Shown piece by piece: positions 1-64,000 of a stretch of 64,000 nt of DNA. The number at the start of each line of letters is the position of its first letter. Positions within the stretch are counted from its first letter, which is position 1. A program made the position numbers and the translations under genes. The DNA comes from Euprymna scolopes (taxonomy: Eukaryota). Under the pieces are notes generated by a model. The model ran no database searches, was not told the origin of the DNA, and was given only the letters and a program-made list of their open reading frames with translations. The stretch lies in assembly GCA_053919585.1 (NCBI GenBank), contig CM132825.1; one strand, 5' to 3'.

Positions 1-3000
1 AAAACTAAATATAAATCAATTCAACATATTTTCAACAGTTTGAACGTCTTCATTATAAGATGTTATATTCTTTCTTCATCTAGACCCAACATATATCAAT
101 TCAATATATTTTAAACAGTTTTAACATTCACGTAATATGATGTCATATACTTTTCTCATCTAAAAATTAACTAGGCTACACAAGATGAAAACCCCAATAT
201 ATATCGATTCAACATATTTTCAACATTTTGAACGTCTACATAACAAGATGTCATATACTTTCCTCACCTAAACAATACATAGGTTAGACAAGATGTAGAC
301 CCAATTTATATCGATTCAACATATTTTCATCAGTTTTAACGTCTACGTAATAAAATGTTATATTCTTTCCTCACGTAAGGCATAAAAAGGCTGTACAAGA
401 TGAAAGACCCAATATATATCGATTCAACATATTTTCATCACTTTTAACGTCTAGGTAATAAAATGCTATATTTTTTTCTCATGTAAGGCATAACAAGGCT
501 GTACAAGATGAAAGTTCCAATATATATCGATTCAACCTATTTTCATCAGTTTTAACCTCTACGTAATAAAATGCTATATTTTTTCTCATGTAAGGCATTA
601 CAAGGCTGTACAAGATGTAGACCCAATATATATCGATTCAACATATTTTCATCAGTTTTAACGTCTACGTAATAAAATGCTATATTTTTTTCTCATGTAA
701 GGAATAACAAGGCTGTACAAGATGAAAGACCCAATATATATCGATTTAACATAATTTCATCAGTTTTAACGTCTACGTAATAAAATGCTATATTCTTTTC
801 TCACGTAAGGCATAACGAGGCTGTACAAGATGAAAGACCCAATATATATCGATTCAACATATTTTCATCAGTTTTAACGTCTACGTAATAAAATGCTATA
901 TTCTTTTCTCATGTAAGGCATAACAAGACTGTACAAGATGAAAGACCCAATATATATCGATTCAACATATTTTCATCAGTTTTAACGTCTACGTAATAAA
1001 ATGTTATATTCTTTTCTCACGTAAGACATAACAAGGATGTAAAAGATTAAAGACCCAATATATATCGATTCAACATATTTTCATCAGTTTTAACGTCTAC
1101 GTAATAAAATGTTATATTCTTTTCTCACGTAAGGCATAACGAGGCTGTACAAGATGAAAGACCCAATATATATCGATTCAACATATTTTCATCAGTTTTA
1201 ACGTATACGAAATAAAATGTTATATTCTTTTCTCATGTAAGGCATAACAAGGCTGTACAAGATGTAGACCCAATATATATCGATTCAACATATTTTCATC
1301 AGTTTTAACGTCTACGTAATAAAATGCTATATTCTTTTCTCATGTAAGGCATAACAAGGATGTACAAGATGAAAGACCCAATATATATCGATTCAACATA
1401 TTTTCATCAGTTTTAACGTCTACGTAATAAAATGCTATATTCTTTTCTCATGTAAGGCATAACAAGACTGTACAAGATGAAAGACCCAATATATATCGAT
1501 TCAACATATTTTCATCAGTTTTAACGTCTACGTAATAAAATGCTATATTCTTTTCTCACGTAAGGCATAACAAGACTGTACAAGATGAAAGACCCAATAT
1601 ATATCGATTCAACATATTTTCATCAGTTTAAACGTCTACGTAATAAAATGCTATATTCTTTTCTCATGTAAGGCATAACATAGCTGCACAAGATGGAAGA
1701 CCCAATATATATCGATTCAACATATTTTCATCAGTTTTAACGTCTACGTAATAAAATGCTATATTCTTTTCTCACGTAAGACATAACAAGGCTGTACAAG
1801 ATGAAAGACCCAATATATATCGATTCAACATATTTTCATCAGTTTTAACGTCTACGTAATAAAATGCTATATTCTTTTCTCCTGTGAGGCATAACGAGGC
1901 TGTACAAGATGAAAGACCCAATATATATCGATTCAACATATTTTCATCAGTTTTAACGTCTACGTAATAAAATGCTATATTTTTTTCTCATGTAAGGCAT
2001 AACAAGGCTGTACAAGATGTAGACCCAATATATATCGATTCAATATTTTTCATCAGTTTTAACGTCTATGTAATAAAATGCTATATTCTTTTCTCACGTA
2101 AGGCATAACAAGGCTGTACAAGATGAAAGACCCAATATATATCGATTCAACATATTTTCATCAGTTTTAACGTCTACGTAATAAAATGCTATATTCTTTT
2201 CTCACGTAAGGCATAACGAGGCTGTACAAGATGTAGACCCAATATATATCGATTCAACATATTTTCATCAGTTTTAACGTCTACGTAATAAAATGCTATA
2301 TTCTTTTCTCACGTAAGGCATAACGAGGCTGTACAAGATGAAAGACCCAATATATATCGATTCAACATATTTTCATCAGTTTTAACGTCTACGTAATAAA
2401 ATGCTATATTCTTTTCTCACGTAAGGCATTACAAGGCTGTACAAGATGACAGGCCCAATATATATCGATTCAGCATATTGTCATCAGTTTTAACGTCTAC
2501 GTAATAAAATGTTATATTCTTTTCTCACGTAAGGCATAACGAGGCTGTAAAAGATGAAAGACCTAATATATATCGATTCAACATATTTTCATCAGTTTTA
2601 ACGTCTACGTAATAAATTGCTATATTTTTTTCTCATGTAAGGAATAACAAGACTGTACAAGATGAAAGACCCAATATATATCGATTCAACATATTTTCAT
2701 CAGTTTTAACGTCAACGTAATAAAATGCTATATTTTTTTCTCATGTGAGGCATAACAAGACTGTACAAGATGAAAGATCCAATATATATCGATTCAACAT
2801 ATTTTCATCAGTTTTAACGTCTACGTAATAAAATGCTATATTCTTTTCTCATGTAAGGCATAACAAGACTGTACAAGATTAAAGACCCAATATATATATC
2901 GATTCAATATATTTTCATCAGTTTTAACGTCTACGTAATAAAATGCTATATTTTTTTCTCACGTAAGGCATAACGAGGCTGTACAAGATGAAAGACCCAA

Positions 3001-3055
3001 TATATACTGATACAACATTGTTCAAGTTGTTACGTCAACGTAATAAATATCATAG
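1..3055. repeat. 108-bp tandem satellite (~28 units; homogeneous from ~300, degenerate at 5' edge)
   Basis: Unit CCAATATATATCGATTCAACATATTTTCATCAGTTTTAACGTCTACGTAATAAAATGCTATATTCTTTTCTCAYGTAAGGCATAACRAGGCTGTACAAGATGAAAGAC. AATATATATC recurs at 841, 949, 1380 and 1920 (period 108, occasionally 107). Confidence 0.97.
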
Positions 3056-3059
3056 TATT

Positions 3060-3986
3060 TGTTGGAATTTTTTTTCTACCAATAATGGTGCATTCCTCCC
3101 TGTTTACATTTATTATTGTTTATCTGTGTCTTATATATGATTTTTTGTATTTTTTATCCTTTAGGATTTTTTAGTTTCGTATATTTTGGGGTTTGTACGA
3201 AACTCCCTTTAATTTGGAGAAAAGGGAAATGCTTGCTCTGTGGTGACGTCACGAGCCCAGCGCGTATTTCGTCCTCTTTTGAAATTCTGCTGACGTGGAG
3301 AGTGAACGTGTTCATTGCCCGGCGCTGAAAATGGAATTTTGAAGAGCCTCATTCAAAGAAGTAAACCCGGCAAGAAATTAATACCCGGCTGTTACGAGAC
3401 AGACTTCTGGAAATTAACTACGTGGCTGCGGTCTTGCGCGTATTTATTTTACAAGGAGTGGAATTTAAAGAAAATACTTTTTTATGTGACAAGGAATTAT
3501 GGAATTTCCTATCCGGACAAGCGACGAGGTCTTGCTCCTGTAATACATGTGTGTCTCTACGGTTTGCATGCAACATGGAGGGAAGGAAAATTCTAAAAGA
3601 ACTTTAAACAAAAAAAAAAAAAAGGCACGTGCCTGACTGGCTTTCAATTGTGAATACGCTCCTAAAATTAATTTCATATGCGAGTTTGATTAGGAGATAC
3701 TACTATTTTGTACATTATTGTTGTATTCGTTTATGGATACACACAACTTCTTTATAAGAACCAGTGTTGTTATTTTTTTTCATTACATGTTACGTTGGCG
3801 TTTTTTAAGTTTAATGCCCGCAAAGGGAAAAATTTGCAAGTTATTGTAAATAAAGTTTCTTCTTCGTTTCAAAGCAAGACATTTATATTTTATTCTTTAC
3901 CCCCTCCCCCTCTTTTGTTTCATGCTTTTTTTTCAGCTTAGTTACTTTAGCGTCAAATTTATTTGGAAGCAAGATAAATTCCGACA
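3060..3986 (+). mobile_element. Solo LTR inserted in the 108-bp satellite
   Basis: Starts TGTTGGAATTT and ends AAATTCCGACA (11-bp terminal inverted repeat, 1 mismatch). AATAAA at 3849. Flanks TATT/TATG (imperfect 4-bp TSD). Satellite resumes immediately after. Confidence 0.75.
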
Positions 3987-4658
3987 TATGTTCTTACCTA
4001 AAGTATAACAAATGCTTGACAAGATAGAAAACTTAATATCTACTGATTCAACAATGTTCAAGTTTTAACGTCTACGTTATAAGGTATCATATTATTTTCT
4101 TACCTAAACCATGATAAGTTTTGAACAGATGAAAACCCCAACGTCCACCGAATAAAAGTATTTTCAACAGTTTAAATGCCTACATACTATCATGCCATAT
4201 GTTGTTTTTTTCTTACTCACCTTAACAATATCAAGTTTGAATCAGATGAAAGACCAAATATCTACCGATACAACATATTTGCGGCAGTTTTAAGGTCTAC
4301 GTAATTAGATGTCATATCCTTTTCTCGCCTAACCTATAACAAGTCTTAACAAGATGAAAGACTCCATATCTACCTATTCCAAATGTTTTTAACAGTTTTA
4401 ACGTCTACGTAATAAACTATCATATTCTTTTCTCACCTTAACCTTGTACAAAGCTGTACAAGATAAAAGACCCAATATCTTTAGATTCAACATATTTGCA
4501 ACAGTTATAATGTCTACGTAATAAGATGTCATATTCTTTTCTCATCTAAAAGATAATAAGATGTCATATTCTTTCTCACCTTAACCTAAACAAGCTAGAC
4601 AAGATGAAAGACGCAATATCTACCCACTCAACATATTCTTGTACTTTTGTCTACGTAA
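3987..4658. repeat. Degenerate continuation of the 108-bp satellite (~6 units)
   Basis: Recurrent diverged motifs ACAAGATGAAAGAC, TTTTAACGTCTACGTAATAA and GTCATATTCTTTTCTC at roughly 108-bp spacing. Confidence 0.85.
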
Positions 4659-4762
4659 CTCTTTTCCGACCATGTCTGCATGGGTAAAATTTATTTGAAT
4701 ATTAGAGAAGACGTTTGTCTTTATTACCAACCTAAATTTTTTCTTCATGCTCAGAAAAAGAA
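4659..4762. mobile_element. ~100-bp piggyBac-like miniature element
   Basis: GTAA|CTCTTTTCCGACCATG ... CATGCTCAGAAAAAGAA|TTAA: degenerate terminal inverted repeats with TTAA-like flanks. Confidence 0.4.
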
Positions 4763-4846
4763 TTAATATCTATGCAGCAACTACTTTTCATTCATCTTAG
4801 CAAATATATTCCCAGGACGGCTTACAATAGTGATATTTGGAGGTAT

Positions 4847-5303
4847 TTCTTCGTTATTGTAGCGAAATTTTAAAATTGAAATATTGAATTCCAAGTAAAT
4901 TCAATGGTATGTGCTGAATTTTCATGGCGCAGTAAGGAACATATCCAAAAATAACGAAAAACAATAGGGTAGAAAATTAATTATTAATGAAAACAGTGTT
5001 CAAAGACAATTAGTAAAAATTGAGTTTTGCTAAATTGGTCAACGATTTTGAGGTTTCAGAAAAAAAGGGGAGGTGTAACCATTTTTGTTTACGATTCGAA
5101 CCCTCTAGTTTCTTATTTTGCAAAACTCAATTTACGCTAATTGTCTTCAGAAAATATTTTCATTAATAATTAATTTTCTACCTTTTCGTTTTTCATAATT
5201 TTTGGATGTGTTCATTATTGTGGCGTGATACTTGAGTAGATACCATTGGTTTCACTTGAAATTCAATGTTTTCAATTTTCGAATTTCACTACATTAACGA
5301 AGA
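4847..5303. mobile_element. Foldback/MITE-like long inverted repeat (arms ~185 bp, spacer ~75 bp)
   Basis: TTCTTCGTTATTGTAGCGAAATTT...GTAGAAAATTAATTATTAATGAAAA...ATTGAGTTTTGC pairs with GCAAAACTCAAT...TTTTCATTAATAATTAATTTTCTAC...GAATTTCACTACATTAACGAAGAA. Confidence 0.75.
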
Positions 5304-5553
5304 AGAACCGATATTTTACCCCTTTTTGGTTAATACCTAACTTCTTTGTGCCACTCAACAACGTCTTTTCTCACACGCTATTCTCTATCTCTACAAATCT
5401 ACTATCAGATCAATGTAAGGAGTAATGTTGCTGTATTTCGGCTGGTTAACCTCTCTCACATTTGATAGTTTTTGATAAAGTGCAGAAACGTATCTGTAAT
5501 TTGATTAACACCTTCCTCTTTCTTCTTCTCTGCAATCTCTCTCTCAAACAGAC
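5290..5553 (+). repeat. Copy 1 of a ~260-bp direct duplication containing a decayed LINE ORF2 C-terminal fragment
   Basis: Matches 5869-6133. GCTATTCTCTATCTCTACAAATCTACTATCAGA reads AILYLYKSTIR, homologous to AILYLYKSHVRP of the LINE at 8790-8830. Confidence 0.8.
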
Positions 5554-5868
5554 CTGGTATTCTTCAGGTGTTAACTAAATATGCTCCTCCAGTGTTAAAT
5601 AAAAGAATTATGTTCTTATAAAAATGCCCTCGTTCGCTGTTATGCCCAAGCGTTAATTTTCAGCAAGCGGTCTCTGTCATTTCAGCCCAATGGTTCCTGT
5701 TATCAACAATGATGATAAAACCCTGCCCATAATGACATCAAGAAGAGACTCACCGACCGGTTATAGCCGACGCCATATCGACCCGTTGATGTTTCTATCA
5801 ACCAGGTGCCTATCATGTGCATATTGTTTCTTAACCAAGTAACTTTCCCGGAGTAAACGATTGTGTCA

Positions 5869-6150
5869 TACATTAACGAAGAAGAACCGATATTTGACCC
5901 CTTTTTGGTTAATACCTAAGTTCTTTGTATCACTAAACAATACATTTACTCACACGCTATTCTCTATCTCTACAAATCTACTATCAGACCAATGTAAGGA
6001 GTATGGTTGCCATATTTCGGCTGGTTAATCTCTCTCCTATTTGAAGGTTCTTGATTAAGTGCAGAAACTTATTTGTAATTTGATTAGCCCACACTCTTTT
6101 TTTTCTTGTCTGCAATCTCTTCCTCTTACAGACATGCTGTTGGTAGTCGT
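5869..6150 (+). repeat. Copy 2 of the ~260-bp duplication / decayed LINE fragment
   Basis: Offset 579 bp from copy 1. Encodes degenerate AILYLYKSTIRP..EYGCHI.AG...KVQKLICNLI. Confidence 0.8.
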
Positions 6151-6161
6151 TTTGGTATTTT

Positions 6162-6536
6162 TTTTTAGATTAGGTCCGCCTCTACAATTTTCTTTTAAAT
6201 GATAACTTTTAAAGGTTTTCGATTATGCTGAATACGAAAATCGCATTGAAATTTTGCACAAATAAGTAGTTATCGAGATATAAAAAGTTGTATTATGCAT
6301 TGTATTCTTTGGCAGCCATCTTTTTTACGCGCGTGCGCCCGCCATAAACAAATCTACTCATGCACGCGCGTAAAAAAGATGGCCGCCAAAGACTACAATG
6401 CATAATACAACTTCTTATATCTTGATAAGTATTTATTTCTGCGAAATTTCAATGTGGTTTTCGTATTCAGCATAGTCGAAAACCTTTAAAAGTTGTCATT
6501 TAAAAGGAAATTGTGGAGGTGGACCTAATCTGAAAA
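6162..6536. mobile_element. Palindromic MITE/foldback element (arms ~175 bp, loop ~25 bp)
   Basis: AGATTAGGTCCGCCTCTACAATTTTC...GCCATCTTTTTTACGCGCGTGC mirrors GCACGCGCGTAAAAAAGATGGC...GAAATTGTGGAGGTGGACCTAATCT. Confidence 0.85.
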
Positions 6537-6819
6537 TTTACCGGGGTTTTTTTTGGGGGGGGGGTGTACTTATGCATAATTTGAACCAGACGTAACTCAC
6601 TGTCCGATCGGCTTTGCTCAGAATACGACGTTAACCGCCGAGCTTCGCCGATTATGAAAGCGTTACAAACGCTGCTAAAAAAAAAAAAAAAAAAAATGAA
6701 GGAAACATGTAAACATAATAATTTTATTTTTAACAGAAGAAATAAACAGAACAAAAAATAAGTCAAGAAACAACGACCTTTCGTAACAAGTTTTTTGTTT
6801 TATGTTTTTGTAATATAAT

Positions 6820-9406
6820 CTTCAGCTAACATTCACGTATGTGGAGACTTCAATGTTCACAATGTGGAATGGTTGACCCACTCAAACAAGACCGATGATG
6901 AAGGGAGATACTGTCATGATTTCTCCATTGCTTATGATCTCGCTCAGATTGTTCACGAACCCACCTGTGTGCCCGACAATGACGGCCAGTATGCAAGTCT
7001 ACTAGACCTTTTTCTCACAACTTGCCCTGAACTATGCTCAGTTTCCGTTCTGTCTCCTCTTGGATCTTCCGATCACTCAGTTGTATCAATTAAGATAAAA
7101 ATGAAATGTAATAAGTCCTCAGACGTACATCTCCATCGTACAGTATATCGATACACTATGGCTGACTGGGATAGCTTCCGTACATTTATATCGGATCTTC
7201 CTCTGCGTTCCATGTTTAAAAAGGATGTGTTGTCTATAGTATCAGACCTGACAGAATGGTTAATTGTAGGTATAGACCATTTCATACCCTCAAAAAAGTT
7301 CCAGCAAAAACCTAACAGCCAGCCATGGTTTTCTCCAGAATGTGCTACTGCTATTGCGCACAGAAATCACTTTTTCCACTGCTTCCAACATAATAGATGT
7401 ATGGAAACTAAAGCCGCTTTCAGGACTGCCAGCAACCATTGTAATAAAGTAATAAAGAACGCAAGAGCGTTGTATGCTCAGTCCGTCAAGTCCAAAGTAG
7501 CTGAGCAGCGGCTTGGTTCCCACCAGTTTTGGCAAATAGCAAACATAATCCTGAACAGAAGCGTGTGCTCTATCCCAACTATTATCAATGGACCTGAGGT
7601 AATCTCGTCAGCATCAGATAAAGCCAAACTCTTTGCCAAGAACTTTGCAGTCAATTCTACCCTTTGCGACTAAGGCCGCCAACCCCCAATATTTCCTCCT
7701 GTATCAGAAAACACGCTATGTGATATTCAAATATCTATATGTGATGTTGCAAAGCTAATCAAAAACCTTGATTCCAGTAAAGCAACCGGCCCTGATGGTA
7801 TTCCAATCATAGTACTCAGAAAACATCAACCAGAACTAGCGCCCATACTTACAAAACTGTTTAAACGTTGTCTTAAGGAGAATTGCTTCCCATCACCCTT
7901 GAAAATCTCATCAGTATGCCCTGTATTTAAGAATTCAGGTGATCGTTCATCCCCCTCTCAGTACAGGCCAATAAGTCCCCTGTGCGTCATGAGTAAGTTG
8001 CTGGAATCTGTGTTAAATAGAGAAGTAATCAACCATCTCAGCAAAAATAACCTTCTTAGTGACACACAATATGGTTTCCGTTCTGCTAGGTCTACAGCAG
8101 ATGTGCTTACAGTTGTATCTCATAGGATTAGCGAATCTCTCGACAGAGGCAACCTTTCTAGGGCAATTGCTCTTGACATATTAAAGGCCTTTGATAGGGT
8201 ATGGCATAAAGGTCTACTTCACAAGATCTCCAGCTATGGTATAGCTGGAAATGTCTTCTCAATTATTAAATCATTTCTCTCTGATAGGTTCTTAAGAGTA
8301 GTAGTTGATGGGCAAAAATCAGAAGCTCACAGTATAAATGCTGGAGTCCCTCAGAGGTTCATCCTGGACCCAACTCTTTTCCTGATCTACATTAATGATC
8401 TTCCAAATCACCTCCTTACATCATTCATAGACATTTTTGCTGATGACACTACCATCTATGGTAGCATATCTAAGACAGTAAACGACCAAGTTCTCTCCGA
8501 TTCTCTCTCTTCTGATCTTGATCACGTTGTACAATGGGAAAAGGAGTGGCTGGTTACTTTTAATGCATCTAAAACCAAGCTTCTACCTTTACATCATCAA
8601 CGTTCTGATCCCCATCTGGCATCAATTAAAATGAATGGTTCTCATCTTGGGGAGGTCTCAAGTTTTGACAGGCTTCTGGGCTTGACCTTTACTCCTGATC
8701 TTAAATGGAATATGTACATCAAATCTGTTGCCAAGGCTGCTGGAAAAATGGTCGGATCCTTCTATCGATCCAGTAGATATCTCACTGCTGATGCAATTCT
8801 CTATCTATATAAGAGCCACGTACGTCCAAGGATGGAATACTGTTGCCACATCTGGGCAGGAGCTGCTAGAAAAGACTTGTCCTGCCTTGATAGGGTTCAA
8901 AATAGACTTTGTGGCCTGGTGGGAGATGTCCTTTTCTCTTCGCTTCAACCTCTATCTCACAGAAGAGATGTTGCGAGTTTGTCTCTGCTTTATCATTATT
9001 TTCATGGAAAGTGTTCGACTGAGCTTCAATCTATGGTCCCCCCTCGCCAAACTTTCACAAGAAACACTCGACTAACTGAAAACACTATCAATAATTCTCC
9101 CCACTCTTTATCTGTGCCTAAACCTAAACATAGATTCCATGATCAAAGCTTCTTTCTTAGAACTGCACGCCTGTGGAATTGTCTTCCGTTTTCCTGCTTT
9201 CCAGCTGTCTATAATATGGTCGTCTTCAAGTCCAACGTGAACGAGTTTCTGATGAGCCGTTCCACTTAAGTTAACAAATTTACCGAACTTCCATTACTAT
9301 CGATTACTATATTGTCCTTTTGACTACTGTACACTCTTTAACTCTTATCCTTGAGTGGCCTATCGGCCTTGATAAGTGGTGCCGCCTATGTAAAAATAAA
9401 AAAAAA
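6820..9406 (+). mobile_element. 5'-truncated non-LTR retrotransposon (CR1/L2-group LINE) with 3' UTR and A-rich tail
   Basis: Contains APE C-terminal half, RT and C-terminal domain (see next feature). The 3' UTR at 9270-9390 ends GTAAAAATAAAAAAAAA. Confidence 0.95.
6822..9269 (+). pseudogene. LINE ORF2 (AP endonuclease + reverse transcriptase) with one in-frame TAA at 7671-7673
   Basis: APE motifs VCGDFNVH, LLDLFLT, LGSSDH. RT motifs KATGPDGIP, YRPIS, QYGFR, ALDILKAFDRVWH, GVPQ, LFLIYINDL, FADD. C-terminal YKSHVRPRMEYCCHIWAG. ORFs 6864-7673 and 7899-9269 are in the same frame with no other stop. Confidence 0.95.
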
Positions 9407-9499
9407 CCTTATTAACTGCATTTTTTCTTTTTTTGTCCAACGAAAAAGTTCAAAACGAAACAGATAAGCAAAGTTCTTTTTTTTTTTTCAGTAATGGTG

Positions 9500-9613
9500 G
9501 TTCTTAACATGGCGAGGTTGGAGGGGTGTCTATTCCGAAAGCCGTTCTTTTCATGAGGAGGTTGGGGAGGGGTGTTTATTCCGAAAGCCATTCTTAACAT
9601 AAGGAGGTTTGGG
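9500..9613. repeat. Short tandem repeat (~44-bp unit, ~2.5 copies)
   Basis: TTCTT..CAT...GAGGTTGG.GAGGGGTGT.TATTCCGAAAGCC repeated. Confidence 0.7.
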
Positions 9614-9702
9614 GTACATTGCGTGCGCATGCATCTCCAACCCATCTATTCTTCTCAGTTCTTCTTTTGCCGATGATACACTTGTCACCACAGGAAACGC
9701 AG

Positions 9703-9792
9703 TTTATTTATTTATTTATTTATGTTATTTTATTTTATTTTATTTATTTATTTATTTATTTTATCTATTTATTTATTTATTTATTTATTTTT
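9703..9792. repeat. (TTTA)n microsatellite
   Basis: Direct reading. Confidence 0.9.
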
Positions 9793-10488
9793 GACCGCTT
9801 GTTTCAGCGTCATCAAATATTTTTCCAAACTGGAGATATTCATTTTTTTGTTTACAGTTTTTAGAAAAGGGCTGTGAATGATTTTTATTTCCTTCCAATT
9901 TGCTTTGAAAAGTTCGTCTGCTACTTTGCAGTGCATTGATGGGCTGATCGATGTCTTATGTCACATTACAGTCAAACCTGAGCACATTACGTCATGTTCC
10001 GAACAAAGCCGATCAAACGCTGAGTTACGTCTGCTTCAAATTATGCACAAGTACCCTTTTTTTAATATATCAATTGCACGTGTCCTTCAGAATTGTCTGA
10101 TCTATTCCCTGTTTCATGAGTTTCAGTTTATATGTGGCAAAGTTAGGAGATAGAAAGTGTGTACGATTTAAATTACACGTTGGTCCTTCTAATCAAACTT
10201 GTTTTTCTTCGTAATCCACAAGGCCAGAAGAAGGAGTATCCATGCAGCAATCCTTTCTGCCACTCAACATGACTCTTCTTTATTACTCCTATCTATAAAT
10301 AGGATTGATGCTGCTTTTCAGTTCCAAGAGACAATGGATACCCCCTGTATGGGTAGCTGCGCATGTAATTGTGAAGCACGGGTTGCGCAATAACTAACCA
10401 CACCTTTTCTGAATCGACACTGTTTAAGTCTAGTGGCAAGGAGAGGCTCAAGAGTGAGTAGAAACAATACCTAGATAAGTTGAGAGCA

Positions 10489-10558
10489 CATACAGCACCT
10501 GGAATTCCCAAATGGTCACCCATTTTAGTACTGACAGGGATCAACATTGCTTAACTTC
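10489..10558 (-). pseudogene. 5S rRNA-derived fragment (3' ~70 nt with box A / box C internal promoter)
   Basis: Minus strand GAAGTTAAGCAATGTTGATCCCTGTCAGTACTAAAATGGGTGACCATTTGGGAATTCCAGGTGCTGTA aligns by eye to metazoan 5S ...GAAGTTAAGCAACG..GGCCCGGTTAGTACTTGGATGGGTGACCGCCTGGGAATACCGGGTGCTGTAG. Confidence 0.85.
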
Positions 10559-10750
10559 AAATCTACTATCAGGCCATGTAAGGAGTATTGTTGCTATATT
10601 TGGGCTGGTGAATTTCTGCCCCATATGATGGTTTTGGATAAAGGGCAGAAACTTATTTGTAATTTGATTAGCCCTCACCCTCACCCTCACCCTTTTTTCT
10701 TATCTTCAACTTCTCTTACAGACATGATGTTGCTTGTCTTCTTTTTTTAT
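10559..10750 (+). mobile_element. Decayed LINE ORF2 C-terminal fragment (same type as 5370-5550 and 5950-6150)
   Basis: ORF 10547 reads KSTIRPCKEYCCYIWAG...VLDKGQKLICNLI. Confidence 0.85.
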
Positions 10751-10767
10751 CTATATATTAATACGAT

Positions 10768-10770
10768 TGT

Positions 10771-10847
<77 letters not shown>
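10768..10847. repeat. (GT)n microsatellite
   Basis: Direct reading. Confidence 0.98.
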
Positions 10848-10851
<4 letters not shown>

Positions 10852-10865
10852 GCTTACATCTTTTT

Positions 10866-11291
10866 CTTCTGGGTGTCCGGTATTATCCGGGTATTTGGAG
10901 GTGTGTGTTTAGCAAAAAAAAAAATGGTAATAGGCAGGTAAGCTCGAACCCATACCACGAGAGAGGAAAAGAATGTGAAAAATAAAAAGACGTAACGATT
11001 TTGCTGTTGCGTCCATCATCAAACCGGAAGTGGCGACGGTCTAAATTAAGGCTAGTCAATCGAAAAGAGGGGATGATGTTCCCTGTAGAAAAGTGCCCAG
11101 TTGAGTGTGAAGGAATTAATGTTTGAGCCAATTTTTTGATGTCTGTTGTCCAAAGGGTCGAGCTTCAAAACGATACCAATCTTGTGAAAACCCATCGCCT
11201 CTGTTAAAAGTTTTAGGTAGACATACATACATACATACATACATACATACATACATACATTTAAACAGACGGTTGAGATTCATATTATAGA
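10866..11291 (-). mobile_element. Non-autonomous Helitron, family A, copy 1
   Basis: Minus strand starts TCTATAATATG, then (TGTA)n. Body homologous to 24424-24944. Degenerate 3' hairpin CCCGGATAATACCGG. Confidence 0.8.
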
Positions 11292-11707
11292 CAAGCCTGG
11301 GGGCCCGGTGTTGCCTGGGTGTTTGGAGGTGTGTGTTGAGCAAAAAAAAATTTTTTAAGTGTTGATAGGTAGGTAGGCTCGACCCGTACCATGAGGGAGG
11401 AAAAGAACATGAAAAAAAAGGTGATGTCTTTGCCGTTGCGTCCATCACCAAACCGGAAGTGGCGAAGGTTTAAATTAAGGCTAGTCAATCAAAAAGAGGG
11501 ATGATGTTCGAAAATATTGGCGAAAAAATTGACCTCTCCTTGTAGAAAAGCGCCCCATTGAGGGTGAAGGAATTAATGCTTTTAGCCAATTTTTCAATAT
11601 TTGTCATCCGAATGGTTGAGCTTCAAAATGATACCAATCCTAAAGTTTTATACATACATACATACATACATACATACATACATACATACATACATACATA
11701 CATACAT
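11292..11707 (-). mobile_element. Non-autonomous Helitron, family A, copy 2 (head-to-tail with copy 1; 5' tip missing)
   Basis: 3' end CCCAGGCAACACCGGG-CCCCCAGG-CTTG directly abuts the TC of copy 1. (TACA)n at 11650-11706. Confidence 0.8.
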
Positions 11708-12398
11708 TCTTTTATTTTGGAAATCACAACTTTATAAATATATAGGAATCAATAAAAAAAAATTGACTCTATAATAATATATACCAAATCTGCATGGATT
11801 AAAACATCATATTTACCACCATATTTATTTTACAACTGTGCTACACCGGGCATCCCTGCTAACTAAGATAAATACTTTTTCAGTTTGAATAAAAGAGCTA
11901 CAATAATATCAGGGCGTCTCCATATATGCTGAATACCCACAGAATGCCAAAATCAATATATTACATATAAAAGAGCCTGCTGTAGAATTTCCAGAGGTCC
12001 TGCTAGTAAATAGTAAATATTGCAATATTAACTCAATCAAACTTCAATGTTTGACTGTAATCCAAATAAGATTTCAATTCTTATTCAAAACAACAAAGTT
12101 TTTTTCTTTCGGATATTTCAGTGATGCAAGCAATCTACTTCTAACCATACTGATTGAGTTTTCTCAATTCTGTTTTTCAGTTAAAGAACCAAGATAAAAA
12201 AAACAAAAAAAAAACGCTTTTCTTCCTTGAGGAGGCGTACAAAACCAAACTGGCTATTTCTCGTAACTCCAGAAAACCAAACTGTTTCTGAATCGTCCAG
12301 AAGTTCAACTACCACTAACCTCCACTAGCGAATCTACTGAAATCTATCTACTTTCAACCAGGTATCCTAGAATCTTTTTCTCATTAACTCTCAACTGG

Positions 12399-13287
12399 AC
12401 CCCACTAAACATGTACCTCATTAAACATGCACCACATTAAACATACCCTCCATTAAACATACAACATACACAACACACTAAACATGCACCCCACTAAACG
12501 TGTACCCCATTAAACATGCACCACATTAAATGTGCACTCCATTAAACATACAACACACTAAACATGCACCCCACTAAACCGTGTACACCATTAAACACAC
12601 ACCACATTAAATGTGCACTCCATTAAACATACAACACATACAACACACTAAGCATGCACATCACTAAATGTGTACCCCATTAAACATGCACCACATGAAA
12701 TATGCACCCCATTAAAAATACAACACACACAACATACTAAACATGCACCCTACTAAACATGTACCCCATTAAACATGCACCACATTAAACATGCACTACA
12801 TTAAACATAAAACACACACAACACACTAAACATGCACACTACTAAACGTGTACCCCATTAAACATGCACAACATTGAACATGCACTCCATTAAACATACA
12901 ACACACATAACACACTAAAGATGCACCCCACTAAACGTGTACCCCATTAACCATGCACAACATTAAACATGCCACACACACAACACACTAAACATGCACC
13001 CCACTAAACGTGTGCCCCATTAAACATCACCACATTAAACATGCGCTCCATTAAACATACAACACACACTACACACTAAAAATGCATTCCACTAAACGTG
13101 TACCCTATTAAACACACACCACATTAAACATGCTCTCCATTAAACATGCAACACACACAACACACTAAACATGCATACTACTAAACATGTACCCTACTAA
13201 ACACACAACACATTAAACATGCGCTCCTTTAAACATACAACACACTAAACATGCATCCCACTAAATGTGTACCCTATTAAGCATGCA
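12399..13287. repeat. Minisatellite: ~17-bp subunits (CCAYTAAACATGYACC-like) arranged in ~80-90-bp higher-order units
   Basis: Cycle CCACTAAACGTGTACC/CCATTAAACATGCACCA/CATTAAACATGCACTC/CATTAAACATACAACA(CACACAA)/CACACTAAACATGCAC repeated about 10 times. Confidence 0.92.
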
Positions 13288-13479
13288 GTCTAGTGTATGT
13301 TCACAGGCATCAACTGATTTACCTTATGCTTACTTTCTGCACTTCATGTCTTTCTTTCACCCAATAAATGCCTATCTCTTCTCACAATTTTACTTATTTC
13401 ATTCCAGCTACGACAAGTGAATTTTCCTTTTTCATTTTGAGAACTTGATGAACAAGCAATATTATCTCCCTTGTTTAGA

Positions 13480-14140
13480 TTTTTTTTTTCTTTTCTTTTT
13501 TTTTTTTTTATTAGGGAGAGATCACCACACATCAATATCCAAAAGCCACTTGAAGATAAGAGTTTATCAGTGTCGGATAGCTGCTGAGAAAACACTGTGA
13601 TGATCGATGGTGGAACTTGGATAGTTTATTTAAGAGCACAGCTCAACAAGAACTTGTTTACATTAGACTTTAAAATGGTCATGTTATAATCAGATGGGTA
13701 GTTCTAGGAAAGAAACTTTGAGCATGGAATATTCGTTTAGTTTTAGGCACAGATAGAAAATAAGGGAAACTGTTGACAATTGCTGTAGCTAGATGATTAT
13801 TTGTTGCAAATGTCCTACAAGACAGGATCATAGGTAGAAGCTCAGTTGAGCACCTGCCATGAAAATAATGATAGTGCAGAGATAGACTTGCTATAATCTC
13901 TTCTGTGAGAAAGAGGAAATAGAATGGGGAAGAGAGCTTCGCCTACTAGATTTCAAAGTCAGCTTTGAACCCTGTCAAAGCAGGAAAGAGTATTCTTAGC
14001 AGCTCCTTCTCAGATGTGGCAACAGTAATCCCTCTTAGGAATTATTTGACTTGTACAGGTAAAGGATTGCGTCAGAGGTGAGATACTTTCTGGAGCAGTA
14101 GAATGATCCAACCATTTTATCAGTGACATCCGCAGCGGAT
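13480..14140 (-). mobile_element. Decayed 3' fragment of a LINE related to 6820-9406, with UTR and poly(A)
   Basis: Minus strand reads KMVGSFYCSRKYLTSDAILYLYKS..DYCCHI*EGAA..LSCFDRVQ. UTR AACTCTTATCTTCAAGTGGC...TGTGGTG matches 9340-9380. Poly(T) on plus strand at 13480-13510. Confidence 0.9.
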
Positions 14141-14141
14141 C

Positions 14142-14410
14142 TGTTGTAACTCTTCTATTTCAGCTCAGGGGTGATAGTCAGACGCAAAAGCCCTGTTAAA
14201 GCATGTGTAACAGAGCGCAGATATGTGCGTATGCAAATACTGAGACTATAAAAAGGAGAGAGAGCATGTTAGAGAGGATGATCACGTAAGAGACGTCACA
14301 TCTGTAACATGAAGTCACGTGTGGCAGGAGAATGAGAAAATAAATGTCGTTGTTACAAAAAAAGGAGTTGAGCTATTATTTGTCCTATGTTCCTTGCGAC
14401 ATAGGCTACA
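14142..14410 (+). mobile_element. Short solo-LTR-like element
   Basis: TGTTGTAAC start, octamer ATGCAAAT at 14231, TATAAAA at 14247, AATAAA at 14339, CA-ending termini at 14401 or 14410. No clear TSD. Confidence 0.45.
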
Positions 14411-15043
14411 TATACATATATGTAAAATTGTGTAAAAGTGTATGGCGGTACGAATGGTGCTTCCTCAAAATTTGTCTAGAACTTCAGACAAAACTTCCAA
14501 TTTACTTAATCAACATCTAATTTTTGTTATATTTTTATTTCTATACAAACATGGCTGTGGTGATGCCATAGTTATGCCTTGGCTGGTGATGACTGGCGGA
14601 CAATTCCTTTATTGTACACCCTAGTGACTCAGGCATGAGTCCTAGTACTGTGAAATAATATGGATAGTAGTTTGAATATGATTAGATGACTCCTCTCCCC
14701 CCGATTTGGATGCATTGTGGGGAGGGCACTACTACTCCCCCCCTCCTGCACTACTACTCCCTCCCTCCTGCATACCACTGATGCATTGTTAAATGAAAAA
14801 GTTAAAATTTTGTCGGCTTGAACTTCTAGTGTTACATAGCTGGAGTCTATACACATGTGCATCTTGTATGCGTGTGGGCTTGTGTAATGGCTGTAATGTT
14901 CTTCTTTTCTTGTACATATGGCTTCTGTCTCTCTAGTGCTTAATAAAGGTATGCATATTGTATAGATGATCTAAAACGTGTGGTACATACTTTTATGTTT
15001 ATAAACTGTTCTTCTAAAGAATGTGTGATGTTCATGTGGTCTA

Positions 15044-15136
15044 TTAGGTTGAAAAGAAAGATCTTTCAGAATTTTTAATTTTGATTTCAAATGATGTATT
15101 TTCAAATAAATTTTCGTTACAATACCTTTACTTTAT
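15044..15136 (+). mobile_element. Mariner 5' TIR/UTR fragment
   Basis: TA|TTAGGTTGAAAAGAAAG...AATTTTTAATTTTGATTTCAAATGATGTATTTTCAAATAAATTTTCGTTA is near-identical to 18054-18145. Confidence 0.85.
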
Positions 15137-15154
15137 ATAGTACCCTATTGTACC

Positions 15155-15599
15155 CTACTGGGTGACCGGCGTTGCTCAGGTGTTTGGAGATGTGTACTGA
15201 GCAAAAAAAAAAAAAGTGGTAGTAGGCAGGTTGGTAGGCTCGAGCCCGTACCATGAAGGAGGAAAAGAATGTGAAAAAAAAACGTGACGTCTTTACCGTT
15301 GCGTCCATCGCTAAATCGGAAGTGGCAAAGGTTTAAATTAAGGCTAGTCAATCGAAAAGAGTGGATGACTTTCGAAAATATCGGCAAAAAAAGCGATACC
15401 TCCCTGTAGAAAAGTGCCCTGTTCAGGGTGAAGGAATTAATATTTTTAGCCAATTTTTTTATATTTGTCGTCCGAAGAGTCGAGCTTCAAAATGATACAA
15501 TTTCATGAAAACCCGTCGCCTCTGTCGAAAGTTTTAGACATACATACATACATACATACATACATACATACATTTAAACAGACAGATTTATATTATAGA
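15155..15599 (-). mobile_element. Non-autonomous Helitron, family A, copy 3
   Basis: 5' TCTATAATATAAATC plus (TGTA)n. 3' hairpin remnant CCTGAGCAACGCCGG. Homologous to the other family A copies. Confidence 0.85.
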
Positions 15600-17595
15600 C
15601 TAGCGGGGGGTACTCGGCGATGCCCAGGTGTTTTGAGGTAAATCAAAACTCCAGGGTTGTTAAATAATAATAAAAAAATGTTTTGGTAGGTGAGTATGAG
15701 AATCGAACCCGTACCCTTGAGTTGGAAATTAATGTGTGAAAAAAAAAAAAGTGCTACGTTAACCATTGAGCCACGGCGACAGACAACGTTAAGCAGGTTT
15801 TAATTCATTTATTTATTTAACTATAAAAACAGGCGTGTGCAATACAAGTTAACTCTGCTGCTCCCATTTGTCCTAATTAAGAAGGTCAAATAGAAGGCAT
15901 GCAGCGTTTGGGTTTGTTTATCCAAATTTGACTGTTTCTTCCCCCAACAGATGTTGGGGAGGGGTGTCCAGATTAAATCTGATATAAAAGATTGATCAAA
16001 GCTGATTGCTTTTGGATGTTTTTCCCGGTGCAATGCCGAGAATACGTCATTTGAGTTTAGTTTCACTTTATTTATACTAAAAAGCCCGATCAACACGCGA
16101 GAAGCCAAAATAGCAATAATTTTGTAAAAATCGACGTAAATAAATCTATACGCTACGCGCTTTTCTAATTCCTAGATATTATTATATAGGACCTATATAA
16201 ACAGTTTTAGGCGAAAGTAACGACCCCGGGAGCGTGTGCGAGAAAAGCCTTTTGAAGACATACACGAAATGGTCACACACATTTTGCCTTTTATATATAT
16301 AGACTAGCGGGGGGTACCTGGTGATGCCCGGGTGTCTTGAGGTAAATCAAAACTCCGGGAGGGTAGGGGGTGTTAAATAATAATAAAAAAATGTTTTGGT
16401 AGGTAAGTATGAGAATCGAACCCGTACCCTTGAGTTGGAAATTAATATGTGAAAAAAAAAAAGTGCTACGTTAACCATTGAGCCACGGCGACAGACATCG
16501 TTAAACAGGTTTGAAATTATTTATTTAACTATAAAATCAGGCGTGCGCAATAAAAGTTAGCTCTGCTGCTTCCATTTGACCTAATTAAGAAGGTCAAATA
16601 GAGTCACGCTGGACGTTTTTCCCGGCGCAATGCCGAGAATACGTCGTTTGAGTTTAGTTTCAGTTTATTTATACTAAAAAGCCTAATCAACATGCGAGAA
16701 GCCAAAATAGCAATAATTTTGTAAAAATCGACGTAAATAAATCTATAAGCTACATGCATTCCCAAATCCTACATATTATTATCTAGAACCTATATACACA
16801 GTTTTAAGCGATAGTAACGACCCCGGGAGCATGTGCGAGAAAAGCCTTTTGAAGACATACACAAAATGGTCACACACATTTTGCCTTTTATATATATAGA
16901 CTAGCGGGGGGTACCTGGCGATGCCCGGGTGTCTTGAGATAAATCAAAACTCTGGGGGTGGTTAAATAATAAAAAAAAATGTTTTCGTAGGTGAGTGTAT
17001 GAGGATCGAACCCATGCCCTTGAGTTGGAAATTAATGTGTGAAAAAAAACAGTGCGACGTTAATCATTGAGCCACGGCGACAGACAACGTTAAGCAGGTT
17101 ATTTAACTATAAAAACAGGTGTGCACAATAAAAGTTAACTCTGTTGCTTCCATTTGACCTAATTAAGAAGGTCAAAGAGAAGTCACGCAGCGTTTGGGTT
17201 TGTTTACCCAAATTTAACTGTTTCTTCCCCCAACAGATGTTGGGGAGGGGGAAAGCAGCTCCCAATTGTCCAGATTGAATAGCAACTGATCAAAGCTGAT
17301 TGCTTCTCGACGTTTTTCCCGGCGCAATGCTGAAGACGTCGTTTGAGTTTAGTTTCACTTTATTTATACTAAAAAGCCCAATCAACACGCGAGAAGTCAA
17401 AATAGCAATAATTTTGTAAAAATCGACGTAAATAAATCTATACGCTACATGGTTTCCTAATTCCTAGATATTATTATATAGGACCTATATACACAGTTTT
17501 AAGCGATAGTAACGACCCCAGGAGCGTGTGCGAGAAAAGCCTTTTGAAGACATACACGAAATGGTCACACACATTTTGCCTTTTATATATATAGA
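15600..17595 (-). mobile_element. Three head-to-tail non-autonomous Helitrons, family B (15600-16303, 16304-16900, 16901-17595)
   Basis: Each unit on the minus strand runs 5'-TCTATATATATAAAAGGC...CCCGGGCATCGCCAGG-like hairpin-TACCCCCCG-CTAG-3'. Junctions are CTAG|TC and the outer flank is A|TC. Confidence 0.9.
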
Positions 17596-18053
17596 TAGAA
17601 GATTGATGGGTGTAATGTATTGGAAGTAATCGTTACTTGCTAAATATCGATTACTATCATGGTAGGATAGCAGGATGGATGTTGATTAAGGAAAGAAAAG
17701 TGATATGTAAATGGGACATGGAGAGAAGTTGCATATAAAATTTGATAATGTGGGTGTTATTATTTATGTAAAAGGATCCTAGGGTGGGCTGATACGTTTT
17801 GTATTTTTCATATGACGTACTATGTTAAACTACGAATAGGGGGAGGATTTAGTAAATTATGTGTTTTTGTTGCAAGTCATGTTGGCGTTATCAATCATTT
17901 GTAAGATGTTGAGTTATGTACAGGGAATAATTCCTAGATGCAAGTTAGGGTTGAATTTAGACATTTTTAATGAATCGGAATTGGTGATTGTATCAGAATC
18001 GGAAAATATGTTGGAATTGTCCCATCACTAATTATAAGATACATATTAATTTA

Positions 18054-19379
18054 TTAGGTTGATAAGAAAGTTCTTGTGGAATTTTTAATTTTGATTTCAA
18101 ATGATGTATTTTCAAATAAATTTTCGTTATAATACCTTTATTTTATGCATCATTTTAAAGAGCGTTCTTAGCTCTATCAAATCGTTTAAATTACAATCGT
18201 TTTAAAACAATTATGTCTTCTTTTCAGAAAGATGAATACAAGATGGAAAAACAGAAAATCCACACAATTTTCTTATCTCAATTCAAACTAGGCTGAAAAG
18301 CTGCTGAAACAGCTCGCAATATCAACAAAGCATTTGGCCCAGAAACCAGTACTGAACGCACAGCGCAATGATACTTTTCATGGCAGTAACGGGAGTCTTC
18401 AAGATGATGAGCATAGTGGTCGGCCATTGGATGTTGACAACAATCGAAGCCAATCCACAAACAACTGTTCGATAACTTGCTTCTGAATTAGATGTAACAT
18501 ATACAGTGATTTCCAACTACTTGAGAGAAATTGAAAAGACAAAAATAAACTTGATAAATGGGTGTCTCATGAATTGAACAACAACCAAAAGAAACGTCAT
18601 TATGAAGTGTCATTTTCTTTTATTTGACGCAACAAGAACGACCCGTTTCTCAACTGTATTGTGACTTGCGATGAAAAGTGGGTTCTTTAAGACAACCAGT
18701 GACACTTATCTCAGTGGTTAGATGCCGATGAAACTCCACGACACTTCCCGAAGCCAGAGTTACATCAAAAGAAGGTTATGCTGACTGCTTGGTGGTCTGC
18801 GACTGCCACTCAGGGGTAATGAAGCCAAAGTTGCACCAAAAGAAGGTCATACTGTCTGTTTGGTGGTCTGCATCTGATCTCATACATTACAGTTTTTTTT
18901 AATACAAGCAAAACCATTATGGTAGAAAAATACTGTCAACAAATGGATGAGATGCATAAAAATATTAACACCAACACCCAGCATTAGTCAACAGAAAAGG
19001 CCCAATTCTCCTCCACGACAATGTCCGACCGCACATTGCTAAACCAACCCTGCAGAAGTTGAACGAATTGGGCTACGAAACTCTGCCTCATCCGCCATAA
19101 TCTCCAAACCTCTCACCTACCAACTGCCACTTTTGCAAGCATCTCGATAACTTTCTACATGAGAAATGCTTCAAAAACCCAAGTGATATAAAAAAACGCC
19201 TTCAGTGACTTGATCGCCACCAGAACACAAGATTTTTAAATTACTAGCATAAAACCACTTGCTTTATGTTGGCAAAAGTGTGTTGATTCTGATGGTGTTT
19301 ATTTCGATCAATAAAATTTTGGTTGAGCCGAGATATGTTTATCTGAATTTAAAAATTAAAACCACAACAACTTTCCTAT
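18054..19379 (+). mobile_element. Mariner (Tc1/mariner, cecropia/Hsmar1-like subfamily), defective
   Basis: TA|TTAGGTTGATAAGAAAGTTCTTGTGG left TIR. Right TIR remnant AAAATTAAAACCACAACAACTTTCCTAT lacks its outer ~8 bp. Length ~1.3 kb. Confidence 0.92.
18243..19313 (+). pseudogene. Mariner transposase pseudogene
   Basis: MEKQKIHTIFLSQFKLG*KAAETARNINKAFGP, WVSHEL (WVPHEL), VTCDEKW, LHDNVRPH, P*SPNLSPT (YSPDLSP). Multiple stops and frameshifts. Confidence 0.93.
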
Positions 19380-20129
19380 TTAGGATAAAAAATATATCAG
19401 AGAGGCCGTAGCACTCTCTATATAGGGATGGCCCGTACACGCCTATATACGCCTACAAAACAAAACTATCCAAATCTCAACTAAAATCAACTTATAAGTT
19501 TCAAAAAGCACATATTCTTACAGAGAAGCGTCTTACGAATCCAGCGAGTGTCAGAACGTCGGTTAAAATGTCAAAAGAGAGCAAAAAAAAAGGGTACAAA
19601 AATGGCCAATTGTTCTTCTTTCTTCTTTCTTCTTTCTTCTTCTGCTTTCTTCTTTCTTTTGAGACAATGTATCTCGGTGTACGAACGGTCTCTGACAACA
19701 GTTCAAGCATCAATCGACTGCTCTTTACACGGAGAAGTGCAGTGACCTATCGTTTTTTAGCTAACTCCATAATTAAATAAGATTACGTGTAATAACAAGT
19801 TTTAAACACTATATACCCAATGTAGACAGACCACTTCGAACACGGAACTTCTCTCAAAAGGGACAGCTCCAAATAATACACCGGATGCTCACAGACGTTC
19901 CAGTTTGCCAGTGGCCTATATTTCTTGGACGCTGAATATTTGAGGTGAACGTTAAGGTTTTTTCTTTAAACAGTAACCCACCAGCGTTAATGAAACCACG
20001 AAATCTTTATCTCAGTTGATCAAAATTGTTATAAGAGTAACCTATCAACAAGTACGACGTCAAAAAACAATGTTATAAAAACAAATAATTCTTCAGATTT
20101 TGGACTGTAAAATATGTACAAAATGTCAA

Positions 20130-20201
20130 TGCTGTGACCAGGATTCGAACCTAGGTTAGCACGGCCACAACGTGGGGTCCTAACCTCTAGACGATCACGG
20201 C
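20130..20201 (-). tRNA. tRNA-His(GUG) gene or recent pseudogene
   Basis: GCCGTGATCGTCTAGAGGTTAGGACCCCACGTTGTGGCCGTGCTAACCTAGGTTCGAATCCTGGTCACAGCA folds as a cloverleaf with GTG anticodon and intact B box. One acceptor-stem and one anticodon-stem mismatch. T4 run shortly downstream. Confidence 0.9.
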
Positions 20202-20773
20202 TAACACTGACGTCTGTCGCTCTTGGCAGAAAGACACATGACTACTGTCAAACTATTGAAAAATAAGGAGGAAACTTGAAATTCTCACGCATGCGCAAAA
20301 TACACTATAGCAACCATTGTTAAATGCAGCTGAATCTCTTCGCTCGCTAAGAAAAGTAGATCAGACCAGTTCTTCTAAGAACTCACCAAACGCCAAAGGA
20401 AATAAGTTAAATTAACCGCAAAAGAAACTGCAAGAAAGTCATCTTCTAAGAACTCACTGGAAGCTGACCAAAAAGAATCAAAATCCAAGCCCTAGCCACA
20501 AAAATAACTAGATATTGTGGCTACTATACACAATCTACTAATAAAAACAAGTAAGTTTTCTAAAATAAACTACAATAAATTAATCAAGTAACCTCACACT
20601 GTCACTGATTAGGACTTCATATAAAGATAACAACTGCACTATTGGTGTATATACCGTTACACACTTTAACTATTGGTGACGGGGCAGTATCTCAATTCTA
20701 CGAGAGTTGTCTTGCTATAAGTGATATTGTAGTAAGATACACATAAGTGTTATATGTTTACATTTAATAAAAA

Positions 20774-21274
20774 ATGCCAAAGTCAGCACGTAGTAAAAAA
20801 GCTCAGAGAAATATAGACTATGAAAAAAACAAAGTCAAGGTATTATCTGAGCAAAAAGAATACTATCAGAAAAATGCTGAAATAATAAAAATTAAGTATC
20901 ATGCAAATCCTGAGGCAAAGAAGGCTGCCTCATGTGCTGACTCAAAAGCACGGTATAACAGGGATCCCGAGGGGGAAAAAACTGCCTCACGTGCTCTTTA
21001 TAACAAAGAACCAGAAAAAAAGAAGGCTGCCTCATGTGCTGACTCAAAAGCACGGTATAACAGGGATTCTGAGGAGAAAAAAGCTGCCTCACGTGCTCTT
21101 TATAACAAAGAACCAGAAAAAAAGAAGGCTGCCTCATGTGCTGACTCAAAAGCACGGTATAACAGGGATCCCAAGGGAAAAACGCTGCCTTATGCACAAA
21201 CTATTATAAATATAAATATCAAAAACTGCCAAATCTTTGCCAAAACGCCAAAGAATGAACCAAGAAAAATTTAA
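20774..21274 (+). CDS. 166-aa Lys/Ala-rich ORF with 34-aa (102-bp) tandem repeats; possibly an N-terminal remnant of a transposon protein
   Basis: ATG-initiated ORF. KKAASCADSKARYNRDPEGEKTASRALYNKEPEK occurs about 2.6 times (AAGGCTGCC at 20921, 21023, 21125). Indel-free repeats keep the frame. Confidence 0.5.
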   Translation: MPKSARSKKAQRNIDYEKNKVKVLSEQKEYYQKNAEIIKIKYHANPEAKKAASCADSKARYNRDPEGEKTASRALYNKEPEKKKAASCADSKARYNRDSEEKKAASRALYNKEPEKKKAASCADSKARYNRDPKGKTLPYAQTIININIKNCQIFAKTPKNEPRKI

Positions 21275-21527
21275 TAGTGAAGGTATGAACATTTTAGAAC
21301 TTTATAATACTCTAACTGTTTTATCAGAGAGGTGGTACCACTCTCTATGTAATATAGAACCGATGGAGGACCAAGAGGCAACTCCTAAGGCCCAAAACCC
21401 AAATACCTAAAACCCAGCAGGAAGCGACCTGTTACTAATGGAGGCGGCAATGAGCCGCCTCCTAAAAAAGACAATACTATCATGAATGTAAGTTTAAAAA
21501 TAAGACTGTAAGTAAAAATACTAATTA

Positions 21528-21829
21528 ACAAGAATAAAAAAGCATTGAAAATGCAAAAGGATATAGGGATGGTATGCCAAAAAGTATACAAACAAGATAA
21601 CTATGAATGGCTAGGCACATGGAAATAGAATTGCATCCAAAGTATAACCCTATAGCTTTTTACAACCGTAATGATGGCACGGAATGAAGATTGGAGAAAA
21701 GCTATAGGGCTATACTTTGGATGCAATTCTATTTCCATGTGCCTAGCCATTCATAGCTATCTTGTTTGTATACTTTTTGGCATACCATCCCTATATCCTT
21801 TTGCATTTCCAATGCTTTTTTATTCTTGT
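21528..21829. repeat. Near-perfect inverted repeat (133-bp arms, ~3 mismatches, 36-bp spacer)
   Basis: ACAAGAATAAAAAAGCATT...CCCTATAGCTTTT / AAAAGCTATAGGG...AATGCTTTTTTATTCTTGT. Confidence 0.95.
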
Positions 21830-21847
21830 GTTATTTGGATTAATCTG

Positions 21848-21971
21848 ATTACTGTTCTCATTTTGGATCTTATTCTCCCATTTAACTCCATGTACTCTCC
21901 AATTATGTTCAGATGCAGATGCATCTTGTCTAAATTTTGTGAGAATAACATCCAAGATGAGAACAGTAATC
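21848..21971. repeat. Inverted repeat (~30-bp arms)
   Basis: ATTACTGTTCTCATTTTGGATCTTATTCTC / GAGAATAACATCCAAGATGAGAACAGTAAT. Confidence 0.8.
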
Positions 21972-22277
21972 TTAATAATCCAGATTATAAATCCTCATCT
22001 AAAAAAAAAAAAAATCTGTAACAGACTTTGCAATATATTATTTAAATATTGGAATTCTGTAAGTAATTTGTATATTTTTATTTATTTATTTTGTGGTCTA
22101 TTATCCTCATCTTTATAGTTGTTTCCAATCACGGTTAACAACCTGATGAAGTTCAGAGGAATAGTTGGCCAATGCTTTTTTATTCTTGTAAAGATATAAA
22201 GTAAAAGATGGTCATACACTTTTAGAAGACACTTATTTTGAATAAAAATTTTTAGAGTGTCAGAAATAAGGATAAAA

Positions 22278-22505
22278 TCATTTTTATTTACTTTTTTGTT
22301 GTTGTTGTAAGTTCAATATTTCGGTAAAAATAGCATCATCAGGGTAAGAAGTCCGGTCTGTGGTTTTTATTTTCTTCATTTTGGTGTTCCAACTTCCTCC
22401 ATAACATCAAAATGAAGAATTACGGACTAGACTTCCTAGCATGATAAAGCTATTTTTAGCAAAATATTGGACTTACAACAACTACAAAAAAGTAAATAAA
22501 AATGA
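22278..22505. repeat. Inverted repeat (~105-bp arms) carrying hammerhead-like CTGATGA...GAAA cores
   Basis: TCATTTTTATTTACTTTTTTGT...CTTCATTTTGGTGTT / AACATCAAAATGAAG...ACAAAAAAGTAAATAAAAATGA. Confidence 0.85.
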
Positions 22506-22639
22506 CACTTCAAAGTCTTATATAAAAATCTTATATAAAAATATATTGCCAACATGTGCACGACTTTTAACATGTCTCATATCTTTCATGCCAACCATTC
22601 CACTGTCCTCTCGGCTTTGGCCTTTTTATAATATCTTTT

Positions 22640-23551
22640 TAGGGCTGCTGATTTGTTGATATGCAAATTAATGCATATCTAATTACACCCCATCATTTTG
22701 AATCATCTCACATAAATTTGTACGAGCCCTTTCCAAGTCTCACACAAAACATACATTCATATTTCAAGCTGTTATATACATACGCGCACACAAACATACG
22801 CGCCCACGTCCACATATGTACACATATTCACATTCGCGTACATACACTCACATTCACGTATATATACACACACGCTTACGTATACACATGTACTCACACA
22901 CGCGAACACGAACACACACATGGACGACGTCACTTCCGCTTTCTAAGGAAATACACATGCGCAAAAGACACTCCAGAAGCGAGTATAAAACATGGAGACA
23001 AGCTGTTTCTAATCCTCTCTTTTTAGGACCAACTCTCAACTAGAGAGGTTGGGTGAACAAGCCGCCGCCGTTTCGGCGCACGTGCACGCGCACCTCACGC
23101 CCACTTCCTACTATGTATGGGGCACGAGCTGATGACTGTATGTATACATTCTCCCTCTTTCTCTCTCCATCTACTACTGGCCACTAAGAACACCTTCGCG
23201 TAGCTGACTACTAACTGATGACAACTCTAATATCCACTCTTTGTCTACACGCTGGACTACCATTCTCAATTTTCCTACAACATTTATTTCTCTTCCCACG
23301 CGCGAACAAACAATAGTGACCCAAACTTGAGATGAAAACACATTTCCTTTTCTTGCTACAACACCAGTCCTGCAACGGACATTGGTTACATACGCGCGGA
23401 CATGCTATAACTAAAATGTTCATTTCTTTCAACAGCAAATAAACAACGTTTATCTTATCCATTACTTGAGTCTTTGTTTCCTTCAATTCCCATTCGTTTC
23501 ATTATTCTTTTGTAACGGGATTGGGGTATTTATATATCCTAGTCCCCTACA
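22640..23551 (+). mobile_element. LTR-like segment with internal (CA/TA)-rich low-complexity tract
   Basis: GACGTCACTTCCG motif near 22925, TATAAAA near 22984, AATAAA near 23438, end ...GTCCCCTACA. The 5' boundary and TSD were not resolved. Confidence 0.35.
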
Positions 23552-23569
23552 AACTCATGCCCAAGGCTT

Positions 23570-23870
23570 TCAGATGCAGCTAGTCTACACTACACAATTA
23601 GATACAGGTAGCCCACACTACTCGGCTAGACACAGCTAGTCCATGCTACATGATTAGACACAGCCAGTACACACTACACGGCCAGTCATAGCCAGCACTC
23701 ACTACATGGCTATACACAACTAATGCTCACTACATGGTTAGACACAACTAACACTCAGTACATGGCTAGACACAGCCAGCACTCACTATATGGCTAGACA
23801 CAGCTAACACTCACTATATGGCCAGTCATAGCCAGCACTCACTACACGGCTAGACACAGCTAGCCCTCGC
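23570..23870. repeat. 28-bp minisatellite (~10 copies)
   Basis: ACTACATGGCTAGACACAGCYARCACTC; period 28 (23701 to 23729). Confidence 0.9.
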
Positions 23871-24423
23871 TAAATGCTGATACCAAATAAAAAATATCTG
23901 GCTTTAATTGTATTTTTAAGTTCCTCATTTAAAAGCGATCTTTTTCATAAAAGCCAACTAAATCGCATTTTAAGTTCTTCATTTAACAGCGACGACTTAT
24001 TTTTCAGGAAATTCGACTGAAACGTTTCTTTTTACTCTTCTCTATAACTTGACAACAGCATTTCTCAAAAATCTGACTAAAATCTAAATTTTTTCTTCAG
24101 CATAACTTAACGTTGTCATCTGTAAAAATCGAATCACGTCTCATAATTTAAACTCTGTCATTTCTCACCGAAATAGTTTGTGGTCTAATTAATAATAATT
24201 ATAGTTTTACCGTGTAAATTATGTTGCCTATCTGTTTATCCCCTATCCCTGTTTCACAGTAAGATATATTCTTTTTAAATATTTGAGAGAAAACTTTTTC
24301 CACAACTTTAAAATTACTTCTTTGTGACATTTTTTCTACTTCTTGGTTTCATATGAGCTAGCAATAACCTTCCTTGAAAACATTGTCTCTGCTGTCATTA
24401 TGGAAGATTGTTATTTTGGGTTA

Positions 24424-24944
24424 TCTATAATATAAATCTCACCTGTCTGTTTAAATGTATGTATGTATGTATGTATGTTTGTATGTTTGTATGCCTGCCT
24501 AAAACTTTCGACAGAGGCAACAGATTTTCACGAGATCCATATCGTTTTGAAGCTCGACCCTTCGGACGACAAATATCAAAAAAATTTGCCAAAAGCATTA
24601 ATTCCCTCACTCTCAACTGGGCACTTTTCTACAGGGATTGACTAGCCTTAATTTAAACCTACCTCACTTCCGGTTTGGCAATGGGCGCAACAGCAAACAT
24701 GTCATTTTTTTTTTCACTTTCTTTTCCTTCTTCGCAGTACAGGTTAGAGCCTTCTTACTACTCCTATTTTTTTTTTGTGCTCGCAATTTTCCTTTTTTTT
24801 TTTTGCTTAACCAACACTCTTACACACACTTCCACTTTCTTTTCCACATTCACGTCATGGGTTCGAGCCTGCCTACTACAACTTTTTTTTTTTTGCTCAA
24901 CACACACCTACAAACACCTGGGCAACGCCAGGCACCCAGGCTAG
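24424..24944 (+). mobile_element. Complete non-autonomous Helitron, family A
   Basis: A|TCTATAATAT start, (TGTA)n, 3' hairpin CCTGGGCAACGCCAGG (24917-24932), CTAG|T end. AT target with no TSD, i.e. canonical Helitron termini. Confidence 0.92.
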
Positions 24945-25109
24945 TTTTATATATCTGCAAAAATTTTTGCATGGCCTTTTCAGTAGGTGTACTGCTCACT
25001 TTCTTAGGCGCTCTAATTAATGTGTCCATGAACCATTCTGCTTGGCCATTCCTTCTTAAATGGTATGGTCCTATCATGATACGAACAACTACAAATATTT
25101 AGCTTTACT

Positions 25110-26410
25110 AGAGTGAATTTTTTTTTATATGGAAATCGCTCCAGACAAGATGTGAAGCCACTTAGTCTAAGGAAGTAACAAGAATGAAAGATGATTATCG
25201 CAAAAACAGGAGATGCCTGTTAATATTAGTCTTGAAAACACCAAGATTGTAAATAGGATGAAAACAGTCAACAGGAAAAGAGTTCCATGAGCCTGTCGTT
25301 CTTGGAAAGAAGCTAGTGGAATAAAAAGCTGTATTATAATGAGGTACAAACACAGTGAGTTAATAGAGACCACTAGAACAGTTGGTTCATCCTTTGTTGC
25401 ACCAGGGAGTGGTCGTCCTGCTAGACTCATCAGGTGTGGGAACATCCTCTGGAAGGTACATAGTGTAAGAAGCTTTTTGCTCCTATATCAACTTTTCTGC
25501 TCGTCTATCAACTTTTCAGAAAGGTTTCAAAAAGTAGGTGCCTGGGAGGGTAGGAAGTTCGATTACGTTTGTTAAGATCTGTGTCCGATGGTCATTGTGT
25601 TTCTGGATAGTATTGAAAGACATTTGTTCAAACAACAACAGGAATCAAATAGACTGGTCAGGATGCGCAAGAATTCTAGTAACCATTTTTGAAGTGATAA
25701 TTACAGAATTAAGAGTTTGACCAGTTTTTGAAGGGCAATCCAGAAGAATAGCGCCAGAAGAATTATCAGCAAACAGACGAGCACAGAGATCAACCTTATC
25801 CTTAGAAGATGAAATAACTTGACCACCATTAAAAGAGAAGGAATTGCAAACTTGCCATTATTAATAATACTATTATAGATTCTCCAAAAATTATGAGAGC
25901 CAACATTTTGAGATATGATAGGGTCATGAACCCTTTTTGAATAGCTAGACTTAGCCTCAGAAATTGCTCTCTTGTCAGCATTGCTAGCTCTTCTGTCTAG
26001 AACCATAATTGAAGTAATGATTATGATGGGCAATGGAAGAAGCATAAACAAATGAAAACCCAGGTGGAGAATGAGGTTTGGCTTGAAACTGACAATGAAA
26101 AATGAAGATGTCAATTCCAACAGCAGTCAGTAACCTCCTTAGCAGCAGCATTCAGAGACATGCTAAAAATAAGACCCAATGGCTTCGATGCCCATTCCAA
26201 TCAGCCTTTCTGTAGTAAACCATCTTCCTAGGGAATGGGACGATCAATCAAAGACTTAACAGAAAAATCAATCTCAACATCAACAATAGTATGACCAGAA
26301 GAACCCAATGGTAGAGAAGAGAATGTAGAAGATGATTCGGGAACAGAAGTGAGAAAATAATCAAGTAAAGATGGTCGATGAAGGTCATTATCATAAGAGT
26401 GTGTAGGGAG
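25110..26410 (-). mobile_element. Decayed, internally deleted LINE (APE end + linker joined to C-terminus/3' UTR; RT core absent)
   Basis: Minus strand reads PSLLDY.LTSVP..LPLGSSGH, then SQNVGSHNFWRIYNSIINNGKFAIPSL, then SFFPRTTGSWNSFPVDCF...YNLGVFKTNINRHL and an A-rich tail near 25117. Confidence 0.8.
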
Positions 26411-26419
26411 TTACCGATT

Positions 26420-28050
26420 CACTCTTCTAATCATTATAAAAACCCAAGTTCAATAATCTTGCGGGGAATTATTGCGACCCAAATTGAAACTATAAAGACT
26501 GTCTGATTAACGGTCAGAAACCTTTTCTCTGTATTCACTTTCAATACATTCTTTTCTACTTAAACCCGATGTTCAAGCCTTTATTTATGACCCTTTCCTA
26601 GGGCCACAACAACTGGCAATGAGGTATTCAAACTAACAGCATCGTATTCAAGCAACTTACCTCAACAAAAGTATTCAAATGAGCAAAGACACTAACAACA
26701 AATTATCCAGAGAATCGGTACCATATAACTGGACGACTAAACGTTTTAAAGACAACGAAGAAACTCTGTAAGTTGCACTGAAGTCTACAAGATTCTGAAT
26801 GAATTTTTCTAGGAACCTCAAAGAAAAAAGACAAAAGAAAAACAAGGATAATAAGATTTTTCAACAGGTAAAGAAGTTATAAATTAAAAATCCATGAGTT
26901 GATATTTTTTTTTTTTTTTGGTAGAACTAAGAAGTGACTTCTCAGTTTTCGTTTTTATGCTTTCTCTCAAAAATGCTGTGACAAAAAGAACTTAATTTTA
27001 ACTTTTTTTTTTGCTATGGAAAAAAGGTGCATTTAACTGAGTGAGAGAGATATGAATTATGGTGTTTGCCTATAAATACTTTTTGTCAAAAAGTGAAAAC
27101 TCTAACGACAGAAAAGGAAAATTTTAAGTCAAAATTAAATTAAACTTTCCCTAAGGTTTTCTCAACCGGCCTGGGAAAATACACAAAATAGTAGCCAGAT
27201 TCAAACAACGATAATACGCACACAGTAGTAAAAAAAAAAAAAAAGTACCGTTCGCCTAGTTGGAGAAAATTCATCAGAAGCTTAAAAAGCCCATATCCTA
27301 TCAAAAGGTGAATTCTTTGAATGACCGTCTCCTACCGTCTATGTCAAAAAGTAGTCAAGAGAAATTTGCATTTGCACCGACTTCTCTACTGGTTTGAACT
27401 CAGTACTAAAAGACTAACATTATCCACATTCTAGCCCTGAAGAAATTTTCACAAAGTTAAATGGAGGAAAGATATTCTTTAAAGTTGATTTGTGTGACGC
27501 ATACCTTTAAATTCTAACTGAGGAAAATAGCTCAGTTGCTTTTTATTAACACCCATAAGGATTTATTCAAATTCGAAAGACCAACTTTTGGAGTCAAGGT
27601 AGTACCTGCTATTTTACAAAAAATTATCGATACTATGTTGGGTTACTTTGATTTCACAATGCATACCTACATGATATTATCATAATAGGTGAAACCAGAG
27701 GACAACATCGACAACATGTCCATAAGGTATTCTCTCGAATACAGGATTTTGGTTTTAAAAGAAATGAAGGAAATGCGATTTCATGGAAGAAATAAAATAT
27801 TTGGGGCACATGATCAACAAAAATGATAGAAGACCAAACCTAGAAAGCATATGCTGGCTCCCCAAAATATTACAGAATTAGATTTTTGAGGTTAGCGAAT
27901 AATTGCCAGATATTCATTCCCAATATGCACAACTGCTGTGTTCCTATTGAAAAAGCTATTAAAAAAGGACAGACTTTAATAAAATAAACAAAACCTGACG
28001 TCAGACCTATTCCTCACTCACTATGACCCAAAATTAAATATTGTTGCAGA
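26420..28050 (+). mobile_element. Dead Ty3/gypsy (Mag-like) retrotransposon, 5' part: LTR remnant, PBS, RT and start of RNase H
   Basis: LTR end ...CCACAACA (26611) plus PBS TGGCAATGAGG (26614-26624). Pol reads ICICTDFSTGLN, PEEIFTKLNGGKIFFKVDLCDAYL, INTHK.LF, FGVKVVPAILQK, AYLHD (YLDD, 27664-27675), IKYLGH, LTHYDPKLNIVA. Many stops and frameshifts. Confidence 0.9.
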
Positions 28051-28261
28051 GGGAAGCAACCAATGATTAATCCAGTCGACTGTACAACTAAAATATTAGA
28101 TACAAGACAAAGGAAGGTAACAGCAAAGACAAAGAAGAACTACGAATGCAGAGATTTCAGTTCACAGAGAACAGTAGGAACCGTCCTTTTTTATTGGAAA
28201 ACAAAAACAGGAGATCGTCAGGCAAAAAAATAAAATGAATAAAATAAAGATAGATTGTTAG

Positions 28262-31200
28262 GATCAGGAGCTGGATGTCAGTGGGCACTGAAAGGCAGGT
28301 GTCAGCGATCTGCTAAGTTGGATGTCAGTGGGCACTGGAGGGAAGCTTCAGCAGGCTGCTGAGCAGAACATCAGTGGATACTGGAAGGGAATGTCAGCGG
28401 GCTGCTAAGCAGGAAATCAGTGGATATTGGAAGAAAGTATCAGTGGGCTGCTGAGCAGGACATCAGTGAATACTGGAAGGGAGTAACAGCGGGATGCTTA
28501 GTAGTGTGATGTAATCCCTCATTGGTGAGCTTTAGATCACGCAGAGCCCCGAGGAGGGCCGAATAGCTTTGCTAAGATAGGTTTTGATCATTCCCGGGTG
28601 ACGCCAGATAACCGAAGGATTTAAAATAGAGAATATAAGTATATATATTTTATTTCATGTCAAAATAGATATTGTTTGAAACCAGAGAAATATATATGCA
28701 GCTAAAGTTGATGACAGGAAACTTGAAGCTTAACATTGTCTGGCCTTGATGAACTCAAAGTCAGATGTCAGAACTGAGATCTGACCTTAGCGGGTCGTGT
28801 GAATTAGTATGTCTGTAGAATTCAGATCCCAGATTCGGGAATTGCACAAACGCAAAAACCTGAAGCTTTTCAATTTTGTGGCGAAATCTTATTGGCTGGG
28901 GAAACTTCCACCCCATCCACATAGCTCTATCCATATATATGACTGTTGCGCGAAAATTAGTCAGAAGGAAGATAGTTTCGAGAGATTGCTTGTTGATTTC
29001 GGGGAGAACAGATCATATAGATACATGACCCCTCTACTTCCTCATCAAGCCGTCTGACGCTGTCTGTGAAGAGATTCAGACTTTGAAAAACTTACTAAGA
29101 ACTGAATGATATTCATAAAATATTTGTACATATGTTTGTGAAATTAATTCTGTAGACTAGAGTTTCACGAGTTGGTTTTTCTTCTTGCCTGTGGCTTTGA
29201 TATTCGCTTTCAGCATACAGGATTCAATGTATCAACCCTCGGAGAAGAACTAGAGCATACGATCCCAGATTTCCAGAAAAACAGGGGTCCAAGCTACATC
29301 AGTAAGGGATTACAGTAGGACATCAGTGGATACTCGAAGAGAGTGTCAGTTGGCTGCAGAGCAAGACGTCAGTGGATACTGGAAAAGAGTGTCAGTTGGC
29401 TGCTGAGCAGGACACCAGTGAATTCTGGAAGAGTATTCAGTTGGCTGCTAGCAGGAAATAAGTGCATACTGGAAGGCAGTGTCAGTAAGCTGCTGAGAAG
29501 GACATCAGTGAATGCTGGAAGGGAGTGTCAATAAGCTGCTGGGCAAGACATCAGTGGATACTGTAAGAGAGTGTCTGTTGGAAGCTGTGCATGACATCAC
29601 TCGATACTGGAAGAGAGTGTAAGTGGGCTGCTTAGCAGAACATTAGTGGATACTGGAAGAGAGTGTCAGCTGGCTGCTGAGTAGGACATCAGTGCATACT
29701 GGAAGAAAGTGTAACTTGGCTGCTTAGTAGGACATCAGTGGATACTGGGTGAGAGTGTCAGTTGCCTGCTGAGCAAGACATCAGTGGATACCGGAGGAGA
29801 GTGTCAGTTGGCTGCTTAGTAGGACATCAGTGGATACTGGAAGAGAGTATCAGTGGGCTGCTGAGCAGGATATTAGTGGATACTGGAGGAGAGTGTCAGT
29901 TGGGTGGTACATAGGACATCAGTGGATACTGGAAGAGAGTCTCGGTGGTCTACTGAGCAGTACATCAGTGAATAGTGGAAAGGAATGTCATAGGGCTGAT
30001 GAGCAGAACATCAGTGGATACTGAAAGAGAGTGTTAGTGGGCTGATGAGCAGGACATTAGAGGATACCGGAAGGGAGTGTAAGTTGGTTGCTTAGTAAGA
30101 CATCAGTGAATACTGGAAGGGAGTGTCTGTTGGTTGCTTAGCAACACATCAACGGATACTGGAAGGGAGTGTGTAGGGCTGGTGAGAAAGACATCAGTTG
30201 ATACTGGAAGAAAGTTTCAGTTGGCTTCTGAGCAAGACATCGGTGGTTACTGGAAGGGAGTGTCAGTGGGTTGCTGACCTGGACATCAGTGGTTACGGGA
30301 AGGGAGTATCAGTCAGGTGCTAAGCAGGAAATAAGTGGATACTGGAAGAGGGTGTCAGTTGGCTGCTTAGCGGGACATTGATACTGGAAGAGAGTGTCCG
30401 TTGGCTGCTTAGTACGATATCAGTGGATACTGGAAGATAGTGTCAGTTGCTTGCTTAGTAGGATATCAGTGGATACTGGAAGAGACTGTAAGTTGGCTGC
30501 TGAGCAGGATATCAGTTGATAGTGGAAGAGTGAGTCAGTTGGCTACTTAGTAGGACATCAGTGGATACTGGAAGTGAGTGGCAGTTGGCTGCTTATGCAA
30601 TATCAGTGTGTACTGGGAGAGATTGTCAGTAGGGCATCAGTTGATAGTGAAAGAGTGTGTCAGTTGGCTGGTTAGTAGAACATCATTTGATACGGGAAGA
30701 CCATGTCTGTTGACTTCTTAGAAGGACATCAGTGGATACTGGAATAGAGTGGCAGTTGTCTGCTAAGCAGGACATCCGTGAATACTGGACGAGTGTGACA
30801 TTTGGCGGCTTAGTAAGAAATCAGTGGATACTAAAAAACGCTGTCACCTTGCTGCTGAATAAGACAGTGTATATACAGAAAGAGAGTGTTAGTGTGTTAC
30901 TGAGCAGGATATCAGTGCATACTAGAAGACAGTGTTAAGTGGCTTTTTTGTAGGATGTCAGTGGATAATAAAAGAGAGTGTAAGTTGGCTGCTGAGCAGG
31001 ACATCAGTGGATACTGGAAGTGAGTGTCAGTTGGCTGCTGAGCAGGACATCAGTGGATACTGCAAGACAGTGTCAGTTGGCTGCTGACAAGGACATCAGT
31101 GGATACTGGAAGAGATTGTAACTTGGCTGCTCAGTAGGACATCAGTGGATACTGGAATAAAGGTCCAGTGGCCTGCTGAGCAGGTCATCAGTGGATACTG

Positions 31201-34200
31201 GAAGAGAGAGTAAATTGGCTATTTAGTAGGACATCAGTTGATACTGGAAGAGAGAGTCAATTGGCTACTTAGTAGGACATCAGTTAGTACTGGAGGAGAG
31301 TGTCAGTTGGCTACTTAGTAGGACATCAGTTGATATTGGAAGAGAGAGTCAGTTGGCTGCTTAGTAGGACATCAGTTGATACTGGAAGAGAGTGTCAATT
31401 GGCTGCTTAGTAGGACATCAGTTGATACTGGAAGAGAGACTCAGTTGGCTGCTTAGTAGGACATCAGTTGATACTGGAAGAAAAAGTCAATTGGCTACTT
31501 AGTAGGACATCAGTTGGTACTGGAAGACAGTGTAATTTGGCTGCTTAGTAGGACATCAGTTGATACTGGAAGAGAGAGTAAATTAGCAGCTTAGTAAGAC
31601 ATCAGTTGATGCTGAAAGAGAGAGTCAATTGGCTGCTTAGTAGGACATCAGTTGATACTGGAAGAGAGTGTCAGTTGGCTCCTTAATAGGACATCAGTTG
31701 ATACTGAAAGAGAGTCAATTGGCTACTTAGTAGGACATCAGTTGATAAGGAAGAGAGTGTCAATTGGCTGCTTAGTAGGACATCAGTTGATACTGGAAGA
31801 GAGTGTCAGTTGGCTGCATAGTAGGACATCAGTTGATACTGGAAGAGAGTATCATTTGGCTGCTTAGTAGGACATCAGTTGATACTGGAAGAGAGAGTCA
31901 ATTGGCTACTTAGTAGGACATCAGTCTATACTAGAAGAGATTGTCAGTTGGCTGCTTAGTAGGAAATCAGTTGATACTGGAAGAGAGAGTCAATTGGCTA
32001 CTACGTAGGACATCAGTTGATACTGGAAGAGAGAGTCAATTGGCTGCTTAGAAGGACATCAGTTTATACTGTAAGAGAGAGTCAATTAGCAGCTTAGTAA
32101 GATATCAGTTGATACTGGAAGAGAGTGTCAGTTGGCTCCTTAATAGGACATCAGTTGATACTGAAAGAGAGAGTCAATTGGCTACTTAGTAGGACATCAG
32201 TTGATACTGGAAGAGAGTTTCAATTGGCTGCTTAGTAGGACATCAGTTGATACTGGAAGAGAGTGTCAGTTGGCTGCATAGTAGGACATCAGTTGATACT
32301 GGAAGAGAGTGTCAGTTGACTGCTTAGTAGGACATCAGTTGATACTGGAAGAGAGTGTAAATTGGCTACTTAGTAGGACATCAGTTCGTACTGGAAGAGA
32401 GAGTAAATTGGCTACTTAGTAGGACATCAGTTGGTACTGGAAGAGATTATCATTTGGCTGCTTAGTAGGACATCAGTTGATACTGGAAGAGAGTGTCAGT
32501 TGCTTGCTTAGTAGGATATCAGTGGATACTGGAAGAGACTGTAAGTTGGCTGCTGAGCAGGATATCAGTTGATAGTGGAAGAGTGAGTCAGTTGGCTACT
32601 TAGTAGGACATCAGTGGATACTGGAAGTGAGTGGCAGTTGGCTGCTTATGCAATATCAGTGTGTACTGGGAGAGATTGTCAGTAGGGCATCAGTTGATAG
32701 TGAAAGAGTGTGTCAGTTGGCTGGTTAGTAGAACATCATTTGATACGGGAAGACCATGTCTGTTGACTTCTTAGAAGGACATCAGTGGATACTGGAATAG
32801 AGTGGCAGTTGTCTGCTAAGCAGGACATCCGTGAATACTGGACGAGTGTGACATTTGGCGGCTTAGTAAGAAATCAGTGGATACTAAAAAAGGCTGTCAC
32901 CTTGCTGCTGAATAAGACAGTGTATATACAGAAAGAGAGTGTTAGTGTGTTACTGAGCAGGATATCAGTGCATACTAGAAGACAGTGTTAAGTGGCTTTT
33001 TTGTAGGATGTCAGTGGATAATAAAAGAGAGTGTAAGTTGGCTGCTGAGCAGGACATCAGTGGATACTGGAAGTGAGTGTCAGTTGGCTGCTGAGCAGGA
33101 CATCAGTGGATACTGCAAGACAGTGTCAGTTGGCTGCTGACAAGGACATCAGTGGATACTGGAAGAGATTGTAACTTGGCTGCTCAGTAGGACATCAGTG
33201 GATACTGGAATAAAGGTCCAGTGGCCTGCTGAGCAGGTCATCAGTGGATACTGGAAGAGAGAGTAAATTGGCTATTTAGTAGGACATCAGTTGATACTGG
33301 AAGAGAGAGTCAATTGGCTACTTAGTAGGACATCAGTTAGTACTGGAGGAGAGTGTCAGTTGGCTACTTAGTAGGACATCAGTTGATATTGGAAGAGAGT
33401 GTCAGTTGGCTGCTTAGTAGGACATCAGTTGATACTGGAAGAGAGTGTCAATTGGCTGCTTAGTAGGACATCAGTTGATACTGGAAGAGAGTGTCAGTTG
33501 GCTGCTTAGTAGGACATCAGTTGATACTGGAAGAAAAAGTCAATTGGCTACTTAGTAGGACATCAGTTGGTACTGAAAGAGAGTGTAATTTGGCTGCTTA
33601 GTAGGACATCAGTTGATACTGGAAGAGAGAGTCAATTAGCAGCTTAGTAAGACATCAGTTGATGCTGAAAGAGAGAGTCAATTGGCTGCTTAGTAGGACA
33701 TCAGTTGATACTGGAAGAGAGTGTCAGTTGGCTCCTTAATAGGACATCAGTTGATACTGAAAGAGAGTCAATTGGCTACTTAGTAGGACATCAGTTGATA
33801 CTGGAAGAGAGTGTCAATTGGCTGCTTAGTAGGACATCAGTTGATACTGGAAGAGAGTGTCAGTTGGCTGCATAGTAGGACATCAGTTGATACTGGAAGA
33901 GAGTGTCAGTTGACTGCTTAGTAGGAAATCAGTTGATACTGGAAGAGAGTGTGAATTGGCTACTTAGTAGGACATCAGTTCGTACTGGAAGAGAGTGTCA
34001 ATTGGCTACTTAGTAGGACATCAGTGTATACTGGAAGAGATTATCAATTGGCTGCTTAGTAGGACATCAGTTGATACTGGAAGAGAGTGTCAGTTGGCTG
34101 CTTAGTAGGACATCAGTTGATACTAGAAGAGAGTGTCAGTTGGCTGCTTAGTAGGACATCAGTTGATACTGGAAGAGAGTGTCAGTTGGCTGCTTAGTAG

Positions 34201-37200
34201 GACATCAGTTGATACTGGAAGAGAGAGTCAATTGGCTGCTTAGTAGGACATCAGTTGATACTGGAAGAGAGTTTCAGTTAGCTGCTTAGTAGGACATCAG
34301 TTGATACTGGAAGAGAGTGTCAGTTGGCTGCTTAGTAGGAAATCAGTTGATACTGGAAGAGAGTATCATTTGGCTGCTTAGTAGGACATCAGTTGATACT
34401 GTAAGAGAGAGTCAATTGGCTACTTAGTAGGACATCAGTATATACTAGAAGAGATTGTCAGTTGGCTGCTTAGTAGGAAATCTGTTGATACTGGAAGAGA
34501 GAGTCAATTGGCTACTTAGGAGGACATCAGTTGATACTGGAAGAGAGAGTCAATTGGCTACTACGTAGGACACCAGTTGATACTGGAAGAGAGAGTCAAT
34601 TGGCTGCTTAGAAGGACATCAGTTTATACTGTAAGAGAGAGTCAATTAGCAGCTTAGTAAGACATCAGTTGATACTGGAAGAGAGTGTCAGTTGGCTCCT
34701 TAATAGGACATCAGTTGATACTGAAAGAGAGAGTCAATTGGCTACTTAGTAGGATATCAGTTGATACTGGAAGAGAGTGTCAATTGGCTGCTTAGTAGGA
34801 CATCAGTTGATACTGGAAGAGAGTGTCAGTTGACTGCTTAGTAGGACATCAGTTGATACTGGAAGAGAGTGTCAATTGGCTACTTAGTAGGACATCAGTT
34901 CGTACTGGAAGAGAGAGTCAATTGGCTACTTAGTAGGACATCAGTTGGTACTGGAAGAGATTATCATTTGGCTGCTTAGTAGGACATCAGTTGATACTGG
35001 AAGAGAGTGTCAGTTGGCTGCTTAGTAGGACATCAGTTGATACTGGAAGAGAGTGTCAATTGGCTGCTTAGTAGGACATCAGTTGATACTGGAAGAGAGA
35101 GTCAATTGGCTGCTTAGTAGGACATCAGTTGATACTGGAAGAGAGTGTCAATTGGCTGCTTAGTAGGACATCAGTTGATACTGGAAGAGAGAGTCAATTG
35201 GCTGCTTAGTAGGACATCAGTTGATACTGGAAGAGAGTGTCAGTTGGCTGCTTAGTAGGACATCAGTTGATACTGGAAGAGAGTGTAAGTTGGCTGCTTA
35301 GTAGGACATCAGTTGATACTGGAAGAGAGTGTCAATTGGCTGCTTAGTAGGACATCAGTTGATACTGGAAGAGAGAGTCAATTGGCTGCTTAGTAGGACA
35401 TAAGTCTATACTAGAAGAGAGTGTCAGTTGGCTGCTTAGTAGGACATCAGTTGGTACTGGAAGAGAGTATCATTTGGCTGCTTAATAGGACATCAGTTGA
35501 TACTGGAAGAGAGAGTCAATTGGCTACTTAGTAGGACATCAGTTGATACTGGAAGAGAGTGTCAGTTGGCGGCTAAGTAGGACATCAGTTGATACTGGAC
35601 GAGAGTGTCAGTTGACTGCTTAGTAGGACATCAGTTGATACTGGAAGAGAGAGTCAGTTGGCTACTTAGTAGGACATCAGTTGATCTGGAAGAGAGTGTA
35701 AGTTGGCTGCTTAGTAGGACATCAGTTAATATTTGAAGAGAGTGTCAGTGTGCTGCTTAGTAGGACATCAGTTGATACTGGAAGAGAGAGTCAGTTTGCT
35801 GCTTAGTAGGACATCAGTTGATACTGGAAGAGAGTGTCAGTTGGCTGCTTAGTAGGACATCAGTTGATACTGGAAGAGAGAGTCAGTTGGCTGCTTAGTA
35901 GGACATCAGTTGGTACTGGAAGATAGTGTCAGTTGTCTACTTAGTAGGACATCAGTTGATACTGGAAGAGAGAGTCAATTGGCTACTTAGTAGGACATCC
36001 GTTGATACTGGGAGAGAGTGTCAGTTGGCTGCTTAGTAAGACATCAGTTGATACTGGAAGAGAGAGTCAATTGGCTACTTAGTACGACACCAGTTGGTAC
36101 TGGAAGAGAGCATCATTTGGCTGCTTAGTAGGACATCAGTTGATACTGGAAGAGATAGTCAATTGGCTACTAAGTAGGACATCAGTTGATACTGGAATAG
36201 AGTGTCCATTGGCTGCTTAGTAGGACATCAGTTGATACTGGAAGAGAGAGTCAATTGGCTGCTTAGTAGGACATCAGTTGATACTGGAAGAGAGTTTCAG
36301 TTAGCTGCTTAGTAGGACATCAGTTCATACTGGAAGAGAGTGTCAGTTGGCTGCTTAGTAGGAAATCAATTGATACTGGAAGAGAGTATCATTTGGCTGC
36401 TTAGTAGGACATCAGTTGATACTGGAAGAGAGAGTCAATTGGCTACTTAGTAGGACATCAGTCTATACTAGAAGAGATTGTCAGTTGGCTGCTTAGTAGG
36501 AAATCAGTTGATACTGGAAGAGAGAGTCAATTGGCTACTTAGGAGGACATCAGTTGATACTGGAAGAGAGAGTCAATTGGCTACTTAGTAGGACATCAGT
36601 TGATACTGGAAGAGAGAGTCAATTGGCTGCTTAGTAGGACATCAGTTGATACTGGAAGAGAGTGTCAGTTGGCTGCTTAGTAGAACATCAATTGATACTG
36701 GAAGAGAGTGTCAGTTGACTGCTTAGTAGGACATCAGTTGATACTGGAAGAGAGTGTCAATTGGCTATTAGTAGGACATCAGTTCGTACTGGAAGAGAGA
36801 GTCAATTGGCTACTTAGTAGGACATCAGTTGGTACTGGAAGAGATTATCATTTGGCTGCTTAGTAGGACATCAGTGTATACTGGAAGAGAGTGTCAGTTG
36901 GCTGCTTAGTAGGACATCAGTTGATACTGGAAGAGAGTGTCAATTGGCTGCTTAGTAGGACATCAGTTGATACTGGAAGAGAGAGTCAATTGGCTGCTTA
37001 GTAGGACATCAGTTGATACTGGAAGAGAGTGTCATTTGGCTGCTTAGTAGGACATCAGTTGATACTGGAAGAGAGAGTCAATTGGCTGCTTAATAGGACA
37101 TCAGTGTATACTGGAAGAGAGTGTCAGTTGGCTGCTTAGTAGGACATCAGTTGATACTGGAAGAGAGTGTAAGTTGGCTGCTTAGTAGGACATCAGTTGA

Positions 37201-40200
37201 TACTGGAAGAGAGTGTCAATTGGCTGCTTAGTAGGACATCAGTTGATACTGGAAGAGAGAGTCAATTGGCTGCTTAGTAGGACATAAGTCTATACTAGAA
37301 GAGAGTGTCAGTTGGCTGCTTAGTAGGAAATCAGTGTATACTGGAAGAGAGAGTCAATTGGCTACTTAGTAGGACATCAGTTGATACTGGAAGAGAGAGT
37401 AAATTGGCTACTACGTAGGACATCAGTTGATACTGGAAGAGAGAGTCAATTGGCTGCTTAGTAGGACATCAGTTGCTACTGTAAGAGAGTGTCAATTGGC
37501 TACTTAGTAGGACATCAGTTGGTACTGGAAGAGAGAGTCAATTGGCTACTTAGTAGGACATCAGTTGATACTGGAAGAGACTATCATTTGGCTGCTTAGT
37601 AGGACATCAGTTGATACTGGAAGAGAGTGTCAGTTGGCTGCTTAGTAGGACATCGGTTGATACTGGAAGAGAGTTTACATTGGCTGCTTAGTAGGACATC
37701 AGTTGATACTGGAAGAGAGAGTCAATTGGCTACTTAGTAGGACATCAGTTGGTACTGGAAGAGAGTATCATTTGGCTGCTTAATAGGACATCAGTTGATA
37801 CTGGAAGAGAGAGTAAATTGGCTACTTAGTAGGACATCAGTTGATACTGGAAGAGAGTGTCAGTTGGCGGCTAAGTAGGAAATCAGTTGATACTGGACGA
37901 GAGTGTCAGTTGACTGCTTAGTAGGACATCAGTTGATACTGGAAGAGAGAGTCAGTTGGCTACTTAGTAGGACATCAGTTGATCTGGAAGAGAGTGTCAG
38001 TTGGCTGCTTAGTAGGACATCAGTTAATATTTGAAGAGAGTGTCAGTGTGCTGCTTAGTAGGACATCAGTTGATACTGGAAGAGAGAGTCAGTTTGCTGC
38101 TTAGTAGGACATCAGTTGATACTGGAAGAGAGTGTCAGTTGGCTGCTTAGTAGGACATCAGTTGATACTGGAAGAGAGAGTCAGTTGGCTGCTTAGTAGG
38201 ACATCAGTTGGTACTGGAAGATAGTGTCAGTTGTCTACTTAGTAGGACATCAGTTGATACTGGAAGAGAGAGTCAATTGGCTACTTAGTAGGACATCCGT
38301 TGATACTGGGAGAGAGTGTCAGTTGGCTGTATAGTAAGACATCAGTTGATACTGGAAGAGAGAGTCAATTGGCTACTTAGTACGACACCAGTTGGTACTG
38401 GAAGAGAGCATCATTTGGCTGCTTAGTAGGACATCAGTTGATACTGGAAGAGATAGTCAATTGGCTACTAAGTAGGACATCAGTTAGTACTGGAAGAGAG
38501 TGTACATTGGCTACTTAGTAGGACATCAGTTGATACTCGAAGAGAGTGTCAGTTGGCTGCTTAGTAGGACATCAGTTGATACTGGAATAGAGTGTCCATT
38601 GGCTGCTTAGTAGGACATCAGTTGATACTGGAAGAGAGAGTCAATTGGCTGCTTAGTAGGACATCAGTTGATACTGGAAGAGAGTTTCAGTTAGCTGCTT
38701 AGTAGGACATCAGTTCATACTGGAAGAGAGTGTCAGTTGGCTGCTTAGTAGGAAATCAATTGATACTGGAAGAGAGTATAATTTGGCTGCTTAGTAGGAC
38801 ATCAGTTGATACTGGAAGAGAGAGTCAATTGGCTACTTAGTAGGACATCAGTCTATACTAGAAGAGATTGTCAGTTGGCTGCTTAGTAGGAAATCAGTTG
38901 ATACTGGAAGAGAGAGTCAATTGGCTACTTAGGAGGACATCAGTTGATACTGGAAGAGAGAGTCAATTGGCTACTACGTAGGACATCAGTTGATACTGGA
39001 AGAGAGAGTCAATTGGCTGCTTAGAAGGACATCAGTTTATACTGTAAGAGAGAGTCAATTAGCAGCTTAGTAAGACATCAGTTGATACTGGAAGAGAGTG
39101 TCAGTTGGCTCCTTAATAGGACATCAGTTGATACTGAAAGAGAGAGTAAATTGGCTACTTAGTAGGACATCAGTTGATACTGGAAGAGAGTGTCAATTGG
39201 CTGCTTAGTAGGACATCAGTTGATACTGGAAGAGAGTGTCAATTGGTTGCTTAGTAGGACATCAGTTGATACTGGAAGAGAGAGTCAATTGGCTGCTTAG
39301 TAGGACATAAGTCTATACTAGAAGAGAGTGTCAATTGGCTGCTTAGTAGGAAATCAGTGTATACTGGAAGAGAGAGTCAATTGGCTACTTAGTAGGACAT
39401 CAGTTGATACTGGAAGAGAGAGTAAATTGGCTACTACGTAGGACATCAGTTGATACTGGAAGAGAGAGTCAATTGGCTGCTTAGTAGGACATCAGTTGCT
39501 ACTGTAAGAGAGTGTAAATTGGCTACATAGTAGGACATCAGTTGGTACTGGAAGAGAGAGTCAATTGGCTACTTAGTAGGACATCAGTTGATACTGGAAG
39601 AGACTATCATTTGGCTGCTTAGTAGGACATCAGATGATACTGGAAGAGAGTGTCAGTTGGCTGCTTAGTAGGACATCGGTTGATACTGGAAGAGAGTTTA
39701 CATTGGCTGCTTAGTAGGACATCAGTTGATACTGGAAGAGAGAGTCAATTGGCTACTTAGTAGGACATCAGTTGGTACTGGAAGAGAGTATCATTTGGCT
39801 GCGTAATAGGACATCAGTTGATACTGGAAGAGAGAGTCAATTGGCTACTTAGTAGGACATCAGTTGATACTGGAAGAGAGTGTCAGTTGGCGGCTAAGTA
39901 GGACATCAGTTGATACTGGACGAGAGTGTCAGTTGACTGCTTAGTAGGACATCAGTTGATACTGGAAGAGAGAGTCAGTTGGCTACTTAGTAGGACATCA
40001 GTTGATCTGGAAGAGAGTGTCAGTTGGCCGCTTAGTAGGACATCAGTTAATATTTGAAGAGAGTGTCAGTGTGCTGCTTAGTAGGACATCAGTTGATACT
40101 GGAAGAGAGAGTCAGTTTGCTGCTTAGTAGGACATCAGTTGATACTGGAAGAGAGTGTCAGTTGGCTGCTTAGTAGGACATCAGTTGATACTGGAAGAGA

Positions 40201-43200
40201 GAGTCAATTGGCTACTTAGTAGGACATCAGTTGATACTGGGAGAGAGTGTCAGTTGGCTGCTTAGTAAGACATCAGTTGATACTGGAAGAGAGAGTCAAT
40301 TGGCTACTTAGTAGGACATCAGTTGATACTCGAAGAGAGTGTCAGTTGGCTGCTTAGTAGGACATCAGTTGATACTGGAATAGAGTGCCCATTGGCTACT
40401 TAGTAGGACATCAGTTTATACTGGAAGAGGGAGTCAATTGGCTACTTAGCAGGACATCAGTTGGAACTGGAAGATAGTGTCAGTTGGCTACTTAGTAGTA
40501 CATCAGTTTATACTGGGAGAGAGAGTCAATTAGCTACTTAGTAGCACATCAGTTTATACTGGAAGAGAGTGTCAGTTGGCTGCTTAGTAGGACATAAGTT
40601 GATACTGGAAGAGAGAGTCAATTGGCTACTTAGTAGAACATCAGTTGGTACTGGAAGAGAGTATAATTTGGCTGCTTAGTAGGACATCAGTTGATACTGG
40701 AAGAGAGAGTCAATTGGCTGCTTAGTAGGACATCAGTTGGTACTGGAAGAGAGTGTCAGTTGGCTACTTAGTAGGACATCAGTTGATACTGGAAGAAAGA
40801 GTCAATTAGCTGCTTAGTAGGACATAAGTTGATACTGGAAGAGAGAGTCAATTAGCTACTTAGTAGGACATCAGTTGATACTGGAAGAGAGTGTCAGTTG
40901 GCTGCTTAATAGGACATCAGTTGATACTGGAAGAGTGAGTCAATTGGCTTCTTAGTACGACATCAGTTGGTACCGGAAGAGAGTATCATTTGGCTGCTTA
41001 GTAGGACATCAGTTGGTACTGGAAGAGAGAGTCAAAAGGCTACTTAGTAGGACATTAGTTGATACTGGAAGAGAGAGTCAACTAGCAACTGAATAGGACA
41101 TCAGTTGATACTAGAAGAGAGTGTCAGTTGGCTGCTTAGTATGACATCAGTTGATACTGGAAGAGAGAGTCAATTGGCTACTTAGTAGGACATCAGTTGG
41201 TACTGTAAGAGAGTATCATTTGGCTGCTTAGTAGGACATCAGTTGATACTGGAAGAGAGAGTCATTTGGCTACTTATTAGGACATCAGTTGATACTGGAA
41301 GAGAGTGTCAGTTGGCTGCTTAGTAGGACATCAATGGTACTAGAAGAGAGTATAATTGTGCTGCTTAGTAGGACATCAGTTGATACTGGAAGAGAGAGTC
41401 AATTAGCAGCTTAGTAAGACATCAGTTGATACTGAAAGAAAGACTCAATTGGCTGCTTAGAAGGACATCAGTTGATACTGGAAGAAAGTGTCAGTTGGCT
41501 GCTTAGTAGGACATGTGTTGATACTGGAAGAGAGAGTCAATTGGGTGCTTAGTAGGACATCAGTTGACACTGGACGAGAGAGTCAATTGGCTACTTAGTA
41601 AGACATCAGTTGATACTGGAAGAGAGTGTCAGTTGGCTGCTTAGTAGGACATAAGTTGATACTGGAAGAGAGAGTCAGTTGGCTGCTTAGTAGGACATCA
41701 GTTGATACTGGAAGAGAGTGTCAGTTTGCTGCTTAGTAGGACATCAGTTGATACTGGAAGAGAGAGTCAATTGGCTACTTAGCAGGACATCAGTTTGTAC
41801 TGGAAGATAGTGTCAGTTGTCTACTTAGTAGGACATCAGTTGATACTGGATGAGAGAGTCAATTTGCTACTTAGTAGGACATCAGTGGATACTGGAAGAG
41901 AGTGTCAGTTGGCTGCTTAGTAAGACATCAGTTTATACTGGAAGAGAGAGTCAATTGGCTACTTAGTAGGACACCAGTTGGTATTGGAAGAGAGTATCAT
42001 TTGGCTGCTTAGTAGGACATAAGTTTATACTGGAAGAAAGATTCAATTAGCTGCTTAGTAGGACATAAGTTGATACTGGAAGAGAGAGTCAATTGGCTGC
42101 TTAGTAGGATATCAGTTGGTACTGGAAGGGAGTGTAAGTTGGCTGCTTTGTAGGACATCAGTTGATACTGGAAGAGAGAGTCAATTAGCAGCTTAGTAAG
42201 ACATCAGATGATACTTAAAGAGAGACTCAATTGGCTGCTTCGTAGGACATAAGTTGATAATGGAAGAGTGTAAGTTGGCTGCTTAGTAGGACATCAGTTG
42301 ATACTGGAAGAGAGAGTCAATTGGCTGCTTAGTAGGACATCAGTTGATACTGGGAGAGAGTGTCAGTTGGCTACTTAGTAGGACATCAGTTGATACTGGA
42401 AGAGAGTGTCAATTGGCTACTTAGTAGGACATCAGTTGATACTGGAAGAGAGAGTCAATTAGCTGCTTAGTAGGACATCAATTGTTATGTGAAAAGAGAG
42501 TCAATTGGCTGCTTAGTAGGACATCAGTTGATACTGGAAGAGAGAGTCAATTGGCTACTTAGTAGGACATCAGTTGGTACTGGAAGGAAGTATCATTTCA
42601 CTGCTTAGTAGGACATCGGTTGATACTGGAAGAATGTGTACATTGGCTGCTTAGTAGGACATAAGTTGATACCGAAAGAGAGAGTCAATTGGCTGCTTAG
42701 TAGGACATCAGTTGATACAGGGAGAGAGAGTCAATTGGCTGCTTAGTAGGAAATCAGTTGATACTGGAAGAGAGTATCAGTTGGCTGCTTAGTAGGACAT
42801 CAGTTTATACTGGCAGACAGTGTAAATTGGCTGCTTAGTAGGACATCAGTTGATACTGGAAGAGAGTGTCAGTTGGCTGCTTAGTAGGACATCAGTTGAT
42901 ACTGGAAGAGAGTTTCAATTGGCTGCTTAGTAGGACATCAGTTGATACTGGAAGAGATAGTCAATTGGCTGCTTTTTAGGACATCAGTCCATACTAGAAG
43001 AGAGTGTCAGTTGGCTGCTTAGTAGGAAATCAGTTGATACTGGAAGAGAGAGTCAATTGGCTACTTAGTACGACACCAGTTGGTACTGGAAGAGAGAGTC
43101 AATTGGCTACTACGTAGGACATCAGTTGATACTGGAAGAGAGAGTCAATTGGCTGCTTAGTAGGACATCAGTTGATACTGGAAGAGAATGTCAATTGGCT

Positions 43201-46200
43201 TCTTAGTAGGACATCAGTTGGTACTGGAAGAGAGAGTCAATTGGCTACTTAGTAGGACATCAGTTTGTACTGGAAGAGACTATCATTTGGCTGCTTAGTA
43301 GGACATCAGTTGATACTGGAAGAGAGTGTCAGTTGGCTGCTTAGTAGGACATCGGTTGATACTGGAAGAGAGTGTACATTGGCTGCTTAGTAGGACATCA
43401 GTTGATACTGAAAGAGAGTGTCAGTTGGCTGCTAAGTAGGACATCAGTTGATACTGGAAGAGAGAGTCAGTTGGCTGCTTAGTAGGACATCAGTGTATAC
43501 TGGAAGAGAGTGTCAGTTGGCTGCTTAGTAGGACATCTATTGATACTGGAAGAGAGATTCAATTAGCTGCTTAGTAGGACATCAGTTTGTACTGGAAAGG
43601 AGAGTCAATTGGCTGCTTAGTAGGACATCAGTTGGTACTGGAAGAGAGTGTCAGTTGGCTGCTTAGTAGGACATCAGTTCATACTGGAAGAGAGTGTCAG
43701 TTGGCTACTTAGTAGGCCATCAGTTCATACTGGAAGAGAGAGTCAATTGGCTACTTAGTAGGACATCAGTTGATATTGGAAAAGAGTGTCAGTTCGCTGC
43801 TTAGTAGGACATCAGTTGATACTGGAAGTGAGTGTCAGTTGGCTTCTTAGTAGGACATCAGTTGATACTGGAAGAGAGAGTCAATTAGCTACTTAGTAGG
43901 ACATCAGTTGATACTGGAAGAGAGTGTCAGTTGGCTGCTTAGTAGGACATCAGTTGATACTGGAATAGTGAGTCAATTGGGTTCTTAGTAGGACATCAGT
44001 TGATACCGGAAGAGAGAGTCAATTAGCTACTTAGTAGGACATCAGTTGATACTGGAAGAGAGTGTCAGTTGGCTGCTTAGTAGGACATCAGTTGATACTG
44101 GAAGAGTGAGTCAATTGGCTTCTTAGTTGGACATCAGTTGGTACTGGAAGAGAGTATCATTTGGCTGCTTAGTAGGACATCAGTTGATACTGGCAGAGAG
44201 AGTCAATTGGCTACTTAGTAGGACATCAGTTGATACTGGAAGAGAGTGTCAGTTGGCTGCTTAGTAGGACATCAGTTGATACTGGAAGAGAGTGTCAGTT
44301 GGCTACTTAGTAGGACATCAGTTGATACTGGAAGAGAGAGTCAATTAGCTACTTAGTAGGACATCAGTTGATACTGGAAGAGAGTGTCAGTTGGCTGCTT
44401 AGAAGGACATCAATTGGTACTGGAAGAGAGTATCATTTGGCTGCTTAGTAGGACATCAGTTGATACTGGAAGAGAGAGTCAATTGGCTGCTTAGTAGGAC
44501 ATCAGTTGATACTGGAAGAGTGTTGCAGTTTGCTGCTACGCATGATATCAGTTGATACTGGAAGAATGTGTCAGTTGGCTGCTTAGTAGGACATCAGTTG
44601 ATACTGGAAGAGATAGTCAATTGGCTACTAAGTAGGACATCAGTTAGTACTGGAAGAGAGTGTACATTGGCTACTTAGTAGGACATCAGTTGATACTCGA
44701 AGAGAGTGTCAGTTGGCTGCTTAGTAGGACATCAGTTGATACTGGAATAGAGTGTCAATTGGCTACTTAGTAGGACATCAGTTTATACTGGAAGAGAGAG
44801 TCAATTGGCTACTTAGCAGGACATCAGTTGGTACTGGAAGATAGTGTCAATTGGCTACTTAGTAGGACATCAGTTGATACTGGGAGAGAGAGTCAATTAG
44901 CTACTTAGTAGGACGTCAGTTTATACTGGAAGAGAGTGTCAGTTGGCTGCTTAGTAGGACATAAGTTGATACTGGAAGAGAGAGTCAATTGGCTACTTAG
45001 TAGAACATCAGTTGGTACTGGAAGAGAGTATAATTTGGCTGCTTAGTAGGACATCAGTTGTTACTGGAAGAGAGAGTCAATTAGCTACTTAGTAGGACAT
45101 CAGTTGATACTGGAAGAGAGTGTCAGTTGGCTGCTTAATAGGACATCAGTTGATACTGGAAGAGTGAGTCAATTCGCTTCTTAGCACGACATCAGTTGGT
45201 ACTGGAAGAGAGTATCATTTGGCTGCTTAGTAGGACATCAGTTGATACTGGAAGAGAGAGTCAATTGGCTACTTAGTAGGACATTAGTTGATACTGGAAG
45301 AGAGAGTCAACTAGCATCTTAATAGGACATCAGTTGATACTAGAAGAGAGTGTCAGGTCGCTGCTTAGTAGGACATCAGTTGATACTGGAAGAGTGAGTC
45401 AATTGGCTACTTAGTAGGACATCAGTTGGTACTGTAAGAGAGTATCATTTGGCTGCTTAGTAGGACATCACTTGATACTGGAAGAGAGAGTCATTTGGCT
45501 ACTTATTAGGACATCAGTTGATACTGGAAGAGAGTGTCAGTTGGCTGCTTAGTAGGACATCAGTTGATACTGGAAGAGAGTGTCAGTTGGCTGCTTAGTA
45601 GGACATCAGTTGATACTGGAAGAGAGAGTAAATTAGCAACTTAGTAGGACATCAGTTGATACTGGAAGAGAGTGTCAGTTGGCTGCTTAGTAGGTTATCA
45701 GTTGGTACTGGAAGAGAGTATCATTTGGCTTCTTAGTAGGACATCAGTTGATACTGGAAGAGAGAGTCAATTGGCTGCTTAGTAGGACATCAGTTGATAC
45801 TGGAAGAGTGTTGCAGTTTGCTGCTACGCAGGATATCAGTTGATACTGGAAGAATGTTTCAGTTGGCTGCTTAGTAGGACATCATTTGATACTGGAAGAG
45901 AGAGTCAATTGGCTAATTAGTAGGACATCAGTTAGTACTGGAGGAGAGTTTCAGTTGGCTACTTAGTAGGACATCAGTTGATACTGGAAGAGAGTGTCAG
46001 TTGGCTGCTTAGTAGGACATCAGTTGATACTGGAACAGAGTGTCAATTGGCTACTTAGTAGGACATCAGTTGATAATGGAGGAGAGTGTCATTTGGCTGC
46101 TTAGGAGGACATCGGTGGATACTGAAAGAGAGAGTCAATTGGCTACTTAGTAGGACATCAGTTGATACTGGAAGAGAAAGTCAATTGGCTACTTAGAAGG

Positions 46201-49200
46201 ACATCAGTTGGTACTGGAAGAGAGTATCATTAGGCTGCTTAGTCGGACATCAGTTGATACTGGAAGAGAATTGCAGTTTGCTGCTACGCAGGTTATCAGT
46301 TAATACTGGAAGAAAGTGTCAGTTGGCTGCTTAGTAGGACATCAGTTGGTACTGGAAGAGAGTATCATTTGGCTGCTTAGTAGGACATCAGTTGTTACTG
46401 GAAGAGAGTGTCAGTTGGCTGCTTAGTAGGACATCGGTTGATACTGGAAGAGAGTGTACATTGGCTGCTTTGTAGGACATCAGTTGATACTGAAAGAAGG
46501 AGTCAATTGGCTGCTTAGTAGGACATCAGTTGATACTGGAAGAGAGTGTCAGTTGGCTGCTTAGTAGGATATCAGTTGATACTGGAAGAGAGTGTCAATT
46601 GGCTACTAATTAGGGCATCAGTTTGTACTGGAAGAGAGTGTCAATTGGCTGCTTAGTAGGACATCAGTTGATACTGGAAGAGAAAGTCAATAATCTGCTT
46701 AGTAGGACATCAGTTGATACTGGAAGAGAGAGTGAATTGGCTGCTTAGTAGGACATCAGTTGATACTGGAAGAGAGTGTCAGTTGGCTTCTTAGTAGGAC
46801 ATCAGTTGATACTGGAAGAGAGTGTCAGTTTGCTGCTTAGTAGGACATCAGTTGATACTGAAACAGAGAGTCAATTGGCTTCTTAGTAGGACATCAGTTG
46901 ATACTGGAAGAGAGTGTCAGCTGGGTGCTTAGTAGGACATCAGTTGATACTGGAAGAGAGAGTCAATTAGCTACTTAGTAGGACATCAGTTGATACTGGA
47001 AGAGAGTGTCTATTGTCTGCTTAGGAGGACATCAGTTGATACTGCAACAGAGAGTCAATTGGCTGCTTAGTAGGACATCAGTTGATACTGGAAGAGAGGG
47101 TCAATTGGCTGCTTAGTAGGACATCAGTTGATACTGGAAGAGAGTGTCGATTGGCTACTTAGTAGGACATCAGTTAGTACTGGAAGAGAGTATCATTTGG
47201 CTACTTAGTAGGACATCAGTTGATACTGGAAGAGAGTGTAAGTCGGCTGCTTAGTAGGACATCAGTTGATACTGGAAGAGAGTTGCAGTTTGCTGCTACG
47301 CAGGATATCAGTTGGTACTGGAAGAATGTGTCAGTTGGCTACTTAGTAGGACATCAGTTCGTACTGGAAGAGAGTATCATTTGGCTGCTTAGTAGGACAT
47401 CAGTTGATACTGGAAGAATGCGTCAGTTGGCTGCTGTGTAGGACATCGGTTGATACTGGAAGAGAATGTACATTGGCTGCTTAGTAGGACATCAGTTGAT
47501 ACTGAAAGAGAGAGTCAATTGGCTGCTTAGTAGGACATCAGTTGATACTGGAAGAGAGTGTCAGTTGGCTGCTTAGTAGGATATCAGTTTATACTGGAAG
47601 AGAGTGTCAATTCGCTGCTTCGTAGGACATCAGTTTATACTGGGAGAGAGAGTTAATTGGCTAATAATTAGGGCATCAGTTTTTACTGGAAGAGAGTGTC
47701 AATTTGCGGCTTAGTAGGACATCAGTTGATACTGGAAGAGAAAGTCAATTAGCTGCTTAGTAGGACATCAGTTGATACTGGAAGAGAGAATCAGTTGGCT
47801 GCTTAGTACGACATCAGTTCATACTGGAAGAGAGTGTCAGTTGGCTGCTTAGTAGGACATCAGTTCATACTGGAAGAGAGAGTCAATTGGCTACTTAGTA
47901 GGACATCAGTTGATAAGAGAGTGTCAGTTGGCTGCTTAGTAGGACATCAGTTCATACTGGAAGAGGGTGTCAGTTGGCTACTTAGTAGAACATCAGTTGA
48001 TACTGGAAGAGAGAGTCAATTGGCTACTTAGTAGGACATAAGTTGATACTGGAAGAGAGTGTCAGTTGGCTGCTTAGTAGGACCAGTTGATACTGGAAAA
48101 GAGGGTCAGTTGGCTACTTAGTAGGACATCAGTTGATACTGGAAGAGAGAGTCAATTAGCTGCTTAGTAGGACATCAGTTGATACTGGATGAGAGAGTCA
48201 ATTGGCGGCTTAGTAGGACGTCAGTTGATACTGGAAGAGAGAGTCAATTGGCTACTTAGTAGGGCATCAGTTGATACTGGAAGAGAGAATCAATTGGCTG
48301 CTTAGTAGGACATCAGTGGATACTGGAAGAGAGTGTCAATTGGCTACTTAGTAGGACATCAGTTGGTACTGGAAAAGAGTATCATTTGGCTGCTTAGTAG
48401 GACATCAGTTGATACTGGAAGAGAGAGTCAATTGGCTGCTTAGTAGGACATCCGTTGATACTGGAAGAGAGTGTCAGCTGGCTGCTTAGTAGGATATCAG
48501 TTTATACTGGAAGAGAGAGTCAATTCGCTGCTTAGTAGGACATCAGTAGATACTGGAAGAGAGAGTCAATTTGCTTCTTAGCAGGGCATCAGTTGATGCT
48601 AGAAGAGAGAGTTAATTGGCTGCTTAGTAGGACATCAGTTTATACTGGAAACGAGTGTCAATTAGCTACTTAGTAGGACATCAGTTGATACTGGGAGAGA
48701 GAGTGAATTGGCTACTAATTAGGGCATAAGTTTGTACTGGAAGAGAGTGTCATTTTGCTGCTTAGTAGGACATCAGTTGATACTGGAAAAGAGAGTCAAT
48801 TAGCTGCTTAGTAGGACATCAGTTGATACTGGAAGAGAGTGTCAGTGGGCTGCTTAGTAGGACATCAGTTGATACTGGAAGAGAGTGTCAGTTGGCTGCT
48901 TAGTAGGACATCAGTTGATACTGGAAGAGAGTGTCAGTTGGCTACTTAGTAGGACATCAGTTGATACTGGAAGAGAGAGTCAATTAGCTACTTAGTAGGA
49001 CATCAGTTGATACTGGAAGAGAGTGTCAGTTGGCTGCTTAGAAGGACATCAATTGGTACTGGAAGAGAGTATCATTTGGCTGCTTAGTAGGACATCAGTT
49101 GATACTGGAAGAGAGAGTCAATTGGCTGCTTAGTAGGACATCAGTTGATACTGGAAGAGTGTTGCAGTTTGCTGCTACGCATGATATCAGTTGATACTGG

Positions 49201-52200
49201 AAGAATGTGTCAGTTGGCTGCTTAGTAGGACATCAGTTGATACTGGAAGAGATAGTCAATTGGCTACTAAGTAGGACATCAGTTAGTACTGGAAGAGAGT
49301 GTACATTGGCTACTTAGTAGGACATCAGTTGATACTCGAAGAGAGTGTCAGTTGGCTGCTTAGTAGGACATCAGTGGATACTGGAATAGAGTGTCAATTG
49401 GCTACTTAGTAGGACATCAGTTTATACTGGAAGAGAGAGTCAATTGGCTACTTAGCAGGACATCAGTTGGTACTGGAAGATAGTGTCAATTGGCTACTTA
49501 GTAGGACATCAGTTGATACTGGGAGAGAGAGTCAATTAGCTACTTAGTAGGACATCAGTCTATACTGGAAGAGAGTGTCAGTTGGCTGCTTAGTAGGACA
49601 TAAGTTGATACTGGAAGAGAGAGTCAATTGGCTACTTAGTAGAACATCAGTTGGTACTGGAAGAGAGTATAATTTGGCTGCTTAGTAGGACATCAGTTGT
49701 TACTGGAAGAGAGAGTCAATTAGCTACTTAGTAGGACATCAGTTGATACTGGAAGAGAGTGTCAGTTGGCTGCTTAATAGGACATCAGTTGATACTGGAA
49801 GAGTGAGTCAATTCGCTTCTTAGCACGACATCAGTTGGTACTGGAAGAGAGTATCATTTGGCTGCTTAGTAGGACATCACTTGAATCTGGAAGAGAGAGT
49901 CAATTGGCTACTTAGTAGGACATTAGTTGATACTGGAAGAGAGAGTCAACTAGCAACTTAATAGGACATCAGTTTATACTAGAAGAGAGTGTCAGGTCGC
50001 TGCTTAGTAGGACATCAGTTGATACTGGAAGAGTGAGTCAATTGGCTACTTAGTAGGACATCAGTTGGTACTGTAAGAGAGTATCATTTGGCTGCTTAGT
50101 AGGACATCACTTGATACTGGAAGAGAGAGTCATTTGGCTACTTATTAGGACATCAGTTGATACTGGAAGAGAGTGTCAGTTGGCTGCTTAGTAGGACATC
50201 AGTTGATACTGGAAGAGAGTGTCAGTTGGCTGCTTAGTAGGACATCAGTTGATACTGGAAGAGAGAGTAAATTAGCAACTTAGTAGGACATCAGTTGATA
50301 CTGGAAGAGAGTGTCAGTTGGCTGCTTAGTAGGTTATCAGTTGGTACTGGAAGAGAGTATCATTTGGCTTCTTAGTAGGACATCAGTTGATACTGGAAGA
50401 GAGAGTCAATTGGCTGCTTAGTAGGACATCAGTTGATACTGGAAGAGTGTTGCAGTTTGCTGCTACGCAGGATATCAGTTGATACTTGAAGAATGTTTCA
50501 GTTGGCTGCTTAGCAGGACATCATTTGATACTGGAAGAGAGAGTGAATTGGCTAATTAGTAGGACATCAGTTAGTACTGGAGGAGAGTTTCAGTTGGCTA
50601 CTTAGTAGGACATCAGTTGATACTGGAAGAGAGTGTCAGTTGGCTGCTTAGTAGGACATCAGTTGATACTGGAACAGAGTGTCAATTGGCTACTTAGTAG
50701 GACATCAGTTGATAATGGAGGAGAGTGTCATTTGGCTGCTTAGGAGGACATCGGTGGATACTGAAAGAGAGAGTCAATTGGCTACTTAGTAGGACATCAG
50801 TTGATACTGGAAGAGAAAGTCAATTGGCTACTTAGAAGGACATCAGTTGGTACTGGAAGAGAGTATCATTTGGCTGCTTAGTAGGACATCAGTTGATACT
50901 GGAAGAGAATTGCAGTTTGCTGCTACGCAGGATATCAGTTAATACTGGAAGAAAGTGTCAGTTGGCTGCTTAGTAGGACATCAGTTGGTACTGGAAGAGA
51001 GTATCATTTGGCTGCTTAGTAGGACATCAGTTGTTACTGGAAGAGAGTGTCAGTTGGCTGCTTAGTAGGACATCGGTTGATACTGGAAGAGAGTGTACAT
51101 TGGCTGCTTTGTAGGACATCAGTTGATACTGAAAGAAGGAGTCAATTGGCTGCTTAGTAGGACATCAGTTGATACTGGAAGAGAGTGTCAGTTGGCTGCT
51201 TAGTAGGATATCAGTTGATACTGGAAGAGAGTTTCAATTGGCTACTAATTAGGGCATCAGTTTGTACAGGAAGAGAGTGTCAATTGGCTGCTTAGTAGGA
51301 CATCAGTTGATACTGGAAGAGAAAGTCAATAATCTGCTTAGTAGGACATCAGTTGATACTGGAAGAGAGAGTGAATTGGCTGCTTAGTAGGACATCAGTT
51401 GATACTGGAAGAGAGTGTCAGTTGGCTTCTTAGTAGGACATCAGTTGATACTGGAAGAGAGTGTCAGTTTGCTGCTTGGTAGGACATCAGTTGATACTGA
51501 AACAGAGAGTCAATTGGCTTCTTAGTAGGACATCAGTTGATACTGGAAGAGAGTGTCAGCTGGCTGCTTAGTAGGACATCAGTTGATACTGGAAGAGAGA
51601 GTCAATTAGCTACTTAGTAGGACATCAGTTGATACTGGAAGAGAGTGTCTATTGTCTGCTTAGGAGGACATCAGTTGATACTGCAACAGAGAGTCAATTG
51701 GCTGCTTAGTAGGATATCAGTTGATACTGGAAGAGAGGGTCAATTGGCTGCTTAGTAGGACATCAGTTGATGCTGGAAGAGAGTGTCGATTGGCTACTTA
51801 GTAGGACATCAGTTAGTACTGGAAGAGAGTATCATTTGGCTACTTAGTAGGACATCAGTTGATACTGGAAGAGAGTGTAAGTCGGCTGCTTAGTAGGACA
51901 TCAGTTTATACTGGAAGAGAGTTGCAGTTTGCTGCTACGCAGGATATCAGTTGGTACTGGAAGAATGTGTCAGTTGGCTACTTAGTAGGACATCAGTTCG
52001 TACTGGAAGAGAGTATCATTTGGCTGCTTAGTAGGACATCAGTTGATACTGGAAGAATGTGTCAGTTGGCTGCTGTGTAGGACATCGGTTGATACTGGAA
52101 GAGAATGTACATTGGCTGCTTAGTAGGACATCAGTTGATACTGAAAGAGAGAGTCAATTGGCTGCTTAGTAGGACATCCGTTGATACTGGAAGAGAGTGT

Positions 52201-55200
52201 CAGTTGGCTGCTTAGTAGGATATCAGTTTATACTGGAAGAGAGTGTCAATTCGCTGCTTCGTAGGACATCAGTTTATACTGGGAGAGAGAGTGAATTGGC
52301 TAATAATTAGGGCATCAGTTTTTACTGGAAGAGAGTGTCAATTTGCGGCTTAGTAGGACATCAGTTGATACTGGAAGAGAAAGTCAATTAGCTGCTAAGT
52401 AGGACATCAGTTGATACTGGAAGAGAGAATCAGTTGGCTGCTTAGTACGACATCAGTTCATACTGGAAGAGAGTGTCAGTTGGCTGCTTAGTAGGACATC
52501 AGTTCATACTGGAAGAGAGAGTCAATTGGCTACTTAGTAGGACATCAGTTGATAAGAGAGTGTCAGTTGGCTGCTTAGTAGGACATCAGTTCATACTGCA
52601 AGAGTGTGTCAGTTGGCTACTTAGTAGAACATCAGTTGATACTGGAAGAGAGAGTCAATTGGCTACTTAGTAGGACATAAGTTGATACTGGAAGAGAGTG
52701 TCAGTTGGCTGCTTAGTAGGACCAGTTGATACTGGAAAAGAGGGTCAGTTGGCTACTTAGTAGGACATCAGTTGACACTGGAAGAGAGAGTCAATTAGCT
52801 GCTTAGTAGGACATCAGTTTATACTGGATGAGAGAGTCAATTGGCTGCTTTGTAGGACGTCAGTTGATACTGGAAGAGAGAGTCAATTGGCTACTTAGTA
52901 GGGCATCAGTTGATACTGGAAGAGAGAGTCAATTGGCTGCTTAGTAGGACATCAGTGGATACTGGAAGAGAGTGTCAATTGGCTACTTAGTAGGACATCA
53001 GTTCGTACTGGAAGAGAGAGTCAATTGGCTACTTAGTAGGACATCAGTTGGTACTGGAAGAGATTATCATTTGGCTGCTTAGTAGGACATCAGTGTATAC
53101 TGGAAGAGAGTGTCAGTTGGCTGCTTAGTAGGACATCAGTTGATACTGGAAGAGAGTGTCAATTGGCTGCTTAGTAGGACATCAGTTGATACTGGAAGAG
53201 AGAGTCAATTGGCTGCTTAGTAGGACATCAGTTGATACTGGAAGAGAGTGTCATTTGGCTGCTTAGTAGGACATCAGTTGATACTGGAAGAGAGAGTCAA
53301 TTGGCTGCTTAATAGGACATCAGTGTATACTGGAAGAGAGTGTCAGTTGGCTGCTTAGTAGGACATCAGTTGATACTGGAAGAGAGTGTAAGTTGGCTGC
53401 TTAGTAGGACATCAGTTGATACTGGAAGAGAGTGTCAATTGGCTGCTTAGTAGGACATCAGTTGATACTGGAAGAGAGAGTCAATTGGCTGCTTAGTAGG
53501 ACATAAGTCTATACTAGAAGAGAGTGTCAGTTGGCTGCTTAGTAGGAAATCAGTGTATACTGGAAGAGAGAGCCAATTGGCTACTTAGTAGGACATCAGT
53601 TGATACTGGAAGAGAGAGTCAATTGGCTGCTTAGTAGGACATCCGTTGATACTGGAAGAGAGTGTCAGCTGGCTGCTTAGTAGGATATCAGTTTATACTG
53701 GAAGAGAGAGTCAATTCGCTGCTTAGTAGGACATCAGTTGATACTGGAAGAGAGTGTCAATTGGCTGCTTAGTAGGACATCAGTTGATACTGGAAGAGAG
53801 AGTCAATTGGCTGCTTAGTAGGACATCAGTTGATACTTGAAGAGAGAGTCAATTGGCTACTTAGTAGGGTATCAGTTGATAATGGAAGAGTGGGTCAATT
53901 GGCTGCTTAGTAGGACATCAGTTGATACTGGAAGAGAGTGTCAATTGGCTACTTAGTAGGACATCAGTTGGTACTGGAAGAGAGTGTCATTTGGCTGCTT
54001 AGTAGGATATTAGTTGATACTGGAAGAGAGTGTCAGTTTGCTGCTTAGTAGGACATCAGTTGATACTGGAAGAGAGTTGTCTTTTGCTGCTACGCAGGAT
54101 ATCAGTTGATACTGGAAGAATGTGTCAGTTGGCTACTTAGTAGGACATCAGTTCGTACTGGAAGAGAGTATCATTTGGCTGCGTAGTAGGACATCAGTTT
54201 ATACTGGAAGAGAGTGTCAGTTGGCTGCTTAGTAGGACATCGGTTTATACTGGAAGAGAGTGTACAGTGGCTGCTTAGTAGGACATCAGTTGATACTGAA
54301 AGAGAGAGTCAATTTGCTGCTTAGTAGGACATCAGTCGATACAGGAAGAGATTGTCAGTTTGCTGCTTAGTAGAATATCAGTTGATACTGGAAGAGAGTG
54401 TCAATTGTCTGCTTCGTAGGACATCAGTTGATACTGGAAGAGAGAGTCAATTGGCTGCTTAGCAAGACATCAGTTGATACTGGGAGAGAGAGTCAATTGG
54501 CTACTAATAAGGGCATCAGTTTGTACTGGAAGATAGTGTCATTTGGCTGCTTAATAGGACATCAGTTTATACTGGAAGAGAGAGTCCATGCGCTGCTTAG
54601 TAGGACATCAGTTGATACTGGAAGTGAGTGTCAGTTGGCTGCTTAGTAGGACATCAGTTGATACTGGAAGAGAGTTGCAGTTTGCTGCTACGCAGGATAT
54701 CAGTTGGTACTGGAAGAATGTGTCAGTTGGCTACTTAGTAGGGCATCAGTTCTTACTGGAAGAGAGTATCATTTGGCTGCTTAGTAGGACATCCGTTGAT
54801 ACTGGAAGAGAGTGTCAGTTGGCTGCTTAGTAGGATATCAGTTTATACTGGAAGAGAGTGTCAATTCGCTGCTTCGTAGGACATCAGTTGATACTGGAAG
54901 AGAGAGTAAATTGGCTGCTTAGTAGGACATCAGTTTATACTGGGAGAGAGAGTGAATTGGCTAATAATTAGGGCATCAGTTTTTACTGGAAGAGAGTGTC
55001 AATTTGCTGCTTAGTAGGACATCAGTTGATACTGGAAGAGAAACTAAATTAGCTGCTTAGTAGGACATCAGTTGATACTGGAAGAGAGAATCAGTTGGCT
55101 GCTTAGTACGACATCGGTTCATACTGGAAGAAAGTGTCAATTGGCTACTTAGTAGGACATCAGTTGATACTGGAAGAGAGTGTCAGTTCGCTGCTTAGTA

Positions 55201-58200
55201 GGACAGCAGTTCATACTGGAAGAGAGTGTCAATTGGCTACTAATTAGGGCATCAGTTTGTACTGGAAGAGAGTGTCAATTGGCTGCTTAGTAGGACATCA
55301 GTTGATACTGGAAGAGAAAGTCAATTAGCTGCTTAGTAGGACATCAGTTGAAACTGGAAGAGAGAGTCAATTGGCTGCTTAGTAGGACATCAATTGATAC
55401 TGGAACAGAGTGTCATTTGGCTTCTTAGTAGGACATCAGTTGATACTGGAAGAGAGAGTCAATTGGCTGCTTAGTAGGACATCAGTTGATACTGGAAGAG
55501 AGAGTCAATTGGCTATTAGTAGGGCATCAGTTGATACTGGAAGAGAGAGTCAATTGGCTGCTTAGTAGGACATCAGTTGATACTGGAAGAGAGTGTTAAT
55601 TGGCTACTTAGTAGGACATCAGTTGGTACTGGAAAAGAGTATCATTTGGCTGCTTAGTAAGACATCAGTTGATACTGGAAGAGAGTGTCAGTTGGCTGCT
55701 TAGTAGGACATCAGTTGATACTGGAAGAGAGTGTCAATTGGCTGCTTAGTAGGGCATCAGTTGATACTGGAAGAGAGAGTCAATTCGCTGCTTAGTAGGA
55801 CATCAGTTGATACTGGAAGAGAGAGTCAATTTGCTTCTTAGCAGGGCATCAGTTGATACTAGAAGAGAGAGTTAATTGGCTGCTTAGTAGGACATCAGTT
55901 GATACTGGAAGAGAGTGTCAATTGGCTACTTAGTAGGACATCAGTTGATACTGGAAGAGAGAGTCTATGGGCTACTTAGCAGGACATCAGTTGGTACTGG
56001 AAGAGAGTGTCAGTTGGCTACTTAGTAGGACATCAGTTGATACTGGAAGAGAGAGTTAATTAGCTACTTAGTAGGACATCAGTTGATACTGGGAGAGAGT
56101 GTCAATGGGCTACTAATTAGGGCATCAGTTTCTACTGGAAGAGAGTGTCATTTGGCTGCTTAGTAGGACATCAGTTGATACTGGAAGAGAGAGTCAATTA
56201 GCTGCTTAGTAGGACATCAGTTGATACTGGAAGAGAGTGTCAGTTGGCGGCTTAGTAGGACATCAGTTGATACTGGAAGAGAGAGTCAATTGGCTACTTA
56301 ATAGGACATCAGTTGATACTGGAAGAGAGTGTCAATTGGCTGCTTAGTAGGACATCAGTTGATACTTGAAGAGAGAGTCAATTGGCTACTTAGTAGGGTA
56401 TCAGTTGATAATGGAAGAGTGGGTCAATTGGCTGCTTAGTAGGACATCAGTTGATACTGGAAGAGAGTGTCAATTGGCTACTTAGTAGGACATCAGTTGG
56501 TACTGGAAGAGAGTGTCATTTGGCTGCTTAGTAGGATATTAGTTGATACTGGAAGAGAGTTGCAGTTTGCTGCTACGCAGGATATCAGTTGATACTGGAA
56601 GAATGTGTCAGTTGCCTACTTAGTAGGACATCAGTTCGTACTGGAAGAGAGTATCATGGGGCTGCTTAGTAGGACATCAGTTTATACTGGAAGAAAGTTT
56701 CAGTTGGTTGCTTAGTAGGACATCAGTTGATACTGGAAGAGAGTGTCAATTGGCTGCTTAGTAGGACATCAGTTGATACTGGAAGAGAGTGTCAATTGGC
56801 TACTTAGTAGGACATCAGTTGGTACTGGAAGAGAGTGTCATTTGGCTGCTTAGTAGGATATTAGTTGATACTGGAAGAGAGTGTCAGTTGGCTGCTTAGT
56901 AGGACATCAGTTGATACTGGAAGAGAGTTGCAGTTTGCTGCTACGCAGGATATCAGTTGATACTGGAAGAATGTGTCAGTTGCCTACTTAGTAGGACATC
57001 AGTTCGTACTGGAAGAGAGTATCATGGGGCTGCTTAGTAGGACATCAGTTTATACTGGAAGAAAGTTTCAGTTGGTTGCTTAGTAGGACATCGGTTGATA
57101 CTGGAAGAGAGTGTACATTGGCTGCTTAGTAGGACATCAGTTGATACTGAAAGAGAGAGTCAATTTGCTGCTTAGTAGGACATTAGTTGATACAGGAAGA
57201 GATTGTCAGTTGGCTGCTTAGTAGAATATCAGTTGATAATGGAAGAGAGTGTCAATTGTCTGCTTCGTAGGACATCAGTTGATACTGGAAGAGAGAGTCA
57301 ATTTGCTGCTTAGCAAGACATCAGTTGATACTGGGAGAGAGAGTCAATTGGCTACTAATTAGGGCATCAGTTTGTACTGGAAGAGAGTGTCATTTGGCTG
57401 CTTAATAGGACATCAGTTTATACTGGAAGAGAGAGTCCATGCGCTGCTTAGTAGGACATCAGTTGATACTGGAAGAGAGAGTCAATTGGCTGCTTAGTAG
57501 GACATCAGTTGATACTGGAAGAGAGAGTCAATTGGCTACTTAGTAGGACATCAGTTGATACTGGAAGAGAGTGTCAGTTTGCTGCTTAGTAGGACATAAG
57601 TTCATACTGGAAGAGAGTGTCAGTTGGCTGCTTAGTAGGACATCAGTTGACACTGGAAGAGACAGTCAATTGGCTGCTTAGTAGGACATCAGTTGATACT
57701 GGAAGAGAGTGTCAGTTTGCTGCTTAGAAGGACATCAGTTGATACTGCAAGACAGAGTCAATTGGCTACTTAGTAGGATATCAGTTGATACTTGAAGAGA
57801 GTGTCAATTGGCTGCTTAGCCGGACATCAGTTGATACTGGAAGAGAGAGTCAATTTGCTGCTTAGTAGGACATCAGTTAATACTGGAAGAGAGAGTCAAT
57901 TGGCTACTTAGTAGGGCATCAGTTAATACTGGAATAGAGTGTCAATTGGCTGCTGAGTAGGACATCAGTTGATACTGGCAGAGAGTGTCAATTGGCTACT
58001 TAGTAGGACATCAGTTGGTACTGTAAGAGAGTATCATTTGGCTGCTTAGTAGGACATCAGTTGATACTGGAAGAGAGTGTCAGTTGGCTGCTTAGTAGGA
58101 CATCAGTTGATACTGGAAGAGTGAGTCAATTGGCAGCTTAGTAGGGCATCAGTTTATACGGGAAGAGAGAGTTAATTGGCTACTTAGAAGGGCATCAGTT

Positions 58201-61200
58201 GATACTGGAAGAGATTGTCAGTTGGCTACTTAGTAGGACATCAGTGGATAATGGAAGAGAGTGTTGTGTGCTACTTAACATGACATCATTGGATACTGGA
58301 AGAGTGTGTCAGTTTACTACTTAGTAGGACATAAGTAGTTACTGGAAGAGAATTTCAGTGGGGTGCTGAACAGGACATCACTGTATACTGGAAGAGAGTT
58401 TCAGTTGGCTGCTGAGCAGGATATCAGTGGATACTGGAAGAGTCTCAGTGGGCTGCTGAACAGGATATAAGTGGATACTGGGACAATGTCAATTGGCTGC
58501 CAAGTAGGACATCAGTTGATACTGGAAGAGAGGGTCAATTGGCTACTTAGTAGGACATCAGTTGCTACTGGAAGAGAGTATCATTTGGCTGCTTAGTAGG
58601 ACATCAGTTGATACTGGAAGAGAGTGTCAGTTGGCTGCTTAGTAGGACATCAGTTGATACTGGAAGAGAGTGTCAATTGGCAGCTTAGTAGGGCATCAGT
58701 TGATACTGGAAGAGAGAGTCAATTGGCTGCTTAGTAGGACATCAGTTGATACTGGAAGAGAGTGTCAATTGGCTACTTAGTAGGACATCAGTTGATACTG
58801 GAAGAGAGTGTCAGTTGGCTGCTTAGTAGGACATCAGTTGATACTGGAAGAGAGTGTCAATTGGCAGCTTAGTAGGGCATCAGTTGATACTGGAAGAGAG
58901 AGTTAATTGGCTACTTAGCAGGGCATCAGTTGATACAAGAAGAGAATGTCAATTGGCTACTTAGTAGGACATCAGTGGATAATGGAAGAGAGTGTTGTGT
59001 GCTACTTAACAGGACATCATTGTATATTGGAAGAGTGTGTCAGTTTACTACTTAGTAGGACATAAGTAGTTACTGGAAGAGAATCTCAGTGGGCTGCTGA
59101 ACAGGACATCAGTGTATACTGGAAGAGAGTGTCAGTTGGCTGCTGAGCAGGATATCAGTGGATACTGGAAGAGAGTCTCAGTGGGCTGCTGAACAGGATA
59201 TAATTGGATACTGGGACAATGTCAATTGGCTGCCAAGTAGGACATCAGTGGATGCTGGAAGAGTGTGTCAATGGGCTGCATAGCAGGACATCAGTAGATA
59301 CTGGAGGAGATTGTCAGTTGGCTGCTAAGTAGGACATCAGTTGATACTGGAATAAAGTTTCAGTGAGAAGTGAAGCCAGACATCAGTGGATATTTGGAGA
59401 CAGTGTCAGTTGACTGCTGAGCAGGACATTAGTGGATATTGGAAGAGAGTGTCCGTTGACAGTTTAGTATGACATCAGTGTATAATGGAAAAGAGTTTCA
59501 ATGCGCTGCTGAGCAGCACATCAGTTGGTACTGTAAGAGACAGTTATTTGGCTGCTTAGTAGGACATGAGTGGATACTGGAAGAGAGTGTCATTTGGCTG
59601 CTTAGTAAGTCATGAGTGGATGCTGGAAGAGAGTGTCGTGTGCTGCTGAGCAGGACATCAGTGGATACTGGAAGAGAGTGTCAGTGGGCTGCTTAGCAGG
59701 ACATCGGTTGATACTGGAAGAGATTGTCAGTTGGCTGCTGAATAGGACATCAATGGATACTGGAAGAGAGTGTCAGTTGGCTACTTAGTAAGTCATGAGT
59801 GGATGCTGGAAGAGAGTGTCGTGTGCTGCTGAGCAGGACATCAGTGGATACTGGAAGAGAGTGTCAGTGGGCTGCTTAGCAGGACATCGGTTGATACTGG
59901 AAGAGTGAGTCAGTTGGCTGCTTAGTAGGACATCAGTGGATACTGGAAGAGCGTGTCTGTTGGCTGCTTAGTAGGACATCAGTGGATACTGGAAGAGTGT
60001 TGCAGTTGGCGGCTTAGTAAGAAATCAGTGGATACTGGAAGAGGCTGTCAGTTTGCTGCTGATTAAGACATGAGTGTATACTGGACGAGAGTGTCAGTTG
60101 GCTACTGAGCAAGATATCAGTGTATACTGGAAGAGAGTGTCAGTTGGCTGCTTATTACGGCATCACTGGATACTGGAAGAGAGTGTCAGTTGTCTTCTAT
60201 GCAGGACATCAGTTGATACTGGAAGAGAGTCCCAGTGGGCTGCTGAACAGGATAAAAGTAGATACTGGAAGAGATTGTCAGTTGGTTGCTGAGTAGGACA
60301 TCCGTTGATACTGGAATAAAGTTTCAGGGGGCAGTGGAGCAGGAAATCAGTGGATATTTGGAGAGAGTGTCGATTGACTGCTGAGCAGGACATCAGTGGA
60401 TACTGCAAGAGGTTGTCTATGGGCTGCTGAGCACGATTTTTGTGGATACTGAAAGAGAGTTTCAGTGGGTTGCTGAGTAGGACATTAGTCGATACTGGGA
60501 GAGAGTGTCAGTTAGCTGCTAAGCTTGACATCAGTTGGTACTGGAAGAGAGTGTCACATTACCGCTGAGCAGGACATCAATGGATACTGGAAGAGAGTGT
60601 CAGTTGGCTACTTAGTAGGACATCAGTTTATACTGGAAGAGAATTTCAGTTGGCTGTGTAGCAGGACATCATGTGATATTGGAATAGAGTGGCAGTTGGC
60701 TGTGAGCAGGACATTAGTGAATACTGGAAGAGTGTGTCAGTTTGCTGCTAACTAAGACGTGAGTGGATACTGGAAGAGAGTCTCAGTGGGCTGCTGAAGT
60801 GGATACTGGGAGAAAATGTCAGTTCGCTGCTCAGCAGGACATCAGTGGATATTGGAAGAGAGTGTCAGTTGGCAGCTTAGTATGACATCAGTGTATAATG
60901 GAAGAGAGTCTCAATTCGCTGCTGAGCAGGACATCAGTGGCTACTGGAAGAGATTGTCAATTGCCTGCTTAGTAGGACCTCAGTGGATACTGCAAGAGAG
61001 TGTATAGGAGCTGCTGAGCAGGACATCTGTGGATACTGGAAGAGCGTGTCAGTGGTTGCTGAGTAGGACATCAGATGATACTCGAAGAGAGTGTCAGTTA
61101 GCTGCTAAGCTGGACATCAGTGGATACTGGAAGAGAGTGTAAGTTGGCTGCTGAGCAGGACATCAGTTGATACTGGAAGAGAATGTCAGTTGGCTGCAGA

Positions 61201-62358
61201 GCAGGACATCAGTGAATACTGTAAGAGACTGTTATTTGGCTGCTTAGTAGGACATCATTGGAGACTGGAAGATAGTGTAAGTTGGCTGCTGCATAGGACA
61301 TTAGTGGATACTGGAAGAGAGTGTCAGTTTCAGTGGGCAGTGGAGCAGGACATCAGTGGATATTCGGAGAGAGTGTCAGTTTACTGCTGAGCAAGATATC
61401 AGTGGATATTGGAAGAGAGTGTCAGTTTGCAGCTTAGTATGACATCAGTGTATAATGGAAGAGAGTCTTAATGCGCTGCTGAGCAGGACATCAGTGGCTA
61501 CTGGAAGAGATTGTCAATTGCCTGCTTAGTAGGACATCAATGGATACTGCAAGAGAGTGTATATGGGCTGCTGAGCAGGTTATCTGTGGATACTCGAAGA
61601 GAGTGTCAGTTAGCTGCTAAGCTGGACATCAGTGGATACTAGAAGAGAGTGTCAGTTGGCTGCTTAGTAGGACATCAGTGGATACCGGACGAGAGTGTCA
61701 GATTACTGCTGAGCAGGACTTTAGTGGATACTAGAAGTGAGTGTCATTGGTCTGCTGCACAGTACATCAGTGGACACTTGAACAGAGTGTCAGTTGGCTA
61801 CTTAGTAGGACATCAGTTTATACTGGTAGAGAGTGTCAGTTGGCTGCTGAGCAGGACATCAGTGGATACTGGAAGAGACTGTTATTTGGCTGCTTAGTAG
61901 GACATCATTGGAGACTGGAAGAAGGGTCAGTTTGCTGCTTAATAGGACATCAGTGGATACTGGAAGAGAGTTTCAGTTGGCTGCGGAGTAGGACATCAGT
62001 GGATGCTGGAAGAGAGTTGCAGTTGGCTGCTGTGCAGGATATCTGTTGATACTGGAAGAGTGTATCAGTTGGCTGCTTAGTAGGACATCAGTTGATACGG
62101 GAAGAGGCTGTCGGTTTGCTGCTGAATAAGATATCAGTGGATACTGGAACAAAGTTTCAGTGGGCTGCGCAGCAGGACATCACTGGATATTGGGAGAGAG
62201 TGTCATTTCTCTCCTTAGAAGGATATAAGTGGATACTGGAAGAGAGTGTCAGTTTGCTACTTAGTAGGACATCATTGGATACTGGAAGAGGGTGTCAGTT
62301 GGATTCTGAATAGGACATCAGTAGATACTGGAAGAGAGTGTCGTGGGCTGCTGAGTAG
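28262..62358. repeat. 46-bp tandem satellite, ~720 units
   Basis: Consensus GGACATCAGTTGATACTGGAAGAGAGTGTCAGTTGGCTGCTTAGTA (period 46, e.g. 35221 to 35267). Divergent edges, homogeneous core, kb-scale internal duplications. Confidence 0.99.
28505..29314 (-). mobile_element. Solo LTR (810 bp) nested in the 46-bp satellite
   Basis: TG...CA ends, perfect 10-bp inverted repeat TGTAATCCCT (28510) / AGGGATTACA (29305-29314), 4-bp TSD GTAG at 28501-28504 and 29315-29318. Minus-strand AATAAA near 28650 suggests the orientation. Confidence 0.85.
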
Positions 62359-62899
62359 ACACAATAAACAAACACAATTAAAATAGCAAAATATTAGCTA
62401 ATTATCAATTTGCCCTTTGTCTTCAATTACGTCCGCAACACCACTATAAAAACAGTAGCTGTCGCGACAAAAAGTTAGCCACCCAGAGTCACAGCACATC
62501 CACAGCCTCGGATAATCATCGGCTCCCGTCGGATTTCCCCTCCCCTGATGTTAAACCCACTTCCACGCACATCATCCCTCAATTTCTCCACGTGGAAACA
62601 CCAACAGCAAGAACTAACATTTTCACTTCTTATTTCATCACAATTTCATATTAGCGCTCTACTTTTTTCTCCTAAGAACCACAAACATTAACCTTACGAT
62701 GAAACTCTTCTTTCCTGAACATTCTCACATCCTTACGAACTTTGAACACTTTGTTAATTTTACTTTCTCATTAAGTTTAATTTTATAAATAAACGATTGA
62801 AAAATCAATCATTTAAAATTTAAATACATATTGTTTGTCTGGTTCCTTCTCGCCACCATACGCTTATTCATAATATAACACATAGAATGCTAAACAGAA

Positions 62900-63170
62900 G
62901 TAAAACCCGATTGCTCCCAGCAGAAAAGCACTATTCACAAATCGATAAAAGAAACCCTTGCTATTATCGTCATAGTTACAATATCTACAAGGACAATTTA
63001 TTCATACTACAGGCCGACCATAAAACTCTATTGACCATCTTTGGGTTAAAAAAAATGTCTACCCGTCTATGATTAGACTGCTGAGGCAGTGCATAGTCTG
63101 TTGAAGTACAATTTCCAGTTAGAGTACCTATCCTTCAAACAGATCGAACATGTGGAATGAACTTCCAAGG
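62900..63170 (+). pseudogene. Ty3/gypsy RNase H remnant (continuation of the pol at 27250-28050)
   Basis: LLPAEKHYSQIDK(ETLAII), FILQADHKTLLTIFG, LKYNFQLEY correspond to the gypsy RNase H motifs E.NYSQIEKEAL and TDHKPL. Confidence 0.85.
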
Positions 63171-63261
63171 TAAATTCTGAGAATGAAATGTGAAGTGCAA
63201 AAAGCAGATTTATTAGTGCTAACAAAACAGAAAAATTACAGGACAGTTTTTCTGTGTTATA

Positions 63262-63448
63262 ACTAGGGCTATGAAATCATATTCTTTTCATTATTTTGAC
63301 TCTCGAGTATATATCAGTTATTATCTTATATGTTTTTAGATAGAGTGCTGTGGTTCTCAAGATGTGGTTACCTTGTTTTTAACTGTATCGGATATATACT
63401 CGAGAGTCAAAACAATGGTAAAGAATATTCTCTTCTCATAGCCCTAGT
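63262..63448. mobile_element. MITE-like inverted repeat (~55-bp arms)
   Basis: ACTAGGGCTATGA...ATTCTTTTCATTATTTTGACTCTCGAGTATATATC / GATATATACTCGAGAGTCAAAACAATGGTAAAGAAT...TCATAGCCCTAGT. Confidence 0.7.
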
Positions 63449-63854
63449 GATGGCATCCTACTATACAGCAAAGGGGTCGTCATACCAAAAGCAAATGAGA
63501 CAACGAAATGGAATGAGGTTGCATGTTTATATCACGTCGGGTTCACCAAAATATAGAGATGAGGAGAGAACAGCTCAGTCCACACATGTTTATAGCTAGT
63601 AGTCGCTGGGGCAAAGGAAGCCAATTACAGGAGAAAGAAAGGGCAAAGTCTTCAGTGTGTTTGCGTGTTGTCGTGGATGAGTGTGAGTTGTATCGACGAG
63701 AGTAGCTCATGTAGAATGATAAATAAAGTTTGTGTGGGTAGTTAGAAGAGGGTCATAACTAGCTTGTTGTACTCACGTTCTGCCTGGGGACAAAGCCCCA
63801 GGCGAAGTCTGCTTCCAGGCAGGGTCAGGATCAAAAAAGGTTGAGAGTTCCAGA

Positions 63855-63910
63855 TTTCAGCTTTTATATACTCTGTCATGTGATAGAGAGCTGGCTTGTG
63901 ATTGGACAAG
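63855..63910 (-). promoter_or_regulatory. CCAAT + TATA arrangement, probably part of an LTR running off the window
   Basis: Minus-strand CCAATC (63900-63905) lies about 30 bp upstream of TATATAAAAGC (~63861-63871). Confidence 0.3.
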
Positions 63911-64000
63911 CCAGGGACAAAATGGGTTTCAAATCTCAAGTCACAAGAAGTAGCTCCTGGGTGTTTGTAGCAAGTGTCAGTTGCTACAAGCATTATAAAA

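What the first reader, a model, noticed from the sequence alone, without database searches (positions are those of the whole stretch)
28256..62880. A ~34-kb satellite apparently born inside the U3 region of a single LTR
Seen: the 46-bp array begins about 6 bp after a TGTTA. It ends in ~520 bp of unique sequence with TATA box (62445), poly(A) signal (62788) and terminal TAACA (62880), the normal U3-R-U5 order, with 5-bp inverted TG..CA ends. The oldest-looking, most divergent units are at both edges. Established: LTR U3 regions often carry short tandem enhancer repeats, and TEs can seed satellites. Inference: an LTR with a few 46-bp units was inflated to ~34.6 kb in place, a snapshot of satellite birth with the parent element still around it.
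Basis: partly seen in the sequence, partly recalled or inferred. Interest (0 to 1): 0.8.

Follow-up and report, generated by a model that had tools for sequence, protein, structure and literature searches.

The report
Private satellite grown from LTR repeats
A 34-kb run of about 725 copies of a 46-base unit, found at only this place in a 5.9-Gb mollusc genome, grew from the few such units that an old retrotransposon LTR family carries; its right end is a broken copy of a different LTR, so this is a clear but ordinary case of a satellite arising from a transposon.

Summary
The array is real. There are about 5 units at 28272-28504 and 720 units at 29315-62358.

62359-62880 is the 3' 520 bp of a ~950-bp LTR family (LTR-B: TGTTATATT...AATATAACA, 4-bp TSDs). 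All 19 other copies examined carry a different 430-bp 5' part and no 46-bp units. The left TGTTA (28256-28260) is a private C>T change of an internal TGTCA.

The true left boundary is 28042. It is the start of an older, unrelated LTR family (LTR-A: 1.13-1.27 kb, TGTTGCAG...CGCGACA, 4-bp TSDs). LTR-A copies carry 2-6 units of 46-47 bp about 240 bp from their 5' end.

Both LTRs sit about 50 bp apart in a dead retroelement pol gene. The array joins LTR-B at a TA-GACA microhomology that occurs once in the genome.

The derived unit variant occurs only here: 539 of 539 forward hits genome-wide. The ancestral variant is dispersed, with about 790 hits.

Verdict: this is an in-place expansion of an LTR's own tandem repeat, followed or accompanied by a local deletion. 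The core idea holds but the anatomy does not. It is a known kind of event, and this scan already noted other single-locus satellites in the same genome.

The parts
27057..28041 (+). Left remnant of an old, dead retroelement pol gene (C-terminal part of reverse transcriptase and the start of the connection/RNase H region). It is the host of both LTR insertions.
   Evidence: It is 70-77% identical to at least 806 candidate copies. A better-preserved copy (L044:1443-1919) matches Pfam RVT_1 at E 3.3e-14, above the cut-off. The window pieces alone reach no Pfam threshold.
28042..28271 (+). 5' end of LTR-A (starts TGTTGCAG): the non-repeated first ~230 bp of an old 1.13-1.27-kb LTR family.
   Evidence: There is a sharp 5' homology boundary in 19 copies at 75-83% identity. 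The family ends in CGCGACA and has 4-bp TSDs (cttg/cttg, gact/gact). The other copies read TGTCA where the window has TGTTA.
28272..28504 (+). First ~5 units of 46 bp. They are the most like LTR-A's native units and run on from the LTR-A 5' part in the family's register.
   Evidence: TRF. Mean edit distance to native units of nine other LTR-A copies is 8.7-10.2 of 46, against 11.4-13.0 for the rest of the array. L036 aligns through to 28478.
28505..29314 (+). Inserted ~810-bp non-autonomous TIR element (TGTAATCCCT...AGGGATTACA) that splits one array unit. It has a 4-5-bp duplication (A)GTAG.
   Evidence: 18-nt inverted termini. At least 2832 candidate copies at 82-89% identity with the same ends. 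The array unit resumes in register on the other side.
29315..62358 (+). Main 46-bp array of 720 units. The edges are diverged (29.3-31.1 kb and 58.7-62.4 kb). The core is homogenised and carries irregular multi-kb block duplications.
   Evidence: A 4.5-kb block at 44057-48575 repeats at lag 4639 with 98.2% identity. Blocks of 1.0-1.5 kb repeat at lags 2023, 2053 and 2298. There are 539 hits of the core 31-mer in the window and 539 forward hits in the whole genome.
62356..62361 (+). Junction between the array and LTR-B at a TA-GACA microhomology. The array expects TAGGACA, LTR-B has TAAGACA, and the window reads TAGACA.
   Evidence: Alignment with six LTR-B copies. A 33-mer across the junction occurs once in the 5.9-Gb assembly.
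62359..62880 (+). 3' 520 bp of LTR-B with TATAAAAA at 62445, AATAAA at 62788 and the terminus AATATAACA. The family's first ~430 bp are missing.
   Evidence: It is 85-94% identical to at least 40 scored copies of at least 632 candidates. All matches end at 62880. Full copies are ~950 bp, run TGTTATATT...AATATAACA and have 4-bp TSDs.
62881..63493 (+). Right remnant of the same old pol gene (RNase H-type region, reading ...AEKHYSQIDK...DHKTLLTIFG). It resumes about 50 bp downstream of the point where the left remnant stops. A ~190-bp foldback insert interrupts it.
   Evidence: The alignment with seven other pol copies shows about 50 bp missing between 28041 and 62881. Foldback arms lie at 63259-63274/63436-63451 and 63289-63320/63386-63417.

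Best explanation
An old retroelement pol gene received two independent LTR insertions in the same orientation, about 50 bp apart. LTR-A came first: it is an old family that carries 2-6 tandem units of 46-47 bp about 240 bp from its 5' end, probably in U3. LTR-B belongs to a younger, unrelated family.

In this one copy of LTR-A the native short array expanded to about 725 units (33.3 kb). Growth was by repeated out-of-register exchange or replication slippage. The core stayed homogenised and evolved a private unit variant (CAGTTGATACTGG), while the edges kept old, diverged units of the ancestral type (CAGTGG).

A deletion or template switch at a TA-GACA microhomology joined the right edge of the array to the middle of LTR-B. 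It removed the remaining ~0.9 kb of LTR-A, about 50 bp of pol and the first ~430 bp of LTR-B. A TIR transposon later landed in the fifth unit.

Shown: the two families, their boundaries, the short native arrays elsewhere, the privacy of the derived variant, the unique junction and the missing pol stretch. Inferred: the order of events, the exchange mechanism, and that the units lie in U3.
For: - LTR-B identity and structure.
- LTR-A identity, termini, TSDs and length. Two LTR-A copies in direct orientation 6.1 kb apart on C28, and internal sequence shared downstream of 4 of 10 copies, fit a full-length element.
- Native short arrays of 2.1-6.4 units in other LTR-A copies. The ancestral-type unit has 401 forward and 390 reverse hits dispersed over the chromosomes, 1-6 per locus.
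- The derived unit has 539 hits in the window and 539 forward hits genome-wide. The single extra, reverse hit lies in an LTR-A copy.
- The leftmost units are the closest to native units.
- No other LTR-A or LTR-B 5' sequence is present in the window.
- The pol flanks are neighbouring parts of one pol copy with about 50 bp missing, and 28041 onward is not pol.
- The junction shows microhomology and is unique.
- Edge/core divergence and irregular block duplications.
Against: - No read evidence bridges the array/LTR-B junction or measures array length. Only short contigs were available.
- Two independent LTR insertions 50 bp apart is a coincidence that has to be accepted.
- The order of expansion and deletion cannot be resolved.
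- Only 19 copies of each LTR family, of hundreds, were inspected, so a rare chimeric subfamily could have been missed.
- The DNA similarity search skips very common words, so older diverged arrays of related units elsewhere are not fully excluded.
Confidence: 0.75

Rival explanations
1. One reading: one LTR, bounded by TGTTA at 28256 and TAACA at 62880, had its own U3 repeat inflated. Both flanks would then belong to the same element.
For: TGTTA and TAACA are present at those places. The right part carries a TATA box and a poly(A) signal in LTR order. LTR-B really does end in TAACA and begins with TGTTA in full copies.
Against: - All 19 other LTR-B copies have a different 430-bp 5' part beginning TGTTATATTCGC, and none has 46-bp units.
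- 28042-28277 belongs to another family whose homology runs across the TGTTA, and that family reads TGTCA there.
- About 50 bp of the host pol is missing between the two outer boundaries, and the flanking 4-mers differ (ATAT against CATA), so there is no TSD.
Confidence: 0.03
2. Reverse direction: a pre-existing satellite was ancestral, and the LTR-A family captured a few of its units and spread them.
For: This alternative is formally raised for Ogre-derived satellites (PMC7004042). Sequence similarity alone does not give direction.
Against: - LTR-A copies are old (70-83% identical to each other) and dispersed, with about 790 ancestral-type units on both strands equally.
- The long array's core variant is private to one locus.
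- The array is joined in register to an LTR-A 5' end that has a clean insertion boundary in pol.
- The units next to LTR-A are the most family-like.
Confidence: 0.05
3. Assembly artefact: the array length, or its join to one of the flanks, was produced by mis-assembly of a repeat.
For: No long-read check was possible. Short contigs of four public runs do not bridge 62358/62359. Near-identical 4.5-kb blocks are hard to assemble.
Against: - The sequences outside the two boundaries are adjacent parts (about 50 bp apart) of one and the same degraded pol copy, in the same orientation. A false join would not produce that.
- Diverged edge units at 62134-62340 are present in independent runs.
- In run X1, words of core-like units have a summed depth hundreds of times that of the single-copy flank. 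This is only a rough indicator.
- There are no N in the window.
Confidence: 0.08
4. A chimeric LTR formed elsewhere by recombination or template switching between LTR-A and LTR-B elements, then inserted here as one unit before expanding.
For: Both are 4-bp-TSD LTR families in the same orientation. Chimeric LTRs are known in general (own knowledge).
Against: - The junction 33-mer is unique in the genome.
- No locus among the 80 scored hits has both families together.
- About 50 bp of target is missing and there is no matching TSD.
Confidence: 0.04

Closest known systems
Satellites derived from short tandem arrays inside Ty3/gypsy Ogre LTR-retrotransposons of Lathyrus sativus (Vondrak et al. 2019/2020, PMC7004042)
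   Same: In both cases a dispersed LTR-retrotransposon family carries short arrays, a few copies expand into long satellite-type arrays, the expanded arrays are homogenised, and other TEs then insert into them.
   Different: In Lathyrus the repeats lie in the internal 3' untranslated region and expansions cluster in primary constrictions at several loci. Here the repeats lie inside the LTR itself, the host is a mollusc, and only one locus has expanded.
Expansion of tandemly repeated regulatory motifs or LTR segments of TEs by unequal exchange (third mechanism of McGurk and Barbash, as reviewed in PMC12628747)
   Same: The substrate is a TE-borne tandem repeat and growth is by unequal exchange. 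The review states that satellites can arise from a segment of an LTR and from short internal arrays of TEs.
   Different: That model was drawn mainly from Drosophila population data. Here the evidence is a single assembled locus with a preserved parent end, and unequal exchange is inferred from block duplications rather than observed.
Short satellite-like arrays carried by Helentron/Helitron non-autonomous elements in bivalve molluscs (PMC7492417, PMC8268682)
   Same: Both concern mollusc genomes in which TE-borne short arrays and satellite monomers share sequence. I saw only the abstracts.
   Different: The carrier there is a rolling-circle DNA transposon and the arrays are mostly short and scattered. 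Here the carrier is an LTR and one array reached 34 kb.

Membership tests
LTR of an LTR retrotransposon (LTR-B, right flank) | Dispersed copies of defined length with TG...CA termini and short terminal inverted repeats | tested here: met
   Copies are ~950 bp and run TGTTATATT...AATATAACA in 15 or more copies.
LTR of an LTR retrotransposon (LTR-B, right flank) | Target-site duplications of fixed length flanking solo copies | tested here: met
   Perfect 4-bp TSDs in L006, L007, L008, L011, L012, L019 and L020, and 3 of 4 matches in several others.
LTR of an LTR retrotransposon (LTR-B, right flank) | The window copy is complete, with both termini | tested here: not met
   Only family positions ~430-950 are present. 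The 5' 430 bp are found nowhere in the window.
LTR of an LTR retrotransposon (LTR-A, left flank) | TG...CA termini, defined length, TSDs | tested here: met
   TGTTGCAG...CGCGACA, 1126-1274 bp. TSDs are cttg/cttg and gact/gact, with two more at 3 of 4 and one not matching.
LTR of an LTR retrotransposon (LTR-A, left flank) | Occurs as direct pairs flanking an internal coding region | tested here: inconclusive
   One direct pair lies 6.1 kb apart on C28, and 4 of 10 copies share sequence beyond the LTR end.
LTR of an LTR retrotransposon (LTR-A, left flank) | The 46-bp units lie in U3, upstream of the promoter and poly(A) signal | not tested
   The position (about 240-400 of ~1200 bp) and an AATAAA about 55 bp from the 3' end of family copies suggest U3. 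No transcript ends were mapped.
TE-derived satellite DNA (expansion of a TE-internal short array) | The same monomer is present as short arrays in dispersed copies of the TE | tested here: met
   2.1-6.4 units in LTR-A copies. About 790 dispersed ancestral-type units.
TE-derived satellite DNA (expansion of a TE-internal short array) | A long head-to-tail array joined to TE sequence in the TE's own register | tested here: met
   About 725 units follow LTR-A's 5' 230 bp directly.
Classical satellite DNA | High abundance at many loci or chromosomes | tested here: not met
   The core variant is confined to this one locus. BLAST found only short TE-borne arrays elsewhere, with the caveat that the search skips very common words.

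The most novel reading that the evidence does not exclude
The locus may be more than a by-product. About 725 copies of an LTR U3 repeat now sit directly upstream of LTR-B's intact TATA box, R-like region and poly(A) signal. The composite could therefore act as a giant repeat-driven promoter or a non-coding or small-RNA source. Together with the other single-locus 17-50-kb satellites this scan noted in the same genome, it may also point to an unusually active, genome-wide process in this mollusc that inflates arbitrary short repeats into private satellites.
Probability: 0.1. Interest if true: 0.55.

Novelty: new member of a known kind. Interest (0 to 1): 0.3.

Why it matters
The locus is a cleanly readable example, in a mollusc, of a satellite starting from a transposon's own tandem repeat. 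The parent LTR end is still attached. The family elsewhere shows the unexpanded state of 2-6 units. The expanded variant is private to one locus, so direction and place of origin can be argued from sequence alone.

It also shows how two unrelated LTR fragments on either side of an array can imitate one inflated LTR. That is a useful caution for annotation. The mechanism class is already well documented, so the gain is an added case, not a new principle.

Tried and rejected
- BLAST-type search of the own genome with 920 bp of array did not return even the window itself, because common words are skipped. I replaced it with pattern searches.
- The idea that LTR-A is a non-LTR element on the minus strand, prompted by a T24 run before L026, was dropped. 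The other copies show TG...CA ends and 4-bp TSDs.
- The idea that 28041 onward is diverged pol, which would make the pol continuous, was rejected. Local alignment scores equal those of shuffles, and pol copies gave no hit to 28041-28300.
- Pfam on stop-free pieces of the window's pol remnant gave nothing. Only a better-preserved copy gave RVT_1.
- Read laying returned only short contigs (kept pieces of 52-451 nt). None bridges 62358/62359, so there is no verdict on the junction or on array length.
- A megablast self-comparison of the array returned no rows. I replaced it with a lag scan.
- No regular higher-order repeat was found, only irregular block duplications.
- No more loci could be fetched, so LTR-A's internal region and the C28 pair were not read.
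Full report
**The array**

TRF reports a 46-bp array at 29314-62358 (720.1 copies, 85% matches) and a short one at 28278-28498. Cutting the main array into units gives 720 units, 668 of them exactly 46 bp. There are no N in the window.

The two parts are separated by 28505-29314. This stretch has 18-nt inverted termini and matches at least 2832 candidate copies elsewhere at 82-89% identity with the same ends. The array unit is interrupted at ...CTTAGTAG and resumes at (A)GTAGGACATC. It is therefore a transposon insertion into an existing unit, with a 4-5-bp duplication.

Units at both edges differ 13-20% from the array consensus and core units differ 4-9%. Neighbour identity is 0.73-0.78 at the edges and 0.83-0.89 in the core.

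**The right flank**

The window belongs to a 5.9-Gb assembly, as C43:34658001-34722000. Earlier notes of this scan call it a mollusc genome.

62359-62880 matches at least 40 scored copies, of at least 632 candidates, at 85-94% identity. All matches end at 62880. Comparing 19 fetched copies with each other shows a ~950-bp element whose homology extends about 430 bp further upstream than in the window. It begins TGTTATATTCGC and ends AATATAACA. Seven copies have perfect 4-bp target-site duplications and several more are near-perfect.

This is a genuine LTR family, here called LTR-B, present mostly as solo LTRs. However, none of the 19 copies has a 46-bp unit or the window's left-flank sequence within 1.5 kb. 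LTR-B's own 5' 430 bp are nowhere in the window.

**The left flank**

27950-28280 matches 40 scored copies at 75-83% identity. Nearly all begin at query position 92-93, which is 28041/28042, and they run across the TGTTA into the first units. In those copies the ~240-bp leader is followed by only 2-3 units and then by other sequence. TRF counts 2.1-6.4 units of 46-47 bp per copy.

The family, here called LTR-A, has the following features:
- It starts sharply with TGTTGCAG and ends with CGCGACA.
- It is 1126-1274 bp long.
- Its 4-bp duplications are cttg/cttg and gact/gact, with two more at 3 of 4.
- Four of ten copies share sequence beyond the 3' end.
- Two copies lie in direct orientation 6.1 kb apart on C28.

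I read it as an older LTR family unrelated to LTR-B. BLAST finds no similarity between the two. Nothing of LTR-A downstream of its units is present anywhere in the window.

**The surroundings**

Left of 28042 and right of 62880 lie two pieces of one degraded retroelement pol gene. A better-preserved copy of the left piece matches Pfam RVT_1 at E 3.3e-14. The right piece reads AEKHYSQIDK...DHKTLLTIFG. From my own knowledge I recognise this as the RNase H-type region of Ty3/gypsy-like or BEL-like pol genes, but it reaches no Pfam threshold.

Aligned with seven other copies, the two pieces are in the same orientation and almost adjacent. About 50 bp of pol are missing between them. The start of LTR-A is not diverged pol (no hit of 28041-28300 in pol copies). 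The flanking 4-mers (ATAT and CATA) do not match.

So the 34.8 kb between 28042 and 62880 is not one insertion. Two LTRs landed about 50 bp apart, and everything between LTR-A's units and the middle of LTR-B has been lost. The near-adjacency of the two pol pieces also argues strongly that the assembly joins the right flanks across the array.

**The junction**

The last unit ends ...GGGCTGCTGAG and would continue TAGGACATCAG. LTR-B copies read ...CATTAAGACACAATAAAC. The window reads TAGACACAATAAAC. The break therefore lies in a TA-GACA microhomology, as expected for a microhomology-mediated deletion or a replication template switch. A 33-mer across the junction occurs once in the whole assembly, so it is a local accident and not a family feature.

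**Where the satellite occurs**

A 31-mer of the core unit, allowing up to 3 mismatches, hits 539 times in the window. It has 539 forward hits and 1 reverse hit in the whole genome, and the reverse hit lies in an LTR-A copy on C10. The derived variant (CAGTTGATACTGG) is therefore private to this locus.

A pattern for the ancestral-type unit (GCTGGACRTCAGWGGGYACTGGAAG, up to 2 mismatches) hits 401 times forward and 390 times reverse. The hits are scattered over the chromosomes, 1-6 per locus. That is the distribution expected for TE-borne units.

Within the array, the five leftmost units are the closest to native units of nine other LTR-A copies (8.7-10.2 differences of 46, against 11.4-13.0 elsewhere). 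Both edges keep the ancestral CAGTGG state.

**How it grew**

There is no regular higher-order repeat. Instead there are irregular block duplications:
- a 4.5-kb block at 44057-48575 repeated at lag 4639, 98.2% identical overall and 99.3% over its best 3 kb;
- blocks of 1.0-1.5 kb at lags 2023, 2053 and 2298, 96-97% identical.

A homogenised core, old edges and out-of-register block duplications form the classical signature of unequal exchange or slippage. This is inference, not observation.

**Read evidence**

Only short contigs of public runs were available, and none of the listed pieces bridges 62358/62359. The test is therefore inconclusive for the junction and for array length.

Diverged right-edge units (62134-62340) are present in other runs. 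One of these runs is labelled as a different organism and shows 6 differences in 182 bp. This hints that the edge is not very young.

In run X1, words of core-like units reach summed depths of 4400-8800, against about 17.5 for the single-copy flank. That is compatible with hundreds of units, but the tool warns that such depths are not copy numbers.

**Comparison with what is known**

Satellites that arise by occasional expansion of short tandem arrays carried by LTR retrotransposons are documented for Ogre elements in Lathyrus (PMC7004042). A recent review lists LTR segments, short internal arrays of TEs and tandemly repeated regulatory motifs as sources, with unequal exchange as the mechanism (PMC12628747). 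In bivalves, Helentron-borne arrays play a similar role (PMC7492417, abstract only).

The present locus is a further case. It differs in that the repeats lie inside the LTR, only one locus has expanded, and the parent LTR's 5' end is still attached.

This scan has already noted other single-locus satellites in the same genome that grew from TE or gene fragments (s1-247308, s1-268937). The phenomenon is thus recurrent here, and the scan found the same kind before on other DNA.

**Verdict**

The idea of in-place inflation of an LTR's repeat holds. The idea of a single LTR enclosing it does not. This is a new member of a known kind, of moderate to low interest.

Noticed in passing
window:82-3047 and 4244-4549: There is a second, unrelated satellite with a 108-109-bp unit: 27.5 copies at 92% match, plus a decayed 2.8-copy patch. 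The window lies in a repeat-rich stretch.
   Followed up: no
window:63259-63451: A ~190-bp foldback (palindromic) element with nested inverted arms (16 nt at 94% and 32 nt at 91% complementary) is inserted in the right pol remnant. It fills the gap in pol homology between polR positions 383 and 567.
   Followed up: partly
window:28505-29314: The TIR element inserted in the array belongs to a very abundant family (at least 2832 candidates). Many copies begin only at query position 93, which suggests a shorter subfamily or a composite 5' end.
   Followed up: partly
window:12399-13287 and 23577-23876: These are further complex tandem repeats: units of 16, 73 and 89 bp rich in ACAT/CAC, and units of 28, 56 and 84 bp.
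   Followed up: no
L007:724-985, L016:791-1204, L011:1155-1429: Some LTR-B copies carry internal duplications of their own 5' (U3-like) part of roughly 100-250 bp. This second LTR family therefore also has a length-variable 5' region.
   Followed up: no
LTR-A copies, e.g. L026:2130-2240 and L033:2110-2230: LTR-A carries a duplicated ~55-bp module. It contains a 16-nt palindrome, AGCCCTGAAAAGGGCT, flanked by AAAAACTTTC on the left and GTTTG on the right.
   Followed up: no
window:62149-62330: A run labelled as a different organism (B) holds a 182-nt contig of the diverged right-edge units with only 6 differences. The array edge may be shared with a close relative.
   Followed up: no
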